From IMG/VR virus record IMGVR_UViG_3300042434_002493, positions 16,436 to 80,435 of that record: 64,000 bases of DNA. One strand, 5' to 3'. Both the position numbers and the translations under genes were made by a program. Positions 1 to 64,000 of the stretch are shown here, piece by piece. The notes beneath the pieces were generated by a model. The model did not search any database. It saw nothing but the letters and a program-made list of their open reading frames with translations, and was not told the origin of the DNA. Within the stretch, counting starts at the first letter, position 1; every line of letters starts with the position of its first letter. The stretch comes from a virus.

Positions 1-3000
1 TACTTCACGCGCCCGGACATCGCCGCGTCCATGTGGGATCTCCTCGCCCATCACGGCCTCGCGCCGGACGCAAAGGTGCTTGAGCCCGCGTGCGGTTCGG
101 GCGTGTTTATGCAGACCGCCCCCGAGGGCGTGACCATGACCGCCGTGGAGATCGACCCCGAGGTGGCCCTGGTTGCGTCGAGCCTGCACGGAGCCCGGCA
201 CACGGTCCACGCCCAGAGCTTCGAGGAGTTCGCGGTGGCCCGCGAGCGAGGGGTGGGCGACCGCTTCGACGCGGTCATCACGAACGCGCCGTTCTGCACA
301 CGCACCGGCGACGGGGCCCGCATCCACAAGCCCGAGTACACGAGCGCCGACGCCTATTTCGTGGACACGGCGCTCGACCAGGTGAAGGAGGGCGGTCTCG
401 TTGCGATGATCGTCCACCGCGGCGTCATGTCGAACGACGGCATGCAGGAGTTCCGGCGCCGAATCGGAGATCGCGCCGAGCTGGTCGATGCGTTCCGGTT
501 GCCCGTCGAGGCGTTCAAGCACGCCGACACCACCGTCGTTTCCGACGTGATCATCCTGCGGAAGCGCCCCGAGGTGGTCGCGACCGCGCTCGCCCGCGGC
601 GGCGAGGAAGTCGGGCGAGCCCTCGGGGTGAACGACGAAGACCTCATCTACGGCCGCTGGTTCGACGACAAGCCCGACCGCGTCCTGGGGACGGTCGGCA
701 AGGACTGGCGCGGTTCGGATCTCGTCGAGGGCAGCGCCGACGCATGCGCGCCGCTCATCCGCGCCCGCGGGGTTGCATCGTGGGCGCACGGCCCGGCCGG
801 CAAGACGATCACGGCCGAGGAGATGGCCGCGCACTCCGACGAGCGCGTGCGCGCCGCCCTGGACGCCGCGAAGGCCGACGTCGCGATTCCGACGCCGGTG
901 CGCGGCAGCCAGACGGTGATCGCCGGGAAGACGTACATCCTCACCCCGGGCGAGAGCGGGGCCCTGCGCTGGCGCCGGCTCGACAGCATCGACGACGCAC
1001 GCGAACTGCTGCACAGCGGAGACGCGGCCCTCAAGAGTGCCGGGGATCTTGCGCTGCGGTACGGGGATCTGCGCTCCGCGATGGCCCGAGGCGACTACCT
1101 GCGGGCCCGTGGCATCCGCCGCAAGCTCCAGAAGGACCTGAACGCCTGGGTCGAGAACTACGGCGTGCCCGCCAGGCACCCCGAGATCAACGCGCTCGCC
1201 GGCCAGGACGCGAACATCGCGCACCTGGTCGCCGCGGTGAATCCCGACAAGACGATGGCCGACATCCTGACCTCGGACCCGGTCATCCCGCCCGCCGCCA
1301 CCGGCGACCGGGCGGTCCCGGCGACGAGCGTCAGCGAGGCCGCCAGCCACCTCGCCACCCACAATCCCGGCCAGCCGATCACGGTCGCCAAGCTCCGCGA
1401 AGCGTTCCCGAGCACGGCCGAGGACGATGAGATCGTCGCCGGCCTGGTGGAGAGCGGCGAGTACGTGGACGCCCGCGGGGCCTTCGGTGTCGAGAGCGAC
1501 GCGCCTGGTGTCTTGCACGCGGACGACTACGCGAGCGGGGATCTCTTCGCTCTGCGCGACCACGAGTTCGAGCAGGCCGCGAGCGAGGACGACGCGACCC
1601 GCCAGCGCGCCGAGGCCCGCCTTGCCCTCGTGCAACGCCACATCGACGAGCGGTGGCGTCCGCTCGACCAGGTCGAGGTCTCCGTCCGCAGCGGGTGGAT
1701 TCCGCCCCACGTCATCGAGGCGTGGCTCAACAGCCCCGACGTGATCGCCGACTGGCACAAGGCCAGTCAGTTCAAGGTCACGGAGGCCGGGGGCGTCTAC
1801 ACGGTCTCCTACTTCGACGAGGCCAAGGGCAAGCGCGTCAAGCACAGCGGAGAGCCGGACCACGTCCCCGCCCGCAACATCCTGCGCTACATGAACCGCC
1901 TACCCCTGCACGGAGAGCGAGCCCGCGACGAGGCCGAGGCTGAGGACGAGAAGTTCCGCTCGTGGCTCGCCTCTTCGGACCTCCGAGGGGACGTCGAGGA
2001 GATTTACAACCGCCGCTTCACCGGGCAGGTCCCGAGGCGTTTGAACAGCACGCCGATGAAGATCGACGGGTTGCAGAAGGAGTTGTGGCCCTACCACTAC
2101 GAACAGATCCGATGGAACACAGACCGCCGGGGCGGGATCGTCGCGATGGACGTCGGACTGGGCAAGACGTTCAACACCATCGCAACCGCGCGCCAGATGC
2201 GCGTCACAGGCCAGGCCCGCAAGGTGGCCGTCACCTGCCCGAAGTCGGTGATCATCAACTGGAGCAAGGAGATCGAGGACCTGCACCCGGGCGCGAAGGT
2301 CATGATCGTGGGGGCGACGAGCAAGGAGAAACCCAAGAAGACCTGGCGCGACCCCACCGTGCCCGAGTACGTGGCCGTCACCGACAACGACGAGACCTTG
2401 ACGAAGAAGCTCGCCGACATCGCCGCCAACGACTACGACCTCGTTCTCTTCACCTACGAAGCGCAGGCCCGCATCCCCGTCCGCGACGACAACGTCACGC
2501 GCTTCGAGGGCGATGATTTCTGGTCTCGACGAGCGTCGAAGTTGAGCGACAGCGAGGCCACGGTCGCCCAGTCCGCCGAGACCCGCCAGAAGAAGCTCGC
2601 CCAGGCGCTCGCCTCCTACCAAGCCGAGCGCGCCAAGCTCGGTTTCAACGTGAAGCAGTCCATCATCCACTGGGAGGATCTGGGCATCGACACGATGTTC
2701 GTGGACGAGGCCCACAACTTCGCCAACCTCGGGAGCCCGCGCTCCCGAGGAGGGCAGGTCAAGATGATGGGGAGCAGCTCCGACAACGTGAAGCGGGCTC
2801 ACGACCTGCAATTGAAGGCCGCTCTGGTGCGCGAGCGCCGCAAGCCCGACGAGACCGACGACGCCTACCAGCGCCGCATGGACGAGAACAAGGAGCAGGG
2901 CCTCGGCGTCAACGGCAACGGCGTCTTCATGCTGACCGCGACGCCTGCGAAGAACAGCCCGATGGACGTCTACCACCTCATGCTCCAGGCCACCCCGCAG

Positions 3001-4956
3001 GTCTGGCGCGAGGTCGGCGTGCGCAACCTCGAAGAGTTCATCGACCGCTACGTGGACATCGAGGAGCGGCCGATCATCAACACCGAGCAGAAGGCCGAGA
3101 TGGCGAACTGCGCGGTCGGATTCAAGAACCTCATCGAATTGCGCGCGGTCATGGAGCGCGGACTGAGGCGCCGCACCGCCAAAGAGGTCAACCTCAAGGT
3201 GCCGCAGACCGAGCGCGAGGAGCACCTCGTGGACATGACGCCGCAGCAGCACAAGGCGTTCCGCGACATCCGCGACGAGTTCGAGCGCCGCAAGCTCGAC
3301 AAGGACGAGCGGGTCGCCAATTCCGCGACCCTTTGGCTTCTGCACCAGCTCAACGCCGCCGGCACCGATCTGTCCCTACTCTCCGATGAGCACCCAGAGC
3401 ACGCGGGCGAGTGGCGGCACAGCCCGAAGTACCACGAGGCCGTGGGCACCATCGTGAAGAACCTCAAGAGCGGGCGTGGCGGCCAGGTCGTATTCATCGA
3501 CCGCAACGCCAGCCACACGCACATGAAGAATCTCCTGGTGGAGGCAGGCATCCCCGAGAGCGAAATCGAGATCCTGAACGCCACGACCGCGGCCGACGCG
3601 GACAAGCGGTACGCGGTCAGCGAACGCTTCAACCTGGGCAAGACCCGGGTCGTCATCGGGAACACCGGGACGATGGGCGAGGGCGTCAACCTCCAGAAGA
3701 ACACGAGCGATCTGCACCACCTCGACCTACCGTGGAGCCCCGGCAAGTACCACCAGCGCGAGGGCCGCGCCGTCCGACAAGGCAACAAGTACGGCAAGGT
3801 GCGGATTCACACCTACTTCTCGAAGCGCAGCTTCGACAGCTACCGCCACGCCATCTTGAGCGGCAAGCAGGGGTGGGTCTCGAACCTGTACAGCGGAGGC
3901 GATTACGCGGAGAACACCGAGGAGGGGGAGGACTTCAGCCCCGAAGAGTTGCAGATCATGTTGGCCGACGACCCCGACGAGGCCCGCAAGGTCTTCGAGG
4001 CGAACAAGGGGGCCCGCGTGGCCGCCCTCCAGGATGCGGCCCGCGCGAAGGCCATGCGCGACTGGCAGGGAGTCATCAAGCGCCGCAGCGCGCTGGCGAA
4101 GATGGCCGACAAGACCAGTCACGCGGCCCGGCGCCTCGAAGACACCATCCGCCTCGACACCGCGCGACTGAAGCGGGTGACGGAGTTGCCCAAGCCGCTG
4201 CGCGCCGCGCTCGACTCCGACCTCCCATGCGTCGCCGTGCCCACCACCGGGGCGATCATCAAGGTCGGCGACGTCATCCTCCCGAAGAACGGCAACGTGC
4301 TCGAAGACGCGCACGTCGTAACCGACGTGGACCCAGTCAAGGGCGCGGTCTCGATTCGACCGTTCGGCCGCAAGCGCCCCGCCTACTACGGCAAGCACAC
4401 TCTCACAGCGGCCGAATTGCCGGCCTACGTCCACCACGAGGGCCCGGAGACGGAGGCGGACGCTTACAGGCCGCAGGTCCGGGAGAAGCTCGCCGCTGCG
4501 GCGAAGTTCCCGACGCTGGCCGGGCACGACCTCGCAGAGATGCGAGACTGGCCGGAGGCGATCCGGCGCGAGTTCGAGCCCGAGGCCCGACAGATCGCCG
4601 CCGCCGCCGTCTCGCACGTCAACCCATACGGCCACGTTTTCGTGCGCCATGGCGACACAGTGAAGGCTGTCCGCGGCGACAGCCCGGAGGCCAAGAACGC
4701 CGCCCCCCTTCTACCGTGGGGCGAAGACCGCGAGGCCATCCTGCGGGGCCTGGTGACTCACCTGCGCACCGAGGGCAAGAAGCAGGTGGTCACGCAGGGC
4801 AAGCGCGGCTCCATGAATTACACCGGGCGCTACGAGTACCAGCCGAGCTACGAATGGAAAAATGCTCACGCCCGCGTCGTCGGCGGGCGGGGAGACGACT
4901 ACGGGCTTGAGCAGGAGGCCATCAGGCGCATCCACCAGGAGGACCAGGCGAAATGA
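1..4956 (+). CDS. DarB-like N6-adenine DNA methyltransferase fused to an SNF2/SF2 helicase (5'-truncated by the window edge)
   Basis: Frame is open from base 1 (YFTRPDIAASMW). MTase motifs: YFT, VLEPACGSG (motif I), ITNAPF (motif IV variant). Helicase motifs: MDVGLGKT, FVDEAH, LTATPAKN, GEGVNLQ, QREGRAVRQGN. Same architecture as phage P1 DarB. Confidence 0.9.
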   Translation, partial: YFTRPDIAASMWDLLAHHGLAPDAKVLEPACGSGVFMQTAPEGVTMTAVEIDPEVALVASSLHGARHTVHAQSFEEFAVARERGVGDRFDAVITNAPFCTRTGDGARIHKPEYTSADAYFVDTALDQVKEGGLVAMIVHRGVMSNDGMQEFRRRIGDRAELVDAFRLPVEAFKHADTTVVSDVIILRKRPEVVATALARGGEEVGRALGVNDEDLIYGRWFDDKPDRVLGTVGKDWRGSDLVEGSADACAPLIRARGVASWAHGPAGKTITAEEMAAHSDERVRAALDAAKADVAIPTPVRGSQTVIAGKTYILTPGESGALRWRRLDSIDDARELLHSGDAALKSAGDLALRYGDLRSAMARGDYLRARGIRRKLQKDLNAWVENYGVPARHPEINALAGQDANIAHLVAAVNPDKTMADILTSDPVIPPAATGDRAVPATSVSEAASHLATHNPGQPITVAKLREAFPSTAEDDEIVAGLVESGEYVDARGAFGVESDAPGVLHADDYASGDLFALRDHEFEQAASEDDATRQRAEARLALVQRHIDERWRPLDQVEVSVRSGWIPPHVIEAWLNSPDVIADWHKASQFKVTEAGGVYTVSYFDEAKGKRVKHSGEPDHVPARNILRYMNRLPLHGERARDEAEAEDEKFRSWLASSDLRGDVEEIYNRRFTGQVPRRLNSTPMKIDGLQKELWPYHYEQIRWNTDRRGGIVAMDVGLGKTFNTIATARQMRVTGQARKVAVTCPKSVIINWSKEIEDLHPGAKVMIVGATSKEKPKKTWRDPTVPEYVAVTDNDETLTKKLADIAANDYDLVLFTYEAQARIPVRDDNVTRFEGDDFWSRRASKLSDSEATVAQSAETRQKKLAQALASYQAERAKLGFNVKQSIIHWEDLGIDTMFVDEAHNFANLGSPRSRGGQVKMMGSSSDNVKRAHDLQLKAALVRERRKPDETDDAYQRRMDENKEQGLGVNGNGVFMLTATPAKNSPMDVYHLMLQATPQVWREVGVRNLEEFIDRYVDIEERPIINTEQKAEMANCAVGFKNLIELRAVMERGLRRRTAKEVNLKVPQTEREEHLVDMTPQQHKAFRDIRDEFERRKLDKDERVANSATLWLLHQLNAAGTDLSLLSDEHPEHAGEWRHSPKYHEAVGTIVKNLKSGRGGQVVFIDRNASHTHMKNLLVEAGIPESEIEILNATTAADADKRYAVSERFNLGKTRVVIGNTGTMGEGVNLQKNTSDLHHLDLPWSPGKYHQREGRAVRQGNKYGKVRIHTYFSKRSFDSYRHAILSGKQGWVSNLYSGGDYAENTEEGEDFSPEELQIMLADDPDEARKVFEANKGARVAALQDAARAKAMRDWQGVIKRRSALAKMADKTSHAARRLEDTIRLDTARLKRVTELPKPLRAALDSDLPCVAVPTTGAIIKVGDVILPKNGNVLEDAHVVTDVDPVKGAVSIRPFGRKRPAYYGKHTLTAAELPAYVHHEGPETEADAYRPQVREKLAAAAKFPTLAGHDLAEMRDWPEAIRREFEPEARQIAAAAVSHVNPYGHVFVRHGDTVKAVRGDSPEAKNAAPLLPWGEDREAILRGLVTHLRTEGKKQVVTQGKRGSMNYTGRYEYQPSYEWKNAHARVVGGRGDDYGLEQEAIRRIHQEDQAK

Positions 4957-5273
4957 CCCCCACGAAGGAGTCCGCGACCATCCTGGTGCAGATGCTTCAG
5001 ACGCACCCGGCCTACTACCTGAACTTCGGGCCCTACTGGTGGATCGTGAAGCGGTGGTTGCTGCGCCTGGGGTTTACGCGCGCCAACACCCGCCACCTGG
5101 GAACGTACACGGACCCGCAGGCCCGCGCCTGGTACACCGACCGGCCGTTTCTCAGCGCCATCGAGCAGGCGTTCGCCTACCAGGCCGAGCGCGCCCAGAA
5201 CTGCCCCGGCTCGCCGTTCTGCCAGACGCCAGACGGTGAGGACTACATCCTGGAAGACCAGGACGCCGAATGA
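4953..5273 (+). CDS. Hypothetical protein (106 aa, FGPYWW motif)
   Basis: ATGA overlaps with both neighbouring genes; GC3-rich codon usage. Confidence 0.75.
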   Translation: MTPTKESATILVQMLQTHPAYYLNFGPYWWIVKRWLLRLGFTRANTRHLGTYTDPQARAWYTDRPFLSAIEQAFAYQAERAQNCPGSPFCQTPDGEDYILEDQDAE

Positions 5274-8200
5274 ACCCCGCCGCCCTGTTGCTCCAGCTCC
5301 AAGCCAACCGGGAAGCCGGCAAGGCCATCGACCGCAGCGACACCGCGACCGCATCCCTGCTTCCCGCGCTGGACGCCGCCGGTGACATCGACCACGGCGG
5401 GCGGCTCCACGCCGAGATGCGAACGGACAAGCGCGGGCGGACCCAGCATCGGCACGTCCGATGGGAGGAATTGAAGGGCGAAGACCTGGTTCACCAGGGC
5501 TACGTCAAGGCAGGCAGCCCCGCCGCGTTCGAGGCCCTGGGGGGGGACGAGTTCGCCGATCCGTCATGCGCGCGGTGCGGGGCACGGATCAAGCACGCCT
5601 ACCTGACCAACCACGGGCCCCTGGGGGGCGACTGCCTGGCGACGTTGACTGGCGACGACAGTTCGCGCGCCGCGGCGCGCCGGTTCGTGGAGAAGCTCGA
5701 CAAGGCGCAGGACAGCGCCCACCGGAGCAAGCGTACCCTGGCCGTTCTGACACTCAGCTTCGACCAGCACGCCGGCCAGATTCGTGCCGACTTCCAGCTC
5801 ACCAACGGCCGCCCGTGGTACGGCGCCGCTGGTGACGCTCGCCACGCGGTCATGTTCCACGCCGCCGCTTCCCAGTGGGCCGAGGCCCGAGGCTTGGAGG
5901 TGGACGAGCATCTCTCCGGGGACGAGAGCGCGCTCGCCGCCGCCAAGCGCATCGCCAGGGAGCGCCGGGCCGAGTTACAGGCCCGTGCCACCAGCAAGGC
6001 CGAGCAGGAAGTAGCCCGCATCCGCAGCGAGTCCCTCCGCCGCCTAGACGGCGTCCTGGCATTCCTGAAAGCGCCGCAGAACTACCGCCGGGCGCCCGTC
6101 GAAGCCGACTGGTTTTTCGGGCCCCTGAAAGCCCAGGCGGCAGACGCGATCCGAGAGCAGGTTGGCTTCCGCGTTCGCAGGTTCCGCAACAGTCGCGGCG
6201 ACGAACTGACGGAGGTGTCCGCGCGTCAACAGGGGCGCGGCCCCATCGTCGGCATGTTCCCGCCCGACGACTACGACGACCTCATCGACCGAATCCAGAG
6301 CGCAGGCTTTGAGGTGGAGAGCCAGGAAGCCGCCAAGGCCCTGCCGCTCGACCCCCCGCCGCAGGTCCGCCGGCCGCAGGAGCACCACCACCACGGCAGC
6401 GTGAAGGTGCCGGGTCTGCCGACGGTGGACGTCGAGACGCCCGAGGGCACCGTGCGCCGGGGAAAGGGCAAGGACGGGGAGCCGTGGGCCGTGCTCATGC
6501 CCGCGCACTACGGCGAGTTTCGCGGCACGCTGGGCGTGGACGGCGACGCCGTGGACGTGTTCGTGGGCCCCGAGCGCGACGCGCCGACCGCGTGGGTCAT
6601 CCGCGCGAAGGACCCGACGACAGGACGCTACGACGAGGACAAGGTCATGGTGGGGTTCGCCACCCGCACCGAGGCCATTCGCACCTTCCGCGCCTCGTAC
6701 AACGTGCGCGGCGTGCTGGGCGAGGTCACGGGCGTCCCGGTCGCCCGTCTTGGGGCGCTCCTCGCCGATGCGAGGCACCGCGGTCTCCCGCTCAACATGC
6801 ACAAGGCCGAGAGCCGCGAGCCGCCGCCGGCCGGGCCCGACTCTTCCCTGGACGACGCCTGGCGACGCCTGGAGCATGTCCGCCAGCAGATCGCCGAGCT
6901 GGCCGACACGCACGAGGGGGGGAAAGCCATCGACAAGAAGGACACCGCCACCACGAGCATGTTCGACCTCATGGGCGTGGGCGATCCGAGCCACGCCGGC
7001 CGACTTCACGAGGAGACCCGGACGGACGCGACCGGGCGCACCCAGAAGCGGTGGATCGCGTCGCAAGAGGCGGAGCCCGAAGGCACCATCCGGCATGGCG
7101 ACCTTGTTTCGCGCCCCGCCACGGTGCGAAGTGAGCACGGCGAAATGATGGGCGGTTCTGGCAACGCCTACACCCCAGACGGCGAGGCGTTGATCGCGCT
7201 CCCGCAACCGGGATTCGTGATCGGTGACGTGGAGATCGACGCAGCGCACCGTGGAAAGGGCCACGGACAGGCCCTCTATCTCCGGGCGATGGCCGAGCAC
7301 GGGAGGCTCTACTCCTCGTGGCCAGTGAGTAAGGATGCGTTTCGCGTTCACGACGCCCTCGTCCGCAAGGGTCTGGCCACGCGCCGCAACGTCGAGACCG
7401 ACGGCACCACGTTCACCGTTCTGGAGCCGACTGGGCAAGCCACGACGCCGCCCGAGGGTCTGGTGCAGATCGGCGAGCGAGCGCCCCGCGGGCGCGCGCC
7501 GACGCCCACGACCCCAGGCATGCGCGCCCAGGGCCGTCTCGACGGACTGGGCCACGAGCCGAGCCCGCCGCCGGCTCACCCCGAGCCGTCTCTGCGCGAC
7601 TACGACACGATCCTGGTGAACAGCTCCGCCGGCAAAGACAGCCAGGCGATGCTCGACTACGTCGTCGCGAAGGCGCGCGCCGAGGGTGTGCTCGACCGCG
7701 TCGTCGTCGTGCATGCCGATCTGGGCAGGGTCGAATGGGAAGGCACACGCGAGCTGGCCGAGGCGCAGGCCAAGCACTACGGACTGCGCTTCGAGGTGGT
7801 GACGAAGACCAAGGGCGACCTCATCGAGCAGATCGACCAGCGCGCCGTGGACCTTCAGCAGCGCAGTCACGACGCGGCCACCCTCGCCGCGGCCGGGTTT
7901 CGCACTTGGGGCGATCTGGCGGGGGCGAGCGCCGAGACACTGGCCGGGCTGATCGGCAAGGCCCAGGCGGACGCAGCGCAGCCGACCGAGGAGCGAGCTG
8001 CCAAGCTCAAGCAGGCCGCAGAGCGCAAGCTCAAGGGCGGCAAGGCCGCGACAGACCCGGTGGACTTCGGCAAGGAGATCGCGTGGCCGTCGAGCGCGTC
8101 GCGCTACTGCACCTCCGACCACAAGCGCGGTCCCATCCGCACGCTCATGACGCGCCTGACCAGCGAGTTCGACCGCAAGGGCGCGCCGGTGCGCATCCTG

Positions 8201-9799
8201 AACTGTATGGGCCTGCGGGGCGACGAGAGCAGCAACCGCGCCAAGATGCCGACGTTCGAGCACGACGACGCGGCGAGCAACGGCAAGCGTCATGTGGACG
8301 AGTGGTTGCCGATCCACCACTGGAATGAGGGCGACGTCTGGCGCCGCATCCGCGACGCCGGCACCCCCTACCACGGCGCCTACGACCTCGGGATGCGCCG
8401 GCTTTCGTGCGTGTTCTGCGTGTTTGCCACCCGCGACGACCTGAAGATCGCCGCCCACGCCAACCCGGCCCTGTTCCGCGAGTATGTCGCCCTGGAGCGC
8501 CGCGTGGGGCACAAGTTCCGGGCGGACCTCGCGCTGGCCGAACTGCACGACGCGATGGCCGCGGACGACGACCGCACCGAGGCATCGAAGGCCGCCGAGC
8601 AGATGCGCCTCTTCGGTGACCCGACCCACGGCGGCCACCTGCACGTCGAGGTCCGCACCGACAAGAGCGGCCGCACCGAGCGCCGCCACGTCCGCACCGG
8701 CTCGTTGCACACCGAGATGGGCCACGCGGGGGCGCCCGCGCCAGGCGAGCGCGGGCACATCACCCTCACGCCCGAGCGAGCCGAAGCCGAGCGCCGGGCC
8801 GGCAACATCATGGAGCACGTCGGGCGCATCTTCGACGGGGGCGAGGTACACCTCATCGAGGGCGCCATGCACGACGCCGGGCACACCCGAGAGTGGGCGC
8901 CGGACGAGAGCGGGGACGAAACTCCGTTGACCATTCGAGACGACGAGCTGCCCGGTCTGCTTGGGATGCCCGAGTGGAGCCCGGAGGACGCCGCCGACGC
9001 TGTTGCTCTGGTTGCCGATTCAACCGCGCACGGTGGGGTCATGCCCGGCGCCGTCGTGCGCGAGGTATTGGCGGACGCCATCGCGCCGGCCGGCAAGCTG
9101 CGACTCGTCAACGTGTCGCTCGACGAGGCCCGCGACTTTGTCGCCAAGCACCACAGCCAGATGCCCGAGATGAACCCCCGCGGGCTGATCTACGCCGTGG
9201 GGTGCATGAAGGGCGGGCGCCTGGTGGCCGTCGCGACCGCCGGCACGCCGACCGGGCGATGGGGCAACGGGCGGGTGGACCCGCGCAACATTCTGGAGCT
9301 GACCCGCATCGCGTCCGACGGCACCACGAAGGGGGCGTCGTCGAAGCTCGCCGCGCGCATGATTGACCTCCTCGACCGCTCCAAGCGGGGCGACGCCGAT
9401 GCCCCCGCGCTGTTCGTGACATACAGCCTGGGGACCGAGGACGGCACGACCTACCGCGCGCTGCGAGAGAAAGGTCTGCGACCCGTGGCGCTGGTCCACG
9501 GCAAGGCCGCCGGTGGGGGCGGGGCCCGGTCAGGCAACCGCCTGGGATACGCCGAGCCCGACAAGATCCGATGGGAGGCCGGCGCCGCGGCAGGCCCGGC
9601 CCGCTGGGATCTGCTCGAAGGCGCGAAGGCCGGACCCATCGCCAACGCCCCCGGCACTGATCCGCTACTTCCGCCCGACGAGGCTGCCAAGAGCTTCGGC
9701 GTCGTCGTCGCGTTCAAGGCCATCGACGAGGCAGATCGGGCAATGGCCCGAGGTACTGCTCCAGGTCGCCCTGCGGTTCAAGTAGCCGCGGGCGATTGA
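5270..9799 (+). CDS. Multidomain virion-cargo protein (1509 aa): Zn-finger, inorganic-pyrophosphatase-like, GNAT, PAPS-reductase-family and Mom/XF1762-like acetyltransferase domains
   Basis: CARC..H..GGDC (~5570-5640). HYGEFRGTLGVDGDAVDVFVGP..YDEDKVMVGF (~6390-6780). DVEIDAAHRGKGHGQALY (~7210-7400). NSSAGKDS, RYCTSDHK, GLRGDES, RLSCVFC (~7590-8560). SLDEARDFVAKHH, LELTRIASDG, VTYSLGTEDG (~9100-9610). Confidence 0.85.
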   Translation: MNPAALLLQLQANREAGKAIDRSDTATASLLPALDAAGDIDHGGRLHAEMRTDKRGRTQHRHVRWEELKGEDLVHQGYVKAGSPAAFEALGGDEFADPSCARCGARIKHAYLTNHGPLGGDCLATLTGDDSSRAAARRFVEKLDKAQDSAHRSKRTLAVLTLSFDQHAGQIRADFQLTNGRPWYGAAGDARHAVMFHAAASQWAEARGLEVDEHLSGDESALAAAKRIARERRAELQARATSKAEQEVARIRSESLRRLDGVLAFLKAPQNYRRAPVEADWFFGPLKAQAADAIREQVGFRVRRFRNSRGDELTEVSARQQGRGPIVGMFPPDDYDDLIDRIQSAGFEVESQEAAKALPLDPPPQVRRPQEHHHHGSVKVPGLPTVDVETPEGTVRRGKGKDGEPWAVLMPAHYGEFRGTLGVDGDAVDVFVGPERDAPTAWVIRAKDPTTGRYDEDKVMVGFATRTEAIRTFRASYNVRGVLGEVTGVPVARLGALLADARHRGLPLNMHKAESREPPPAGPDSSLDDAWRRLEHVRQQIAELADTHEGGKAIDKKDTATTSMFDLMGVGDPSHAGRLHEETRTDATGRTQKRWIASQEAEPEGTIRHGDLVSRPATVRSEHGEMMGGSGNAYTPDGEALIALPQPGFVIGDVEIDAAHRGKGHGQALYLRAMAEHGRLYSSWPVSKDAFRVHDALVRKGLATRRNVETDGTTFTVLEPTGQATTPPEGLVQIGERAPRGRAPTPTTPGMRAQGRLDGLGHEPSPPPAHPEPSLRDYDTILVNSSAGKDSQAMLDYVVAKARAEGVLDRVVVVHADLGRVEWEGTRELAEAQAKHYGLRFEVVTKTKGDLIEQIDQRAVDLQQRSHDAATLAAAGFRTWGDLAGASAETLAGLIGKAQADAAQPTEERAAKLKQAAERKLKGGKAATDPVDFGKEIAWPSSASRYCTSDHKRGPIRTLMTRLTSEFDRKGAPVRILNCMGLRGDESSNRAKMPTFEHDDAASNGKRHVDEWLPIHHWNEGDVWRRIRDAGTPYHGAYDLGMRRLSCVFCVFATRDDLKIAAHANPALFREYVALERRVGHKFRADLALAELHDAMAADDDRTEASKAAEQMRLFGDPTHGGHLHVEVRTDKSGRTERRHVRTGSLHTEMGHAGAPAPGERGHITLTPERAEAERRAGNIMEHVGRIFDGGEVHLIEGAMHDAGHTREWAPDESGDETPLTIRDDELPGLLGMPEWSPEDAADAVALVADSTAHGGVMPGAVVREVLADAIAPAGKLRLVNVSLDEARDFVAKHHSQMPEMNPRGLIYAVGCMKGGRLVAVATAGTPTGRWGNGRVDPRNILELTRIASDGTTKGASSKLAARMIDLLDRSKRGDADAPALFVTYSLGTEDGTTYRALREKGLRPVALVHGKAAGGGGARSGNRLGYAEPDKIRWEAGAAAGPARWDLLEGAKAGPIANAPGTDPLLPPDEAAKSFGVVVAFKAIDEADRAMARGTAPGRPAVQVAAGD

Positions 9800-9824
9800 G
9801 CCGCGGCGCGGCGCAGGGTACAAC
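9796..9824 (+). promoter_or_regulatory. Possible sigma70-type promoter for a leaderless transcript of the 2831-aa gene
   Basis: TTGAGC (9796-9801), 17-nt spacer, TACAAC (9819-9824), then 6 nt to ATG 9831. No Shine-Dalgarno sequence. The -10 box is imperfect. Confidence 0.35.
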
Positions 9825-9830
9825 GGCCGC

Positions 9831-12800
9831 ATGGCCCAGCCCGCGCAGCTCAACATTTTCGGCGGTCAAGATCCCATCCGCAACGGCGGCGATCCTTCGC
9901 ACGGCGGGGCCCTTCACCAGGAGCGGCGCACCGACAGCCGAGGAAGGACCGAGACGAAGTGGGTCCGTGACCCCAACGACCGACGCACCGTGGACTTGGA
10001 GAAGCTGATCGCACTCAAGGAAATGGGCCGCCGGGTGGACCGGCCGACCCTGTTCCGGTGGGCAGCCGGCCGGGTGAAGCACGACCCGGACACCTGGACG
10101 GCCTACCGCAAGTCCACAGCCGAGGAGACCCGCCAGGAAGGCGAGCAAGAACTGCGTCGCCGGTACGCCTGGCATCAGACGTTCGGCGAGCACACGCCGT
10201 TTCACCCCGCAGCGATGAGCGATCACATCACCGGCAGCTTCGAGGCGGAGGCCGCGAAGGCCGTCACGTTCTACCTCGCCGTGATCTTCGCCGAGGGTGG
10301 CAAGGCCGGCCCCATCGCCAACCGGCCGGGCCTGGTATTCGACTACATGAGCCGCCGTTGGAAGCGGGTCGAGCCCCACGAGGAGGGCGTTCACCTCGAC
10401 GAAGAGGCCGGGCAGGCTCACGTCGTCCCTTGGAAGCCGAAGCGCGACAAGAATGAGACGATGAGCCAGGAGGACTGGCAGGGCTTCATCGACGACGCGA
10501 ACGAGCCACTCCACGAGCGGGCCGCGAAAATGAACGCCACACTGGCGCACTACAAGGCGGGGCACCTGGAGTTCAAGAACCCCAGGGGCGACGGCCACGC
10601 GGTCATCATCCCGGATGCGAGCGAGCCGGGCCGCTGGCGTTACTCCGAGTACGACAAGAGTGGTTTCTCATCGCACACGACTCACGACACCCCAATGCAG
10701 GCCGCCGCCGCCGCCGGGGAGGCCGGTTTCACCGAGCCGGCGCCCGGCAGCCTGGATCGGCTTTCGCAGACCGAGGAGTGGGATCGCGGGACTCGCTCCG
10801 CCAAGATCAACCAGCTTGGCGGAGAACTGAACTGGAAGGGGCACCACGAGGCCGACCTGGCGGTGCGCAATCACTACGCCCGCCACGGCTGGAGCGCCGA
10901 AGCCTACCAGCGCATCATGCAGCCCGACGTCCTGGCCGCCGTCCGCGCCGGCCAGGTGCATCCCGAACTGCTCAAGGCCATCGCCGATCACCGCGAGGGT
11001 TTCAAGGCCGCGCCGAAGCTAGACTTCGGCGAGACGGCCCCGTCCGGCGAGCGGTGGATTACCGTCCGCCCCAACGGACCCGACGCCAAGGGTGTCCCGG
11101 TCCTGGTGCAGGTCCACCCCCACAACCCGCGCCAGGGCCACATCATCGGCGGCGCCGGGGGCAAGATGAACCTGCGCCGGCTCAACCTCAAGACCCCGGA
11201 GGAGTACCGGGCCGCCGCCGCCGCGCGACGCAAGAACCGACGCAAGAGCGAGAGCACGCAGGTTGACACAGGCCAGAGGGCCGCGCTCGAAGAGGTCAAG
11301 GGCGAGCACCAACAGCGCCGCAGGGCCGCCGCCGCCCAGGTACTCCGCCACGCCGGGCATCACGAGCTGGCCGACAAGATCGCCGCCGGCCCGCTGGCAG
11401 GCCAGGAGAGCGAGCACAAGGAGGCCGTCGCCGACGGCTACCGCAAGGTTCGCGTGCTCATGGCCAACGCCCGCCGAACGCTCGCCCAGGACACCGACGC
11501 CCGCGAGGCCGCAGGTCTGGGGGAGCTTCCGGCGACGAGCGGAGACGGGGGAATCGGGGCGAGCGACATCGCCGGCAGGCAGGTCATGCAGGGGGGCCTC
11601 GACTACAAGCGCGACCGGGCCGCCCTGAGCGACCAACAGGCCGATCTCGCCCGCGCCCAGGCCCTTCGCTCGCGCCTGGACGCCGATCTGCAACACGGCG
11701 AGCCCATCGACGCGCTCACCACAGCGCAGCGGTACGCCCGCGCCGCGAACCTTACCCACCGCGACATCGAGGCCGCGGGCCCCGTCGAGATCGCCGCGTT
11801 CGCCCGGCTGGCCAGCCGGCGCCTGAAAGCGTTCCGGCGGCTCCAGGAGGCCGTCACCGAGGCCGGCGGGGACAACACCGCGCCCACCATGCCCGACGAG
11901 GCTCGCGAGGCGATGGACGACATGGCCGCGGTCGTCAGCGGCAGCGGGCAGGATGCCATCGACGCCATGACCGATCCCGCGCGGAACGAAACCGCGCGCA
12001 AGGGACTACAGGCCGCCGTGGACCACGGCCTCATGGACCCGCAGCGCGAGCGGGACATGACGGCCCGTATCGAGCAGGCGCGCCGACAGTCCGCCGGGGC
12101 TCCCGAGCTTTCGCAGCTCAACCAGGAGCACGTCGAGTCTCTCCCGGCCCGCGCCATCGCCATCGTGGCCAACGACGCCGCGCACGCGATCCGCCGCATG
12201 CGCACCGCGGCCCCCGAGGATCTGCGCAAGCTCGCCGAGCAGGTGGGCGAGGAGGTGCCGACCATCAAGGGCGCCGCCGATGCGCTCGGCGAAGAGGCCC
12301 TGATCTCCGGCGAAGCCACCGACGCACAGCGCCGCTCGTTCTTGCGCCAGGCGCTCGCGTCCGGCGTGCTCACCGGCGACGCCACACCGCCGAAGGCTGC
12401 CGCCGATCCGTCCCTCGAAGTGAACGACGGGGCAAAGGCCCGCGCGATCTTCGAGGCCGGGTTGAAGGTCAAGGGTCTCGACAAGGAGGCCCGGCGCCGC
12501 CGCAACGCCATCATGGCCGGAGACCTGGCGGGCGCCGCCTCGCAACAGTGGGAGGCCCCCCGCGGCGGAGCCAACGACCCGACGCAGCAGCTCGCCGACC
12601 ACCCTTCGACCGAGATGGTCGCCGCGGTGCAAGGCGAGGTCCGCACCCAGCGCGCCCGCGCGTTTCTGGGGCAGGTCAATCAGACCTACCAGGACATCGG
12701 CCAGATGCTCGACGAGGACCAGGACGCGGCGCACGCCGATCTGGGCCGCCACATGAGCCGGGGCAGCTTCGACGCGGTCAACCACCACGCTCAAGAGATC

Positions 12801-15800
12801 CTGCGCAGCGCGACCATCGACCGCAACGTCGTAGACCTCCTCGGTTCGGAGGGGGCCGCACAACTCCTCGCTTGGCAGATCCGTCAGACGCACCCGGAGC
12901 AGGCCGAGGCATTGACGCAGGCGGTCGGCGACTATCACCTGCGCCTCCAGGACACCCACATCCCCGAGGCGATGGACACCTCGCGCGACGCCTACGAGGC
13001 CGCCCACGAGGTTCACCAGGGCATGCAGGAGCAGGGCGACCTGCGCGAGTGGCAGGCGCTCAACCGCCAGCGCATCGAGCACCTCGACCAGTCGCGGCAA
13101 ACGCTGGGCCGGACCTTGGGTTACCTGGAAACGTCCGCGGCTTTGCACGCCGCGATGCTTTCGCCGGCAGCGCACCCGATCCGCGTCTCCGCCGGGCCGG
13201 TCGATGCGACGCAGCTCGCAGCCCACGCGCGCGCCGCCGGACTCGGAGACGACGACTTCCACATCGAGCACGACGGCAAGAACGGGTGGTTGACGGTGCA
13301 GCCGGCAGCGTTCGGCAAACTTGTCCGCCCGGTCGATGCCGAAGAGGTCCGCCTCGACCGTGACATGGAGGCCATCCGCACGGGCCAGCAGGACGACCCG
13401 ACGTGGCGCCCGGCCGGGTTTATGCAGCGCACCGACGTCCGCCCCGAGCAGCGTTTCAAGGGTGAGGTCCCGCAGAACGCGCAGCCCTTCGACTACGGAC
13501 TCGCCGAGCACGCGAACATGCACGAGGCGATGGGCACCTACATCGCCCAGCGCGTCCACGACGGGTGGCGGCCCGTGGACATCATGCGCGATCTCCAGAA
13601 CACCGGCGAGCACATGGGCGGCATCGCCGCGGGGGTCGGCGAGGCCGACCTCCAGAGCCCGCAGGTGCAGGCGTGGCAGGAGTTGCACCCCGAGCCGCCG
13701 AAGACCGTGGCAGCCCAGGACGACGGGCAGGCGCGAATGCCCTGGGACCCCGAGCCCGAGCCCGGACCCAACCCCGCCCACGCCAGTTGGGAGCAGGACC
13801 GGCGCGAGATCGCGGCCAAGGGCAAGCTTGCCGCGTTCCACGAGGCTTTGGCCGCCCACATGCCATCGAGAGCGCAGGACAAGAATCAGAGCCTCCAGCA
13901 GGCCGAGGAGCACGCCCCGCACTTCATGGAGCTGGCCAGGCAGCACGCCGAGCGGGTGGGCACAGCGGGGACGTTGCACCACCAGCAACTCGACCCGACG
14001 TTGGCGAATGACCTCGCCTTTCGGGTGCTGGGCCGGCACCCGGCCGCGGTGGGCGCGTGGAAGCCCGTCGAACAGTTGGGCCACCACGAGCGCGCCGCTT
14101 TGCGCGAGTCGTTCTACCGCTACTTCCACAGCCGACAGGGGGAGATGCCGCAGGAGCTTCACCCCGAGGCCGTCATGGCAAAGTGGGCGAGCAAGAACCC
14201 GGAGCCGGCCCGCGACAACACCGCGCAGGGCGATCTCCTCGGTTTCGGCAGTCTCCCCGGCATGGGGGGATTCGGCGCGCCGTCGCCGGAGGACATCGAA
14301 GCCGCCGAGGCCGAAGCTGGCCACGCGCACGAGCGATGGGAACAAGCCCTCGTTGAGCACGAGCGCGCCCAGGCGGGCATCGCCGATCCCAAGGCCGCGT
14401 TTCTCTCCCAGGCGAAAGAGCACGTCGAAAGCGTCGCCCGCCACCTGGCCAAGACGACGAAGACGCACAACGACGACGCCCACCCCGAGGTCGCCGCGGC
14501 CCGGGAACGACACAGGCACGCGCAGGACGTGGCCGCGTTGCGCGCCGAGCCCGACGCGGCCACGCCCGACGCGCTCCGCGCAGCGCACGGAGCCTACCGA
14601 TCCGCCACAGGTGCGGCTCAGAGCGCCGTCGTGCAGTTGGCGCGAGCCGAAGACGCGCGGAGCCGCTCCGCCGCGCAGGCGTTCGATGCCCGTCACCACG
14701 ACGCGAGCCCGGAGTGGAAGGCGTGGCGCAAGGAGCGCGACGAAGCCGAGCGCGCCGCACACCGGGCAGCCTCGCGCTACGACGCCCCCGACTGGAACAC
14801 CTACGTCGCCAGCCACGGCGGCGCGCCGCAGGCGTACCAGGCGCTTCAGGATTTCGTGCGCTCCCGGTTCGTGCAGGAGTTCCGCACGCTCTACCAGGAC
14901 CACGCCCAGAGCCCGCTCCAGATCGGCGTGCAGGCGGTGGCCGGCGCCGCAGGCCACCGCCTCGCCTTCGACCCAGACTGGCGCGACCGTGTGCGCCGCA
15001 CCGCCAACGCAGCCGGCGCGACCGCGCGCACACGCGCAGCCGGCGGGCGGTTCAGTTCGGACCCGTACAAGGAGGCGCGCGAGCGGTTCCAGGCCCAGGC
15101 CCGCGAGATGGCCAATCGACAGACCAGCAACGTGGGCGAGGTCAATCCCGATCCGCGGCGAGCGCCCGACCTGGACGAGCGATACACCCTCGGGCAGGCC
15201 GCCGAGGGCCAGCTCGCCAACATCGTCGGGCAGCACGCGAGCATCATCGACCCGAGGCAGACGTTCGAGGCTCGCTCCGCTGACTTTTCGGGGCCGGGCG
15301 CCAAGCGGCAGCGCGCGATCAAGGCGTGGAAGCGCAGCCGCAAGATCGGGATGTTCCTCGGGACGGGCCAGGGCAAGACGACCGTCGCGTTCGGCACCTT
15401 CGCCGACCTCAAAGGCGAGGGCCGGGTCCAGCGGGGCGTGTTCGCCGTGCCCAGCATCGTGCAGGGCCAGTTCGGAGGCGAGGCGTTGTCCTTTGTGGAC
15501 CCCGCCCACATGCGCTGGCACGCGAAGCCCGGCGAGGGCAAGGCCGAGCGCATGGCCGCCTACGCCGACCCGGAGAAGCACGTTGTCGTCGTGACGCACC
15601 AGGCGCTTCGCGACGACGTCACCGAGATGGTCGCGAAGCACCTCGGGATGAGCCGCGAGCAGGTCGCCGCACACATGACGGACGGCGAGGTGCAAGCCCA
15701 GGCGCCGGAGGTCCCCCACCTCGACAAGATGCGCGACCTGGCGAGGATCACGCCCGAGCAGATGCTCCGAGACAGCGACTACGACAAGGCGATGCGCAAC

Positions 15801-18326
15801 GCCTACGTCGGCGGCGCGAGCAGCCGCACTACGCCCGCCCAGGTGCCGAGCTACCCGGTGGGCACCTGGAAGGTGGACGACACCTTCCGCGGCTTGTACG
15901 GGTCCGACGTCGAGCACCTCCAGGAGTTCGACCCCGACGATCTTGTCGCGACGGAGAACAACGTCGCCACGAACGCAGAGGGCCGCGGCACCGACGCCGA
16001 CCGCTATGCCGAGTGGGCCCGCAGCGGAGAGCACGGGGAGCCGCCCCCGATCCGCGTCGTCCAGGCCGAGGACGGCAGCATGCGCATCACCGACGGACAC
16101 CGTCGCCACGCCGCGGCGAAGAAGAACGGCCAGAAGATCAAGGCGTGGGTCAGCTATGCAGCGCACACCGGGCGCCTCGACAGCAACGGCAAACCCATCG
16201 TGACCGGACTGACGCACGAGATGGCAATCCACCGAGCCCGAGAAGCCGGCGACCCCGCCGAGGCGTGGCATGCCCAGACGTTCCCGGACCTCGCGGAGAA
16301 GATGCAGACGGCCGACGTGCAGCCGGTCAAGGGGGCCGCCGCGCGCACCGTCCAGCCGTGGACAGAGGACGAGACCGACCAGCACGTCAGGGCAGCCCTC
16401 ACGGCCCACGAGGCCCACGGACTCCTCGACTACATGGCCGTGGACGAGGGGCACGTCGCCTTGAACCGAAAGGGCAAGCAGGACAGCCACCTCGCCCGCG
16501 TCATCGACAGCCTGGGCCGCTTGGCGAAGTACGCCGGCTACATGACCGGGACGCCCGTCAAGAACGACACCAGCGAGCTGTACGACCAGCTCCGCAAGGT
16601 CGCGCCCCACAAGTACGGCGACGGGGAGGGTAAGACCAGCCTCCAGGAGTTCACCCGGCGCTACGGGACCGATCCGACGACCGCCGGGCCCGCCCTGCGC
16701 ACAGAGATGCGGCGTCACGCCTTCATGGCCGAGGCGCCCATGCCCTTCGAGCCGAACTACCACACCGACAAGCTCGACCCCACCCCCGAGCAGTCGCGAG
16801 ACCTCGACGACGTGCATCGGTCATACGAGCGGGTGGCAGCCGCCCGCCGGGCCGGTACGCTCAACATCGAGGCCGCCCGCGCGCTCGCCCCGAGCGCCTT
16901 CGCCAGCGTCGCGCCGGGGGACGAAGAGGCCGCCCGCGCCGTGGCCGAGAAGGTCCACCGCAGCCCGGTGACGTTCCGCGAGGCCGCGCTCAACCGCCAC
17001 ATCAACATGCACGCCCAGGGCGCCAAGCTCGCCCACCTCGACCAGTTGATCGGAGGCTACCGCTCGCAGCCGCTCCCCAGGGGCGCCCGCGAGAGCGAGG
17101 CCGCCTACCAGGCACGCACCGCCGCGGGCGACACGCACCGCCGCGCCGGAGTCATCTTCGCCCACAACCACGAGGCCGTGGCCCAGATCGCCGAGCACCT
17201 CAAAGCCAAGGGGCACCGCGTCGAGACCATCACCGGCAAGGACACCGGGCAGCTCAAGACCAGGAAGCGCGAGGCGTTCGACAGGGGCGAGCACGACATC
17301 CTCATCCTCAGCGACGCCGGAGCCACCGGCGCGAACCTTCAGTCGCGGGCGAGTTGGATCATCAACCACGACACCCCGGCGACCTACCACACCTGGAAGC
17401 AACGCAACGCGCGCATCCTCCGCGTGGGGCAGCGCATGGACCGCCCCGACGTCCACACGCTCCAGGTAGACCACCCCTGGGAGCACGACGCCGCCGCGCG
17501 CATGGAGCGCAAGCGCAGCCTGCACGACCCCCTGTACGCCGAGGACGACGAGAGCCAGGACGAGGGCGGACTCGCCCACATCATCCGCCAACACCTGCAC
17601 GAGGCCGCTTCGCCGCTCACGCCGCAGTCCTACGGGCCGCCGGCCCGCGAGACGCCCACGTCGGCGCCCGCGCGTGCCGAGCCTCACACGTTCCACGGCA
17701 GCAAAGAACAGTGGGATGCGTTGCCCGTCGCCTACCACACGACCGTGGACGAGGCCGGCGTGCGCGCTCACGGGTTCAAGCCAGACGCCTTCGCCGAGCA
17801 AGGGTACGGCGGGGGGCGCCAGCCTGGCGCGGTGTGGGCACACCACGGGCCGGGAGCCGCAGAGAGAGCGCAGGCGATGGCCGACTACATGAACGACGTG
17901 CAGGACATCGCCAGGCACCCCGAGCCGATGAAGCACGCACGCGAGAAGTTGCAACAGCTCGCCGCGAGAACACCCGGCGCAACCCCGCGAGACATGGACA
18001 ACGCCACCTCGACGGGCGATTTTTTGATGAAGTACGGCGACAGCCACGCGTCCGAGTTCCCGCACCTGCAACCAAAGACAGACGCCCAACGCGCGGCCAT
18101 GTGGTACGGCCACGCGCGCGGCTCTGCAAACGGTGGGCGACTGGGGGGGCAGAATGCGCCCGTGACACCCGAGGCCGTGGATCGTGCAGCCGCGCGCACG
18201 TCGCGCGCGTCCGTCGTACAGATCCGCCACACCCCCATTGGAAGCCAGAAGGGCGTCGGGATCGAGCACAACAGCGACCGCGCTATCGAGCCCAATCACA
18301 TATTCCTGCGGCACGGGGGCGGGTAG
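9831..18326 (+). CDS. Giant multidomain virion-cargo protein (2831 aa): SNF2-like ATPase with an inserted ParB-like domain and a possible C-terminal ADP-ribosyltransferase-like domain
   Basis: Walker A FLGTGQGKT (~15355-15381), Walker B VDEGH (16440-16454), MTGTPVKN, SDAGATGANLQ, QRNARILRVGQ. ParB-like PPIRV..ITDGHRR (16041-16106). ERWITVRPNG..IIGGAGGK segment. C-terminal AYHTT. Confidence 0.85.
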   Translation: MAQPAQLNIFGGQDPIRNGGDPSHGGALHQERRTDSRGRTETKWVRDPNDRRTVDLEKLIALKEMGRRVDRPTLFRWAAGRVKHDPDTWTAYRKSTAEETRQEGEQELRRRYAWHQTFGEHTPFHPAAMSDHITGSFEAEAAKAVTFYLAVIFAEGGKAGPIANRPGLVFDYMSRRWKRVEPHEEGVHLDEEAGQAHVVPWKPKRDKNETMSQEDWQGFIDDANEPLHERAAKMNATLAHYKAGHLEFKNPRGDGHAVIIPDASEPGRWRYSEYDKSGFSSHTTHDTPMQAAAAAGEAGFTEPAPGSLDRLSQTEEWDRGTRSAKINQLGGELNWKGHHEADLAVRNHYARHGWSAEAYQRIMQPDVLAAVRAGQVHPELLKAIADHREGFKAAPKLDFGETAPSGERWITVRPNGPDAKGVPVLVQVHPHNPRQGHIIGGAGGKMNLRRLNLKTPEEYRAAAAARRKNRRKSESTQVDTGQRAALEEVKGEHQQRRRAAAAQVLRHAGHHELADKIAAGPLAGQESEHKEAVADGYRKVRVLMANARRTLAQDTDAREAAGLGELPATSGDGGIGASDIAGRQVMQGGLDYKRDRAALSDQQADLARAQALRSRLDADLQHGEPIDALTTAQRYARAANLTHRDIEAAGPVEIAAFARLASRRLKAFRRLQEAVTEAGGDNTAPTMPDEAREAMDDMAAVVSGSGQDAIDAMTDPARNETARKGLQAAVDHGLMDPQRERDMTARIEQARRQSAGAPELSQLNQEHVESLPARAIAIVANDAAHAIRRMRTAAPEDLRKLAEQVGEEVPTIKGAADALGEEALISGEATDAQRRSFLRQALASGVLTGDATPPKAAADPSLEVNDGAKARAIFEAGLKVKGLDKEARRRRNAIMAGDLAGAASQQWEAPRGGANDPTQQLADHPSTEMVAAVQGEVRTQRARAFLGQVNQTYQDIGQMLDEDQDAAHADLGRHMSRGSFDAVNHHAQEILRSATIDRNVVDLLGSEGAAQLLAWQIRQTHPEQAEALTQAVGDYHLRLQDTHIPEAMDTSRDAYEAAHEVHQGMQEQGDLREWQALNRQRIEHLDQSRQTLGRTLGYLETSAALHAAMLSPAAHPIRVSAGPVDATQLAAHARAAGLGDDDFHIEHDGKNGWLTVQPAAFGKLVRPVDAEEVRLDRDMEAIRTGQQDDPTWRPAGFMQRTDVRPEQRFKGEVPQNAQPFDYGLAEHANMHEAMGTYIAQRVHDGWRPVDIMRDLQNTGEHMGGIAAGVGEADLQSPQVQAWQELHPEPPKTVAAQDDGQARMPWDPEPEPGPNPAHASWEQDRREIAAKGKLAAFHEALAAHMPSRAQDKNQSLQQAEEHAPHFMELARQHAERVGTAGTLHHQQLDPTLANDLAFRVLGRHPAAVGAWKPVEQLGHHERAALRESFYRYFHSRQGEMPQELHPEAVMAKWASKNPEPARDNTAQGDLLGFGSLPGMGGFGAPSPEDIEAAEAEAGHAHERWEQALVEHERAQAGIADPKAAFLSQAKEHVESVARHLAKTTKTHNDDAHPEVAAARERHRHAQDVAALRAEPDAATPDALRAAHGAYRSATGAAQSAVVQLARAEDARSRSAAQAFDARHHDASPEWKAWRKERDEAERAAHRAASRYDAPDWNTYVASHGGAPQAYQALQDFVRSRFVQEFRTLYQDHAQSPLQIGVQAVAGAAGHRLAFDPDWRDRVRRTANAAGATARTRAAGGRFSSDPYKEARERFQAQAREMANRQTSNVGEVNPDPRRAPDLDERYTLGQAAEGQLANIVGQHASIIDPRQTFEARSADFSGPGAKRQRAIKAWKRSRKIGMFLGTGQGKTTVAFGTFADLKGEGRVQRGVFAVPSIVQGQFGGEALSFVDPAHMRWHAKPGEGKAERMAAYADPEKHVVVVTHQALRDDVTEMVAKHLGMSREQVAAHMTDGEVQAQAPEVPHLDKMRDLARITPEQMLRDSDYDKAMRNAYVGGASSRTTPAQVPSYPVGTWKVDDTFRGLYGSDVEHLQEFDPDDLVATENNVATNAEGRGTDADRYAEWARSGEHGEPPPIRVVQAEDGSMRITDGHRRHAAAKKNGQKIKAWVSYAAHTGRLDSNGKPIVTGLTHEMAIHRAREAGDPAEAWHAQTFPDLAEKMQTADVQPVKGAAARTVQPWTEDETDQHVRAALTAHEAHGLLDYMAVDEGHVALNRKGKQDSHLARVIDSLGRLAKYAGYMTGTPVKNDTSELYDQLRKVAPHKYGDGEGKTSLQEFTRRYGTDPTTAGPALRTEMRRHAFMAEAPMPFEPNYHTDKLDPTPEQSRDLDDVHRSYERVAAARRAGTLNIEAARALAPSAFASVAPGDEEAARAVAEKVHRSPVTFREAALNRHINMHAQGAKLAHLDQLIGGYRSQPLPRGARESEAAYQARTAAGDTHRRAGVIFAHNHEAVAQIAEHLKAKGHRVETITGKDTGQLKTRKREAFDRGEHDILILSDAGATGANLQSRASWIINHDTPATYHTWKQRNARILRVGQRMDRPDVHTLQVDHPWEHDAAARMERKRSLHDPLYAEDDESQDEGGLAHIIRQHLHEAASPLTPQSYGPPARETPTSAPARAEPHTFHGSKEQWDALPVAYHTTVDEAGVRAHGFKPDAFAEQGYGGGRQPGAVWAHHGPGAAERAQAMADYMNDVQDIARHPEPMKHAREKLQQLAARTPGATPRDMDNATSTGDFLMKYGDSHASEFPHLQPKTDAQRAAMWYGHARGSANGGRLGGQNAPVTPEAVDRAAARTSRASVVQIRHTPIGSQKGVGIEHNSDRAIEPNHIFLRHGGG

Positions 18327-18327
18327 G

Positions 18328-18621
18328 ATGGACCCGATGGACGCCGATCACACCCGCGAAGCGCGCGACCGCGTCGAGGCGAACCTCGCCCGCGTCGAGG
18401 CCGTGCGCCGCCGCGCCGTTCAACACGGCCACATTCACCGGGTCGGAGTCATCGGGCCGCGAATCGAGGCCCTGCGCGAGGAGCGTGCCGCGATGGAGCG
18501 CCAGATCGGGACCGACCCCCGACACTGGCACGAGGACGACGTGCGCGCGCTCCAGGCCATCGACCAGGAGTTGCGCGGGCTGATGCTGACCTACCACGCC
18601 GATCACACGAAGGGGACTTGA
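18328..18621 (+). CDS. Hypothetical coiled-coil protein
   Basis: ATG directly after the stop at 18326 (alternative start 18337); in operon context. Confidence 0.65.
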   Translation: MDPMDADHTREARDRVEANLARVEAVRRRAVQHGHIHRVGVIGPRIEALREERAAMERQIGTDPRHWHEDDVRALQAIDQELRGLMLTYHADHTKGT

Positions 18622-18623
18622 GG

Positions 18624-18905
18624 ATGCCGATCTACGAGTACCGCTGTGCCGAGGGGCACACGCACGAGGCGATCCGCAGCGTCGCCCACCGCAACGAGCC
18701 GACCGAGTGCCCAACGTGCCACGGGCCGGCCGGGCGGGCCGGCGTGGAGCGGTGCTTCTTCGACCTCGTGGACAACGCCTTTCAGAGCTGCGGGTGGACG
18801 CGCCCCGGCATGAGCGGGGTGAACTACCAGAGCGGCAGGGCCCCCGATGGCATCCGCCGCCGAGAACTGCATCCCCTGGAGCGTGGCGCGGCGCGAGGGG
18901 ACTGA
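18624..18905 (+). CDS. FmdB-family zinc-ribbon protein
   Basis: MPIYEYRC..GH..E..CPTC signature. Confidence 0.8.
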   Translation: MPIYEYRCAEGHTHEAIRSVAHRNEPTECPTCHGPAGRAGVERCFFDLVDNAFQSCGWTRPGMSGVNYQSGRAPDGIRRRELHPLERGAARGD

Positions 18906-19123
18906 TGGACTTGACCTGCGGCGGATGCGGGTGGCGCTTGGGGGCCGTGGAGGCCGCCAAGGGCGACGAGCCCGCCGAGGGCTACAGCGTGGCCCGCACC
19001 CTGCACTTCCGGGCCGGCCAAGTGGTCGCCCGGTGCGGCAAGTGCAAGGCAGATACGCCCTTGCCGCTCCAGGTCCGCGTCATGTTCGGTCGCGGCGCGG
19101 CCGACGAGCCGCCCGCAGCCTGA
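18905..19123 (+). CDS. Small CxxC-CxxC zinc-finger protein
   Basis: TGATG coupling to the previous gene; CGGC..RCGKC. Confidence 0.65.
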   Translation: MDLTCGGCGWRLGAVEAAKGDEPAEGYSVARTLHFRAGQVVARCGKCKADTPLPLQVRVMFGRGAADEPPAA

Positions 19124-19207
19124 TCAGACCGCTTGCGCGCGGCCGAATGGCGCCGTTAGAGTCGCACGCAAGCCCAATGGCGGATCGCCGGGCATCGAGG
19201 AGATTCG

Positions 19208-20239
19208 ATGCGCGCGACCCCACACCAGAGCCACGTTGAATACAGCCATGCCCACGCCGACGTGGACATCGAGCTGCTCACGCGCCGCGTGGCCGTGTTC
19301 GACGGGTTCGAGGCGTTCAAGGCCGCGACCGGCGAGTTGCCGATGCACCGGCCGGACCTGAAGCGGGAGCGCCGCGATGGCGCCGACGTCTGGACGCGCA
19401 ACGGCATCATCGTGCCGCACCCGGACAAGGTCCGCTGGTTGTGGGCGCGTTTCAGCGACCCGTCGCCGGACCTCGAAGGCGAGAGTGTGTCCGCCGCGCC
19501 GTTCCGCCAGTTCGCCGACGACAGCGTCCGCAAGTGGGGCGGGTGGATCGACATGAACCACTGGTCTCGCCCTCAGCGGTTCCCCGAGCAGATGGCCAAG
19601 GCCGGCCGGTCCCCCGAAGAGTACGTCATCGGCAAGCTCACGGAGATCCGTGTGAGCGGCGACGACACAAGCTACGCCGAGGGCTACCTCTGGCCCGAGG
19701 GCGTCAACGAGCACGCCGACACCGCCGCCGGTTGGCTCCGGTACGCCCCCGACATGGTCCACTGTTCCGCCGGTGGGCCCATCGTGAAGGGGCACCCGCA
19801 GATCGTCGGTGGCCGCAAGGTCGTGCCCGTTCAGATTTTCCTGAACCACCTGGCCATCGCGCTCCAGGGTGTTCACAACGAGACCGCCGTCAAGACCACG
19901 CCCTTCGGGGAGTTCTACAAGGCACTGGCCGATGGGATCTCCGAGACCGAATGCGCGGGTGACAGCAGTTTCGCCAAGCACGTCCGCGGCATGCCCGAGG
20001 GCACCAAGGCCATGACGGCCGCCGCCGTGGCGCCCGCCGTGCCCGAGGATCTGGAGGGCGCCAAGACCACGAAGCCGGCAGGCCCGCGAGACGTGACCGA
20101 CGTGACCGACTGCGACCACTGGATCGCCGGCACCCGGAAGTTCCATTCCACCGCCGCCGCGCACGAACACCTGACGCGATGTTGCGGCTGGCCAGCGACG
20201 CGCGCGCGCGATTACCTCGCCGCCGCCACCCGATCCTGA
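19208..20239 (+). CDS. Prohead (capsid maturation) protease, HK97/Herelleviridae-like fold
   Basis: DLEGESV, WIDMNH (putative catalytic His), YVIG, YAEGYLW, CSAGG (putative catalytic Ser). Located two genes upstream of the capsid gene. Confidence 0.75.
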   Translation: MRATPHQSHVEYSHAHADVDIELLTRRVAVFDGFEAFKAATGELPMHRPDLKRERRDGADVWTRNGIIVPHPDKVRWLWARFSDPSPDLEGESVSAAPFRQFADDSVRKWGGWIDMNHWSRPQRFPEQMAKAGRSPEEYVIGKLTEIRVSGDDTSYAEGYLWPEGVNEHADTAAGWLRYAPDMVHCSAGGPIVKGHPQIVGGRKVVPVQIFLNHLAIALQGVHNETAVKTTPFGEFYKALADGISETECAGDSSFAKHVRGMPEGTKAMTAAAVAPAVPEDLEGAKTTKPAGPRDVTDVTDCDHWIAGTRKFHSTAAAHEHLTRCCGWPATRARDYLAAATRS

Positions 20240-20253
20240 AGGAGACGACCCCT

Positions 20254-21063
20254 ATGTCCAACACCGTCGAGTCCATCCAGCGCAACCTCGCCGTACTGCG
20301 TGACGCGCTGCCCGAGGGGGCCAAGGCGATGCCGCCTGGCATGCCTCCGATGGGCGCCCCCCCCGGCGGCGCCCCGCCTGGCGGCGCTCCCGGGCCGAGC
20401 CCCATGCCCGCGCTCCCCGGCTCCCCCCCGCCCGGCATGGGGATCTCGCCCCCGCCCCCCACCCCCGAAGGGGACGAGGAGGAGAATCCCGAAGGGGACG
20501 AGGAAGAGAATCCCGAGGACGAGGAGGGCACCAAGGCTTTCTACGAGGGGTGCAAGAGCGCCGAGTGCGGTCGATGCTTGCCGTGCATCAACGCCGAGGC
20601 CGAGAACGAGGGCGCCAAGTCCTACCAGGACGGCCAGGCCGCCGCCCAGGTCGGCAGCACCGTGCTCGCGCGCCTCATCGAGGGCGCCGTTCACGCGGCC
20701 GTGGGGTCGCGCCTGCGTCGCATCGAGCGGCAGCTCGAAGCCGTCGCGCAGGGCGTGGACGGCAACCTGACGCTGGGGCTCAAGAGCGCCGAGAGCCTGG
20801 GCGCTCTGCGCCGGGCCCCCGGCGTGCTCCCCCGCGGCCCCGGCGTCGCGGTCGCCAACGCCCGTGGCGGGAATCCCGCGCCGGGCGTTCACCTGCCGCC
20901 TCCGGTCGAGGAGGGTGGTAAGTGCCCCTACAACGAGCAGCAGCTTCTCATCGCCGTGCAGAAGGGCGTCCTGACGGGCGCCGAGGCGCAGCTCTGGATG
21001 AACCGTGACCAGCCCCCTGCCCGTCTGCGCAACCCCGTCGAAGCCGTGAAGTCCGTCCTCTGA
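20254..21063 (+). CDS. Putative capsid scaffolding protein (269 aa)
   Basis: AAGGAG RBS. Lies between protease and capsid genes. Has Pro-rich and acidic tracts, a coiled coil and several E-[GA]-x-K-[AS] sites. Confidence 0.65.
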   Translation: MSNTVESIQRNLAVLRDALPEGAKAMPPGMPPMGAPPGGAPPGGAPGPSPMPALPGSPPPGMGISPPPPTPEGDEEENPEGDEEENPEDEEGTKAFYEGCKSAECGRCLPCINAEAENEGAKSYQDGQAAAQVGSTVLARLIEGAVHAAVGSRLRRIERQLEAVAQGVDGNLTLGLKSAESLGALRRAPGVLPRGPGVAVANARGGNPAPGVHLPPPVEEGGKCPYNEQQLLIAVQKGVLTGAEAQLWMNRDQPPARLRNPVEAVKSVL

Positions 21064-21101
21064 GGCCACAGGCCCAATTTCAGAAAGAAGGAGAGAACAG
21101 C

Positions 21102-22589
21102 ATGAACACCCCCGCTGGCCTGTACCTGCCGCTCACCCCCGACCTCATGCACCTGGTCGGAGGCGAGCAGGGCCTCAAGGCGATGACCGCCGAAGTCGGC
21201 AGCCGCGCCATCAACGTCATGGGCGCCGTCCCCGAGAACCTGGAGATGCAGGCGCACGTCGCCCTCTGGGATCGCGACGACCTCCGCCTCCTCCGCGAAC
21301 TGCCGAGCGTGGACGCCGAGAGCATCTCGCACGAGTTCGGCGTCGTGGACTCCTACGGCAACGTGCAGGGCACCTCCCTGTTCGCGCCCGAGGGCGGTCT
21401 CGGCATGCAGACCGGCTACAGCCTGGCCAAGCTCATGACGCGGATCGTCACGCTCCAGCTCGTGAACAAGGTGACGGGCACCGCCCGCGCGCAGAAGACC
21501 ATGTCGGTCCTGGGGAGCACGGATGCGCTCGTGAGCAACCGCGAGGCGATCATGAGGAACTTCCTCATGGTCAAGTCCATCGCGACGATCCACGCGCGAG
21601 CCGGCGCCTCGACCTCGACCCTGCGATTCTCCGGTCTCCTGGAGCAGTTCCAGGTGCGCAACCAGTCCGCGGACTTCGCGCACCGGCTCTACTCCTGCGA
21701 CCCGACCCTCGTCATCGACAAGCGCGGCACCTGGATGAACCGATCCGACGTCAAGAGCGCCGGCACCCAGATGTACAAGAACGGGTGGGGCAAGCTGAAC
21801 CGGATCTTCATGACGCCGGAGACGAGCGAGAACTTCCAGGGCGAGGTGGAGACGAACTTCCCCATCGAGCGCGCGGACATCAAGGACATCGGCGACAACG
21901 GTCTCATCATCGGTGCGACCATCGCCGGCATCCGTCACCAGGGCGGCGTCGCCCTGTTCATGACGGACAACAGCTTGGACCCGGGCCTCACCCACGGCGA
22001 GTTCAAGGGCGATCCCCCGCCCAACAGCCCGGTGCGCCCCGACGCCCCCACCATCGTGACCGCGAACAACGTCGCCAACTCGAAGTGGGAAGCCATCGAC
22101 GTCCCCGCTGACGCGGGCGTGATCAAGTACAAGGTGTGCTTCGAGAACGACTTCGGGCCCAGCCAGCCCAGCGTCGCGTCGGCCGGGACCAACCCGGTCG
22201 CCGGGTGCCGCCAGCGCCTCACGATCAACACCCGCGCCGACGCCAAGAGCGTGAAGATCCTGCGCAACAGCGCGCAGCGTCCGACCGAGTTCTACGTCAT
22301 CGGCGAGATCCCCAACAGCGGCGCCGTGCTCACGTTCGACGACCTGAACTGGAAGATCCCCGGTTCCGCCGTGGCCATCGGCCTGGAGATGATGTACGGC
22401 AAGAGCCAGACGAACCGGCTCAACGCCCGCGCCCGGGACAACGCGGTGCGCTTCGCGCAGCTCGAAGAGATGCACAGCGTCCCCCTCGCCAAGATCGGCG
22501 ACTTCGACTGGGAGATGATCATCGAGCGCACCGCGCCCGAGCTGGTCCAGAAGCTCCGCATGGTGGTCTGGGAGAACATCGGCCGCTAG
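21102..22589 (+). CDS. Major capsid protein, Twort/K/SPO1-like
   Basis: Strong RBS. N-terminal LK-A site followed by ENLE..LW..DL; LRFSGL; VIDKRG; GWG..FM; internal YKVCFEN insertion domain; VPLAKI; C-terminal WENIG. These match my recall of Herelleviridae capsid proteins. Confidence 0.85.
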   Translation: MNTPAGLYLPLTPDLMHLVGGEQGLKAMTAEVGSRAINVMGAVPENLEMQAHVALWDRDDLRLLRELPSVDAESISHEFGVVDSYGNVQGTSLFAPEGGLGMQTGYSLAKLMTRIVTLQLVNKVTGTARAQKTMSVLGSTDALVSNREAIMRNFLMVKSIATIHARAGASTSTLRFSGLLEQFQVRNQSADFAHRLYSCDPTLVIDKRGTWMNRSDVKSAGTQMYKNGWGKLNRIFMTPETSENFQGEVETNFPIERADIKDIGDNGLIIGATIAGIRHQGGVALFMTDNSLDPGLTHGEFKGDPPPNSPVRPDAPTIVTANNVANSKWEAIDVPADAGVIKYKVCFENDFGPSQPSVASAGTNPVAGCRQRLTINTRADAKSVKILRNSAQRPTEFYVIGEIPNSGAVLTFDDLNWKIPGSAVAIGLEMMYGKSQTNRLNARARDNAVRFAQLEEMHSVPLAKIGDFDWEMIIERTAPELVQKLRMVVWENIGR

Positions 22590-22644
22590 TCTGCGGCCCT
22601 GCACCCTGACCTGAATCGTCGCCGACACCCCGAGGAAGCCGACC

Positions 22645-23427
22645 ATGAAGCACTGTATCATCCGAGCCCTGCGACCCTTCGAGGGCTCCATCATCTTTGC
22701 CCACGTCGAGACGCGATGCCGGGCCGATGGCCTGGTGGAGGCCGTCATGACGGGGCAAACCGAACTGCCCATCGAGTGCGCCACGTTCGCGCAGGCGTAC
22801 TCGCAATTCGAGGTCCAGGTGGTCGATGGCGCCGCCCCGCCTCTGGTCCCCCAGGGGCTCCGCATCGCCCAGCCCTGGCACGGCATGGTGCCCACGGTGC
22901 CCACCCTGGACGAACTGGTGACGAGCGGCGTCGCCGAGGCCGACGCCGAGGCCATCCGCGACCACGAGGCTCGTTGCGCCGAGGCCGGTCTCTGGCCCTA
23001 CGGTGTCAACCCGCCCCCCGCAATCTGGACGGAGCACCTGGCGCAGCGCGACCCGCCCGTCGAGGCGCCCGGCGAGGTGTTCACCCCGGAGCCTGGCGAG
23101 ATTGCCGATCCCGTGGCCTACGAGGCCGCCTTGGCGGCCGGCGCCATCGGGGAGATCCCGGCCGGCGACCTGCCCGCCGCGGCACCCGCCGCCGAGGACG
23201 GCCCCAAGCTCGACCTGCCCGCCGCGGCACCCGCACCCGCCGCGGAACCCGCCGCAGGGGTGTCTCACTTCGAGGCGCGGCGCGCCGAACTGATGCGCCT
23301 CGCCGAGCTTCCCGACCGTGGAGGTGCGCTGCGGGAGATCGTCCGCAACCACAACATGACCGGGGTCGGCAACGCCAAGACCGAAATGATTGAGGCGATC
23401 CTCGCGCAAGAGTTCCCGAACGGGTGA
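22645..23427 (+). CDS. Head-associated hypothetical protein with a C-terminal Rho-N/HeH-like helical module
   Basis: Follows the capsid gene; Ala/Pro-rich linker; ends in LREIVRNHNMTG..KTEMIEAIL. Confidence 0.65.
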   Translation: MKHCIIRALRPFEGSIIFAHVETRCRADGLVEAVMTGQTELPIECATFAQAYSQFEVQVVDGAAPPLVPQGLRIAQPWHGMVPTVPTLDELVTSGVAEADAEAIRDHEARCAEAGLWPYGVNPPPAIWTEHLAQRDPPVEAPGEVFTPEPGEIADPVAYEAALAAGAIGEIPAGDLPAAAPAAEDGPKLDLPAAAPAPAAEPAAGVSHFEARRAELMRLAELPDRGGALREIVRNHNMTGVGNAKTEMIEAILAQEFPNG

Positions 23428-23435
23428 GGTGAGAC

Positions 23436-23930
23436 GTGTCGAACAATCGCGACCCGCATGAACTGCTCCAGCGGGGATTCCAGGTCCCCGGCGCCGATGC
23501 GCTGGCCGTCCGCCAGACGGGCGGCGCGGTGCGTCACGCGCTCCAGAGCGCCAGCCACCAGCGGGCCGTCGTGGTCGCCGCCGGTGGCAACCTGGGGGAC
23601 GACGAGCCCGCAGCCCCGACGTCGATTGCCGACCACACCACCACCACGCGCAGCATGGTCAGCGGTGTCACCGAGCACTTCGACGCGGCGCGCCTGTTTC
23701 TGCGCGCACCGGACGGCGGCGCCGCCTTCGAGGCCGACATCGAGGTCTACCGCGTGACCGACCTGGGGGACATCGTGCGAGCCGGCACGCTGACCGGCGT
23801 GCCGGCTCTGACCGAGGTGCGCGATGCCGGAATCGGGCATCGCCGGAGCCTCTACCGCCTCACGAACATCACCCTCGACGGCGCCTCCGGGATCACGCTC
23901 TGCGTGGCCGGCGAGGGCGCCCCGCTCTAA
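23436..23930 (+). CDS. Hypothetical virion protein
   Basis: GAGG RBS with GTG start; in the structural operon. Confidence 0.65.
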   Translation: MSNNRDPHELLQRGFQVPGADALAVRQTGGAVRHALQSASHQRAVVVAAGGNLGDDEPAAPTSIADHTTTTRSMVSGVTEHFDAARLFLRAPDGGAAFEADIEVYRVTDLGDIVRAGTLTGVPALTEVRDAGIGHRRSLYRLTNITLDGASGITLCVAGEGAPL

Positions 23931-23939
23931 CTGGGGAAG

Positions 23940-24224
23940 ATGCGCCGTCGCAACCCGCCACCGCCGGCAGCCGCCTCGACCGCCGACGACTGGCAGCGCA
24001 TCTCTCTCACCGTCGAGTCGGACGATCAGCGAGCGTTCACCCTGGATGCCGCCGCGGCCCTGGACGAGGATGGCGACCCGAAGGCACGCATCGAATACAG
24101 CGGGGGCACCTACAACGCTCCCGACGATTTCACGACCGCGGGCACCACGCTGACGTGGGCCGGAACGATTCCCCTGGTTGTGGGGGAGTCGTTGACCCTC
24201 TGGATTGTGCCGCAGCGCACATAA
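23940..24224 (+). CDS. Small beta-rich hypothetical virion protein
   Basis: GGGGAAG RBS; DDFTTAGTTLTW-type beta strands. Confidence 0.65.
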   Translation: MRRRNPPPPAAASTADDWQRISLTVESDDQRAFTLDAAAALDEDGDPKARIEYSGGTYNAPDDFTTAGTTLTWAGTIPLVVGESLTLWIVPQRT

Positions 24225-24243
24225 CAAGCACAGGAGAAGGAAC

Positions 24244-26034
24244 ATGGGGAAGATCAAGGCCAAGCAGCTCGCGCTCGTCGCGGCATTCGTTTCCGGCACG
24301 GGCGGGGCGCTCGACCTCGCGGACGAAGGCATCGCCGCATCGAAGCTGGCGGGCAACATCGGAGCCGACAAGCTCAGTCAGGCGTTGCTCAACCAGATCG
24401 TCACCGGCCAGCGCCAGCGCGAGAGCGTGCTGGTGGAGCAGCAACTCCTCGGCAGCAGCGGGGCGGGCGTCGCTCCCGCGACGGTGATCAAGATCGCGAC
24501 GAACCCCAACCAGAACGAGAACATCTACATCAAAAACTCGGAGCAGACCGAGAATTTCGTATTCAAGAACGCCGAGGCCGCGGCGTTCGACGTGCTCATC
24601 GGCGCCAACGCGGATGAGACCGCGGCGAACCTCGCCGCCGCGATCAACGCGGACTCCGCCGGCTGGTCGGCCGTGGTGAAGACGAACCTGGACGCCATCG
24701 CCGGGACCGTCGTCATCATCTACCGCAAGACCACCACGGCCGGCCTCGCCGACCGCGTCTACAAGCTCACCGGCGGTGGCCTCCGCACCGTCAACTTCGC
24801 GGGCGGCCGGTACGACGCGACGGTCAGCTCCGAGGGCGTGATGACCGCCATCGACGCGGACAACCTCACCACCCTGAGCCCGTCGGACCCGGCGACGGCG
24901 ACCTTCGGTTTCGGGCGCGTCGCGGCCGATCTCATCGACGGCGATCTGCGCTTCGTGATGGCCGGCGGCGCTTCGTATGTCTACGACGCGGACGCGGCAC
25001 AGTGGGACAACGCCGGGGCGGCCATCATCGGCGAGGGCGCGGTCGGGGTGGACGAGATCAGCAGCGCCATCGCGGGCGCCGGTCTGCTGGGCGGCTCCGG
25101 CTCCGCCCTGTCGGTCAACGTGGACGACACGGGCATCGAGATCAGCTCGGATGCCCTTCGCCTGAAGGACGGCGGCGTCTCGGCCGGCAAGCTGGGCACC
25201 AACGCCGTGACGACCGCGAAGATCGCCGACGCGAACGTGACGACGGCGAAGCTCGCCGACGACGGCGTGACCACGGCGAAGATCCTCGACGCGAACGTGA
25301 CGACGGCGAAGCTCGCCGACGCGAACGTCACCACGGCGAAGATCGCCGACGCGAACGTGACGACGGCGAAGCTCGCCGACGACGGCGTGACCACGGCGAA
25401 GATCCTCGACGCCAACGTGACGACGGCGAAGCTCGCCGACGCGAACGTGACGACGGCGAAGATCGCCGACGCGAACGTGACCGCCGCGAAGCTCGCCAGC
25501 GACGCCGTGACCACGGCGAAGATCCTCGACGCCAACGTGACGACGGCGAAGCTCGCCGACGCAAACGTGACGACGGCCAAGCTCGCCGCGACGTGCGTCA
25601 CCGCGGCCAAGCTCGGCAGCGACGTTGCCGGCAACGGCCTCACCGGGGGCAACGGCGCGGCCCTCGCCGTGCTCGCCGCCAACACGTCGGTCAACGTCGC
25701 CACTGGCGGCGTCAAGGCCGCCGTGCCCGTCCTGGACGACAAGGCGCGCGCCCCGAGCGGCGCGGTCACGACGGACGAGGCCACCACCGGGCTCACCATC
25801 ACGAAGACCCCGGCCGCCGGCAGCTACATCCGCGTGTCGCTCAACGGCGTCGGTGTGGAGCTGGGCGGCGACAAGACGAAGGACTGTTACTTCAGCGACG
25901 ACGGAGGCACCACCGCGCGTGCCCTCGCCAGTGTGGTCGCGGGTGACACGCTCTACTGGAATGCCGTGATCAGCGGTGTCAATCTCTCGACCGACGATGA
26001 GATCGACTTCGACTACCTCAACACCACCGCCTGA
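24244..26034 (+). CDS. Head fibre/decoration protein with decapeptide (ADANVTTAK[IL]) repeats (596 aa)
   Basis: GGAGAAGG RBS before ATG 24244; Ala/Gly/Thr-rich; 14 tandem 10-aa units. Confidence 0.75.
   Translation: MGKIKAKQLALVAAFVSGTGGALDLADEGIAASKLAGNIGADKLSQALLNQIVTGQRQRESVLVEQQLLGSSGAGVAPATVIKIATNPNQNENIYIKNSEQTENFVFKNAEAAAFDVLIGANADETAANLAAAINADSAGWSAVVKTNLDAIAGTVVIIYRKTTTAGLADRVYKLTGGGLRTVNFAGGRYDATVSSEGVMTAIDADNLTTLSPSDPATATFGFGRVAADLIDGDLRFVMAGGASYVYDADAAQWDNAGAAIIGEGAVGVDEISSAIAGAGLLGGSGSALSVNVDDTGIEISSDALRLKDGGVSAGKLGTNAVTTAKIADANVTTAKLADDGVTTAKILDANVTTAKLADANVTTAKIADANVTTAKLADDGVTTAKILDANVTTAKLADANVTTAKIADANVTAAKLASDAVTTAKILDANVTTAKLADANVTTAKLAATCVTAAKLGSDVAGNGLTGGNGAALAVLAANTSVNVATGGVKAAVPVLDDKARAPSGAVTTDEATTGLTITKTPAAGSYIRVSLNGVGVELGGDKTKDCYFSDDGGTTARALASVVAGDTLYWNAVISGVNLSTDDEIDFDYLNTTA
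25189..25608 (+). repeat. Coding tandem repeat: 14 x 30 bp with a 120-bp higher-order period
   Basis: Unit K[IL]xxxxVT[TA]A. The block KIADANVTTA-KLADDGVTTA-KILDANVTTA-KLADANVTTA occurs twice exactly and once degenerate. Confidence 0.95.
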
Positions 26035-26067
26035 GCCCGCCCGTGAGGCGCGGCAGGAGGAAGCACC

Positions 26068-26874
26068 TTGCCGCGCCTCGCCCGCCTCGCCCGCGATCCA
26101 TTCAATCTCCCAGGCCGCATCGTGAACGACGCGCAAACGTCGTGCAAACCGGCCTCGCGAGTTCTCGTGTCCGACCCAGCGTTGGTCGCCGCGTTCGGCG
26201 TGGCCGGCCGGTGGGACGAGTCGGCCCGCCGCGTCGAGTACGGCGCGGACCCCTCCGAGCCGGGCGCCATGCTCGACATGGAGACGGCCCTGCGCATCCT
26301 GATCAACGAGCTACGCAGGCTCGAACGCGACCGGGCCACCACGGCCCTGTTGCTGCGAGCCATCCTGAACGGGGCCATCGCCGAGGGCCTGCGGTTGCAG
26401 GCGGTCAAGGGCTCGCGCCAACTTCACATGAGCGGGGGCACCGCGATCCTCTTCGAGCGCGACCCCGTGACCGGCGGCTACGACATCAACCGCTACATGA
26501 TTCCGGTGCTGAACCCGCTCAAGTTCTACACGGCCTCCGGTTCCGCCCTCATCGACCCGAGCCTGTTCCACACGCTCCCGAGCGTGTGCGCTGGCGAAGG
26601 CCCAGGCGAGATTGTGGCATGGCCCGCCAAGACGTACCGCGTGGACACGCTCGCGCTGATACCCAAGGGCGAAGACCCGGTGCCCGAGTGGTATCTCTTC
26701 CTGGGTCGGCCGACCCAGGCGCGCACCGTGGACGAGATCCCGAGCGTGCCCACGCCCGCCATCCCGGCAGAGCACGCGGGCGAGTGCCTGCCCCTCTACC
26801 GCATCGTGACGCGCCAAGGGGACAAGGGGATCTGGGGGGTCGAGCAGATCGCCAACCGCGTCAACGGGGTGTAG
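26068..26874 (+). CDS. Hypothetical virion protein
   Basis: AGGAGG RBS with TTG start; in operon context. Confidence 0.65.
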   Translation: MPRLARLARDPFNLPGRIVNDAQTSCKPASRVLVSDPALVAAFGVAGRWDESARRVEYGADPSEPGAMLDMETALRILINELRRLERDRATTALLLRAILNGAIAEGLRLQAVKGSRQLHMSGGTAILFERDPVTGGYDINRYMIPVLNPLKFYTASGSALIDPSLFHTLPSVCAGEGPGEIVAWPAKTYRVDTLALIPKGEDPVPEWYLFLGRPTQARTVDEIPSVPTPAIPAEHAGECLPLYRIVTRQGDKGIWGVEQIANRVNGV

Positions 26875-26883
26875 GGTAAGGAC

Positions 26884-28383
26884 ATGCCGAAGGTCGGGAC
26901 CGCCATCACCGTCAGCTTCGCCCTTTTCGAGGCCGACGCCTTCACGCGCCTGACGGGCCGCGCCGCCGCCGTGGACGTCGAGTTGTGGCGCGCCGACGAC
27001 GACGGCGGGCGGGTGACGATCTACCGGCGGGACGCCGGTGTCGTGGAGGTTGACGACCTCATCGTCACCGTCACCGAGACCGCGACGGCCGGCGAGTACG
27101 ACGCCGTCTTCACCCCGGCGACCGCCGGGCGATACTTCCTGGTGGTCCGCGACGGGCAGAGCCAGACGGACCTCGACGAGTCGCCCATCGACGTCACCGC
27201 GTTGAGCATCGACGACATCGGGGCGCCGGGCTACCTGGTCGCACTGGACGGGGCCGCCTACGGCATCGGCGCCCCCCTGGTGCTCACCTGGCAGTTCCGC
27301 TCGAACCGCGCGCCGTACAACGTCGTCGGAGCCCCGGCGATCACCCGCGCCGAGCTGATCGCGCGCGACGCCGTGACTGTGCTCCAGACGATCCAGGGAG
27401 CCGCGTTCGAGGCGCCAAGCCCGACCCTGCGCCGGGCGACGTTCGCCCAGGTCGCCCAGATCGGCACCTACTTTGTCCGCCTGATCTTCGCGGGCAACCC
27501 CGGCGAGGTCATCGACCGAGTTCCGGTGGACAACCTCGACGCCGAGCCCGTGGCCGGCGTCATGAGCCTGGCGACGTTCTTCGAGCAGTTCTGCGGGGCG
27601 TTCCCTGGAGAGCCGCCCGGACGCGACCTCTTGCGTGGGGACAACGGCGAGCAACTCATCGGCGACGAGGGGGTCGCCGCCGCCATCCGCGGCGAGTCCG
27701 TCTACGTCGGCCGGCGCATGGGCGTCACGCTGGCCTCGACCCGCTACGCCACCCACCCAGGCGTCGCCAGCCCCGGAGGCGCTCCCCTGGTGCAGGGCAG
27801 CGACTACGACGTCGAGGAGGACCCCTACGACTGGAGCGTCCACAACAGCCTGCGACTGGGCATCTTGACCCTCCGCCACGGCCCGCTCATCCGCATCAAC
27901 CGCATCCGCCTGTTCCACGGGCATACGCCCCTGTTCCAGCTCCCGACGCGGTGGGGCGTCATCCGCCGCAAGGCCGCCGTGGTCGAGATCATCGTGGACC
28001 GGGGCGATCTGATCTCCTACGGCGAGAGCGTGCTCGCGCCCGCCGTGACCGGCATGATTCAGAGCGTGATCGCGTTCAACCGCATGCCCGCCGTCTGGTG
28101 CCTCGACTACGAGGCCGGCCTGGAGACGGTGCCCGACGACGTCGTCGCGGTCATCGGCATGCGCGCCCTGGCCCGCATCCTGACCATCATCGGGACGAAG
28201 GCGAACAAGATGGGCGTCTCGTCGCAGAGCACGGGCAAGGACGGACTCTCCCGATCCGTCAGCGTCACCGCCGACCGCTACCAGCGCATCATGCAGAGCC
28301 CGTACATGCAGGCGATGATTTCGGAGGACCAGCTCAACCGGCTCCGAAAGAGCCTCAAGCCCGGGATCAAGGTGTTCTCGTGA
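26884..28383 (+). CDS. Head-tail adaptor (neck) protein with N-terminal Ig-like extensions
   Basis: C-terminal half (PYDW..LRHGPLIRI..P..W.LDYEAGL..GVSSQSTGKDGLSRSV) resembles the Twort/K-like adaptor. N-terminal half is beta-sandwich-like. Confidence 0.7.
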   Translation: MPKVGTAITVSFALFEADAFTRLTGRAAAVDVELWRADDDGGRVTIYRRDAGVVEVDDLIVTVTETATAGEYDAVFTPATAGRYFLVVRDGQSQTDLDESPIDVTALSIDDIGAPGYLVALDGAAYGIGAPLVLTWQFRSNRAPYNVVGAPAITRAELIARDAVTVLQTIQGAAFEAPSPTLRRATFAQVAQIGTYFVRLIFAGNPGEVIDRVPVDNLDAEPVAGVMSLATFFEQFCGAFPGEPPGRDLLRGDNGEQLIGDEGVAAAIRGESVYVGRRMGVTLASTRYATHPGVASPGGAPLVQGSDYDVEEDPYDWSVHNSLRLGILTLRHGPLIRINRIRLFHGHTPLFQLPTRWGVIRRKAAVVEIIVDRGDLISYGESVLAPAVTGMIQSVIAFNRMPAVWCLDYEAGLETVPDDVVAVIGMRALARILTIIGTKANKMGVSSQSTGKDGLSRSVSVTADRYQRIMQSPYMQAMISEDQLNRLRKSLKPGIKVFS

Positions 28384-28670
28384 GCCGCCTCACCCGCGCC
28401 ATCGGCGCCGCCATCCTGCTTGGGGTCCAGGGCACCCCTCTGCGCCGCCCCGTGGAGACCCGCGCGTCCCTGGGCCCGCCCGTCGAGGGCCCGCCCACGG
28501 GCCGATGCACCTGCGGGGCGGAGATGCTCCCGGCCGAGACTGTCAACGAGCAGGACCCGCGGGCGTCTCTGGCCGCCTGTGGCGTCGTGCGGTGCCCGAA
28601 CTGCGGCATGGTGGGGACCGCGCCGGACATCCGCCCGGACGTCGTCGCCGCCCTGCGCCGGGGGATCTGA
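28380..28670 (+). CDS. Small zinc-ribbon protein
   Basis: GTGA overlap with the upstream stop; CTCG..RCPNCG. Confidence 0.55.
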   Translation: MSRLTRAIGAAILLGVQGTPLRRPVETRASLGPPVEGPPTGRCTCGAEMLPAETVNEQDPRASLAACGVVRCPNCGMVGTAPDIRPDVVAALRRGI

Positions 28671-28672
28671 CC

Positions 28673-29392
28673 GTGTTGCCGTGGCCGCCGTTTCCTCACG
28701 GCCTGGTGCTCGACGGCGCCGACTTCGACGACCAGCTCACGCGCAACGACGGCGAGGCGACCCTGGTTCGGCGCGCCGTGACCTGCACCTGTATCACCCA
28801 CGGTGGCCGACAGGTGGCCACCTGCGCGCTCTGTAACGGGTTCGGGTGGCGCTACCCCGAGGAGTTGACGCTCCCCGATCTCATGGTCCAGTGGGTCGGC
28901 CCCAACCCCAAGCACCAGATCATCCCCGGCGGCAGTCACGACGGCGCCGACTACGGCGTGACGTGGCCTTCGACCCAGCCGCTTGGGGTGGGCGACGTGT
29001 TCGTCCACCCCCACGAGGAGGGCGTCACCGACGAGTCCCTGCGGCGTGGCATGCAGGACCCGACCGGGGCCACGCTGGAGCGACTTCGCTACCACTTCCC
29101 GACCGTGCTGGAGGACGTGCGCGACAGCACGCGCCGGTACACGCGCGGGGTCGAGTTCGACCTGGGGGAGGACGGGCGCACCGTCGAGTGGGTCGTTGGC
29201 CAACCCGCGCCGGCCGAGGGCGCCGCCTACACGATCCGCTATCGGCACCGCTCCGAGTACGTGATCTTCAAGGAGCCCGCGAAGGCTCGCCACGACGTCG
29301 CGAACGTGCTCCCATTCACCGCCCGTGTGACCCGCCTGGTGCCGATGGGGCGCCAGCAGGGAACCCAACTGACCGAGGGCGTCGAGCCGTGA
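28673..29392 (+). CDS. Head-closure (stopper) neck protein with a Cys cluster
   Basis: CTC..CALCNGFG motif, as in the Twort/K-like neck protein (CPC..CxxCxGxG); expected gene order. Confidence 0.7.
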   Translation: MLPWPPFPHGLVLDGADFDDQLTRNDGEATLVRRAVTCTCITHGGRQVATCALCNGFGWRYPEELTLPDLMVQWVGPNPKHQIIPGGSHDGADYGVTWPSTQPLGVGDVFVHPHEEGVTDESLRRGMQDPTGATLERLRYHFPTVLEDVRDSTRRYTRGVEFDLGEDGRTVEWVVGQPAPAEGAAYTIRYRHRSEYVIFKEPAKARHDVANVLPFTARVTRLVPMGRQQGTQLTEGVEP

Positions 29393-30408
29393 CCAACTTC
29401 CCCGCCTACGTCATCGACGTTGACCTTCCGCAGGCCGAAAGCGGGGCGCCCGTCGAGTTCCGCGCGTTGCGCGCCGCCGTCTTCCAGGCGGGGCAGTTCA
29501 TCAAGGCCGCCTGGTTGCGCGCCGCCGACGGGCAGGTCGTCAACCGTTCGAGCGGCGACTACATCGCCGGCCTGCGGGGCGCCGGCAGTCTCCGCTACCC
29601 CCTGGACGGCGACCGCTTCGCCGTGGGCGTCTTCAACGTCGCCCGCCACGCCGCGGTCATCGAGGACGGCCACCCCGCGTTCAACCTCGCCACGGCAATC
29701 GACTGGGGCAACACCCCCAAGAGCAAGCCGACGAAGGCAGGGTCCTGGTACATCGTGATCCCGTTCCGGCACTACACCCCGCCCCGGAACGGCGAGGGCG
29801 CGACGGTGTCGCGTTTCAAGAAGTCGATGCCCGCGGCGGTCCACCGGGTCGCGAAGAAGCTCGAACCGGGCGAGCACATGACGTTCCGCGACCGAGAGAG
29901 CCACGAGAAGGTGGCCGACGTCACAGCGGGGCGCCACGGCGCCATCAAACTCGGCGAGCGCCGCATCGGTCCCGGGGGCGGGCGCTACCTGCACGTCACC
30001 TCGGCAGCCGCCCGATCCGCAGCGTTCGCCGGACGCACCGAGGTGGACGCGGGCGGTGGCAAGACGGTCATCCGCCACCCCGGCCAGATCAAGAGCCCCG
30101 CCAGCCACCGGGCCCACGTCCAGCACTGGAAGGACACCGGCAAGGACGGCCCCGAGCCCAGCGCCGCGCGCAAAGCGTGGAGCATCTACGAGGGCATGGT
30201 GAAAAGCGGGTCGAAGGGGCACACCCAGTACATGACGTTCCGGGTCATCACTCCCAGGTCGAACTGGTGGATTCCTGCCCGCCGCGGGTTGCGGGTTGCC
30301 GAGGCCGTCCACGCCCAGACCGCGCCGACAGTCCGGGCCATGTTCCAGAGCGCCTTCCGCCAGGACGTCGAGCGCGCGCTGGCGCGAGCCCTCAGCGGAG
30401 CCGCGTGA
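29389..30408 (+). CDS. Neck / tail-completion protein
   Basis: GTGA coupling; GSWYIVIPFRH and YEGMVK..YMTFRV..WWIP motifs recalled from this neck family. Confidence 0.7.
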   Translation: MTNFPAYVIDVDLPQAESGAPVEFRALRAAVFQAGQFIKAAWLRAADGQVVNRSSGDYIAGLRGAGSLRYPLDGDRFAVGVFNVARHAAVIEDGHPAFNLATAIDWGNTPKSKPTKAGSWYIVIPFRHYTPPRNGEGATVSRFKKSMPAAVHRVAKKLEPGEHMTFRDRESHEKVADVTAGRHGAIKLGERRIGPGGGRYLHVTSAAARSAAFAGRTEVDAGGGKTVIRHPGQIKSPASHRAHVQHWKDTGKDGPEPSAARKAWSIYEGMVKSGSKGHTQYMTFRVITPRSNWWIPARRGLRVAEAVHAQTAPTVRAMFQSAFRQDVERALARALSGAA

Positions 30409-31256
30409 TGGAGCGCACCCTCATGCGCCTCATCGAAGGGGGCCTGGACAGCCTCCGCGGCAATCCAGGCGCCATGCTCGCCGCCATCGTGGGCGAGGAG
30501 CCATACGAGCTGACGGGGACCGTCACGGGCATCGACGGGGCCGTGCTCACCGACACCGATCAGGCGTGGGTCTACGACGTCTTCGGCCGCCAGGCGAGCA
30601 ACGGAACGCCTCGACCAGCATGCGCGCTGACCTTCCTCGACGGCGCCGCCGTGGGCGAGGTCTTCGAGGTGGTCGAGGTGGACGGACAGCAGCTTGAGGC
30701 TGGCGAAGACCTCGAAGCGGCCGGTGTCGCCGTCGGCGACCGCTACCAGATCCTCCGCCCAGAGGACATGGCCGCTCAAGAGTGGGTCACGACTCGTGCG
30801 TTGCGGGTGACCATCGAGTACCCCGTCGAGGCCGAGCAACTGCCCTGTTACGTCGTGAGGCCGGGCCCAGCGAACAAGCTCCCCGTGGACGCCATTGGGC
30901 GCGTCCACGCCGAGCACGAGGACGCGAGCGGCGTCGCGCGCGTCGAGCGTCACCCCTGGCATCGCCAGTACCAGATCGAGATCGTGTCGGTGTCCGAGGA
31001 CGAGCTGCTTTGGATGAGCGCGGCCCTCGAACGCATCCTCGAAGAGTCGTCGTTCTTCTTCGAGCGCCTGTTCGAGCCTGGTTTCGACATCCAGGGCAGC
31101 CCGATCATGCGCACCGAGGACGTACAGCCCACCGGGGCGTTCAACCGCACCTACACGATTTCGGGCGTGAAGCTCCGATTCCTCACCAGGAGACCCGCAT
31201 GGACGAACGGCCCACCCCCACTGGCAGCTCCCCGCCCGATCCGCGTCCGCCCGTGA
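30408..31256 (+). CDS. Putative tail terminator protein
   Basis: TGATG coupling; positioned just upstream of the sheath gene. Confidence 0.55.
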   Translation: MERTLMRLIEGGLDSLRGNPGAMLAAIVGEEPYELTGTVTGIDGAVLTDTDQAWVYDVFGRQASNGTPRPACALTFLDGAAVGEVFEVVEVDGQQLEAGEDLEAAGVAVGDRYQILRPEDMAAQEWVTTRALRVTIEYPVEAEQLPCYVVRPGPANKLPVDAIGRVHAEHEDASGVARVERHPWHRQYQIEIVSVSEDELLWMSAALERILEESSFFFERLFEPGFDIQGSPIMRTEDVQPTGAFNRTYTISGVKLRFLTRRPAWTNGPPPLAAPRPIRVRP

Positions 31257-31411
31257 TGATGGCCGCAGACGCCGCCACGACGCTCAACGCCGTGGACTCC
31301 GCAGCCGTCCGAGGGTACGTTTCGCGCACGGGCGACCGCCGCCCCCGCACGCGACAGGAGTGGGCCGACCTGGCCCGCCTGGAGCGCGTTCGACCCATCG
31401 CTCAGGAGTGA
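31256..31411 (+). CDS. Small pre-sheath protein (51 aa)
   Basis: TGATG coupling; a short gene before the sheath is typical of myoviruses. Confidence 0.55.
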   Translation: MMAADAATTLNAVDSAAVRGYVSRTGDRRPRTRQEWADLARLERVRPIAQE

Positions 31412-31416
31412 CTCAG

Positions 31417-33249
31417 ATGGCAAACCCTCTCGACGTGCTCGACGACGACGGCCGACCCCATGTGTTCCCGAGCGTCCGGTCGCGCATTCGGGTCATCGAG
31501 TCCGCACCGTCCGGTGTCGCCAATCCGTTCCCCGCGATCTTCCTCGGGAAGCTCAACGCCGGCCCGCAGACGCTTTCGGACTGCGGCTCACTCGCGGTGT
31601 TCAAGGAGACGCACAACCCGGAGGACGTCGCCGACGTTGCGACGGACGCCGTCGCCCACGCTTTCCGGCCGTCGCCCGATCCAGACACGGCCGGCGCGCC
31701 GTTCGTGCGGGTCGCCCGCGTCGGGCAGCCGACGGCCGCGTACATCGACCTGATCGACTCCGAAGATGATGCCGCGTGCATCCGTGTGACGAGCCTCGAC
31801 AAGGGCGACATCTACAACGGCCTGCGCCTACGGGTGGACAACACGGACGACCAGGCCCTCGCCGCCGGGCGTAACGTCTCCGTCGGGTTCCGCCAGCGGC
31901 CCGCCGACGTCAAGGTGGGGCGCCGTCTCGGGCCCGTCATGACGGTGCAGTACACGGCCGGAGCGACGACCGCGACCCTGACGATCACGGCCGCCACGCC
32001 CGGGGCCGCGACCCGGTTGCAGACGGCACTCACCGACGGCGCCGCCGGCACCGCAGCCCTCGACATCGACCTCACCCGGCCCGAGTTCCGCACCTGCAAG
32101 CAGGTGCTCGACTACATCAACAGCCAGGCCGGCTACACCGCCACGTTCCGCAGCACCGACGCGCCGGTCGCCGAGATGAGCGCGCGCGAGTTGGACGCCG
32201 TCAACGCCGGCAGTATCGACGGCGTCGATCTCCTTCTCAGCGCGAAGATCGGCGCGATCTGCGCGTGGATCAACAGCGCGTGCAGAGTGATCGGGCCGGT
32301 CAAGGGCATCGTGGCCACACGCACGGCAGGCGCGACGCTCTACCCTCTGGAGACCGAGGTGTGGGTCCCCTTTGCCCACGGAAGCAATCCCGCAGCCGTG
32401 CTCGCGGACTACGTCGCCGCACTCGCCGTGCTCGCGGCCACCCCGGTCAAGAGCGGGGTGATCTTCCTCGACACCCAGGACGTCACGGTGCAGGGCGCCG
32501 TGCTCGACTGGACGGACGACCAGAGGGCCCAGCATGGACGCCGGTTCCGCGCGGTTTTCGGGTGCGACCCGACCTTGACGGACGCGGTCATCCAGGCCCG
32601 CGCCGCGGCCATCGGCCGCACCGAGGTCGCGCTCTATTGCCAGCGCGTCGTCGATGCGGTGGACCCCACGCGCGTCCACCAGCCCCTCGTCACGGCCGCC
32701 GCCGTGGCCGGACTGACCGCGGGCATGAATCCCGAGCTGGACGTCAACAGCCTGGTGATCACCGACCGGCTGCTTCGCGGCTCCGCCATCTACCCGGCCG
32801 ACGTGCGCGAGATCCGCACCGGCGAGGACAACGCCCGCGGGGGCGTCTCGATGCTTCAGTACGACGGCGGCGTCCGCATCGCCCTCGCCCTCAGCACGAG
32901 CCAGTCCCCGAAGGTCGCCTACCGGAAGTGGTCCGAGACGGTCTGCATCGACTTCCTCGCCTACAACATCGAGGCCGGCGTCTACGCCATCAAGACCGCA
33001 TGGGCCACGCCTCAGTGGGTCAAGGCCGTTCTCCGCCGCGCCGCGAAGGTGCTCCAGGCCGCCGAGAAGGTGGGCATGATCACGCCGGGCATCGACGTCG
33101 AGACGAACATCCCCGTGGACGCGTGGACCGTGAACGGGGTGGAGACCTACAACGGCCGCACCGTCGTGGATTTCAACGCCTCGCTTGCGGGCGAGAACGA
33201 CCACATCCAGATTCGCGGCACGGTTCTGAAGGTGGCCCTTCAGGGCTAA
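31417..33249 (+). CDS. Contractile tail sheath protein (610 aa)
   Basis: AGGAG RBS; size; RVTSLDKG..NG, AAAVAGL.AG and SETVCIDFL segments; followed by a tube-sized gene. Confidence 0.85.
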   Translation: MANPLDVLDDDGRPHVFPSVRSRIRVIESAPSGVANPFPAIFLGKLNAGPQTLSDCGSLAVFKETHNPEDVADVATDAVAHAFRPSPDPDTAGAPFVRVARVGQPTAAYIDLIDSEDDAACIRVTSLDKGDIYNGLRLRVDNTDDQALAAGRNVSVGFRQRPADVKVGRRLGPVMTVQYTAGATTATLTITAATPGAATRLQTALTDGAAGTAALDIDLTRPEFRTCKQVLDYINSQAGYTATFRSTDAPVAEMSARELDAVNAGSIDGVDLLLSAKIGAICAWINSACRVIGPVKGIVATRTAGATLYPLETEVWVPFAHGSNPAAVLADYVAALAVLAATPVKSGVIFLDTQDVTVQGAVLDWTDDQRAQHGRRFRAVFGCDPTLTDAVIQARAAAIGRTEVALYCQRVVDAVDPTRVHQPLVTAAAVAGLTAGMNPELDVNSLVITDRLLRGSAIYPADVREIRTGEDNARGGVSMLQYDGGVRIALALSTSQSPKVAYRKWSETVCIDFLAYNIEAGVYAIKTAWATPQWVKAVLRRAAKVLQAAEKVGMITPGIDVETNIPVDAWTVNGVETYNGRTVVDFNASLAGENDHIQIRGTVLKVALQG

Positions 33250-33261
33250 GGAGCACACGAG

Positions 33262-33708
33262 ATGGCAACGAAAGTCGAATCGGGATCTACCTGCATCCTC
33301 GTGGTCTACGCGGCCGGCGACGACGCGGGCGTCACCTGGGGCCTCGTGGACAACGTCACGATCAACGACCGCCACATCAGCGAGTTCTTGACCGGGATCG
33401 GCGCGATGGAGCCGCAGGAGCCCGTGTACCACGGCAAGGGCCCGGTGTCCGTCTCGTGGGGCCGCGCCGTGACCACCATCCAGGAGAGCCCGCAGTCCGT
33501 GGGCATCGTGCCCCTCCGGCGCAACATGGTGGGCCACGAGCCCTGTGACCTGGAGTTCCAGAGCCTCAAGAGCGGGCGGACGATCCTGCGCGTCTCCGAC
33601 GTCCTCCCCGGCAGCTTCAGCACCCAGGTCGGCGAACAAAAGGCCATCCGCCAGAACGGTGATTGCCAGGGCCGGATCTCCGAACACATGGCCGATCTCG
33701 CTTCCTGA
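33262..33708 (+). CDS. Tail tube protein
   Basis: AAGGAG RBS; 148 aa; GIGAMEPQE.VY motif; directly after the sheath. Confidence 0.8.
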   Translation: MATKVESGSTCILVVYAAGDDAGVTWGLVDNVTINDRHISEFLTGIGAMEPQEPVYHGKGPVSVSWGRAVTTIQESPQSVGIVPLRRNMVGHEPCDLEFQSLKSGRTILRVSDVLPGSFSTQVGEQKAIRQNGDCQGRISEHMADLAS

Positions 33709-33789
33709 TACCCACGAGGCGGGGCCGAGCCGCTCCCAGGCGGCCTCCCCTCGCCCAGTCTGACCTGACAGAGAGGACCATTCGACGTC

Positions 33790-34194
33790 ATGAGCATCCA
33801 GCCTAAGCTCCTGCCCAAGAGCATCACCCTCGACACCGGCGCCACAATCGAGGTGGTCTTCCGCCGCCCCGGCTACGAGGGCATCAAGCGCATCGCGAAG
33901 CACTACGCGAGCGCGGTCGCCGACCCCAACCCGTTCGCGGGCGGGGCGCCGTCCAACCTGGTCGAGAGCGAGGTGGGCCGCGGCGCCCTCATGGAGGCCG
34001 TGCTCATCGAGTACCTCGTCGAAGCGCCGGCCCACTGGTGGATCGGCGGCAAGCAGCCCGCCGCGGGCGAGCGCGGGCGCGTGAACACGGATCAGGACGT
34101 TGCCGAGTTCCTGGCCGTGGGCAAGGAGGCGTTGACGTTCCACGAGTCCTTTCGCGTCGTGGACGTTGGCCTCCGCGCTACCCGCGGCGCGTGA
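33790..34194 (+). CDS. Tail assembly chaperone (short form)
   Basis: Lies between tube and tape-measure genes; ends FHESFR. Confidence 0.75.
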   Translation: MSIQPKLLPKSITLDTGATIEVVFRRPGYEGIKRIAKHYASAVADPNPFAGGAPSNLVESEVGRGALMEAVLIEYLVEAPAHWWIGGKQPAAGERGRVNTDQDVAEFLAVGKEALTFHESFRVVDVGLRATRGA

Positions 34195-34567
34195 CGAGAG
34201 GGCCCAGTGGGCCGTCTACCGGACGTTCCCGCAGCTCCTCACCGCGCCGGACGGTCTGACGCCCGAGCAGGAAGTGTCGATGCAGATTCACATGGCCCTC
34301 GACAGGGGCATGGTGATCTGCACGCCATGCGCGACCGTCGTGCCCAGCGGGAAGTTCTGCGGCCGGTGCGGGCAGCCGTTCCACGCGACCGAGACGGCGC
34401 CGATGCTCAAGTGCCAGTCCTGCGAGACGTGGGCCTCGACGACGTTCTGCCCCGGGTGCGGGGAGCGCCTGGTGTCGGACGCCATGCTGGAAATTGGCAG
34501 CGACGTGGACAAGGCGCGAGACCTCATCGCCCAGGCTCAGGCCCGCGCGAGGAGTGAGAAGGGGTGA
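34154..34567 (+). CDS. Tail assembly chaperone C-terminal extension, probably reached by a +1 frameshift; double zinc ribbon
   Basis: The +1 frame is open from 34136 to 34567 with no well-placed RBS and start. Slip candidate TCC TTT CGC at 34147-34155. Four CxxC pairs. Confidence 0.65.
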   Translation, partial: ASWTLASALPAARDERAQWAVYRTFPQLLTAPDGLTPEQEVSMQIHMALDRGMVICTPCATVVPSGKFCGRCGQPFHATETAPMLKCQSCETWASTTFCPGCGERLVSDAMLEIGSDVDKARDLIAQAQARARSEKG

Positions 34568-37119
34568 AGACGAAGCCAGACCGCACGGTCGGCATCATCG
34601 CCCGCGCCGATCTCGCCGACAGCGAACAGAATCTCTCCGCGCTCCAGCAGTTCGCTCAGGGCGTGCCGGAGAACCTCGCCGAAGCCGAGGACCACGTCCG
34701 CGACGCCGCGGACAGCGTGCGGGCCCTCGACAGCATGCAGGGGGCCGAGGGACTCCCGACCCGATACAGGCCCGTCCTGCGCGAGGCGATGGAGGCGCTG
34801 CGCAAAGAGGAGTTGTTCCGCGAGGCGAAGATGGGCGAGGCGTCCGACGCTCTGCGCGACATGCAGGGGCGACAGGACATCGCCGAGTGGCGCGCGCTCA
34901 ACATGGACGTCCGCGCCCACGGGTTACAGCTCGCCCGCGTCAGGGCCGCGTTGCAGCTCGCCGAGCGCCTTCAGATGCGGCGCATCCCCTGGGGGCGCAT
35001 CGCCAGGCGCATCATGTTCGGGCAGACGGGCACACTCGGGGGGTTCGTCCGCGAAGGCGCCGCCCACGCCTACAACCGCTTGCGCTCCCTGGCCGACTAC
35101 GCCCAGCAGGCCGCCGTCTTCGCCATCATCAGCGAGGTGCGCAAGGCCGCCGACGTCGCCGAGGACTACGAGGAGGGCCTGGGAGCGTTCGCCGTGGGTC
35201 ACGGAATGACCGACCCGGGCCGGGGCAACGCCTGGACGGATGCCCCGTGGGTCACGGGCGACGACCGCGTCCTGGTGGGCGACGAGTACCAGGTGGGCTT
35301 GGGGGGGATCGGCCGGTTGCGCTCCGCCATGATGGCCATGCGCCAGGGGTTCCTGGCCACCGGCGCCGAGGCGCTCTCGACCTTCGGTGGACTCGGGGAC
35401 CGCTACACGAAGACCCGCGCCATCGCCGCGATGCAGTTCGCCCGCCGCACCGGAGAGGACCCCGGCAACGTGGCCGCCCGATACGGGCGGACCCTCATGT
35501 ACGCCCACGAGTCGGTGACGGGCTTCTTGCCCGAGCAGCGCGAGCCGGCGCCCGAGGTCCACTTCGAGGTGCCGGAGAGGACACACATGGGCCTGGGCGC
35601 GGGCGATGGGGGCACCGGGTCCACCTTCGCGCTGGGGGAGGGGCTCGTCACCAAGACCCGGACCATGAGCTTGCAGCAGCTCATCGGCGACGCCGCGGTC
35701 GATGCAGGCGAGGGCGCCCGCGTCCCCCTCTTCGCCGAACGGGTCTCCGACTACGCCGAGGACATGGGCCGCCGGGCGGGCATGACCGACGCCGTCGCCC
35801 CCGTGGGCCTCGCCAGGTGGTCGGCGCAGGCCGGCCTCTTTGGGCGCCCCGAGATCGTCCGGGGCATGTTGGCCGGGACGGCCAACATCGGCAGCGACAC
35901 GATGCTCGCCGCCAAGCTCGCCGCGGTGCGCCGGTTCATGCCGTCGCAGGTCGGGATCGGCGGAGGCTCGTATGCCCAGGTGCTCAGGCCGGGCAACTTC
36001 CGCCAGGCGCGCACCCTCATCGAGTCGGGCGATCCGCAGGTGATCCTCGCCTTCGCCAAGTACGCCGGAGCAGCCGCGGCCGAAAACGGTCTCGGCGAAG
36101 ACGGGCGCTCGCTCATCTTCGAGCGCCTGACGGGACTGGGGCCGATGGCCGCCTCGCGCGTGCTCGCACACGTCGAGCAGTTGGCCGACGTGCGCGCCGT
36201 CTCGCCCGAGAAGGGCCTCACCGACCGATGGGTCGAGGGCCCGATGTACCGCGGAGTGTCCGGCGGGTCGTGGGATAGTGTCGCTCGCGTCCGCAGCGAG
36301 CGCGACGCGATGGGTCACGAGTTGGGGCTCCAGGTTCTACAAGTGACCTGGAACATGCGCGAGGCGATGTTCGTCCTTCGCGACGGCATCAAGGAGGGAA
36401 AGCCCTTCACCGACGCCATCGCCGAGGCCGTCGGGAGTCTCTCCGAGACGTCGGTCGCGTGGCTTACTGCCAGCCAGGCAGCGAACGGCAAGGTCGGCAC
36501 GGCCGGCGCTACAGGGGTGACGTGGGCGAGCCAGCAGGCGGGCAAGCCCGGGAACGACTGGGGTGCGTTCAAGGCGAGCATCGGCAGCCTCTTCGGAGGC
36601 CCAGAGCCGAGGCAACCATGGGAGCAGGAGCGAATCGAGCAGAGCCCCGGCCCGAGCGGGCTGATCAACCCGGTGCCCGGTGCCCGACTCGGCGACGATC
36701 TCGGCGCGCCGCGGAGGCGCAACGGGACCGTCGTGCATCACCATGGCCTCGACCTATTCGCCGACGTCGGCACGCCCGTTCAGGCCGCAGCGGCGGGCCA
36801 GGTGTATCTCGCCCGAGACCGCTCGACCTGGGAGACCGCCAACACGAGTAGCAGCCGCTCGGCGGGGATCACCGTTTGGCTCAACCACGCGGACGGAACG
36901 CAGACCAGGTACATGCACCTCGACCAGATCGCGATCAACCCGAGAACCGGGGCGCCATTTCGGCAGGGCGACACCGTGACGCAGGGGCAGGACATCGGCA
37001 CGGTCGGCACCACGGGCATCCACAACTCACGGTCTCACCTGCACTTCGAGGTCCGGGGCCAATACGACCAGGGCCAGCGCCCGGTGATTTCGCCACGCGC
37101 AGCACTGGGCATCGAGTAG
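34564..37119 (+). CDS. Tape-measure-like protein 1 with a C-terminal M23 metallopeptidase
   Basis: Helical Ala/Gly-rich body. HHGLD (HxxxD), YMHL and HLHFE motifs at ~36740-37050. Confidence 0.8.
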   Translation: MKTKPDRTVGIIARADLADSEQNLSALQQFAQGVPENLAEAEDHVRDAADSVRALDSMQGAEGLPTRYRPVLREAMEALRKEELFREAKMGEASDALRDMQGRQDIAEWRALNMDVRAHGLQLARVRAALQLAERLQMRRIPWGRIARRIMFGQTGTLGGFVREGAAHAYNRLRSLADYAQQAAVFAIISEVRKAADVAEDYEEGLGAFAVGHGMTDPGRGNAWTDAPWVTGDDRVLVGDEYQVGLGGIGRLRSAMMAMRQGFLATGAEALSTFGGLGDRYTKTRAIAAMQFARRTGEDPGNVAARYGRTLMYAHESVTGFLPEQREPAPEVHFEVPERTHMGLGAGDGGTGSTFALGEGLVTKTRTMSLQQLIGDAAVDAGEGARVPLFAERVSDYAEDMGRRAGMTDAVAPVGLARWSAQAGLFGRPEIVRGMLAGTANIGSDTMLAAKLAAVRRFMPSQVGIGGGSYAQVLRPGNFRQARTLIESGDPQVILAFAKYAGAAAAENGLGEDGRSLIFERLTGLGPMAASRVLAHVEQLADVRAVSPEKGLTDRWVEGPMYRGVSGGSWDSVARVRSERDAMGHELGLQVLQVTWNMREAMFVLRDGIKEGKPFTDAIAEAVGSLSETSVAWLTASQAANGKVGTAGATGVTWASQQAGKPGNDWGAFKASIGSLFGGPEPRQPWEQERIEQSPGPSGLINPVPGARLGDDLGAPRRRNGTVVHHHGLDLFADVGTPVQAAAAGQVYLARDRSTWETANTSSSRSAGITVWLNHADGTQTRYMHLDQIAINPRTGAPFRQGDTVTQGQDIGTVGTTGIHNSRSHLHFEVRGQYDQGQRPVISPRAALGIE

Positions 37120-37128
37120 GTTTGGGGC

Positions 37129-38997
37129 ATGGAGCAGGCCAACGTCACCCTCAACCTCCAGACGCAGGACTCCCACCTGCGGCTCGCGAGACTGGCCCTC
37201 GACTCCGCCACCGTGCGGCAGAGCTGGGCCGCCCTCCCCGCCGACGTTCGACAGGCCCACAACGAGCTTTTCCGCCTGACCCAGGAGCAGACGCGACTCG
37301 GGCACCTGCGCAGCCAGGAGCGCCAGAGCGTCGAGATGCACTTGGGGTACGTCAACCAGCACCGCGACCGGGTCCGCAGCCAGGCCGAGGAACTGCGGCA
37401 GACGATGGAGTCGCACGACAGGTTCGGCGACTTCCGCAAGAGCGTCAGCGCCGGCACCATCGACAAGGACGTCCGCTCCGACCCTGCGCTGGCGCACCTT
37501 CAGGCCCTCGACAACGAGGCGCGCCACTTCGAGGGGCAGGCCCAGGTCATCGGCCAGACGCAGCAGGTCTTCGGCCGGTACGGGCTGAGTCCCGACTTCA
37601 ACATGGGCAACGCCGCAGGCTACTACGGCCGGCGCGCGATGTTCGGGACCAACCAGGATGGCAGCCCCCGCACGCCCGGCGAGTGGGCCACGAAGGGCGC
37701 TTCGGAGACCTTCGGCCGGATGCGCAACACGGCCCGCCAGGCCGCCGGCATCTTCGCCGCCTTCGAGGGGATCAGCCTCATCACGAACAGCATGCGCGCC
37801 TTCGAGGAGCGCGCCGAGACCGTTCAGCGTCTCGGCACTTCGATGGGCGCGAACTTCGGCGAGGTCGGCACCCGACTGGGCCTCTTGCGCGACGTCTTCC
37901 GGTACTCCCGCGCCGAGATGGTCCCGGCCATGCAGGAGTTGGCGCACCACATGGGCAGTCTGTACGACTCCCCCGCGGTGCTGCACATGGCCCGCGTGAC
38001 CGGCATGGACCCGGCAGCGGTGGCGAGCATCGCCGGCAAGGCCCACCCCTACGGGCACATGGACTACAACCTCGTTCAGCGCATGACCAACTTCGCCGGG
38101 ATGGGTTCTCGCCGGCAGATGGCCGTGCAAATGTGGAGCGCCGCTCAGGGGACGCTGGGGCCGGGCTACTACGAGACGCCCGACGACGCCGCGGCCCGGT
38201 ACGTCGCCCTCACGTCTCGCGCGATGGGGGAGCCCTACCAGAGCGAGCGCGGCGCCGAGTTCGTGCAGCGGTTGATCTCCGGCGTGCGGGCGCCCGGCGG
38301 GCAGATGATGCACGCCCTGAAGATGAACGCGGTGCGGGGCCTGAAGGTGCCCGGCCTCGACATGGACACCAACAGCTACCGGGGCATGCGCGCGGCCCTG
38401 GAGACGGGCGGGCCCGAGGTCCTCGAAGCCCTGTTTCGCATGAGCACGCAGCAGGGCGGCACGGGCGAGATCGGCGCGGAGTTCTTCCAGCAGGCCACCG
38501 GCCTTTCGACCATCGAGAGCGACCGCCTGTTCCAGGACATGCAGAAGGGCGGAGGCCGGATGCCGACCGGCGCAGCGATCCGCCAGGCGCCCGACATGCG
38601 AGACACCTGGAAGCAGGTCACGAACGAGACCTTGAATCCCGCGTGGCGATCCGCCGGGATCAAGACGGGCATGGAGAGCGTGCACGAGGAGGTGGGTCAG
38701 TACGTCGTGCCCATCGCTCAAGATTTCCGGTCGGCGATGGTGGACTTCCTGGGGGGCCTGACCCGGACGGGCGACATCCTTCTGAGCCTGAAGAACGCCA
38801 TGGGCCACCTCACAGGAGATCAAGCGTCGTCGCCCTACACCATGCCCCTGTTCCACGCCATGCAGGCCCTCAACAGCGACAGCCTCATGGGGTTCCTCAC
38901 TCGCGAGATGGCAGCCGGCGGCGCGGCCCACGGTTACGACGCCTGGGAAGGCGCAAAGCGCGCCTGGAAATCGGCGTTCGGAGGATCGAAGCCATGA
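37129..38997 (+). CDS. Tape-measure-like protein 2 (paralogue of the preceding gene, no peptidase domain)
   Basis: Helical, Met/Ala/Gly-rich; collinear similarity blocks with 34564-37119. Confidence 0.7.
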   Translation: MEQANVTLNLQTQDSHLRLARLALDSATVRQSWAALPADVRQAHNELFRLTQEQTRLGHLRSQERQSVEMHLGYVNQHRDRVRSQAEELRQTMESHDRFGDFRKSVSAGTIDKDVRSDPALAHLQALDNEARHFEGQAQVIGQTQQVFGRYGLSPDFNMGNAAGYYGRRAMFGTNQDGSPRTPGEWATKGASETFGRMRNTARQAAGIFAAFEGISLITNSMRAFEERAETVQRLGTSMGANFGEVGTRLGLLRDVFRYSRAEMVPAMQELAHHMGSLYDSPAVLHMARVTGMDPAAVASIAGKAHPYGHMDYNLVQRMTNFAGMGSRRQMAVQMWSAAQGTLGPGYYETPDDAAARYVALTSRAMGEPYQSERGAEFVQRLISGVRAPGGQMMHALKMNAVRGLKVPGLDMDTNSYRGMRAALETGGPEVLEALFRMSTQQGGTGEIGAEFFQQATGLSTIESDRLFQDMQKGGGRMPTGAAIRQAPDMRDTWKQVTNETLNPAWRSAGIKTGMESVHEEVGQYVVPIAQDFRSAMVDFLGGLTRTGDILLSLKNAMGHLTGDQASSPYTMPLFHAMQALNSDSLMGFLTREMAAGGAAHGYDAWEGAKRAWKSAFGGSKP

Positions 38998-40511
38998 GCA
39001 GCTCGCGCGTGCGCACAACCTGGTGCCAGGTGCGCATCATCACCCCGCAGATCGGCGTCGGCCCGTCTGAAGAGTTCACCTTTCGCACTGGCCGCTCCGG
39101 GCCTCTTCGGCAGGTGACGACCAACAGCAACACCGAGTCGTGGTCCGGCTCATTCACGTTGCAGTTCGCGCCCGAGGGCATCGGCAGCGGCGAGGCCATC
39201 GCCGCCCGCGTGCCGCCCTACAGCCTGGTGATCATCGAGGCAGGCAGTTCCGAGGGCGAGGGCGACGACCCGACACTCATGGTGGGCCTCACGAGCCCGG
39301 CCGACTCGTCAGAGACCTACGGGCCGAGCCCGCAGCGCAGCTTGACGATCTCCGGCCGCGGCATCGAGTGTGTGCTCGAAGACGCGAAGGTCTGGCACGC
39401 CCCCTACCTCGAAGGCCAGAGCATCGACGCATTCCTCGACCGCACAGTGCGTCCCGCCTACCTCGACGACCTGACCGGCACGCTCACATGGGCCCGTGGC
39501 TTCTGGGGGGGCGCCATCGACCCGCGCGAGGCCATGCTGCGCATCCTGCTCTACTATCTCGGACACCGCGCGACCGGCGTGGTCTCGCTACTCCTGCCCC
39601 AGGGATACCAGCTTCGGCGACTCCTGGTGCCCGGCACGCTCGATTCGCTCCCCGGAGGCATCGAGGCGTGGGCGCCCGTGCTGGACACCATCGGCGACAT
39701 CGTGCCCGCGGTGCGCGTGCTGGCCACCCTCACGACCGCGCCGCAGATCCCGCCCAACTGGACGATGCTGCGCCCGGACTTCAAGATCCTGACCTCGCAA
39801 TTGTCGCCGCAGCCCGGCGACATCGTGAACATGCTCCGCCAGGTACACGACAACACGTTTCACGAGCTGTTCGTGCGCCACGAGGACGGGGCCGCCCGCA
39901 TCATCCACCGCACCCGCCCGTTCCTGCGACAGACACCCACGGTGGGCGCGTCAGCGTTCGCCCCGGGCGTGACCGACCTCCCCACGGTCCACATCGGCGC
40001 CGACGACCTGCGCGCGATGCAGCTCCGCCACGGCGTCGAGCCGGTATTCAACCTGTTTTATGTGACGCCGGCCGCCGGCACCACGTTCAATTGGGAGAGC
40101 TTCAAGGCCCTCGTGTCACCCTCGTTTTGCGGCCGCTCCGACGAGCCCGCGTTCGTCGGACGCTACGGCGTCCGTCCCTTGGACGTGCAGAGCCCGTACA
40201 TCAGCGCGGACAACGAGAGCGACCCCAACACGACCCCCGAGATCATCGAGATGGCGAAGGACATGGCCGAGACCCTCCGCGCCTGGTACTCGCCGCACCC
40301 GTCGATGAAGCAGGGCCGGATCAGCGTCCGAGGCCGGAGCACGATGCGTCCGGGCGTCCGCGTCGTCCGCGACGCCGTTGGGTCCAGGCCGGCCGAGGAG
40401 TTCTACGCGACCGCCGCCGGCCATACCATCGACCTGCACACGGGCGAGTGGAGCGCCACGCTCCAGATCACTCGCGGGTGGCCGCTCCGCAGCCAGGAGA
40501 TCACGCCATGA
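38994..40511 (+). CDS. Baseplate hub protein (505 aa)
   Basis: ATGA coupling; GSFTL, ISGRG, FHELF, RYGVRPL, GRISVRG..RPG and final TRG motifs typical of hub proteins. Confidence 0.75.
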   Translation: MSSSRVRTTWCQVRIITPQIGVGPSEEFTFRTGRSGPLRQVTTNSNTESWSGSFTLQFAPEGIGSGEAIAARVPPYSLVIIEAGSSEGEGDDPTLMVGLTSPADSSETYGPSPQRSLTISGRGIECVLEDAKVWHAPYLEGQSIDAFLDRTVRPAYLDDLTGTLTWARGFWGGAIDPREAMLRILLYYLGHRATGVVSLLLPQGYQLRRLLVPGTLDSLPGGIEAWAPVLDTIGDIVPAVRVLATLTTAPQIPPNWTMLRPDFKILTSQLSPQPGDIVNMLRQVHDNTFHELFVRHEDGAARIIHRTRPFLRQTPTVGASAFAPGVTDLPTVHIGADDLRAMQLRHGVEPVFNLFYVTPAAGTTFNWESFKALVSPSFCGRSDEPAFVGRYGVRPLDVQSPYISADNESDPNTTPEIIEMAKDMAETLRAWYSPHPSMKQGRISVRGRSTMRPGVRVVRDAVGSRPAEEFYATAAGHTIDLHTGEWSATLQITRGWPLRSQEITP

Positions 40512-41353
40512 TGATGCCCGACCCCGCCCGCTTGATGCTCACCGTGCGCTTGGCGCGCGTGCTGCGCGTGAAGGCCGGCGAAGGCCGTTCGCCTGGACAG
40601 AAAGCGTCCCAGTGGATCGTGGACCTCGAAGACCTCGACTCCGGGGCCATCGTGGTCGGGGCCCTGGTGGTCGGCAGCCGGCGGCCAATCGCTACGTCGA
40701 AGACCCGCGCGAGCATCGGGGTCTACACCGCGCTCGCGGGAAACTCCGCGAAGTGCGTCTTCTGGGCGCTCACCTGGCCGTCGTGCAGCAAGCGCGACAT
40801 CGCGAGTCACGACCTCCTCGACGAGCACGAGACCATCACCTTCCACATCGAGCGCGGGGCCCGGTCGGGGAACACGGCCTACACGATCAAGAAGCCGGAC
40901 CTCGACCGCTCCGACGACAACGAGTTCGAGGCCGGCCAGGTCTACCAGCGCGACTACATGCAGGAGCGATACCTCCAGATCCTCGCCGACAAGGAGGGGC
41001 GCGGCGTCTCGTTCGAGATGCTCGGAGGCAGCCGCCGCATGGCCCGCGCAGGCACGACCGACGAGGGCGGGAAGGGCGACTACGTCCAGATCGACGCCGA
41101 GACCTCGCCCAACTTTGCCGCGTGGATGACGTGGGTCACGAGCGCGATCACCGCGTTGTCGGGCGTCTCCCAGGGTGGTGGCGGTCCCATCCCGCCCGCG
41201 GTCATTCCCCCGTTTCCGACTCTGGGGCCCGATGGCAGCCCGGCGGGCGACCCCGTGCCCGCGGTAGACGGAGCCGAACCAGGGCCGCCGCCGGTCGGCG
41301 CGAGCGTCGTCGGCGCCATCGTCACCGGCTCACCCAGCACGAGAGGGAAGTAA
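40508..41353 (+). CDS. Putative baseplate central spike (gpV-like)
   Basis: ATGA coupling; N-terminal OB-fold-like ARVLRV; C-terminal GAIVTGS; follows the hub gene. Confidence 0.55.
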   Translation: MMMPDPARLMLTVRLARVLRVKAGEGRSPGQKASQWIVDLEDLDSGAIVVGALVVGSRRPIATSKTRASIGVYTALAGNSAKCVFWALTWPSCSKRDIASHDLLDEHETITFHIERGARSGNTAYTIKKPDLDRSDDNEFEAGQVYQRDYMQERYLQILADKEGRGVSFEMLGGSRRMARAGTTDEGGKGDYVQIDAETSPNFAAWMTWVTSAITALSGVSQGGGGPIPPAVIPPFPTLGPDGSPAGDPVPAVDGAEPGPPPVGASVVGAIVTGSPSTRGK

Positions 41354-41357
41354 GGCC

Positions 41358-43259
41358 ATGCCCGGCTACCTCGACCAGGCCGCAGCCATCCTCGGACTGA
41401 CCAAGCCGAAGAAGGTCAACCCCGCCGCGTTCGACCCGTTGGCGCCCAACCGACGCGGCTACCCCCTGCACATGGAGTTCCGCCTGGTACAGCGCCAGCC
41501 GTGGAAGATCGTGCGCGCCCACCAGCTCGAAATGGTCGTCAACAGCTACCAGCGCATCCCCGAGGTGCGCGCGACGATCCACCCCACGGCCGGCGGGTTC
41601 CATGTGGACATGCCCGAGGGTGACGCGCGGGGCCTCGTGCATTACATCATCCAGGGTGTCGCCGGCCTGTGGCCGGGCGGCAGCCGGCCGGGGCACGCAG
41701 AGACCGGGAAGGGCGACGGGCAGGCCCAACTCTACGCCCTGCAAGCCCTCTTCGACGACTACACGCAGGGCACCATCGACGGGCGCCCCCGCAGCGAGTT
41801 TCAGTTGGAGTTTTTGAACTTCGACGAGCCCGTCACCGCCACCGACCGCGTCGGGCACAGCGCCTACATCATCATCCCCGAGCGCAGCCTGGTCGAGACG
41901 ACTCGCAGCTCCGCCCGACCGCAGGTGTGGACGTGGACGCTGCGGATTGCCGGTCTCGCCGAGGCCAAGGGCGAGGCTCACGCGGTCAAGCGCGACAAGG
42001 AGAAGAAGCGCAACTGGCTCGAAAAGGGCCTCGCCTTCCTCGACGCCGTGGATACGTTCACGACGCGGTACAGCTTCGGTGCGATGTTCTCGAAGTACCA
42101 GCGCCTCATGGCGCCGTTCGTCCGCGTCCAGGACAGCATCGGGAGAACCGGCGACTTCGTCGAGGGGTGGGCCTCCGGCGCGAAGACGTTCGTGGACTAC
42201 CACAAGGCCATGTTCGACCGGACGGCGACCGACCTCAGCGGTCTCGTGGCCGTGTTCACCCGCGAGGAGTTCGACGCGAAGGCCGCGGCCGGTGTGCGCG
42301 TGCGACTGGGCCAGACCGGGCCCAACAGTCGATTCCAAGGCGGCATGGCCCGCGGCGTGGACCAGATGCGCCGCAGCGTGGACCGCGTGCGCTTCGGCGC
42401 CCGCGTGCAGATCGGGCAGACGTCGGCCGGACTCCAGTCCCCAGGAGACGAGATCGGTGCCCGCGGGATCGACAGCGCCGCCCGAGGCCCCGCCGGGCCC
42501 CTGGAGGCCGCCGCCCAGTCTACCGCGCTCATGGCCCGCGACAGACTCAACGGAACGCCCCGCGCCGCCCAGGCGGGGCGCGCGCTGGCCACCGTGGCCG
42601 CCGTCGTCCGGCCGGGGGACACCATCGAGCAGTTTGTTCCACCGGGCTTCACCATCTACGACGTGATCCGCGCGAACCCCGGTCTCGTCTGGCCGTTCGT
42701 GGACGGCGGGCGCCTGCGACCGGGCGGAGGCGCCCGCCCGACCGATCCGCGCGTCGAGTGGACCGCCTACGTCGGCGACCAGATCCTCGTGCCGACCACA
42801 GAGGGGCCGCCGCAGACCGTGTCCGGGCAGGACTCGCCCCAAGCCGCGCGCGCCCGGCGCCTCGACACGGCCGACGAACGCATCTTCGGCCGCGACCTCT
42901 ACATCGACTCCGAGACGCGATCCCTTGAGTTCGACCCGGCGGCCGGCGACCTGCGCACCGTCGGGGGGGCCCCCAACCTGGTGCAGCGCCTCGAAACGTT
43001 GTGCCTGATCCCGATGGGCAGCCTCACCTACGCGCCCGACATCGGCAGCCTCATCGGCGCCGAGGGCGCGGGAGCATGGTCGAGCGACATCCGCCGCCGC
43101 GCGCTGGCGCTGGCGACCGAGCGCACACTCCGGCAGGATGCGGGCGTCGAGCGAATCGACAGGGTGACGGTGCATCAGGCCAACGGCCAGACCGTCATCG
43201 ACTTCCAGGTGGTAGCGATCTCCGGTGCGGCTTTGGGCCGTTCCGGCTTGGCGGTGTGA
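41358..43259 (+). CDS. Tube-initiator-like / LysM / gp25-like baseplate fusion protein
   Basis: LysM-like VVRPGDT..DVIRANP..GDQILVP. C-terminal FGRDL..GDL..G..NLVQ..GSLTYAPDIGS..LRQD (gp25/sheath-initiator type). Confidence 0.75.
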   Translation: MPGYLDQAAAILGLTKPKKVNPAAFDPLAPNRRGYPLHMEFRLVQRQPWKIVRAHQLEMVVNSYQRIPEVRATIHPTAGGFHVDMPEGDARGLVHYIIQGVAGLWPGGSRPGHAETGKGDGQAQLYALQALFDDYTQGTIDGRPRSEFQLEFLNFDEPVTATDRVGHSAYIIIPERSLVETTRSSARPQVWTWTLRIAGLAEAKGEAHAVKRDKEKKRNWLEKGLAFLDAVDTFTTRYSFGAMFSKYQRLMAPFVRVQDSIGRTGDFVEGWASGAKTFVDYHKAMFDRTATDLSGLVAVFTREEFDAKAAAGVRVRLGQTGPNSRFQGGMARGVDQMRRSVDRVRFGARVQIGQTSAGLQSPGDEIGARGIDSAARGPAGPLEAAAQSTALMARDRLNGTPRAAQAGRALATVAAVVRPGDTIEQFVPPGFTIYDVIRANPGLVWPFVDGGRLRPGGGARPTDPRVEWTAYVGDQILVPTTEGPPQTVSGQDSPQAARARRLDTADERIFGRDLYIDSETRSLEFDPAAGDLRTVGGAPNLVQRLETLCLIPMGSLTYAPDIGSLIGAEGAGAWSSDIRRRALALATERTLRQDAGVERIDRVTVHQANGQTVIDFQVVAISGAALGRSGLAV

Positions 43260-43260
43260 C

Positions 43261-44436
43261 ATGGCGGACCTCAAAACGCGAACCGACGACGAGATGCGGG
43301 ACGACGCGGTCAACGCAGTCATCGCCCAGACCGACGGCGTGACCGACCTCAACCCCCACGCCGTACTGACGATGCTCGCGGGGGCGATGGCCGGCGAGGT
43401 GGCCGGCGTCCAGGTGGGCGTGATCGAAGCGATGGCCCGCTTCTACGTCACCACCGCGGAGGGCGTCGCCCTCGACCGACGCCTGGCAGACTTCGGCCTC
43501 GTCCGCACGCCGGCCCGTGCTTCTTACGGCCGGGTGACGTTCCGCCGCGCCGACGACGCCAACCTCGACTTCGAGATCGCCATCAGCGCCGGCTTCCGCG
43601 TCTCTGCCCAGACCTACAACGGCGTGCAGGTGATGTACACGGTGCGCGAGGCCGCGGTCATCCCGGCGAACGCCGCTTCGGTGTCCGTCGTTGTGGACGC
43701 GGTGCAGGCCGGACGCGAGGGCAACGCCGGGTCCGGCGCCATCGACACCCTGGTGGACGCCCCCCCGAACGGACTCGGCACGGTCACAAACCTTTCGGCA
43801 TTCACGTCGGGGCGAGACCTCGCCACCGACGAAGAGTTCCGCGCCGCGTTCTGGGCGTTTTGGGATGCCCGCCGCCGCACGACCCCGACGGCCGCCAAGT
43901 ACGGCGCGGCTACCTACTCCGAGACGGGCGCAGACGGCGTCACGCGCGAGCCGGTCGCGTCCGCAGCCATCGTCGAGTACCTCGACGCGGTCGGCCCCGA
44001 CAACGTCGCCATGGACGTGCTCATCATCGGCCACGGCGCCGACGCCGAGAACCCGGGCCTCACCGACCAGCAGGTCGCCAACGTGCAACTCCGCATCGAC
44101 GGCTACACCGACTCCGAGGGCGTCGAACAGGAGGCGTGGCGCCCCGCGGGGTGCAAGGCCCGCGTCATGGTCGCCTCGCGGCAGGCCATGGACATCCGCG
44201 TTCGCCTCGACCCAACCCCCACCGCGCCCGCCACCCTGCGGGCCCGCGTCCGGCAGGCGTTCAGCCTGGCCATCGCCGCACGGCCCATCGGGGCGCCCGG
44301 TGCGATCAAGATCCTGTACGACACCCTCGCCCAGTTCAGCGCGGACCTGGACAACGCCACCATCATCGAGCCCGCGGGCGACGTCGTCGTCGGCCCCACG
44401 GTCAAGCTCGTCCCCGGCGCCATCGAGGTGCTGTAA
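43261..44436 (+). CDS. Baseplate J-like protein (391 aa)
   Basis: TAEGVALDR..FGL.R, GRVTF, AVQAG..GN, VTN..FTSGRD..TDEEFRA, IDGY..WRPAG. Confidence 0.9.
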   Translation: MADLKTRTDDEMRDDAVNAVIAQTDGVTDLNPHAVLTMLAGAMAGEVAGVQVGVIEAMARFYVTTAEGVALDRRLADFGLVRTPARASYGRVTFRRADDANLDFEIAISAGFRVSAQTYNGVQVMYTVREAAVIPANAASVSVVVDAVQAGREGNAGSGAIDTLVDAPPNGLGTVTNLSAFTSGRDLATDEEFRAAFWAFWDARRRTTPTAAKYGAATYSETGADGVTREPVASAAIVEYLDAVGPDNVAMDVLIIGHGADAENPGLTDQQVANVQLRIDGYTDSEGVEQEAWRPAGCKARVMVASRQAMDIRVRLDPTPTAPATLRARVRQAFSLAIAARPIGAPGAIKILYDTLAQFSADLDNATIIEPAGDVVVGPTVKLVPGAIEVL

Positions 44437-47400
44437 TGCCGCGCTGGCGCCGCTACCGACGATCCGACCAGGTCAACGACTTCGCTCGCGACTTGCCCTT
44501 CAACGGCCGGGCCCGCATCCCATACCCGCCCGTCGAGGCAGATGCCGATTTCGTGACCCCCGACGGCGTCGAAGGGTGGCATGGGTATGGCGCGGACGGG
44601 TGGTATCGGGCGGACGGCCGCAAGGTCGAGGCCGAGGTGAGCGAGGAGTTTTTCGACGACAGTTGGCCGTTCAACACGAGCAAGTGGACCATCACGACGC
44701 CGTCGAACTGGTTGACCGCCTACGGGACCGGCCTCGCCGCCACGACGGGCGGACTGAGCGCGAGCACCTGGCAGTCACGCGCGAAGCGGTGGGATCTACG
44801 GGGCGACTTTTTCCTGCGCCTGGTGATCCGCGCCCCCAGCATGCGCAACGGCAGCCTGGACGCGACCGAGGGCGCCGACAACGCCGTCTGGTTGGGCGTG
44901 ACGCCCCGGAGTGACTCCGGCGGGTTCGTCCGGGTGAAGCAGTATTTCGGGAAGGTGGACAAGGGTTTCGCCGTCGAGGTGGATGGCGACGCCTTTTCGG
45001 GCGACACGCAGATCGACGGCGACTTCCCGCCTATCGTCTGGTTGGAGCTTCAGCGCAGCAACGGGCAGATCAGCGCGCGCTACCGGGACGCCACGCCGGG
45101 GCAGCCTCCGGGCGACCCGGTTGCCTTGTTCGGCCCTGTCGCCTTGCCCGGCATCGTCGAGGTGGACTTCGGCGCCCGGAACGCCAGCAGCAGCGGCCCG
45201 TGGGGCTGCATCTTCAACGCCTTTCGCGTGTTCCACGGCTCGCACACTTACAGCCCCGTCGCGAGTTGGCGCCGCGAGACGACGCACGGTTCGGTGCTCG
45301 ACCTGTTCCCCGGCGACCAGCTCGACCCGGACCTCTACACCGTCGAGACCACGGGCACCGCGACAGCGGCGCCGATCCCCGGCGTGGACGCAGCCCCGGG
45401 CGCCGGACTGCGCATGCACTGTGCCGGAGGGACCGCCACCGTCGAGACCCGGCCAATCCACGGCGACATGGCCGCCCAGATCGAGGTGACACTCGCGGCC
45501 GAGACGTTGAGCGCCAACAACAGCGGCGTGGCCATCGGCCTGCACGCTTACGTCCCCATCGCCGACGCGACCCTGCGCGTCGAGGTGCGCACGGGCGACA
45601 CAGGCGTTCTGACCGCCCGCATCGACTACGCCGGAGCCGAGGACCCCGAGGCCGAAGCGGAGATCGACGTCGATGCCGACATCGCGTTGATCCTGCGCAT
45701 CGAGCGCCAGGCGACCCTCACCTTCTGCGCCATCTACGGCCGCAACGGCCGAGAGATCGTCAGCGCGCGCGTGACCGACCTGCCCACCCTGCCCACCCAC
45801 CTGCGTTTCCACCAGGCGCAGCAGAGCGCGTCCGACCCAGTCACAGCTCACGTCCGCCGCTTCCACGTCACGAGCCCGTGGGCCCTGCGCATGGAGGCGT
45901 GGCCGGCGACGACCTACGCGACCGCAGCCAACGCCCACCCCTACGAACTGTCCGTGCTCACCCAGGCGAGCGACGTCACGCTCATCGACCCCGAGACGCG
46001 GGCGACCGCGTGGGCGATCTACGCCTGCAACGAAGCCGGCGAGGCCATCGAAGACGCCGAGCGCCCCGCGATGCAGCCGGGGCAGATCGGCCGGCCTTAC
46101 TTCGACCCCCGAGAGGTCGCGCTCTGGTTGCCCGTCACCGAGCCAGGCAGCACGACGACGGGCGCGTTCGTCGAAGTGAACCTGCGCGAGGACCTCATCC
46201 GCAGCCACACGCACGACGGCGTCGAAGAGTTCGTCGGCCGCGTGGGCCGCCGCCATTGGGGACTCGGGTACACCGCCGGCACGACCACGGTGCCACGGCC
46301 GCCGGAGGGCGCGCCCGTCACCTTCCATCGGCTCACTACCGCACGCGGCGACCTCTTGCTCTGGGCGACGAAGACCGGCGGAGTCTCCGCGTGGCAGTAC
46401 CTCGCCGGAGACTGGCGCGAAGCCGGCGTCGCCGTGGACGCCACCGACGACGACCCCGACCTCACCTTGCCCTTCGAGGTGGGCGACGTCCGCGTCTACT
46501 CCGAGAGCCCGAACGCTGGGATCGTGGTCTCCGCGCTCGCGTTCGGCGTCGAGCGGGTGATCTGCGTCTACCGCGACCTCGAAATGCTGATCGACGGGGG
46601 GCTGGTTCTCGCGCCCGCCAACCGCCACGCCCACGCCAGCTACGGGGGCGCGGACCCTGACGCCCGGTGGGCGTCACGCGAGGCCGCAGGCCGCTCGGGG
46701 CCCGCGCCGCACGCCCGCCTGAACGGAGACGCCGCAGACGGCGGGGCCCCGCTCCTGGACGTCATCGTGCCGCCCGCGCATGCTCTCCCCGATGGCGACG
46801 GCCTACCGCTCATCGCAACCGTCCGCCCGCTCGCCGTGACCCTGATCCAGGACTCCGAGGTTCCCGCCGACGCGCCGGTCGCGAGTTGGGGCACCCCGGA
46901 CGCGCCCGAGCCCGTGGCCCATGCCCTTGTCCGTGCGCCCACGAGCGCGGCCCTCTCCCCGCGCGCCGACATCGAGACCCGCGCCGGTTACCTGGCCGTC
47001 GGCGAGCGTCTCTCCGAAGGGTTCGGTTACCTGACCACGATCTCGCTCGCCCAGGGGAACGTCCGGCAGCGCCTCACGCCGGCAGGCATCGACCCGAGCA
47101 TGGCCTCGACCGGCTCCGCGGTGTCCGGCCTGGTCTCGCTCGGAGCCCCACCCGACACGCTCGCGGGGTGGCGCATCGCCGCGGGGTTCTCCCGGTTCAT
47201 CCAGACGAGGCCCGGAAGCGGCATCGGGATCGGCGGCGGGGTCGTCATCGTGCTCAAGCCCACGCTGGTGCTCGAATACGACGTCTACGCCGTGAACGCG
47301 CCCGACGGCGAGACGTACCCGCCCAGCGGGCCCCACATCGGCGGGGACCGGGTCGGGCTGGTCGGATACGACTGGACGGGCGAGGAGCGCGTCTACACGC

Positions 47401-48239
47401 GCCGCGCCGGCCGCGACGTCGAGGCTTTCCGCGTGGCCATCGAGGACGTCACGCCGGGCGCCCCGCCGGAAGCCCCGAAGCTCCTTTCCGCCGTCGTCCG
47501 GGCGCTGGGGTGGCATGAGCACGCCAACACCCCGGTCATGGGCGACGACGAGCTGGCCGCCACCGCCGAGTGGCCGGCCGACGTCATCGTGGTCATGCGC
47601 GACGGCGCCGTGGTCGAACTGCCCGGAGGGTGGGTCTACCAGAGCGCCCCCTGTATCGAGTTCGCCGCGCGCCGCATCCTGGCCCGCCTTCCCCGGGCGC
47701 GCTTCGACGCGGACCCCAAGCACGACCGCTGGCAACGTCACCTCGCCATCGCCATCGCGCGCCTGATCTGCCGCCTACAGGGCGACGTGCTGACGCCCGC
47801 CGTGGCCGACACCTACCGGGCGACCGCCACCGGCGAGGCCCTCGACGAATGGGGCCGCTCCTACGCCCTGGTGCGCCCCTACGTCACCATGCCCGACGGC
47901 GACTGTCGCGACTTCTTCGCCGAGGCCGTGCTCGCCCAGCCGACCCCCCAGCGGTGCCGCCGCATCCTCGAAGCGATCCTCGGGGGCGTCGTGACCATCG
48001 TCGAGGGCTACCGCGAGTTCACCGCGTACTGGGAGCCCCCGGTCAACCCGGAGGCGACCGAGGTCAGAAGCAATTTCTGGGGCGCCATCGGCGAGGCAGA
48101 GCCGTTGCAGACCGCGTTCTACAACCGCGACTTCTACGGCGGCGTGGACGCCCGCGTCGTGGTCGCCCGCGAGGCGCTCGAACTGTTCCGCCCGGCCGGC
48201 GTGCGCGCCAACATCAGGATCGGAGAGCCACCCGCATGA
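44436..48239 (+). CDS. Large baseplate wedge protein (gpI-like C-terminus) with N-terminal beta-rich receptor-binding-like and IPT/TIG-like domains (1267 aa)
   Basis: TAATG coupling; TATGEALDEWG and FRPAGV at the C-terminus; PSGP..GG..V.L.G...GGWVY TIG-like unit at ~47315-47640. Confidence 0.7.
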   Translation: MPRWRRYRRSDQVNDFARDLPFNGRARIPYPPVEADADFVTPDGVEGWHGYGADGWYRADGRKVEAEVSEEFFDDSWPFNTSKWTITTPSNWLTAYGTGLAATTGGLSASTWQSRAKRWDLRGDFFLRLVIRAPSMRNGSLDATEGADNAVWLGVTPRSDSGGFVRVKQYFGKVDKGFAVEVDGDAFSGDTQIDGDFPPIVWLELQRSNGQISARYRDATPGQPPGDPVALFGPVALPGIVEVDFGARNASSSGPWGCIFNAFRVFHGSHTYSPVASWRRETTHGSVLDLFPGDQLDPDLYTVETTGTATAAPIPGVDAAPGAGLRMHCAGGTATVETRPIHGDMAAQIEVTLAAETLSANNSGVAIGLHAYVPIADATLRVEVRTGDTGVLTARIDYAGAEDPEAEAEIDVDADIALILRIERQATLTFCAIYGRNGREIVSARVTDLPTLPTHLRFHQAQQSASDPVTAHVRRFHVTSPWALRMEAWPATTYATAANAHPYELSVLTQASDVTLIDPETRATAWAIYACNEAGEAIEDAERPAMQPGQIGRPYFDPREVALWLPVTEPGSTTTGAFVEVNLREDLIRSHTHDGVEEFVGRVGRRHWGLGYTAGTTTVPRPPEGAPVTFHRLTTARGDLLLWATKTGGVSAWQYLAGDWREAGVAVDATDDDPDLTLPFEVGDVRVYSESPNAGIVVSALAFGVERVICVYRDLEMLIDGGLVLAPANRHAHASYGGADPDARWASREAAGRSGPAPHARLNGDAADGGAPLLDVIVPPAHALPDGDGLPLIATVRPLAVTLIQDSEVPADAPVASWGTPDAPEPVAHALVRAPTSAALSPRADIETRAGYLAVGERLSEGFGYLTTISLAQGNVRQRLTPAGIDPSMASTGSAVSGLVSLGAPPDTLAGWRIAAGFSRFIQTRPGSGIGIGGGVVIVLKPTLVLEYDVYAVNAPDGETYPPSGPHIGGDRVGLVGYDWTGEERVYTRRAGRDVEAFRVAIEDVTPGAPPEAPKLLSAVVRALGWHEHANTPVMGDDELAATAEWPADVIVVMRDGAVVELPGGWVYQSAPCIEFAARRILARLPRARFDADPKHDRWQRHLAIAIARLICRLQGDVLTPAVADTYRATATGEALDEWGRSYALVRPYVTMPDGDCRDFFAEAVLAQPTPQRCRRILEAILGGVVTIVEGYREFTAYWEPPVNPEATEVRSNFWGAIGEAEPLQTAFYNRDFYGGVDARVVVAREALELFRPAGVRANIRIGEPPA

Positions 48240-49717
48240 GCTTCCCCCAGGTCTTCGACAACGAGCGGGTCATCCCGCAGGACTTCCGCGCCCAGACCGA
48301 CGCCATCGAGGACGCGGTCGGCACCGTCATCAGCCGCCTGATCTCGACCGCGCAGTCGGGAAAGGGCATCGTGGTCGAGGGGTGCAGGCCGTCGGCGAGC
48401 TTCGACGCGGCCGATCCGCGGCGTGTGCGCATCGAGCCCGGTTACATCCTCATGCCGCCATCGGCCGGGGACGCCGGCCCGTGGCGCCTCGCCTACATCC
48501 CGGCCATCACCTACCTGCACCCCGACGCCGGCCCGACGCCTCGCACGGACTGCATCTGCGTGGCCATGTCGCGCGTGGACGGCCCGACATTCGAGCGGGA
48601 GTACCGCGTGGTGGACGCGGCGGGCGTCGAGTCGGTGGACCCGAGCGTGCAGACCGCGACGACCTACACCGCCGAGGGCGCTCCTTTGCTGGTGAAGTCC
48701 GCCGGGAACGTGCCCGCCGTCGGGACCGTCCGCCTGGGGACCGTGACCGTCAACGCCAACGGGACCATCACCGTCGTCGATCTCCGCGAGCACGCTTTCC
48801 CCGTGCCGACCTACGGCAACCCGGCGACGCCGTGGGATACGAACGTGGCCACGGTCAACGAGGGGGGGCGATTCTGGCGCACGGCCGGGCAGGCCGTCGC
48901 CGCGTTATCCGGGGCCCTGAAGCAGGTCGCGACCCGCGCAGGGGAGTTGCAGCGCACGCTCACCACGGCCGACGGGGGGCCATCGTTGAGCCTCACGAAC
49001 CAGGGCCTCGACTTCATCTTGGGCCTGGGTCTTCGGCACCTCATGGCGCGCGCCGTGACGGCCACGGGCGAACCCGGCTCCGGGGACGTCACTTCCCAGA
49101 ACGGCGACGTCAAGGCGCCGCTGGGCCGGGCCATCGCCCAACAGTTCCGGTTTATCGAGGTGGCCGACAGCTTCCTCGTTGACCCGACCGGCCGCACCAT
49201 GACGCCCGCCAACACCCAGCGCGCGACCGTGCAGGTGGACCTCAACGTGGACAACGACGACGCCTACGTGGACGGGTCCGCGCGCTGGGTTGGGCAGAAC
49301 ATCGAGAGCGTCCAGCGTATCGAGCCGGGCCACTGGCGGATTGTCTTCGACATGAACCAGATGCCCGACAACCTCAACAACCGCCGGTGGCGCATCGCCG
49401 TGCACGCCAACCGGGCCGTGGGCGCAGCGAACAGCTACCCGACCGGCCTGGAGAGCGCCGGGATCATCCACCAGATCGGGAAGGGGCCGTCGGACGACAG
49501 CATCGACGTCTGGTTCTTCGCCGTTCGCTTCCTGGATACGCTCGCAGTCGTGACCGACGTGGACGCGGAGTTGGTGGCGGGGGTCGTCGAGGTCACCACG
49601 ACGACCGAGAACTTGAACCCGCTGCACATGCAGTCGTGGGATTGCCCGTTCAGCGTCCATTTGTACGGTCCCCTGCCGTCCGGCAATGGGGCGTGGGCGC
49701 CGGTCGAGGGCGCCTGA
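48236..49717 (+). CDS. Tail fibre / fibre-attachment protein (493 aa)
   Basis: ATGA coupling; VVEGC, VRIEPG, PRTDCI N-terminal attachment-type motifs; NIESVQRIEPGHWRIVF tip-like domain; last gene of the operon. Confidence 0.65.
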   Translation: MSFPQVFDNERVIPQDFRAQTDAIEDAVGTVISRLISTAQSGKGIVVEGCRPSASFDAADPRRVRIEPGYILMPPSAGDAGPWRLAYIPAITYLHPDAGPTPRTDCICVAMSRVDGPTFEREYRVVDAAGVESVDPSVQTATTYTAEGAPLLVKSAGNVPAVGTVRLGTVTVNANGTITVVDLREHAFPVPTYGNPATPWDTNVATVNEGGRFWRTAGQAVAALSGALKQVATRAGELQRTLTTADGGPSLSLTNQGLDFILGLGLRHLMARAVTATGEPGSGDVTSQNGDVKAPLGRAIAQQFRFIEVADSFLVDPTGRTMTPANTQRATVQVDLNVDNDDAYVDGSARWVGQNIESVQRIEPGHWRIVFDMNQMPDNLNNRRWRIAVHANRAVGAANSYPTGLESAGIIHQIGKGPSDDSIDVWFFAVRFLDTLAVVTDVDAELVAGVVEVTTTTENLNPLHMQSWDCPFSVHLYGPLPSGNGAWAPVEGA

Positions 49718-49742
49718 CGCCGTTGACCAGGGGGCCCCGCCC

Positions 49743-49830
49743 TGCCACGATGGCATCACCTCCTCGGAGGTGTCGGCACGTTCCCCAGGCCCGACGTTGA
49801 ATGGTCCTCGCGTCGGGCCTGGGGGGCAAC
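49743..49830. terminator. Hairpin cluster between convergent transcription units (candidate terminator or structured RNA)
   Basis: Perfect 14-bp stem CCCCAGGCCCGACG (49783-49796) / CGTCGGGCCTGGGG (49811-49824); also CACCTC-CTCG-GAGGTG (49757-49772) and TGCC-ACGAT-GGCA. No U-tract. Confidence 0.55.
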
Positions 49831-49877
49831 TTCGCGATCCCACAGCCAATCAGCCAAGCGGTCGAAGTCAACAGTTC

Positions 49878-50183
49878 TCAACATCCGCCTACTCCGAACC
49901 CCGCACCGGGGCGCGGAAACCGCCACCCGCAGGGGACGCAGACGTTAGTACAGATGGGGAGCGGGAAGAAGACCTCCCCCCAGCACATGCGCGCCGTCGC
50001 TCGACCGTAGCTCCAGCCGTCCCCGTGCGGGTAGACGCCCAGGTCGCGAGGCCGCTTCCTGGCCGCGTTCGAGCGCCGCCGCAAGTAGTCGGTCAGCGCC
50101 GCATCGAGCGACCAGTGCGCCGCCCAGATGGGCGAGCCCATGATTCGAGGCGAGCGGTAGCGCCAGGACGTCATGAAGGTCAT
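49878..50183 (-). CDS. Hypothetical protein
   Basis: ATGA overlap with the upstream minus-strand gene; an alternative frame (49945-50190) also exists. Confidence 0.4.
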   Translation of the reverse strand: MTFMTSWRYRSPRIMGSPIWAAHWSLDAALTDYLRRRSNAARKRPRDLGVYPHGDGWSYGRATARMCWGEVFFPLPICTNVCVPCGWRFPRPGAGFGVGGC

Positions 50184-50602
50184 GGGCCACCGCGTCGAAG
50201 CCAACTCGGGGCGACGCCCACGACCACGCGCCGACTTGGCGAGAGCCGCCCCCAGCGCAGCCCAGGCCCGCGCAGGGTCATCCGCGGGTCTGGCGCGTCC
50301 CGCCGCACGGTCACAGCAGCTCGCAGCACATCGGGCCCGTGCTCCGCTCCCAGGCGGTCCAGCAGGCGAAGGTAGGCCGCAGCCACGAGGAGATCGCCAT
50401 CGCCGCCGCTGGGCAGGCGGTCAGCGTCGGCGATCTCCATGTGCAGGGGATCAGCTTCGGCGCAGCCGCTCGCGAGGTGCCACCGCAGGACCACCCACGG
50501 CCCCCGGCCCGGCTCGCTCAGGTTGAGCGTGAAGGTCGCGGCCGAGTCGTGCGGGTCCACGGGCGCAGCGCAGAAGCAGCATACAGGTGGCGGGTGTCTC
50601 AC
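50180..50602 (-). CDS. Hypothetical protein (N-terminal CxxC)
   Basis: Translational coupling at both ends. Confidence 0.6.
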   Translation of the reverse strand: MRHPPPVCCFCAAPVDPHDSAATFTLNLSEPGRGPWVVLRWHLASGCAEADPLHMEIADADRLPSGGDGDLLVAAAYLRLLDRLGAEHGPDVLRAAVTVRRDAPDPRMTLRGPGLRWGRLSPSRRVVVGVAPSWLRRGGP

Positions 50603-50877
50603 CGGCTCACTCCCCTTCGCCCTTCGACGCGCCGCACCGCCAGCGCGACGCGGCGACGTTCATGCGAGCCCAGGCGCCGAGGCCCCTGGATCGTCCCGTC
50701 GTCGAACACGACGACCTCGACCCGCAGGGCCGGGTCGCCCGGCGGGCGCTCCGCCCGAAGGTGGTAGGCGGTCCCGCCGGAGAAGCGGACACCCCGGCCG
50801 CCGAGGATCGCTCGCGGCGCCCCGAAGGTGCGGCGCAGCCAGGCCGAGGCCAACATGACCACTTCCGCAGGGACCAT
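50599..50877 (-). CDS. Hypothetical protein
   Basis: TGATG coupling within the minus-strand chain. Confidence 0.55.
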   Translation of the reverse strand: MVPAEVVMLASAWLRRTFGAPRAILGGRGVRFSGGTAYHLRAERPPGDPALRVEVVVFDDGTIQGPRRLGSHERRRVALAVRRVEGRRGVSR

Positions 50878-51290
50878 CAGGCGCCCTCATGCGTCGCGTC
50901 GCCCTCGGGGGCGACCACGTTCAAGGTCACGAACGTGGTCGTGAACAGCAGCGCAGTCGCCATGCCCGAGAAAACCGCGAGGATCTCATCCTCCGAGCAC
51001 GTCTTCCGCAGTTCCGCCGCAGCTCCGGCCGGAGCCGAGAACAGGCGAGTCTCGCCGGCCCGGAAGAAGATGTTGCCATCCAGGCCGATCACCGCCAACT
51101 CGTGCCCAGCCTCCAGAGCCGCAGCAGCGAAGGGCTGCACCTGGCCGGCGGTGCCGTTCACCACCACGGCCCACCGTTCCCCCAGTCGGCAGACCGCTTC
51201 GACGCCGACCTCCAGCTCGACAGCGGCCTTCTCCGCGTCTTCCTTCGAGGCGACGACGAATCCGACGCGGTATCTCGGTTCCTTGCTCAC
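50877..51290 (-). CDS. Hypothetical protein
   Basis: GTGA coupling; plausible codon usage. Confidence 0.6.
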   Translation of the reverse strand: MSKEPRYRVGFVVASKEDAEKAAVELEVGVEAVCRLGERWAVVVNGTAGQVQPFAAAALEAGHELAVIGLDGNIFFRAGETRLFSAPAGAAAELRKTCSEDEILAVFSGMATALLFTTTFVTLNVVAPEGDATHEGA

Positions 51291-51580
51291 GGTTTTGCCT
51301 TCCAGGCTGCACGAACAGCCGCAGCGATTTCGACGAGGCGGGCCCGGCGCTCATGCACGAGAGCCCCGCCGCCAATTCCACGCCGGCCGAACAGCCGGAT
51401 TGTCATGTAAATGTGGTCGCTCGACCGATTGACCGCAACGCGCCACCCTTCAGCGGCCAGCCGCGCGACGTTCGCCACCATCACCCGCTCCGCTGCGTCC
51501 AGCTCCGCCGCGGACGACGCGTACACCTCCACAGAGCCGGACGACTTACGGTTGTCCCCGACGGCCGCGCTTCGCTTCAC
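51287..51580 (-). CDS. Hypothetical protein
   Basis: GTG at 51580 overlaps the stop of the upstream gene and has a GGAGG RBS. Confidence 0.55.
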   Translation of the reverse strand: MKRSAAVGDNRKSSGSVEVYASSAAELDAAERVMVANVARLAAEGWRVAVNRSSDHIYMTIRLFGRRGIGGGALVHERRARLVEIAAAVRAAWKAKP

Positions 51581-52374
51581 GGAACCTCCACAGCAGCAGG
51601 CGGCCCGGGGAATACCCGAGCGTTGCAGTTGCACGGGCCTGCATCCGAGAACGCCCGGCCGGATGGGCGCTGCCACGCTTTGCAGCTCAGGGAGTGGTCA
51701 CGGTTTTTCACAGCGACGTAGAGCTGCGCCGGTGCGGTGTCCGGCCGGAAGAGGTGCCCGCCGACCGCCCAGAAGTAGCGTTCGGATTCGTCGTGGTAGC
51801 CTTTCGGGTCGAAGGCGATCCCGGCAAGGTAGCAGGCGTCGTCCGCGTCGCGATCCTCTGGGTCGCCGATTTCCAGTTCCGTGCGGCTCAACAACACTTC
51901 GAGGTCCTCGCGGTCAAGTTGACGCACCGCCTCGAATGCGTCGCCCTCGGACTCCGCGAGGATGAGCAGGTGTTGGACGCGCTTGACCTCGACCACGAAG
52001 GGCCGCGCCGGCTTTGCCGCCCGCACCGCGAGCGCAGCGCGCATGATGGGTTGCCAGAGCGCACCGAAACGCTCCCGGTGCGCCGCCCGATCCTCTGCGG
52101 TGCCAGACGACGGGAAGGGCTCCAGGACTGGCACCCGTTCGGCCAGCAGGCGGGCCGCCTCGACCGCGACCTCGCGACAGGCGCGCCAGCCCATCCACCC
52201 GTCATACGCCAGGCTGTAGATGCTCCAGGCCGCATCGCGCGCGCCCGGTTCGTCTCGCCCGTGCTGCGCGGCGACCCAGTCGCCGAAGCGCACCGACTCC
52301 TGGATCTCGACGTACTCCGCCGGCTCGCGGCCGGGATTCGTGCGGGCCTTCAGCGGGCCGATGATGCCATCCAT
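51577..52374 (-). CDS. Hypothetical protein
   Basis: 265-aa ORF in the coupled chain. Confidence 0.65.
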   Translation of the reverse strand: MDGIIGPLKARTNPGREPAEYVEIQESVRFGDWVAAQHGRDEPGARDAAWSIYSLAYDGWMGWRACREVAVEAARLLAERVPVLEPFPSSGTAEDRAAHRERFGALWQPIMRAALAVRAAKPARPFVVEVKRVQHLLILAESEGDAFEAVRQLDREDLEVLLSRTELEIGDPEDRDADDACYLAGIAFDPKGYHDESERYFWAVGGHLFRPDTAPAQLYVAVKNRDHSLSCKAWQRPSGRAFSDAGPCNCNARVFPGPPAAVEVP

Positions 52375-52375
52375 T

Positions 52376-52789
52376 TCACACCCTTTCAGTGACTAGGGCG
52401 GACCATCCGCCAATGCGAGCTATGTCATCCGACAACCACGTCAGATCACACTCGTTGCGTTGCACGCGGACCTCGAAGAACCCTTCGAGGCGCGGTTCGA
52501 CCAAAGGAATCAGGCGAGCGTAGAAAGCGCGGTAATCGTTGTTGAGCCTGAAGTCATCACCAGTGGTGCGCAGAGACGACCAGCGCAACACCTCGAATGC
52601 GCCGTTGATCGACCATCCTTTGCGTCCGCGCTTGAACACATCCAGGCACAATCGAATCAGGCTGACGAGTACATGGGGATTAGCCTGGTGGAATGCCGCG
52701 AAGCGTTCCCCAGGCGTACCACCACGCTCATCCGGTTCAGTGAGCGGCGAGAAGATGAGGTCGAGCTGATCGTCATGGCAGTCGCTCAT
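52376..52789 (-). CDS. Conserved phage protein (FxxFHxxNPxV / FRLNNDY..YAR family)
   Basis: Motif pattern recalled from other phages; ATGA coupling to the MTase gene; visibly lower GC. Confidence 0.7.
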   Translation of the reverse strand: MSDCHDDQLDLIFSPLTEPDERGGTPGERFAAFHQANPHVLVSLIRLCLDVFKRGRKGWSINGAFEVLRWSSLRTTGDDFRLNNDYRAFYARLIPLVEPRLEGFFEVRVQRNECDLTWLSDDIARIGGWSALVTERV

Positions 52790-53703
52790 GGTTTGCGCTC
52801 CCAAGGCTTAGCCATCACTCTATCCAGCCAATCGCGGGCCTCACTCCAGTGACCCCCATCGAGGAGGTCGAGCTGCGAGGCGTTGCGCGCCGCCCGAGCC
52901 GCCGCCACGAGGTCAATGTCAGAGCCGCCGGGCACCTCGTTGCCCCAGGCGTGCCAGCCCTTCGCCCGCTGGCGCGCGAACAGCTCGATTCGAGGGCGGT
53001 CGCCGAGGAGCTGGACGATTCGGTCTCGGACCTCGCCCGGCTTCTCAGAGTGCCGCCCAGGTGGCGCGAGCACGACCTGGTGGACTCCCCCGGACTCCCG
53101 CCCGAGCTTGCCCCTGACGCCGATGAGGCAGACCTCCGTGTTTGTCCGCGTGGACTGGCCCATGCCCCAGAAGAGGCCGCCCAGGTCGCCGCGGTCGAAG
53201 CCGGCCATCACCTGACGAGTGACGCCGATGGAGCGCACCTTGCGCAGGTTGGCGAGGACCTCTTCGAGGCCCGCGAAGTCGTACTTCTCTGCCAGGGCGG
53301 AGTAGTTGCGCAGGCAGTAGCGCACGCCCCGGAGAATGCCCTTTTCCAGGCGACCCCGGGCCGAGGACACCGGCACCAGCGCCGAGGCGACCCCGCGCTG
53401 AATCGTCCGCCGAGCCTCTTCCTGCGCCGAGCGCGGCGCCGTCTTGACCCACACGAACGCGCAGGTGCGGTACGAGAAGCCCCAGGCCCGCATCACCTCG
53501 AAGGCGTCGGGCAGCGTCGGCCAGGTCGCCCAGAGGAACAGCGCGCAGTCGTCCGCCACGAGGTCGGCCACCGGCAGCGCGGCAATCTCCGAGACCGGCA
53601 TCGTGGGGTACTTGAACGCGGCGCCCCGTTGGCCGGCGACCGCTTTGTCATCGTACTGCCAGGGCGGGTCCGCCAGCACGACGCTGTATCTCAGGGCCTC
53701 CAT
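52786..53703 (-). CDS. MT-A70-family N6-adenine methyltransferase (305 aa)
   Basis: GGAGG RBS; VLADPPW, LFLWAT, WGFSY..FVWVK, GMG..TR.NTE, HSEKP, IELFAR. Confidence 0.9.
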   Translation of the reverse strand: MEALRYSVVLADPPWQYDDKAVAGQRGAAFKYPTMPVSEIAALPVADLVADDCALFLWATWPTLPDAFEVMRAWGFSYRTCAFVWVKTAPRSAQEEARRTIQRGVASALVPVSSARGRLEKGILRGVRYCLRNYSALAEKYDFAGLEEVLANLRKVRSIGVTRQVMAGFDRGDLGGLFWGMGQSTRTNTEVCLIGVRGKLGRESGGVHQVVLAPPGRHSEKPGEVRDRIVQLLGDRPRIELFARQRAKGWHAWGNEVPGGSDIDLVAAARAARNASQLDLLDGGHWSEARDWLDRVMAKPWERKP

Positions 53704-53740
53704 GTATCCTCCGATGTGCTCTGCGCCTGTTTTCTTTCGC

Positions 53741-53775
53741 ATCATGCACACGGTTCGATGCGGTGTCAATCGAAC
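53741..53775 (-). promoter_or_regulatory. Leftward sigma70 promoter overlapped by a candidate operator
   Basis: Minus strand: TTGACA (53769-53764), 17 nt, CATGAT (53746-53741). Inverted repeat GTTCGAT-N9-ATCGAAC (53753-53775) spans the -35 box. Confidence 0.65.
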
Positions 53776-53853
53776 GGGCGCGAGAAGGTGCGGTTTTCGC
53801 GCTTCCAGTGGCATCATGCCCACCGCCACACCATCCATGAGGAGAAGCCCCTC

Positions 53854-54153
53854 GTGCCCATCATCGCCCCGCTCACACCAGGCGACACCATCGAAGCGGT
53901 CATCGACACCCAGGGCGCCCAGGCCGGCACGCGCGCCGTCGTCATGGCCGTCGGATGGATGCCGCTCGACCACGGCTGGCAGGTCCGCCGCGTGGTCGCC
54001 CGCATCGTGACGCCGCCCCGCCGCGGTGGAACGCTCGCCGCCGACATCGAGCGGGGCGCGTGGCGAGGCGTGCCGCGTCACGCAGGCCCGGCAGAGATCG
54101 TGCCGAGCTTCCTGTCGATGGCCGAGCCCGATGGCCAGCGGGAGGCAGCATGA
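53854..54153 (+). CDS. Hypothetical protein
   Basis: GAGGAG RBS with GTG start; coupled to the HTH gene. Confidence 0.55.
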   Translation: MPIIAPLTPGDTIEAVIDTQGAQAGTRAVVMAVGWMPLDHGWQVRRVVARIVTPPRRGGTLAADIERGAWRGVPRHAGPAEIVPSFLSMAEPDGQREAA

Positions 54154-54458
54154 AGTCCGGCCGCCGCATGCTCGACTCGATTCGACTCATCGACGCCAGC
54201 GCCTCGACCGCCACTGGCCGAGACCTTCGCCAGTGGCGCCTGGAGATGGGGCTCGACCAGCGCAGCCTCGCAAAGACCCTTGGGGTCAGCCAGTCCACGG
54301 TCTCGCGCGCCGAGGCCCACAACAAGCGGGAGGAGTGGTACGCCCGGATGGTCTGGTTGCTCTGGTACGGGCTGGAACAACAGCAGCTCATCGCCAACCT
54401 GCGCCTCGCCCTCGGGGAGCAGATGGCCGCCCGCAGGAGCCCCGCGCCCCACGATTAG
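54150..54458 (+). CDS. XRE/Cro-family helix-turn-helix regulator
   Basis: LRQWR..GLDQRSLAKTLGVSQSTVSRAE. Confidence 0.85.
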   Translation: MKSGRRMLDSIRLIDASASTATGRDLRQWRLEMGLDQRSLAKTLGVSQSTVSRAEAHNKREEWYARMVWLLWYGLEQQQLIANLRLALGEQMAARRSPAPHD

Positions 54459-54469
54459 CGGCGCGCGTG

Positions 54470-54517
54470 TTTTTTTGTGCGTAGCGGCTTGACGCGGGCG
54501 CTTTGCGGCACTAGATT
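54470..54517 (+). promoter_or_regulatory. Sigma70 early promoter, copy 1 of a 48-bp cassette
   Basis: T7 tract, TTGACG (54489-54494), 17 nt, TAGATT (54512-54517). Confidence 0.75.
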
Positions 54518-54543
54518 GGGTCATGAAAAGAAAGGAGCCGAAC

Positions 54544-54828
54544 GTGACCCAGCCCAACCCCAGCCTCGAAGCCGCTCAGGCCAACTGCTCCGCCGCGCTC
54601 GACGCCGCGTGGGCGCTTCCCCCGGCCGAACGCGCCCTCGCCCTCGCCCCCGCCGTTGCCGCCTTGCAGCGCGAAACCGACCGGCTGGCGCCGGAGGATC
54701 TCGAATGGGAGATCCTTGCCCTGGTGGGAGCGCGGGCGACGCTCGCCTACTTCGAGACTCTCCCCGCCCGTGGGCGCGGACTGCGCGCCCACGCCCGTGA
54801 ACTTCCCCGAAAGGAGGCTTTCCGATGA
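54544..54828 (+). CDS. Hypothetical protein (alternative start ATG 54523)
   Basis: AAGGAG RBS with GTG start, downstream of the promoter. Confidence 0.65.
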   Translation: MTQPNPSLEAAQANCSAALDAAWALPPAERALALAPAVAALQRETDRLAPEDLEWEILALVGARATLAYFETLPARGRGLRAHARELPRKEAFR

Positions 54829-55043
54829 ACAACAAGCCCGAACCCAGCCCCCTCGGTTACTTCGCCGACGCCGTCATCGCGTACATCGAGAGCATCGAGC
54901 TGGCCACGGCAGACGTGGTGACGGAACTCGAAGCGACAGAGACGCCCGAGGCCACTGTCGCCATCCGCGACCGCTTCTTCGACGCCATCAGACTGGCCGA
55001 CATCGCGCTGTCCGAGGCGCTCGCCGCCCCCAAGGTCTCCTGA
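54825..55043 (+). CDS. Small acidic hypothetical protein
   Basis: AAGGAGG RBS; ATGA coupling. Confidence 0.65.
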   Translation: MNNKPEPSPLGYFADAVIAYIESIELATADVVTELEATETPEATVAIRDRFFDAIRLADIALSEALAAPKVS

Positions 55044-55058
55044 TTGTCGTCCCGCCCA

Positions 55059-55106
55059 TTTTTTTGTGCGCAGCGCCTTGACGCATGGCCTTTGCGTCAC
55101 TACATT
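55059..55106 (+). promoter_or_regulatory. Sigma70 early promoter, copy 2, with a palindromic operator
   Basis: T7 tract, TTGACG (55078-55083), 17 nt, TACATT (55101-55106). Palindrome TGACGCA-N7-TGCGTCA at 55079-55099. Confidence 0.8.
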
Positions 55107-55133
55107 AAGGGCGTGACCACCAAGGAGCAGAAC

Positions 55134-55793
55134 GTGAACAAGACCCCCACCGCCGCCATCATCTCTATCGCGACCGAGCTGTTGCCCATCGAGGGCACTA
55201 CCCTGGATGCCATCCACGAAGCGATCCGCCAGGTCGCCGGCCTCAAGCCCGAGTGGGTCGCCGGCCTCGACCACAAGGCAGCGGTCGCCGAGCTGGCGCG
55301 TCGCCGCAACGTCGTGCTCCCGCCCGAGCCCTTGAACCGCGAGGCCGTCGAGAAGCTCCTGACCTTCGACGTTCGTATGGTGGACGTGGCCACCGCAGAC
55401 GAAGAGTGGACCGGCCCCGCGCTGGAACTGCTCCACAACAACTGCGAGGTCGAAGGCGACGGCGACAGCGTGCTCGAAGCCCTGGCGGAACTGGCCCGAC
55501 TGCCCGCTGGTAGTTCGGTTCTCTGCGGTTTCTTCAGTCTGACCCGGTTGCCTTCGAGTGAAGGCGACAACGTCGAAACCGAAGGCGACAACATCGAAAA
55601 CGACGGTTCCGAAGGCGTCCGCGTCTTCGCCGAGCATGACGACGGCGACGGCCTGGACGCCGCCGAGGGCATCGACGACGACCTGAACGACTACGACGAC
55701 GAATGCGGCTACTACGGCGACTCCAGCTACTCCCGGCGCATAGACCCAGACCAGCGGGCCGAGGCACGGCAGATGGGCTTCACGGACTTCTGA
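55134..55793 (+). CDS. Hypothetical protein with a strongly acidic C-terminus (alternative start GTG 55113)
   Basis: AAGGAG RBS with GTG start; D/E-rich tail. Confidence 0.7.
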   Translation: MNKTPTAAIISIATELLPIEGTTLDAIHEAIRQVAGLKPEWVAGLDHKAAVAELARRRNVVLPPEPLNREAVEKLLTFDVRMVDVATADEEWTGPALELLHNNCEVEGDGDSVLEALAELARLPAGSSVLCGFFSLTRLPSSEGDNVETEGDNIENDGSEGVRVFAEHDDGDGLDAAEGIDDDLNDYDDECGYYGDSSYSRRIDPDQRAEARQMGFTDF

Positions 55794-55835
55794 CGAGCCC
55801 AGCCAGCCCACCACGACACACCAGAGGACCACCAC

Positions 55836-56042
55836 TTGAAGTTCATCACCCTGACAGCCGTTCTGCTCGCGGCCACCGGATGCCGGGACCGAGCCACCTA
55901 CCGCTGTGTTCTGCTTGACGGCCAGGTCGTCGAAACGCAGCTCCGCGAAGACGCGCTGACGCCCACCCCGTTTGGGCTCGTTGTCATGCCCGCCGAGGGC
56001 CGGCCGTTCGTCGCTTCCACATGCCAGGAGATCAACAAGTGA
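55836..56042 (+). CDS. Putative small lipoprotein
   Basis: GAGG RBS with TTG start; MKFITLTAVLLAATG-C signal and lipobox-like sequence. Confidence 0.55.
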   Translation: MKFITLTAVLLAATGCRDRATYRCVLLDGQVVETQLREDALTPTPFGLVVMPAEGRPFVASTCQEINK

Positions 56043-56569
56043 AGACCAGCAATCCCATCGGCATCGGGTCGCAAGGGTGGCGCCCGGCAGACCGGCGCGT
56101 CTACGTTCGAACAGGCAACGACGGCACGGGCGACGGCCGACTGCTTGCGCGCGGCCAGTGGGAGCGCGTTTGGGTCGTCGGGGAGACCACGCGTTCCTGG
56201 ATCTGTAGCTCGGTCGAGGGAGTCCGGCCGGACGACACCAGGCGGACGTTCAAGATCCCGAAATCTGGCGGCCACAACGTCTCCTTTGACGCGAGGGACG
56301 TAGAGCTGCGGATCTGGGCAGGCATCCACCGCCACGCGGTCCAGAAGCGCGTCTATGCCCTCTCGCCCGAGCAACTTGCGGTGATCGCCGCCGCCATGGG
56401 CTACGAAACCATGCCGAGCGAGCCGCGACCGGACGGTCAGCCGTGCCTCATCCATCGGGCCGAGGGCGGATGGCGCGGAGAGCCGCAGCGCCTTCTCGAC
56501 TTCGACGGCCGCCCCGTGGACGCGGACGGCCGACCCATCGCCGAGACGCGCGACGAGGTTCGTCCTTGA
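56039..56569 (+). CDS. Hypothetical protein
   Basis: AGGAG RBS; GTGA coupling. Confidence 0.6.
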   Translation: MKTSNPIGIGSQGWRPADRRVYVRTGNDGTGDGRLLARGQWERVWVVGETTRSWICSSVEGVRPDDTRRTFKIPKSGGHNVSFDARDVELRIWAGIHRHAVQKRVYALSPEQLAVIAAAMGYETMPSEPRPDGQPCLIHRAEGGWRGEPQRLLDFDGRPVDADGRPIAETRDEVRP

Positions 56570-56733
56570 GCACCTGCGCAGACGCCCAAGACTGCGCCGA
56601 CCTGCGTTACCCCGGTTCGAGACTGCGCCGCCTGGAGACCGGCGAGGACGCCGAGCCCTGCGACTGCCCATGCCACGACGACTTCGACCAGGACGACTGG
56701 AGCGAAGGCGACGACCCCAACCCGATGTCGTGA
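56566..56733 (+). CDS. Small Cys/Asp-rich hypothetical protein
   Basis: GAGG RBS; TTGA coupling; CDCPCH. Confidence 0.45.
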   Translation: MSTCADAQDCADLRYPGSRLRRLETGEDAEPCDCPCHDDFDQDDWSEGDDPNPMS

Positions 56734-56756
56734 CGAACGACACCAACGAGGACCAC

Positions 56757-57107
56757 ATGAACGAGAGCAAGACCTGTAGACAATGCTACGGGACGGGCAC
56801 CGTCCAGTACCGCGACGGCCAGCCCCCCAAGCCCTGCCCGGAGTGCGCCCCCGGGCCGGTCGCCGAGCCGTTGCGCTTCACGCGCGATGGCACCGTGGTC
56901 CAGATCGGTGCCTTCGACAAGGGCGAGCGCCCGATCATGCGCCGGCCCTCCGTGCTCCGCCTGGTGCAGAGCGGCCACGGGTACATCGTGGTGGACGTGC
57001 CCATCGAGGGCGTCGGCATCGCCACGGTACAGGCGGTCGCCCCGGTCGAGTTCATGCGCGGCGCCCTGGGCAAAAGCGTGCGCATCACCTTCGAGGTGCT
57101 CTCGTGA
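56757..57107 (+). CDS. Protein with a DnaJ-type zinc finger
   Basis: GAGG RBS; CRQCYGTG..CPEC. Confidence 0.65.
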   Translation: MNESKTCRQCYGTGTVQYRDGQPPKPCPECAPGPVAEPLRFTRDGTVVQIGAFDKGERPIMRRPSVLRLVQSGHGYIVVDVPIEGVGIATVQAVAPVEFMRGALGKSVRITFEVLS

Positions 57108-57109
57108 GC

Positions 57110-58072
57110 ATGCAAGACTACCGCTGCATGTGCGGAGACACCGACTGCCCGAGCTGCGGGACTGCCCAGGGCACGCTGGTCGAGTGCCCGGACGGCGGGC
57201 ACTGTCACCACAACTGCGACCCGGCGGCGTGCTTTCGCGTGCGCCACGCATCGCCGCTCCCGGGCGTGTTCCCCGGGGACCGCTGGCCCGCTGAAGCTGG
57301 GGAGTCGAACGGTGGCGTCGATCCCTTTGCCGCTGACCCGCGCTCCGACCCGATGCCCGCGACGTGGCCGGGCGATGACCCGCTCGACCGGGCGCTTCAC
57401 GAGCTGCCGCCCCTCGACTTCGAGGCGCAGAGAGAGACGGCGCAGTACGTCGAGGACGTGCAGGCGGGCATCCGACCCGAGGACCCCGGGATCGGAGTGG
57501 TTGCTCGCAAGACCGAGCCGATCCCCCCGGTGACGGTCACGCCGCCCTACTGCGGCCCGGGGATGTTCGCGCGCAGGGTGCGCGACAACCTCGCACGCTT
57601 GGCCGTCGAGCCAGACCTCGGGGACACCCTGCGCGCCGTCGCGAGACACACACTGGAGATGGCCGAGCGTACCGTCGAAGAGGTCGCGCTCATCGAGGAC
57701 CAATCCGGCCCGAGGCTCCTCACGGTGCCGCACCACCTCGACGACGCCGACCTCGAAGCCCTACGCGCCGCCATGGAGCAGAGCGCCCACCAGCCGCTCA
57801 TGCTGATTCGGGACAACCCGCCGCCGGCCGCCGGCCCGCTGGCGCTGTCCGCTGGCGACATCGACGAACTGGCCACGAAGATCGGCGCGCGCGTAACCGA
57901 AATGCTGGCCGCCGAGCCCCTGCTGGCCCTGCTGGCGGCCGCGCGCGAGTGGGCCGACTGGTTCGAGGACGATCTTGGAGACGTGGTTGCAAGGAACCTC
58001 AAGGCCAGCGTCGAGGCGTGCGCCGGCATCGGCGCGCTCATCAATGACCAACCGGGCCCGGAGGTGACGTGA
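57110..58072 (+). CDS. Hypothetical protein with a Cys/His-rich N-terminus
   Basis: CMCG..CPSCG and CPDGGHCHHNC..CFR; coupled to neighbours (GTG 57104 is an alternative start). Confidence 0.65.
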   Translation: MQDYRCMCGDTDCPSCGTAQGTLVECPDGGHCHHNCDPAACFRVRHASPLPGVFPGDRWPAEAGESNGGVDPFAADPRSDPMPATWPGDDPLDRALHELPPLDFEAQRETAQYVEDVQAGIRPEDPGIGVVARKTEPIPPVTVTPPYCGPGMFARRVRDNLARLAVEPDLGDTLRAVARHTLEMAERTVEEVALIEDQSGPRLLTVPHHLDDADLEALRAAMEQSAHQPLMLIRDNPPPAAGPLALSAGDIDELATKIGARVTEMLAAEPLLALLAAAREWADWFEDDLGDVVARNLKASVEACAGIGALINDQPGPEVT

Positions 58073-58305
58073 TGCCGTGGTCAACCGATGTTCCGCCGAA
58101 GTGCCGTATCTGCGGAAAGTTGCGTCCGCGCGTGCTCTACGGGTTCGGCAAGGCACACCGAAAGTGCATCGAGAAGGAGAAGAGGTTCGAGCTGACGAGT
58201 GGGCGACCGCAGAAAACCGAACGGCTCGACGAGCTTGGAGCCGTCATGGTGGAGGGCGTTCTGGTTGGCCCCGGCATCGACAGCAGCAAGGTAGGTGGCC
58301 AGTGA
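58069..58305 (+). CDS. Small zinc-finger-like hypothetical protein
   Basis: GGAGG RBS; CRIC..HRKC. Confidence 0.5.
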   Translation: MMPWSTDVPPKCRICGKLRPRVLYGFGKAHRKCIEKEKRFELTSGRPQKTERLDELGAVMVEGVLVGPGIDSSKVGGQ

Positions 58306-58961
58306 GCGCCCGCCGCAAGTCCTACCAGGAGTGCCGCCGCCGATACGACCGCGACTTCGAGCGCCACGAGCTGCGCGTCGGCGTCGAGGGCCCCAAGGTC
58401 TTCGCCTTCACCCTGCGCAGGCCGGCCGAGTGGATGTACGGCGTCGAGATCCTGTTCACTCCGGTCGGGATTGTGATGCACGGAGACTTCACCCCTCCGT
58501 CGCACCGCGGGCCCTGCGGCGCGTACATGAAGGACCTCGCGTGGTTCGCCGCGGAGATGGACCCCGACTACCTGGCCGGCAAGTTCCTGGAGAAGGGGTG
58601 GACGCGCGAGGGCGCCGAGGACCACATCCGCGACAACATCGAGTCGTTGCGGTCGAGCATCTCCGATTCCAAGGCCGTGAGAGACAAGACGTTGGCGCGC
58701 TGCACCAGACTGGAAGCCATGGTGAACAACGGCGAGGGCCTGACGGATCTCGCCGAGTACGAAGCCACATGGGCGCAGGAGTGGTACGAGGACACCATCG
58801 GCGACGCCGAGTGGGTCTACCCGGACAGAGCCTACGACCCCGCCGGCATGGCAGCCCTCGCAACCATCCACGCGTGCTTTCGACGTCTCTTCTGGACGCG
58901 CTATGAGACCATCGAGCGCGTCAACGACGGGTTCGTCCTGACCGAACGGGCGAAGCCGTGA
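58302..58961 (+). CDS. Conserved phage hypothetical protein
   Basis: GTGA coupling; F..HEL..LRRP..GD..WF..DYLAGK pattern recalled from other phages. Confidence 0.65.
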   Translation: MSARRKSYQECRRRYDRDFERHELRVGVEGPKVFAFTLRRPAEWMYGVEILFTPVGIVMHGDFTPPSHRGPCGAYMKDLAWFAAEMDPDYLAGKFLEKGWTREGAEDHIRDNIESLRSSISDSKAVRDKTLARCTRLEAMVNNGEGLTDLAEYEATWAQEWYEDTIGDAEWVYPDRAYDPAGMAALATIHACFRRLFWTRYETIERVNDGFVLTERAKP

Positions 58962-59380
58962 CGAAGAAGATCAAGCGCATCGTGGACCCGAAGTGGGGGC
59001 CGTGGGAGCAGCGCCCCGCCGCCGTCGCCCAGGCCAACGCGGGCTTGTGGGGGTCCGAGCTTGTCGGCATGCTCGCCGCCTACGTCAACCGGGTGTACTC
59101 GGTTCAGGAGTTCGCCGAGGTACGCGAGCAAGGACTCCTTCGAGGTCAACTGGTGACGCACCTACTCATCCGCCGCCACGACGGCACGACCAACGTGCCG
59201 TGGGCGGACAAGCAGCGGATCAAGGACGACCTTGCCGGGCCAGACCGCCTGGCCGTCGAGGTGTTCCCGCCGACGGACGCGCTCGTTGACGAGCGCAACC
59301 TCTACCACCTTTGGGTTTTCCCCGCTGGCACGACCCTTGGGGTCTCGCTCACCAACCGCGGGACGTCTAAGGCGTGCTGA
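58958..59380 (+). CDS. Conserved phage protein (DUF7694-like)
   Basis: HLLIRR..W..KQRIK..G..AVEVFP....LVD..N.YHLW. Confidence 0.7.
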   Translation: MTKKIKRIVDPKWGPWEQRPAAVAQANAGLWGSELVGMLAAYVNRVYSVQEFAEVREQGLLRGQLVTHLLIRRHDGTTNVPWADKQRIKDDLAGPDRLAVEVFPPTDALVDERNLYHLWVFPAGTTLGVSLTNRGTSKAC

Positions 59381-59464
59381 CCGGCTGATCTGACCGAGGC
59401 GTTTGACCGTCACGCCTTTCTGCAGGACGTCGTGAAGGTGTTCTTCATGCGTGAATACGAGTAG

Positions 59465-59752
59465 TTAGCCGCGCGCACTCGTGCCTTCCACCTTCCGTGC
59501 AGCGTCTTTCTGCAGGACGCCGAGGTCAGCTTCAGCTTCGCGCAGTCGCGAAGCCCAGTGCGACTCCATCCCGCGGCTCACGCGCACCCGCAGCGCATCG
59601 ACGAACGCCAGGCGCGCGGACTCTTCCGCTTGTGCCTCCGCGGCGCGAGCCTCTTCAGCCGCCTGAGCGAGCGCGCGCCGTGCCTCGCTCACCTCGCGTC
59701 GCAGCAGTTCGATGGCGAGACGTCGCAGCGCACGCTTGAGGACGTCGTTCAT
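59465..59752 (-). CDS. Coiled-coil hypothetical protein
   Basis: GGAG RBS; ATGA coupling. Confidence 0.55.
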   Translation of the reverse strand: MNDVLKRALRRLAIELLRREVSEARRALAQAAEEARAAEAQAEESARLAFVDALRVRVSRGMESHWASRLREAEADLGVLQKDAARKVEGTSARG

Positions 59753-60156
59753 CGGCGAGGCTCCCGCGCTGACGCCTGGCGCAGAAGGCGCGCCCACCAC
59801 ACGAGACGTTGCCGGACGCTTGGGGGCGCGCAGGCCCAGTCTCCGTGAAACGGTACATGCTGGCCGCCGCGAGGGTCGCTCCAGTGCTTGACCGCCGCGT
59901 CCACCGACGTCGCGAACGCTTCGACGGCGTCCCGCAGTTCGCTTTCGTTGCCCATCTCGACCTCCTTCGGCCCATCGACCGCGCCATGCTCGCCATCGGA
60001 CCACGGAATCGTCGGTTCTCGTGGTTCGGGTTCGTGCGCCTCGCAGCCAGCCGGGCACCGCTTGTCCGCGGTGCAGCTCTCCCGGCGGCAGAACGCGCAC
60101 CCGTGCAGGATCTTGCCGCTGGGCGAGGTGTGCTTGAGGATAGACCAGCGGCTCAT
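59749..60156 (-). CDS. Hypothetical protein with a Cys-rich N-terminus
   Basis: ATGA coupling. Confidence 0.55.
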   Translation of the reverse strand: MSRWSILKHTSPSGKILHGCAFCRRESCTADKRCPAGCEAHEPEPREPTIPWSDGEHGAVDGPKEVEMGNESELRDAVEAFATSVDAAVKHWSDPRGGQHVPFHGDWACAPPSVRQRLVWWARLLRQASAREPRR

Positions 60157-60554
60157 TTCTTCACCGCCAGCGGTCGCTCGCGCGGCTCATACGGCACCGA
60201 CCGGGCAGCCGTCAGGTCGCGCAGATACGCGGCCACGGCCTTCAAGGCCGTGCTGTAGTGCCCACCCGCGCCGGTGCCCGAGCAGAACCAGGGCGGGGCG
60301 TCACCCTTGGCCACGACGTAGACCGGCAGCCCGGCGCCCGCGGCGAAGGCCAGCTCGCCGACCGCCGAGGCATCCTCGGGCGACCAGACGCCGAAGACCG
60401 CCGAGGCGCCCTTGAGGACCGCTCGCGTCGCCTCCGGCTCGTTGCGGTGGACCAGCGTGGCGCAGGGCCCGCACGGCGCGCCGAAGACCTCTTCGAGGGC
60501 CTCGATGAGGGCCGCGTCCGACTGGGGATCAGTGAGCGCGAGGTAGATTTTCAA
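60153..60554 (-). CDS. Small flavodoxin-like-fold protein (nucleoside 2-deoxyribosyltransferase/TIR-like)
   Basis: MKIYLA start and S..GELAFA..AGLPVYV motif. Confidence 0.55.
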   Translation of the reverse strand: MKIYLALTDPQSDAALIEALEEVFGAPCGPCATLVHRNEPEATRAVLKGASAVFGVWSPEDASAVGELAFAAGAGLPVYVVAKGDAPPWFCSGTGAGGHYSTALKAVAAYLRDLTAARSVPYEPRERPLAVKK

Positions 60555-61459
60555 AGCATCACCCCCTGTAAGTCACGAACCTGAAGGGGCGCGGGACGCT
60601 CCTGGACGCGCAGAGCCTCCGGCCATTCGGCGGGGTCCGCGCCGGCCGGGTGGCGCAGGTGGATGCCGAGCCCCTCGCCGACAGACGGCCGCGCGCCCAT
60701 CTGTTTGACGAATGGGGATGCACCGGCCGCACGGCACTGGGCGATGGTATCGCGCGCCCATTCAACCCGAAACGGCCGGGCGTTCGGGCCGGACTCACCG
60801 CCCACAATCACCCAGTCGAGCTTGTGAATCACCACGCGGCGGACGCCGCCGTTTTCGATCTCGTCTGCCAGTACGCCCGGCCCCCACTCCTCCAGGTGTC
60901 GAGAGAAGTCCACCGCCTCCAGCGCCGGCTCGTAGCTCCCGAAGTGCCGCGGCGCCGGCAGGCGCAGCAGGTGGGAGCAGCGGGCGTCCGTCTCGCGCTG
61001 GTTTTCCATCGTGGCCCCCACCCAGGCGTTCGGCGGCCACGAGCCCCACATCCAGGCGTTCGGGACCATTTCGCCGACGAGATGGGGCCGTTTCGTGAGC
61101 AGCAGCCAGACCAGCCAGGGCGTCGCCTCGACCAGATCGAAGAGGCGCGTCCGCGCATCCTGCATCGCCGCCCAGGTCTCGTCCGAGATCGTTTCGCGCT
61201 CCTCGAACACGTCCGCCATCGAGGCGCAGAAGACGAAGGCCGGCTTGCCGAGTTTCTTCGCCTTTGCGTTCCAGGCCAGAGGCTCGCGCCAGTGTTTCTC
61301 ACCGAAGAAGCGCCGCGGCACATCCTTCCCCCAGCCATAGCCGAAGCGCCCCGCCCAGTCCGCCGCGTAACAGTGCTTGCAGGCGGGTGACACCTTGTGA
61401 CAGCCCCACCAGGGGTTGAAGGTGTGATCCGCCCACGAAATCCCCGTGTTCTCACTCAT
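60551..61459 (-). CDS. DUF5131 (phage Gp37/Gp68) radical-SAM-like protein
   Basis: GGAGG RBS; TGISW.DHTFNPWWGC.KVSPAC.HCYA, FCASMADVFE, LLTKRP, DWVIVGGESG, FVKQMG. Confidence 0.92.
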   Translation of the reverse strand: MSENTGISWADHTFNPWWGCHKVSPACKHCYAADWAGRFGYGWGKDVPRRFFGEKHWREPLAWNAKAKKLGKPAFVFCASMADVFEERETISDETWAAMQDARTRLFDLVEATPWLVWLLLTKRPHLVGEMVPNAWMWGSWPPNAWVGATMENQRETDARCSHLLRLPAPRHFGSYEPALEAVDFSRHLEEWGPGVLADEIENGGVRRVVIHKLDWVIVGGESGPNARPFRVEWARDTIAQCRAAGASPFVKQMGARPSVGEGLGIHLRHPAGADPAEWPEALRVQERPAPLQVRDLQGVML

Positions 61460-61860
61460 CGGATGGTCCTCCAGAAGACATGCACGGTGCCCGTGCGTTT
61501 GATGGGCCTGTACCCGAGCCGGCGCCAGCCGGCAGACACCCGCCGCGAGGCCGCAGGCGTCGCGAACGCGACCGCCCGCTTCGCCCACCGCGGCACCTTC
61601 ACCTTGCCGGCCAGAAAGCGCCGGGCCACCCCCTCGAAGCGCCGGGCCTCGACCGCCGGGCAGGTCGGACGAGCCCACTGGCCAGGCCGGCGCAGCTCCG
61701 CCACCAGGTCGCGCCCGTCTCGCCGCGCCCGGTTCTTCGCCACCTGCGCGATGGCCACGACCTCGCGCAGGCCGCCCGGCTTGTCGATGAGACCTCGGGC
61801 CTCAGCGCAGAGCACGCCGCCCAGGACGGACGCGACCGAGAGCGCGAGGCCAAGCATCAC
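61456..61860 (-). CDS. SleB/Hydrolase_2-like cell-wall hydrolase
   Basis: AEARG (putative catalytic Glu), AIAQV..NRA, PGQW, HVFW; hydrophobic N-terminus. Confidence 0.7.
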   Translation of the reverse strand: MMLGLALSVASVLGGVLCAEARGLIDKPGGLREVVAIAQVAKNRARRDGRDLVAELRRPGQWARPTCPAVEARRFEGVARRFLAGKVKVPRWAKRAVAFATPAASRRVSAGWRRLGYRPIKRTGTVHVFWRTIR

Positions 61861-62354
61861 CCGATCCCCGGCAGCGCGTCGTGCGGAGGCAGGCCCGCCC
61901 GGTCGAGGTAGTCGTCCGCCTTCGCCCAGACCTTCTCGTCGAGGATGAGCCGCGCCAACTCCGCGCGAGCACGGTCCCCGTGGGCCAGAAACACCCGGCC
62001 GGCGACGTAGAGCGCCGAGGTCCCCGCCCGGCGCCCGAAGTCGGCCAGGCGAGCGCGCATCGTCGCCCGCACCTTGTCCGGCGTGTTGCAGGTAGAGACG
62101 TTGGCCGTATCCCGCTCCGCCATGACCTCGTAGGCCAGGCGGCCCAGCTCGCGGCGCCGCTCCGGCGTCGGGTCGCCCACGAGCAAGCACTGGCCGTCGG
62201 CCATCGGCACGACCTCCAGAGGGCCCAGCGGCAGGACACCCGACCCCTTTCCTGCCGCTGGCAACGGGGCGACCGTCAACACCCGCAACGGGCGTTGCAC
62301 CGGCGCCGCTTCGGTGGACGACTCTTCGGCCTCCGTGACAAGACGCAGACTCAT
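61857..62354 (-). CDS. Hypothetical protein
   Basis: GGAGG RBS; ATGA coupling. Confidence 0.65.
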   Translation of the reverse strand: MSLRLVTEAEESSTEAAPVQRPLRVLTVAPLPAAGKGSGVLPLGPLEVVPMADGQCLLVGDPTPERRRELGRLAYEVMAERDTANVSTCNTPDKVRATMRARLADFGRRAGTSALYVAGRVFLAHGDRARAELARLILDEKVWAKADDYLDRAGLPPHDALPGIG

Positions 62355-62908
62355 TTCGCCAACCTCCCCAGGGCTTCCGCCCAGTCAGTGCCCCGGCAGG
62401 CTACACCTGCCGCGAGCGCGTGCTCCTCCGACCACGAGCGAACGCCGTCCCGCAGAGCCCTACCGACGGCCGCCGCCGGCACGACGACGCAGTCGCCGAG
62501 CGGATTCGCGCCGAAGGCGACGACGTAGATCGCCGTCCCCCTGCACATGACCCACCAGTCCAGGAAGTCGAGCTGGTGGCGCTCGACCTTGCTCGCGTCT
62601 CCCAGGACGAGCCGCCCGGAGGCGCAACGCTTCGCCTCCAGCGCGACGTGGAAGCCATCCACGAAGCCGATGTAGTCCACCACCGCCCGGCCCTGAATGA
62701 CGCCGCCGCCCCGCTGGTAGATCGCCTGCGGGTACTGGCGCGCCATCACACCGCGCCGAGCCGTCTTATAGAACGCATGTTGAGCGTCGAGCCTTTGTTC
62801 AAGGTCGCGGCCGAGCCGCGACTGCGCCTTGCCATCGTCACGGCTTGACTTCCGCGGCGCGCTGGCGCCGATTGCTTCGACTTCTTTCATCGTCGGGCGT
62901 TTCGGCAT
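62351..62908 (-). CDS. RecU-like Holliday junction resolvase
   Basis: GRDLE, VDYIG, ALEAK and HQLDFL motifs of the RecU PD-(D/E)xK family. Confidence 0.8.
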   Translation of the reverse strand: MPKRPTMKEVEAIGASAPRKSSRDDGKAQSRLGRDLEQRLDAQHAFYKTARRGVMARQYPQAIYQRGGGVIQGRAVVDYIGFVDGFHVALEAKRCASGRLVLGDASKVERHQLDFLDWWVMCRGTAIYVVAFGANPLGDCVVVPAAAVGRALRDGVRSWSEEHALAAGVACRGTDWAEALGRLAK

Positions 62909-62909
62909 G

Positions 62910-63686
62910 TCATCCTCCGTGCTTTGCGCGAAGTGTCGCGCTCTTAGGCCGGAGGTCTTCGCCGGCCATAATCGTGCAAGTCATGTTGCCGTTGATGCGG
63001 CTCCAGACGCGGTCGCCGACGTAGTCCTCGAAGTCGCCGGGGACCTCCGGTGTGGACACGCGCAGGTTCGTGGAGAACATGACGGTCTGACCCGCCGTGA
63101 GCCGGTCGCCGATCACCCGCTCTGCCACCCGCCGAGCGAAGTCGGAGTCTTGCGCAGCTCCCAGATCATCGACCGCCAGAATGTCTACCGCGAGCAGCGG
63201 CTCGACGATGGGAGAGTCGGGTTTCTTCTCGGCGTAGCAGTTGATCATGCTGTCAAGCAGCGTCCGCCAGTTGACCCACCTCGCACGGTGGCCACGCACG
63301 ATCAATTCATGGACCACACACCCCATGACCCAGCTCTTACCCACGCCAGGCGTGCCGAAGAGGCCGCGACCTTTCGTGCCTCGCTCCCATTCGTCGATGT
63401 ACTTCCGCAAGCCGGACGGGTTGGGGCGCTTCTTATTTGGCTCCCATGCGTCGAGCCGGGCGTCGATGAGATCGGCCGGCAGACGCGCTTCATCGAAACG
63501 CGCCACCAGAGCATCCAGTCGCTTGCAGGTAGGACACTTGCGCGCGTAACTGTACCCATTGACCTCGTACCGCTCGAAGCCAGCCCCGTGACAGACCTGG
63601 CAGGGGACCGCGACCCGCTGGGCGCGCAGGTAGGGTAGCCCCTGATCTGGCCGATGCACCGTCAGGGTGTACTCGCGCTCGCTCAT
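62910..63686 (-). CDS. DnaC/IstB-like AAA+ helicase loader
   Basis: Zn finger CQVC..CPTC; Walker A GTPGVGKS; Walker B LAVDDLG; STN; RVWSRI. Confidence 0.88.
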   Translation of the reverse strand: MSEREYTLTVHRPDQGLPYLRAQRVAVPCQVCHGAGFERYEVNGYSYARKCPTCKRLDALVARFDEARLPADLIDARLDAWEPNKKRPNPSGLRKYIDEWERGTKGRGLFGTPGVGKSWVMGCVVHELIVRGHRARWVNWRTLLDSMINCYAEKKPDSPIVEPLLAVDILAVDDLGAAQDSDFARRVAERVIGDRLTAGQTVMFSTNLRVSTPEVPGDFEDYVGDRVWSRINGNMTCTIMAGEDLRPKSATLRAKHGG

Positions 63687-64000
63687 TCGTCCTCGAAGCA
63701 GGTCACGGGGCGCGCCCCGACCTCGTAGAGGCCCCGGCCGAAGCCGGCGCGTGTGTCTTTGCCCGTGTCGGGCTTCAACTTTCCCTCCAAGACCTTGCGG
63801 GCGAAGAAGACAGGTTTCTCGGAGCCGCGCGCCTGTACGAGGGCCGCCTCGACCTTGCGACCGCCGTGCGCCTTGAACAGGTCCACCAGGACCGCCATTT
63901 GCCGCCCGTCGAGCATGAGCCCCGGCGCACGGATCGGCACCTGCCCCTTGTCGTTGGGCCGCTTCTTGCCGTCCGCATTGGACTGGGCCTGGAGAGCCAT
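63683..64000 (-). CDS. C-terminal part of a probable replication initiator (5' end outside the window)
   Basis: Coupled upstream of the DnaC-like gene; KPVFFARKVLE resembles DnaD-like C-termini. Confidence 0.45.
   Translation of the reverse strand: MALQAQSNADGKKRPNDKGQVPIRAPGLMLDGRQMAVLVDLFKAHGGRKVEAALVQARGSEKPVFFARKVLEGKLKPDTGKDTRAGFGRGLYEVGARPVTCFEDE

Follow-up and report, generated by a model that had tools for sequence, protein, structure and literature searches.

A head module occupied by giant cargo genes

The window, that is, the whole 64-kb stretch of DNA analysed here, belongs to the 80-kb provirus record of a lake-water phage, whose head genes are ordered terminase, portal, cargo genes, protease candidate, scaffold-like protein and capsid. 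The genes that concern us are the following, in window coordinates:

1..4956, + strand: 3' part of a DarB-like N6-methylase/SNF2 helicase cargo gene (2385 aa), whose start and two divergent headers precede the window
4953..5273, + strand: Ulx-like anti-restriction protein (phrog_1629, E 4e-11), without a header
5270..9799, + strand: 1509-aa polyvalent polyprotein (header 1, unknown domain, InPase, header 2, GNAT, PAPS-reductase-like, header 3, Mom-like GNAT)
9831..18326, + strand: 2831-aa polyvalent protein (header 4, second-type header, SNF2 helicase)
19208..20239, + strand: candidate prohead protease, with the motif order DLEGE..NH..CS and carrying EAFKA, EFYKA and EGTKA
20179..21063, + strand: scaffold-like Pro/Glu-rich protein, carrying EGAKA, EGTKA, EGAKS and EAVKS
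21102..22589, + strand: major capsid protein (phrog_752, E 2.5e-24), with GLKAM near its N-terminus

As expected of polyvalent proteins, the cargo genes lie among portal, terminase and head genes and join unrelated domains: the 1509-aa protein combines InPase (PF18823, E 3e-31), PAPS_reduct and a Mom-like GNAT, and the DarB-like one N6_Mtase and SNF2. The latter is 27.6% identical to P1 DarB (E 1e-30), with only the methylase-helicase core demonstrably homologous. The product of 19208..20239 is a candidate protease from its gene position and motifs only, of which NH and CS are conserved. Searches of Pfam, PHROG and PDB sequences gave no match for it, its AlphaFold2 model (mean pLDDT 40.6) was too poor for a fold search, and hhalign against a low-GC protease-scaffold fusion aligned no more than 20 residues, which follow the K-A site.

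A conserved 27-residue motif at the head of enzyme modules

Four copies of one motif occur in the window at the places named in the original prediction, and the complete record holds more than it had noted:

5381..5461, + strand: copy 1 (GDIDHGG...RHVR), aa 38-64 of the 1509-aa polyprotein
6980..7060, + strand: copy 2, aa 571-597 of the 1509-aa polyprotein
8615..8695, + strand: copy 3, aa 1116-1142 of the 1509-aa polyprotein, with AlphaFold2 strands LHVEVRT and TERRHVR
9888..9968, + strand: copy 4, aa 20-46 of the 2831-aa protein

The core consensus of this 27-residue peptide, which is predicted to form a basic beta-hairpin heading the enzyme modules of the giant proteins, is G-D-P-S-H-G-G-x-L-H-x-E-x-R-T-D-x-x-G-R-T-x-x-R-W-V, and 13 of its 27 positions are invariant across the four copies. 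Beyond the window, the same provirus carries three clear copies and a weak one upstream (genome positions 9614, 12841, 14384 and 15341), for a total of seven clear copies and one weak across five consecutive giant genes of the portal-to-capsid interval. Since a single 34-aa copy used as query recovers the others in the 80-kb record with E values from 6e-10 to 3e-5, their similarity is not due to chance. Copies share 57-75% of their nucleotides, and about half of the identical residues are encoded by different codons. This divergence of codons around a preserved peptide, as originally described, indicates that the copies are old paralogues and that selection acts on the peptide.

The mean net charge of the motif is +3.2 (n=52 instances) and AlphaFold2 predicts a beta-hairpin, with a pLDDT of only 56-62. 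In the model the hairpin is followed by a linker with pLDDT below 50 and then by a confident Mom-like domain, and it is predicted to stand outside the cargo fold. Together with the many unrelated cargo domains, these features bear out the idea of a portable basic beta-hairpin. In line with the original prediction, no described family was found for the motif: seven header segments, searched up to E 10, retrieved no family from Pfam, its LPD families included, and the header gave no meaningful match in a PDB sequence search and no usable match in the ESM Atlas. Asp-Pro autocleavage (a GDPH-type site) was considered and dropped, as the spacing differs and about one instance in four has another residue in place of the proline.

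The hairpin is part of a composite header

The hairpin does not stand alone. Ahead of it come a short hydrophobic leader, E-x-x-K-A, an LF motif of the form QLxLF or TLSMF and 0-60 residues of Pro/Ala linker; the D-P-S-H-G-G loop and the basic hairpin follow, and a second linker leads to the cargo. The elements of this composite header in the window are:

5312..5326, + strand: EAGKA, predicted head-protease site preceding copy 1, then IDRSDTATASLL
6326..6340, + strand: EAAKA, site preceding the InPase module, with no hairpin after it
6914..6928, + strand: EGGKA, site preceding copy 2, then IDKKDTATTSMF
8579..8593, + strand: EASKA, site preceding copy 3
8600..8614, + strand: QMRLF, LF motif separating the site from copy 3
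9617..9631, + strand: EGAKA site, then a truncated second-type header (GPIANAPG)
9846..9860, + strand: QLNIF, LF motif at the N-terminus of the 2831-aa protein
10293..10367, + strand: EGGKA and second header type, GPIANRPGLVFDYMSRRWKR

Three copies hence follow an E-x-x-K-A (at 5312, 6914 and 8579) and the core of the fourth begins 19 residues after a start codon, at a free N-terminus; behind each stands an unrelated domain (unknown, Zn-ribbon-like; GNAT and PAPS-reductase-like; Mom-like GNAT; the SNF2 helicase giant protein). On all of this the original prediction was right. Its expectation that the tag is N-terminal on each mature product is not supported, for the InPase module after EAAKA at 6326, a predicted product, has no hairpin.

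Head-module proteins (10,496 aa) contain the pattern E[AG]xK[AS] 21 times, the remaining proteins (12,155 aa) not once. Because it is confined to head-module proteins, it is probably the cut site of the head protease, a prediction made from sequence. In three distant phages the capsid N-terminus keeps GLKAM, RVKAM or LLKAM, and a hydrophobic-x-K-[AGS] is found within 30 aa upstream of the hairpin in 42 of 54 instances (13 expected at random). The hairpin lies 0 to ~50 residues downstream of the predicted site and would therefore stay on the mature protein.

The LF motifs of the phage (QLALF, QLDLF, QLNIF and QMRLF; four observed, 0.21 expected) are situated in Pro/Ala/Gly-rich stretches, and a hydrophobic-x-hydrophobic-F is present within 60 aa upstream of the hairpin in 26/54 instances against five expected. 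The consensus for binding to the beta sliding clamp is QL[SD]LF, and these pentapeptides match it; they flank the hairpin and are distinct from it. Ahead of its header the 2831-aa protein has neither leader nor K-A, so that another loader is needed, possibly the LF motif or the hairpin.

Distribution in other phages

The motif is present in about 36 protein clusters among 1.84 billion, invariably with enzymes of phage-type polyvalent proteins. Companions in 36 representative clusters include Topo IB, ART, NUDIX, LPD1, MTase, SNF2, InPase, 2H, Acb1 and Mom, and no domain restricted to conjugative elements was seen among motif-bearing clusters. According to Iyer et al. (2017; PMC5512222), InPase and 2H are restricted to phage-type polyvalent proteins; PF18823 is encoded in the window, and both occur among the clusters. 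By their domains the tagged effectors belong to the phage-type polyvalent proteins, and a P1 Dar-like anti-restriction set is among them.

In every phage with readable context (five genomes, high-GC and low-GC), the motif is found only in head-module genes, and across the clusters it precedes many unrelated cargo domains. Wherever the capsid gene could be checked it belonged to a single family, phrog_752, over a GC range of 36-73%. Sister phage G001 has eight copies, each between the capsid and portal genes; in a Myxococcota MAG prophage the motif lies 12 kb upstream of a capsid gene (48% identical capsid); and in a low-GC IMG/VR contig the gene for a 1222-aa motif protein is immediately followed by a protease-scaffold fusion and a phrog_752 capsid gene. 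In low-GC members the hairpin occurs without the LF motif. It is a single copy near the C-terminus of a polyvalent protein in viral contigs G007 and G008 and lies near the N-terminus in other low-GC clusters; some low-GC proteins, P0036 and P0053 for instance, start almost directly with it. A leader and K-A without hairpin are found in the InPase module here, in two genes of the Myxococcota prophage and in two of Bordetella phage PHB04. Relatives have the LF motifs QLGLF and QLSLF, and an LF motif is also present in DarB-like proteins of Bordetella and Thermus phages.

By tblastn, which has low sensitivity for short queries, headers of 34 and 166 aa had no match in 72,556 plasmids, 1,073 of which match the DarB-like cargo; headers of 34 and 44 aa recovered PHB04 only among GenBank phages, at similarly low sensitivity. 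Two sets of matches were discarded. The strict pattern D-P-x-H-G-G-x-L...G...W-V catches one of the seven copies here, its other matches (L025, L041 and L042) being due to chance, and 12 profile matches covering half of the profile were RTSSxGNxxTRWV repeat proteins, set aside as unrelated.

Possible roles of the header

The motif, the selection acting on it, its distribution, its head-module context and the head specificity of E-x-x-K-A are established here. As to function, we tentatively favour, at somewhat less than even confidence, that in a myovirus lineage with phrog_752 capsids the effector proteins carried in the virion and injected share a composite header, of which the hairpin is the conserved core. 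As with P1 DarB, the leader would bring the precursor into the prohead, and the head protease would then cut E-x-x-K-A between K and A, so that the modules come apart. The hairpin would remain at the new N-terminus of most modules, where it could keep each piece in the filled head, on DNA or on the inner capsid wall, and take it out with the DNA at infection.

The original prediction had seen in the hairpin a capsid-loading tag, and its portability and head-module context stand. That the hairpin itself is the loading signal, docking on scaffold, capsid interior or portal much as encapsulin peptides dock, now appears unlikely, even if the motif travels with one capsid family across that wide GC range, the 2831-aa protein has LF motif and hairpin without leader, and P0036 and P0053 carry the motif almost at their very start. 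The predicted cut precedes the motif, and the same modules hold cargo genes with only leader and K-A. In P1 DarB, the first 30 residues are sufficient for packaging and residues 6-10 (MGVFR) are critical (PMC9024508), and these 30 residues stop before any hairpin-like stretch. Compared by eye, the P1 signal seems to correspond to the hydrophobic leader plus E-x-L-K (MGVFR..EILKY vs MFFIR..EGLKA), not to the hairpin, whose profile does not match P1 DarB even at E 100. Finally, one loading signal is enough for a polyprotein, yet its internal hairpin copies are conserved as well as the terminal ones; the several copies would be superfluous for loading, and a loading function is therefore not supported. 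A neighbouring element, not the hairpin, probably does the capsid loading, and a label retained on the mature cargo fits better.

The header could instead act in the infected cell and bring DNA-modifying cargo to DNA: the LF motif would bind the beta sliding clamp of the host, and the hairpin, being basic, would bind DNA or part of the replisome. The fit and excess of the LF pentapeptides, those of relatives included, the upstream enrichment, the LF motif of the Bordetella and Thermus DarB-like proteins, the basic hairpin and the many DNA-acting cargoes (MTases, Topo IB, Mom, helicases) would all suit this. But the LF motif is missing beside the hairpin of low-GC members, the tag is also carried by a zeta kinase, ARTs and NUDIX, and plasmid DarB-like proteins have no such header at tblastn sensitivity; we consider this role, predicted from sequence, not probable. 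The nearness of a site within 30 aa in most instances would also agree with the hairpin serving the head protease as a docking site, or acting as a junction element that presents the adjacent E-x-x-K-A, with no addressing role. This is quite improbable, as the capsid, scaffold, protease, portal and InPase sites do without a hairpin, the distance from site to hairpin varies, and several copies near a start codon have no site upstream. Modules are clearly shuffled among relatives, as they would be if the repeats were DNA-level recombination linkers for cassettes and the peptide had no function; the low nucleotide identity, the synonymous differences at about half of conserved residues and the same peptide kept in 36% GC genomes make this already disfavoured explanation scarcely credible.

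A further reading, which we regard as a rather doubtful possibility, is that the header is the general, transferable cargo code of one capsid lineage. The hairpin, with or without the LF motif, would dock on packaged DNA or on a conserved site within the phrog_752 head. If so, the head would take up any protein bearing the header, which would then be cut free and injected, and the free swapping of enzymes would be explained.

Ready-made enzymes injected in advance let phages beat host defences ahead of phage gene expression, and how capsids recruit unrelated enzymes is known in detail only for T4, and partly for P1. The header offers a sequence-defined handle on this recruitment in a different lineage, with a cultured relative, Bordetella phage vB_BbrM_PHB04, and it splits into three candidate functional elements: leader, LF motif and hairpin. 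If any of them proved sufficient, it would be usable for protein delivery with phages. The header would also improve the annotation of large polyvalent proteins, which are common in metagenomes.

Comparison with known systems

Encapsulin cargo-loading peptides are likewise short and portable and direct unrelated enzymes into an HK97-fold shell, but they are usually C-terminal and bind the shell directly. A parallel in domain content are the polyvalent proteins of Iyer et al. (2017), described in that paper as giant multi-enzyme proteins of phage head modules, predicted to be packaged and processed, with InPase, MTase-helicase dyad, LPD1, ART, 2H and zeta kinase among their domains (PMC5512222). 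There, processing by zincin-like metallopeptidase domains is proposed, whereas here the predicted site is a head-protease site shared with the capsid protein; term searches of that paper found no description of the hairpin motif. The ejection proteins of SPN3US and phiKZ are also carried in the head, as a bolus, and processed by the prohead protease at a short common motif, but their N-terminal propeptides are removed after a glutamate at cleavage position P1 (motif at P3-P2-P1), and no retained header motif is described for them (PMC10052503).

The capsid targeting sequence of T4, found on IPI-III and Alt (Mullaney and Black 1996), is a removed propeptide (PMC9026906). Like the header, it is a short N-terminal peptide common to unrelated cargo and coupled to a head-protease site; it can be moved to foreign proteins, and the cargo is injected with the DNA. 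However, the T4 signal has ~10 residues, stands upstream of an L/I-x-E cut and is removed, whereas the motif here has 27, follows the predicted cut by 0-50 residues, would be retained and recurs inside polyproteins. The Dar system of P1, with its N-terminal capsid-targeting signal on DarB (PMC9024508, PMC12810830), shares with our phage a DarB homologue followed by a Ulx-like gene; it differs in that no common tag was found among Dar proteins (PMC9024508), while here five cargo genes have one.

Results

The head-module enzymes of this IMG/VR provirus record (80,435 bp, about 70% GC; the window covers its bases 16436-80435), whose DNA is also contained in many lake-water metagenomes, carry a 27-residue basic beta-hairpin motif. 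The four copies named in the original prediction are all present where it had placed them:

5381-5461, hairpin core copy 1, in a 1509-aa protein (5270-9799)
6980-7060, hairpin core copy 2, in the same 1509-aa protein
8615-8695, hairpin core copy 3, in the same 1509-aa protein
9888-9968, hairpin core copy 4, in a 2831-aa protein (9831-18326)

Across these copies 13 of the 27 core positions are identical, and a search of the record with one copy turns up six more places (E = 6e-10 to 3e-5). Three of the six lie upstream of the window, each close to an N-terminus: that of an Ala/His/Lys-rich protein of 1093 aa, of a zeta-toxin kinase of 391 aa and of a DarB-like protein of 2385 aa, the last of which has an eighth, weak copy at residue 370. 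Nucleotide identity among copies is 57-75% and about half of the identical residues use different codons, so that the copies are old paralogues maintained by selection on the peptide, as the prediction of a conserved peptide with diverged codons had it.

The two terminase genes (small and large) come first, followed by those for the portal, a protein of 419 aa, five cargo proteins and an Ulx-like protein of 106 aa, a protease candidate of 343 aa, a scaffold-like protein rich in Pro and Glu, the phrog_752 major capsid protein, tail fibres, the sheath and an M23 peptidase protein. The head module takes up window 1-22589. A tail-fibre-like protein (24205-26034) matches phrog_28766 at E 9e-47 and contains a region of decapeptide repeats (PF25296, under the Pfam cut-off). 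Pfam domains in the cargo are InPase (known from polyvalent proteins), PAPS_reduct, N6_Mtase, SNF2 and Zeta_toxin, and the module behind copy 3 has a predicted GNAT fold, which by structure is matched best by phage Mu Mom (8bv8). Three modules of the 1509-aa polyprotein could form a DNA-modification kit:

6383-6751, InPase
7592-8569, PAPS-reductase-like domain
8771-9616, Mom-like GNAT

The DarB-like protein, the 3' part of whose gene spans window 1-4956, is 27.6% identical to P1 DarB (E = 1e-30) and is followed by the Ulx-like gene (the two spanning window 1-5273). P1 and D6 have the same pair, as do Bordetella phage PHB04 and Thermus phage Lalka8, and its presence here suggests that this uncultured lake-water phage has a Dar-like anti-restriction set. 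The zeta-toxin-type kinase (PF06414, E 1e-31; 12796-13971 of L008, upstream of the window) has the header and ends in an EGGKA site; it is apparently a toxin-like enzyme carried as head cargo. The cargo as a whole consists of phage-type polyvalent proteins as Iyer et al. 2017 (PMC5512222) use the term.

The hairpin belongs to a larger, composite header, whose full pattern is seen in relatives and runs from the N-terminus as follows:

Part 1, a short hydrophobic strand behind the start codon, the leader (e.g. MRNVFVLCF, MIVRIFG, MFLIRI)
Part 2, an E-x-x-K-A site
Part 3, an LF motif (QLGLF, QLSLF, QLDLF, QLNIF or T-L-S-M-F-D)
Part 4, a Pro/Ala linker, 0-60 residues long
Part 5, the hairpin
Part 6, a further linker, with the cargo next

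A hydrophobic-x-K-[AGS] site lies at most 30 residues upstream in 42 of 54 motif instances, against 13 (maximum 22) for random positions, and in 26 of the 54 the motif starts within 70 residues of the N-terminus. At other module junctions the hairpin's place is taken by a header of a second type, K-A-G-P-I-A-N-x-P-G-L-x-x-D-x-x-S-H-R-W-K-R (in the window at 10293-10367 and 9617-9650, and likewise in P0007, P0008, P0020 and P0024), and hybrids of the two types exist in the sister phage G001 (GGIANRPGLVLTTITDRAGRK) and in PHB04 gp034. Five relatives (P0004, P0006, P0007, P0012, P0023) have in common a cargo module some 350 residues long, conserved as Y-F-x-S-G-S-x-H-x-G-E-I-x-G-F-A-D ... D-S-G-A-F, which has no Pfam match and is preceded by an LF motif. 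When the header with copy 3 was modelled together with its cargo by AlphaFold2 (six homologues in the alignment), strands LHVEVRT and TERRHVR flanked a D-K-S-G turn at pLDDT 56-62, followed by a stretch below 50 and then a confident domain at 80-89. Judging from this model, the hairpin seems to be tethered as a unit of its own and not to belong to the cargo fold, with modest confidence in the hairpin itself.

The E-x-x-K-A site is strongly tied to the head module. E[AG][AGSW]KA occurs nine times in the five cargo proteins versus 0.24 expected from shuffles. Taken over the record as a whole, the head-module proteins from portal to capsid (10,496 residues) have 21 E[AG]xK[AS] sites, and the other predicted proteins (12,155 residues) have none. 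Beyond the cargo, it is found four times in the scaffold-like protein, three times in the protease candidate, at the portal C-terminus and in the protein after the portal. Near the capsid N-terminus there is a variant longer by one residue, EQGLKA, and GLKAM, RVKAM and LLKAM are kept in this region across three distant phages. From this very clean distribution we infer that E[AG]xK[AS] is probably the maturation site of the head protease. The protease candidate (19208-20239) owes its assignment to where its gene lies, to conserved NH and CS motifs, and to a low-GC protease-scaffold fusion that it matches briefly behind the K-A site; its AlphaFold2 model is too poor for use. Of this candidate, only the stretch K-A-[MI]-x-x-A-A-x-A-P-A-x-P-E after the K-A site (window 20000-20060, residues 264-284; also 2404-4176 of L035, the low-GC locus with the fusion) is conserved between the 70%-GC and 36%-GC phages, and it could serve for self-cleavage or for docking to the capsid.

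As the original prediction had supposed, the motif is not a described family: Pfam has no family for seven header segments at E up to 10, the motif profile has no meaningful sequence match in the PDB, and term searches of the polyvalent-protein paper (PMC5512222) found no description of such a motif. The profile search that it had proposed, run on 1.84 billion representative proteins at E <= 0.001, gave 48 hits. Twelve were discarded as unrelated repeat proteins matching only half of the profile. The repeat proteins P0014, P0015, P0019, P0028, P0038, P0042, P0045-P0047, P0049 and P0052 match its second half with arrays of roughly 37-residue repeats (W-G-x-W-x-x-T-G...R-T-S-x-x-G-N-x-x-T-R-W-V), a likeness that may stem from common origin or from convergence; many of them have an N-terminal region that by eye resembles a trypsin-like peptidase with PKD-like repeats behind it. 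The remaining 36 hits do attach the hairpin to variable cargo (Topo IB, ADP-ribosyltransferases, NUDIX, LPD1, methylases, SNF2, InPase, 2H, Acb1 and Mom), and the conjugative-element-restricted domains listed in PMC5512222 are absent from all 36. Over 52 instances G6, L8 and G18 are invariant; D1, G5, D15, an aromatic residue at 24 (W24 being a conserved hairpin residue) and an aliphatic one at 25 are nearly so, and the mean net charge is +3.2. The low-GC consensus is D-P-S-H-G-G-K-L-V-K-K-Q-I-x-D-K-x-G-K-K-x-T-x-W-V.

In every genome with readable gene context the motif lies in the head module, where it had been expected. The sister phage has eight copies, all between the capsid and portal genes; a Myxococcota MAG prophage has the motif 12 kb upstream of its capsid gene, which is 48% identical to the one here; the low-GC IMG/VR contigs G007 and G008 have one copy each, and in G007, whose gene neighbours were read, a protease-scaffold fusion and a phrog_752 capsid gene come directly after the protein with the motif; and the cultured Bordetella phage vB_BbrM_PHB04 has divergent versions in the gene that follows the portal and where its DarB-like gene begins. 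Among 72,556 plasmids, tblastn (of low sensitivity for such short queries) gave no header match; the DarB-like cargo matches 1,073 of them.

Discussion

Our analysis has confirmed and extended the observation of a repeated header, and partly supports the capsid-loading tag proposed for it: the portable motif on head-module cargo stands, the loading role is doubtful. The roughly 10-residue T4 targeting sequence is a propeptide upstream of the cut, and is removed (PMC9026906). Hairpin-less cargo with a leader and K-A site occurs in the same modules, namely the InPase here, the Myxococcota prophage's InPase and helicase genes, and PHB04 gp028 and gp025; a tag obligatory on each mature product is thus not what we find. 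Moreover, internal hairpin copies of polyproteins are as conserved as terminal ones, though one loading signal per polyprotein suffices. Because of these facts, and of the likeness between the P1 signal and the leader described below, we argue that the hairpin would be needed after cleavage and is probably not the loading signal. It is nevertheless conceivable, if unlikely, that the hairpin itself loads the cargo, since the 2831-aa protein has LF motif and hairpin without a leader and several low-GC proteins start almost directly with the hairpin, which counts against loading by the leader only.

Another reading, also improbable in our view, is that the header acts in the host cell, with the LF motif binding the beta clamp. 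The clamp-binding consensus is QL[SD]LF, which the LF motif fits, and many hairpin-tagged enzymes are DNA-acting. Clamp-like motifs stand just before the hairpin, both in the window and upstream of it:

8600-8614, QMRLF, in the window
9846-9860, QLNIF, in the window
14300-14314 and 14366-14380 of L008, QLALF and QLDLF, upstream of the window

DarB-like proteins from Myxococcota-type (this record and the sister phage), Bordetella and Thermus phages have similar motifs in their N-terminal regions, with QLALF at the same place in PHB04 and a weaker EQPALF in the Thermus phage; relatives have up to three tandem QLGLF (P0020). There is little to recommend the hairpin as a docking element for the protease, and it is very hard to believe that the repeats are DNA-level recombination linkers, against which the codon divergence between copies speaks. 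The reading we tentatively prefer, while granting that it may well be wrong, is that the hairpin labels head cargo and stays on it after maturation: the leader would load the cargo precursor into the head, and the hairpin would keep each released module there and carry it out with the DNA.

An experimental parallel is P1 DarB, whose first 30 residues are enough to package a reporter while nine are not, with truncations implicating residues 6-10 (PMC9024508). By eye, the tested signal in its N-terminus, M-N-K-L-S-M-G-V-F-R-C-S-S-V-S-E-I-L-K-Y, resembles the leader and E-x-L-K of the DarB homologue here (P-M-F-F-I-R-I-E-G-L-K-A; M-F-L-I-R-I-E-G-L-K-A and M-I-I-L-L-T-K-A in its relatives, L-V-R-L-Y-Q-E-L-L-A-K-A in the Thermus phage), and the hairpin profile has no hit in P1 DarB. 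The motif itself is undescribed, but it belongs with the known head-cargo signals on polyvalent proteins.

Follow-up and report, generated by a model that had tools for sequence, protein, structure and literature searches.

A lysine-containing motif in the head and giant cargo proteins of an uncultured phage is probably the recognition site of its prohead protease

The window analysed here is a stretch of 64,000 nucleotides (positions 16,436 to 80,435) from the 80-kb genome of an uncultured phage, which has a GC content of 70% and encodes Ala- and Gly-rich proteins. Its head genes follow the order portal (L001:6365-8215), cargo genes, protease, scaffold and capsid, the cargo genes being located between those of the portal and the protease (Table 1). 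Two or more unrelated effector domains share a single chain both in the 1509-aa cargo protein (InPase, PAPS_reduct and Mom-like; InPase is a family defined in Iyer et al. 2017, PMC5512222) and in the DarB-like protein (N6_Mtase, SNF2 and Helicase_C), an N6 DNA methylase joined to an SNF2 helicase that matches phrog_10089 at E 4e-92. Adjacent to the latter in the head module is the gene of an Ulx-like protein (phrog_1629), which contains no motif site. The scaffold is read from the ATG at 20254, with AAGGAG 9 nt upstream, in an ORF that is open from 20179.

Table 1. Genes of the head module and candidate cleavage sites, in window coordinates
Feature	Position	Strand	Remarks
DarB-like cargo, C-terminal 1651 of 2385 aa	1..4956	+	Pfam N6_Mtase, SNF2-rel_dom, Helicase_C; PHROG DarB-like antirestriction
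Ulx-like protein, 106 aa	4953..5273	+	phrog_1629, E 4e-11
1509-aa cargo polyprotein (predicted)	5270..9799	+	Pfam InPase 372-494, PAPS_reduct; PHROG 424 at 777-1103; Mom-like 1275-1397
EAGKA, predicted cut K18/A19	5312..5326	+	N-terminal propeptide, then type I leader
EAAKA, predicted cut K356/A357	6326..6340	+	immediately before InPase module; low-pLDDT linker, AF2 model
EGGKA, predicted cut K552/A553	6914..6928	+	between helix and type I leader; AF2 model
EASKA, predicted cut K1107/A1108	8579..8593	+	immediately after PAPS-reductase-like module; relative has 419 aa more between the equivalent sites
EGAKA, predicted cut K1453/A1454	9617..9631	+	then type II leader (AGPIAN...)
EAAKS, predicted cut K1474/S1475	9680..9694	+	
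2831-aa cargo protein	9831..18326	+	helicase near C-terminus; Pfam Helicase_C; phrog_62
EAAKA, predicted cut K143/A144	10248..10262	+	kept in IMG/VR relative
EGGKA, predicted cut K158/A159	10293..10307	+	then type II leader
EGFKA, predicted cut K392/A393	10995..11009	+	
Prohead protease, 343 aa	19208..20239	+	catalytic domain about 50-220; flexible linker 221-291; small Cys/His-rich C-terminal domain
EAFKA, predicted cut K38/A39	19310..19324	+	E-x-x-K here in 11/14 family members
EFYKA, predicted cut K238/A239	19910..19924	+	loose match; end of catalytic domain; absent from initial annotation
EGTKA, predicted cut K267/A268	19997..20011	+	in disordered linker (AF2)
EGAKT, possible extra site	20054..20068	+	T at P1'; within conserved VPEDLEGAK
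Scaffolding protein, 269 aa	20254..21063	+	five sites; between protease and capsid; Pro/acid-rich composition
EGAKA (K24) in scaffold	20314..20328	+	orthologous site in MAG phage EPGKA
EGTKA in scaffold	20524..20538	+	
EGCKS in scaffold	20545..20559	+	
EGAKS in scaffold	20608..20622	+	
EAVKS in scaffold	21040..21054	+	three residues from C-terminus
Major capsid protein, 495 aa	21102..22589	+	Twort/K/SPO1-related; phrog_752
QGLKA, predicted maturation cut K26/A27	21168..21182	+	

The strict form of the motif, E-[GA]-x-K-[AS], occurs 16 times in the window, and all these matches, as well as the QGLKA of the capsid, were found where the initial annotation had placed them. They are confined to four head proteins, while the remaining ~15,500 residues contain none; the earlier remark that the tail genes lack strict matches is correct, and extends to every other called protein of the window. 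The enrichment over shuffled controls was likewise borne out, since per-protein shuffling gave an expectation of 0.58 for the four head proteins (at most 4 in 2000 shuffles) and of 0.90 for the remainder, where none is observed. Over the whole genome of 80,435 bp there are 22 strict matches, all in ten proteins from portal to scaffold (10,813 aa; 1.44 expected); the remaining 15,007 aa are free of them (0.81 expected). Six of these matches, belonging to the portal and four cargo proteins, lie in the 16 kb 5′ of the window, where 0.65 would be expected (Poisson P about 6e-5); this region was outside the stretch first annotated and replicates the enrichment of a motif defined in the window. Up to 7 of the 22 sites come from two leader modules that are repeated, and so do not count as independent; collapsing them leaves 17 independent sites. 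The corresponding DNA pattern is present 20 times in the reading frame of head genes, compared with 3 times in all other frames or strands together, and synonymous codons are used for the motif at different sites; the signal is thus at the protein level.

E, G/A, K and A/S are the conserved positions of the motif. The conserved core reduces to E-x-x-K plus a following small residue, with Glu and Lys kept at matching sites in relatives at 30-50% identity. Thus, the Glu and Lys of the original definition stand, but G/A at P3 is merely preferred in this phage, and D or Q also occurs at P4. No strong additional determinant was found upstream of P4. The caution that looser matches also fall within domains was justified, EHLKA being indeed inside the helicase domain. 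The suggestion that the sites mark domain boundaries agrees well with their location, as they sit in flexible linkers beside folded domains and coincide with module boundaries in mosaic relatives, where some modules are swapped at the sites. In an AF2 model of residues 330-620 of the 1509-aa protein, for example, a confident InPase domain (372-514) is flanked by two sites that both have pLDDT below 50.

Three mosaic versions of the cargo were found, with shared modules that are 87-92% identical. In the third of these (P0022), the module after a site has been swapped, and a relative of the 1509-aa protein contains an extra 419-aa module exactly between the equivalents of two of its sites; some other breakpoints are off-site, either at a leader end or about 24 residues before a site. 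Sites that are internal in the 1509-aa and 2831-aa proteins match the junctions behind N-terminal propeptides where the same modules occur in relatives: K356 is equivalent to K18 of an 1831-aa relative and to K16 of the stand-alone 222-aa InPase protein of a phage found in a metagenome-assembled genome (MAG phage, 47% identity), and K392 is equivalent to K20 of the 1902-aa orthologue in the same phage. The MAG phage also retains the portal and scaffold sites, and its E-x-x-K-[AS] count is 25 in 6660 head residues versus 1 in 9077 others. Not every site is strictly kept, as in the close IMG/VR relative the K392 equivalent reads EGFKE, and the DarB-like protein has DGFKA and QPAKA. The negative control consisted of distant polyvalent proteins having no more than the InPase or PAPS domains in common with the cargo; they had no motif enrichment, meaning that the motif belongs to the lineage and not to the domains.

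The initial annotation regarded the giant ORFs as polyproteins. As judged from the positions of the sites, this description fits the 1509-aa protein only, which is predicted to be cut into several enzyme-sized pieces: a propeptide (1-18), an unknown module (19-356), InPase (357-552), a PAPS-reductase-like module (553-1107), a Mom-like module (1108-1453), and the two short segments 1454-1474 and 1475-1509. In contrast, the other two giants would be mainly trimmed at the N-terminus. The 2831-aa protein is predicted to give products 1-143, 144-158 and 159-392, with the loss of these 392 residues leaving a body of 2439 aa, and the DarB-like protein, with its two sites 5′ of the window at K20 (L001:14282-14296) and K83 (L001:14471-14485), is predicted to lose an 83-residue leader only. 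Short N-terminal propeptides that end in the motif are present in four cargo proteins (K18, K20, K25 and K47).

The product of gene 19208-20239 was modelled with AF2, giving a core (residues 50-220) with pLDDT above 80. In this model, the protein has the T4 gp21/herpesvirus-assemblin protease fold: the best match is T4 gp21 (5jbl; Foldseek E 1.3e-3; VIA Z 9.9 over 140 aa, rmsd 3.2), with about 20 entries of herpesvirus proteases (assemblins) coming next at Z 5-7. His118, Ser187 and His214 do not vary among 14 homologues with identities down to 30%, and in the alignment with the A511 S78 protease the first two fall on its His and Ser motifs; the three residues are predicted to be catalytic. No Pfam Peptidase_S78, S78_2 or S77 hit was obtained, even at E 10, and the alignment with the Pfam-S78 protease of A511 covers 136 columns at a weak score (hhalign E 0.0026, probability 11.5%), while 3 of 9 distant hits of the protease family have sub-threshold S78 or S78_2 hits themselves. 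The EAFKA and EGTKA sites noted earlier in this protein are supported, Glu264 and Lys267 of the latter being nearly invariant across the family, but the list was incomplete, since EFYKA (K238) and EGAKT are likely two further sites. At K238, 13 of 14 family members show E-x-x-K-[AS], P0039 having KLSKA instead, and the site can be aligned with ESFMK/S of the Herelleviridae proteases; EGAKT reads EGAKA in the closest relative.

The capsid site links the motif to a known cleavage. A profile of 8 capsids, in all of which Lys26 and Ala27 are invariant, matches the phi812 major capsid protein (5lii, 9row) at E 2.7e-10 and SPO1 Gp6.1 (9vel) at 2.1e-9. The Herelleviridae sequences compared at this site were those of A511 and A5W. 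In the A511 record, the mature capsid (mat_peptide) is annotated from Ser24, after ...EDALK, in agreement with the earlier statement that capsids of the Twort/K/A511 type mature by K-S cleavage; similarly, removing 24 residues from the 463-aa K-like precursor gives the length of the 439-aa chain in 9row. When the PENLE block is aligned, K26/A27 of the window lies no more than about 3 residues from where that chain begins, and its position matches the A511 K23/S24 and K-like K24/S25 cuts. Among five relatives (46-53% identity), four have E-x-L-K-A at this site and the fifth has EDAVKA.

Taken together, we consider it likely, with a probability of roughly 80%, that the prohead serine protease 19208-20239 recognizes E-[GA]-x-K with Ala or Ser behind it, cleavage being predicted after the Lys. 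The distribution of the sites over capsid, scaffold, protease, portal and cargo is the classic substrate pattern of a prohead protease. Head and cargo proteins would first be taken in during procapsid assembly, and the protease would then cut after Lys (P4 Glu, P3 Gly/Ala, P1 Lys, P1′ Ala/Ser). The capsid protein would lose a 26-residue propeptide and the cargo proteins N-terminal propeptides of 18-47 residues; the portal (site at K592 of 616) and a zeta-toxin-domain protein would lose C-terminal tails, the protease would separate from its own C-terminal domain, and the scaffold would be chopped into pieces. The 1509-aa protein would yield four enzyme-sized modules (one unknown, InPase, PAPS-reductase-like and Mom-like). 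The motif statistics, protease fold, conservation, linker location and mosaic module boundaries come from the analysis, and we infer the cleavage itself, the scissile bond, packaging and injection.

One point against this scheme is that T4 gp21, the best structural match, cuts after Glu and not after Lys. The motif could then be cut after its Glu, before [GA]-x-K-[AS], as in the family of T4 gp21, phiKZ gp175 and SPN3US gp245; the Glu is, together with the Lys, the most conserved residue of the motif, and in P1, whose Dar cargo system is related, the capsid is cleaved at E120/S121 (PMC9024508). However, the Glu-specific phage proteases need L/I or S/A/G at P3 (PMC10052503), and the P2-P4 positions relative to the Glu show no conservation here, nothing being conserved two or three residues before it; the [L/I]-x-E motif of the T4 type is thus absent at these sites. 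Moreover, the homologous A511 and K-like capsid site is cleaved after Lys, and the conserved leaders start directly behind the motif Lys. Since gp21 and the herpesvirus assemblins are the only proteases among the PDB matches of this fold, the gp21 match cannot separate a Glu-type from a Lys-type enzyme. Overall, cleavage after Glu appears rather improbable.

The proteins might also stay uncut, the motif being a binding or targeting element (docking to scaffold, capsid interior or chaperone) or a site of lysine modification. It does adjoin conserved leader modules that resemble loading tags, and P1 DarB is packaged via an N-terminal 30-residue signal with no documented cleavage there (PMC9024508). 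We find this hard to reconcile with the presence of the motif without any leader in capsid, portal, scaffold and protease, with a capsid site homologous to a proven cleavage site, and with the five scaffold sites and the sites flanking the protease domain, which are typical of degradation and self-processing; it is therefore very improbable. A host enzyme, or a peptidase within the cargo itself, could cleave the sites in place of the prohead protease; embedded zincin-like MPTase domains have been proposed as the usual processors of polyvalent proteins (Iyer et al. 2017, PMC5512222). Such a role is highly improbable here, as neither Pfam nor PHROG detects a peptidase domain, MPTase or other, in the cargo proteins, the motif is common to the capsid, scaffold, portal and the protease itself, and a relative, P0037, has cargo-type modules with the same sites fused directly to this protease as a C-terminal domain. 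Finally, although the motif was defined after seeing the data, in Ala-, Gly- and Glu-rich proteins of a high-GC genome, an origin by chance, composition or a DNA-level repeat is refuted by the composition-preserving shuffles, none of which reached the observed count, by replication in the upstream 16 kb and in two relatives, and by the frame specificity with varied codons.

The proposed cleavage after Lys by the prohead protease resembles the situation in Herelleviridae (A511 Cps K23/S24, K/phi812-type Mcp K24/S25, S78-type protease), whose capsids belong to a homologous fold family (profile E about 1e-10). Common to both are a short N-terminal propeptide, here predicted, that is cut after Lys, with acidic P4/P5 and a small P1′, and a protease with a matching K/S or K/A site just after its catalytic domain; the EDAVK/A of a relative is nearly identical to EDALK/S of A511. 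The motif of the present phage is sharper, however, with E at P4 plus G/A at P3, and is distributed over some 8,700 residues of giant cargo proteins. To our knowledge, Herelleviridae do not carry such giant cargo proteins. The protease is also too divergent for the Pfam S78 model, and the genome differs in its GC content and size, with one relative located in a Myxococcota MAG.

T4 gp21 (acting on the capsid-targeting sequences of IPI-III and Alt), as well as phiKZ gp175 and SPN3US gp245 with their ejection proteins, provide the precedent for one assemblin-fold protease that acts through a short common motif on capsid, scaffold and portal, on itself, and on packaged or ejected proteins (PMC10052503; see also PMC9026906). 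Their substrates have N-terminal propeptides of about 10-25 residues that end in the motif, which is cleaved after Glu ([L/I]-x-E or [S/A/G]-x-E; PMC10052503). Short N-terminal propeptides ending in a shared motif are also seen here (cargo, scaffold K24 and capsid K26), but with the cut predicted after Lys, and in a multi-enzyme chain with predicted cuts between modules, whereas the substrates of those enzymes are mostly single proteins with propeptides.

Polyvalent proteins are giant late-gene chains of conflict domains, predicted to be packaged and delivered, mosaic, and expected to be processed, mainly by embedded MPTase domains, with assemblin-like peptidases known as rare C-terminal fusions only (Iyer et al. 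2017, PMC5512222). The cargo described here shares with them the InPase, methylase and SNF2 helicase domains, the PAPS-reductase-like and Mom-like domains in the InPase chain, the late/virion gene context and the mosaic domain shuffling, and P0037 is an instance of the C-terminal protease fusion; in contrast to them, processing is here probably due to a prohead protease that is encoded separately and has a defined site code. With the P1 Dar system (DarB, Ulx, DarA, DdrB), there are DarB-like and Ulx-like HMM matches in adjacent head-module genes and an N-terminal signal region on the giant methylase-helicase, although no DarA, Hdf or DdrB homologues were detected in this phage, the P1 capsid is cut at E/S with no K-type motif reported, and P1 DarB is not known to lose its signal. 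The cargo thus appears to be of the polyvalent or P1 Dar-like kind. As it has homologues among the DarB-like and 'minor head protein' PHROGs, it would presumably enter the host cell together with the ejected DNA.

The initial annotation had read the strict motif, E-[GA]-x-K-[AS], as a set of prohead-protease cut sites between the modules of the head proteins; in the present analysis the predicted cut follows Lys (P1), with Glu at P4 and Ala/Ser at P1′. Its coordinates for the strict matches were all correct, and the other called proteins of the window hold none. The motif is enriched over shuffled controls, with 16 matches versus 0.58 expected in the four proteins that carry it (shuffle maximum 4, n=2000, per protein), while the other 15,542 window residues contain 0 versus 0.90 expected. 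The 16 kb that precede the window serve as held-out data because they were not in view when the motif was noted, and they contain six further sites versus 0.65 expected (P ~6e-5). Genome-wide, there are 22 sites in 10 portal-to-scaffold proteins versus 1.44 expected, and 0 in the remaining 15,007 residues. Two repeated leader modules account for at most 7 sites, leaving 17 independent ones. At the DNA level, head genes contain the corresponding pattern 20 times in their coding frame, versus 3 occurrences in all other frames and strands combined, and its codons vary synonymously. Selection therefore acts at the protein level, and a DNA-level repeat or recombination signal is ruled out. A further specificity determinant before P4, such as an amphipathic helix, was also sought, with at most a weak rise of hydrophobic residues at P8-P9 and P12-P13.

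The 80,435-bp virus record, of which the window covers bases 16436-80435, has a GC content of 70%; its genes were called by a GC3-based procedure and annotated by Pfam and PHROG searches. The late region is of the myophage type, running from terminase through portal, cargo, protease, scaffold and capsid to tail, with putative cargo proteins totalling about 8,700 residues between portal and protease. The scaffold had no match in Pfam or PHROG, and the capsid none in Pfam. When the capsid and protease (tblastn) and the region (blastn) were compared with 50,697 phage records, no match was found, and TerL is only ~28% identical to those of 90-kb enterobacterial, Bordetella and Pseudomonas myophages and of Thermus phages. 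The IMG/VR search gave one relative, and a metagenome scan gave one 4.6-kb contig of 59% GC. The motif site of the zeta-toxin-domain protein lies 15 residues before its C-terminus, and a 67-aa ORF comes after this gene. An 851-aa protein of the tail region ends in a metallo-endopeptidase (tape-measure/endolysin-like) domain and is without a motif site. In the scaffold, three motif sites bracket a Cys-rich stretch, C-K-S-A-E-C-G-R-C-L-P-C.

Coordinates of head-region genes and associated features (L001 positions are from the same virus record and lie upstream of the window)
Feature	Location	Remarks
Terminase	L001:3910-5805	
Portal	L001:6365-8215	616 aa; site K592
419-aa protein	after portal	site K47
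1093-aa protein	after 419-aa protein	site K25
Zeta-toxin-domain protein	L001:12796-13971	391 aa; UDP-GlcNAc kinase family; among cargo genes; site K376
DarB-like methylase/SNF2-helicase protein	enters window, end at 4956	2385 aa; sites K20, K83
Ulx-like protein	window 4953-5273	
1509-aa protein	window 5270-9799	InPase, PAPS-reductase-like and Mom-like domains
Indel (residues ~600-726 of 1509-aa protein)	window 7070-7450	
2831-aa protein	window 9831-18326	helicase close to C-terminus
Three small genes	between 2831-aa protein and protease genes	
Protease gene	window 19208-20239	
Site after protease catalytic domain	window 19910-19924	
Protease C-terminal domain	window 20090-20239	residues ~295-343
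Scaffold	window 20254-21063	most likely extent
Cys-rich stretch of scaffold	window 20539-20607	
Capsid	window 21102-22589	
Tail genes	downstream of capsid	sheath at window 31435-33249
851-aa tail-region protein	window 34564-37119	
Type I leader	window 5324-5460, 6926-7060, 8591-8700; L001:9548-9690, 14294-14485	
Type II leader	window 9629-9690, 10305-10370	
Third conserved start	window 11007-11180	

The complete contigs of two relatives were examined, one from IMG/VR (90% capsid identity) and one from a Myxococcota MAG (47% capsid identity). The head module of the former contains 18 strict sites versus 1.49 expected (elsewhere 2 versus 0.71), and the MAG phage has 7 versus 0.92 expected. The looser E-x-x-K-[AS] form occurs 25 times in 6660 head residues of the MAG phage versus once in 9077 others, and the orthologous sites at its portal C-terminus and scaffold N-terminus both read EPGKA. 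P4 can also be D or Q, as in DGFKA and QPAKA of the IMG/VR relative's DarB-like protein and QGLKA of the window capsid. The conserved core is thus reduced to Glu at P4, Lys at P1 and a small P1′ residue, and Gly/Ala at P3 is a local preference.

The position of the scissile bond can be predicted from homology with Herelleviridae. A profile built from the capsid and seven of its relatives matches the capsids of phi812 (5lii, 463 aa; 9row, 439 aa) and SPO1 (Gp6.1, 9vel) at ~1e-10. According to the A511 record, the mature capsid of this Listeria phage starts at Ser24, after ...QEDALK; the capsid of the Staphylococcus K-like phage A5W has SFQTG right after ...QEDVVK, and subtracting 24 residues from 463 gives the 439 of the deposited chain. 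Capsids of the window's family have GGE-E-G-L-K-A at the N-terminus (EDAVKA in one relative, Q at P4 in the window), with K26 and A27 invariant, and alignment on the PENLE block places this Lys no more than about three residues away from the cut in Herelleviridae. Likewise, Herelleviridae proteases have ESFMK and then S right after the catalytic domain; the window protease has GEFYK and then A at the aligned position, a site that conforms to E-x-x-K-[AS] in 13 of the 14 family members. The known capsid cuts, together with these aligned capsid and protease sites, make a predicted cut after Lys the best-supported reading. A cut after Glu is less likely, even though the prohead proteases of T4, phiKZ and SPN3US, each a single motif-guided enzyme that processes both head and ejected proteins, all cut after Glu (PMC10052503).

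Herelleviridae scaffolds (A511, L016:7443-9123, and three further loci, L017, L018 and L019) also contain a repeated acidic-x-x-K-S, for example EETSK|S twice in A511 gp85, and their proteases repeat the mature capsid N-terminal sequence after a K-S. These repeats suggest that an acidic-x-x-Lys code may be general across Herelleviridae.

The candidate protease itself has no match in Pfam or PHROG, and a sequence-profile search of the PDB with its family gave none either. In an AlphaFold model built with 11 homologues, residues 50-220 form a confident core, residues 221-291 are disordered, and the C-terminus folds into a small helical domain. Foldseek placed T4 gp21 at the top and herpesvirus proteases next, and a second structural aligner gave Z 9.9 for gp21 (140 residues, rmsd 3.2) and Z 5-7 for herpesvirus assemblins. 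All 14 family members, with identities down to 30%, retain H118, S187 and H214. The family profile aligns with the head-maturation protease of A511, itself a Pfam Peptidase_S78 match, over 136 columns (E 0.0026), covering PDLEGE/LDLQGE, NHWS/FEHR and CSAGG/FSIEG. With 60 representatives (E up to 0.001) in a set of 1.84 billion proteins, the family is rare, and a few of its distant matches touch S78 or S78_2 below threshold. In view of the fold match, the A511 alignment and these sub-threshold matches, we therefore file the product as an assemblin-fold prohead protease that is related to the S78 clan and is not a Pfam S78 member. The protease carries the motif as well: E264 and K267 are almost invariant, and 11 of 14 members have an E-x-x-K ahead of the catalytic domain. 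The C-terminal domain, in which the conserved C302, H304, H321 and C325 may bind zinc, would be freed if the protease is cut as predicted at K238, K267 and K286.

In one family member, P0037 (1116 aa, from a related phage), cargo-type modules bearing the same sites are fused directly to the protease. The protease forms its C-terminal domain; its first 800 residues are similar to residues 1-390 of the 2831-aa protein in the window and contain type I and II leaders with sites.

Several lines of evidence indicate that the sites mark module boundaries. In the 1509-aa protein, the InPase (372-494), PAPS-reductase-like (777-1103) and Mom-like (1275-1397) domains all lie between sites 356, 552, 1107 and 1453, and an AlphaFold model of residues 330-620 shows a confident domain at 372-514 with both flanking sites at pLDDT <50, the second just past a predicted helix. 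The InPase module occurs in three states: internal in the window (K356), first in the 1831-aa protein of the IMG/VR relative, and as a stand-alone 222-aa gene of the MAG phage (K16). Residues 1-18 of that 1831-aa protein align with residues 342-356 of the 1509-aa protein, and K392 of the 2831-aa protein corresponds to K20, the N-terminal site of its 1902-aa orthologue in the MAG phage. An extra 419-aa module of the IMG/VR relative is placed exactly between two sites, and a third mosaic, the related protein P0022, has a different module after the PAPS unit. Certain breakpoints are off-site, at the end of the ~35-45-residue post-site leader or ~24 residues before a site. At residues ~600-726 of the 1509-aa protein, a stretch of ~100-125 residues behind the PAPS-module leader is missing or replaced in both mosaic relatives, with the breakpoint at the leader's end, off-site.

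Cleavage at these sites would divide the 1509-aa protein into four enzyme-sized pieces of 338, 196, 555 and 346 residues, besides a propeptide of 18 residues and two short tails. In the 2831-aa protein, three pieces totalling 392 residues would come off the N-terminus and leave a 2439-residue body, and the DarB-like protein would be shortened by a propeptide of 20 residues and a leader of 63 residues bounded by two sites. On these predicted products, the earlier designation of the giant proteins as polyproteins fits the 1509-aa gene well and the others partly, since mainly N-terminal loss is predicted for them. A role of the motif purely in targeting is less likely; P1 packs its DarB via an N-terminal 30-residue signal, and its capsid is cut between E120 and S121 (PMC9024508).

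Many sites are directly followed by a conserved type I leader, A-I-D-K-K-D-T-x-T-x-S-M-F-D or A-E-Q-x-x-L-F-G and then D-P-x-H-G-G-R-L-H-x-E-T-R-T-D-x-x-G-R-T-x-x-R-W-V. The D-P-x-H-G-G...R-W-V part is a predicted beta-hairpin, and the QLxLF-like part resembles sliding-clamp-binding motifs; the DarB-like protein has this leader with a site on either side. Other sites precede a type II leader, A-G-P-I-A-N-x-P-G-L-x-x-D-x-x-S-H-R-W-K-R, found in the 1509-aa and 2831-aa proteins, the IMG/VR relative's 1225-, 1831- and 2593-aa proteins and twice in P0037. A third conserved start, E-R-W-I-T-V-x-P-x-G ... P-V-L ... N-P-R-x-G-x-I-I-G-G-A-G-G-K, is shared by the 2439-aa body of the 2831-aa protein and its 1902-aa orthologue in the MAG phage. 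Site and leader might form a portable load-cut-deliver cassette, a proposal we regard as rather doubtful. Any payload behind an amphipathic propeptide, E-G-x-K|A and a leader would be packed into the procapsid, freed by the prohead protease and injected; the exposed N-terminal leader, with its QLxLF-like sequences, would dock the enzyme onto a target in the host, for example the sliding clamp, and recombination between leader copies would shuffle payloads among genes and phages. Compared with the CTS system of T4, such a cassette would, if true, be a Lys-specific, S78-like counterpart for whole multi-enzyme chains.

Taken together, the prohead-protease interpretation is supported in silico, with refinements to the motif core and polyprotein status, and cleavage is predicted. 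The motif is not intrinsic to polyvalent proteins with InPase or PAPS domains, as nine distant ones sharing only those domains (31-52% identity) showed no enrichment; it is therefore tied to the phage lineage rather than to the domains. Processing by another protease is less likely. Iyer et al., who described polyvalent proteins, proposed embedded MPTase domains as processing agents and saw assemblin-like peptidases just as rare C-terminal fusions (PMC5512222), whereas here the separate protease is the likely agent; Pfam and PHROG searches found no embedded peptidase in the cargo proteins. The predicted specificity also differs from the Glu cut of the T4, phiKZ and SPN3US proteases in being Lys-type and Herelleviridae-like. 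A predicted specificity of this kind whose sites also lie between modules within a polyvalent cargo protein, with a separate protease as the likely agent, is likely to be new; a literature search of incomplete coverage found no described E-x-x-K code for phage proteases.

The analysis thus offers a concrete cleavage code for a divergent, rare prohead protease, suggests that the Herelleviridae capsid K|S cut is part of a wider acidic-x-x-Lys specificity, and links capsid maturation by the head protease with the processing of giant polyvalent anti-defence proteins, previously treated apart. If confirmed, the code would provide a short tag-plus-site with which foreign proteins could be directed into capsids, predict the true mature injected enzymes (InPase, PAPS-reductase-like, Mom-like, zeta-toxin kinase and methylase-helicase), and explain why module boundaries coincide with recombination boundaries.
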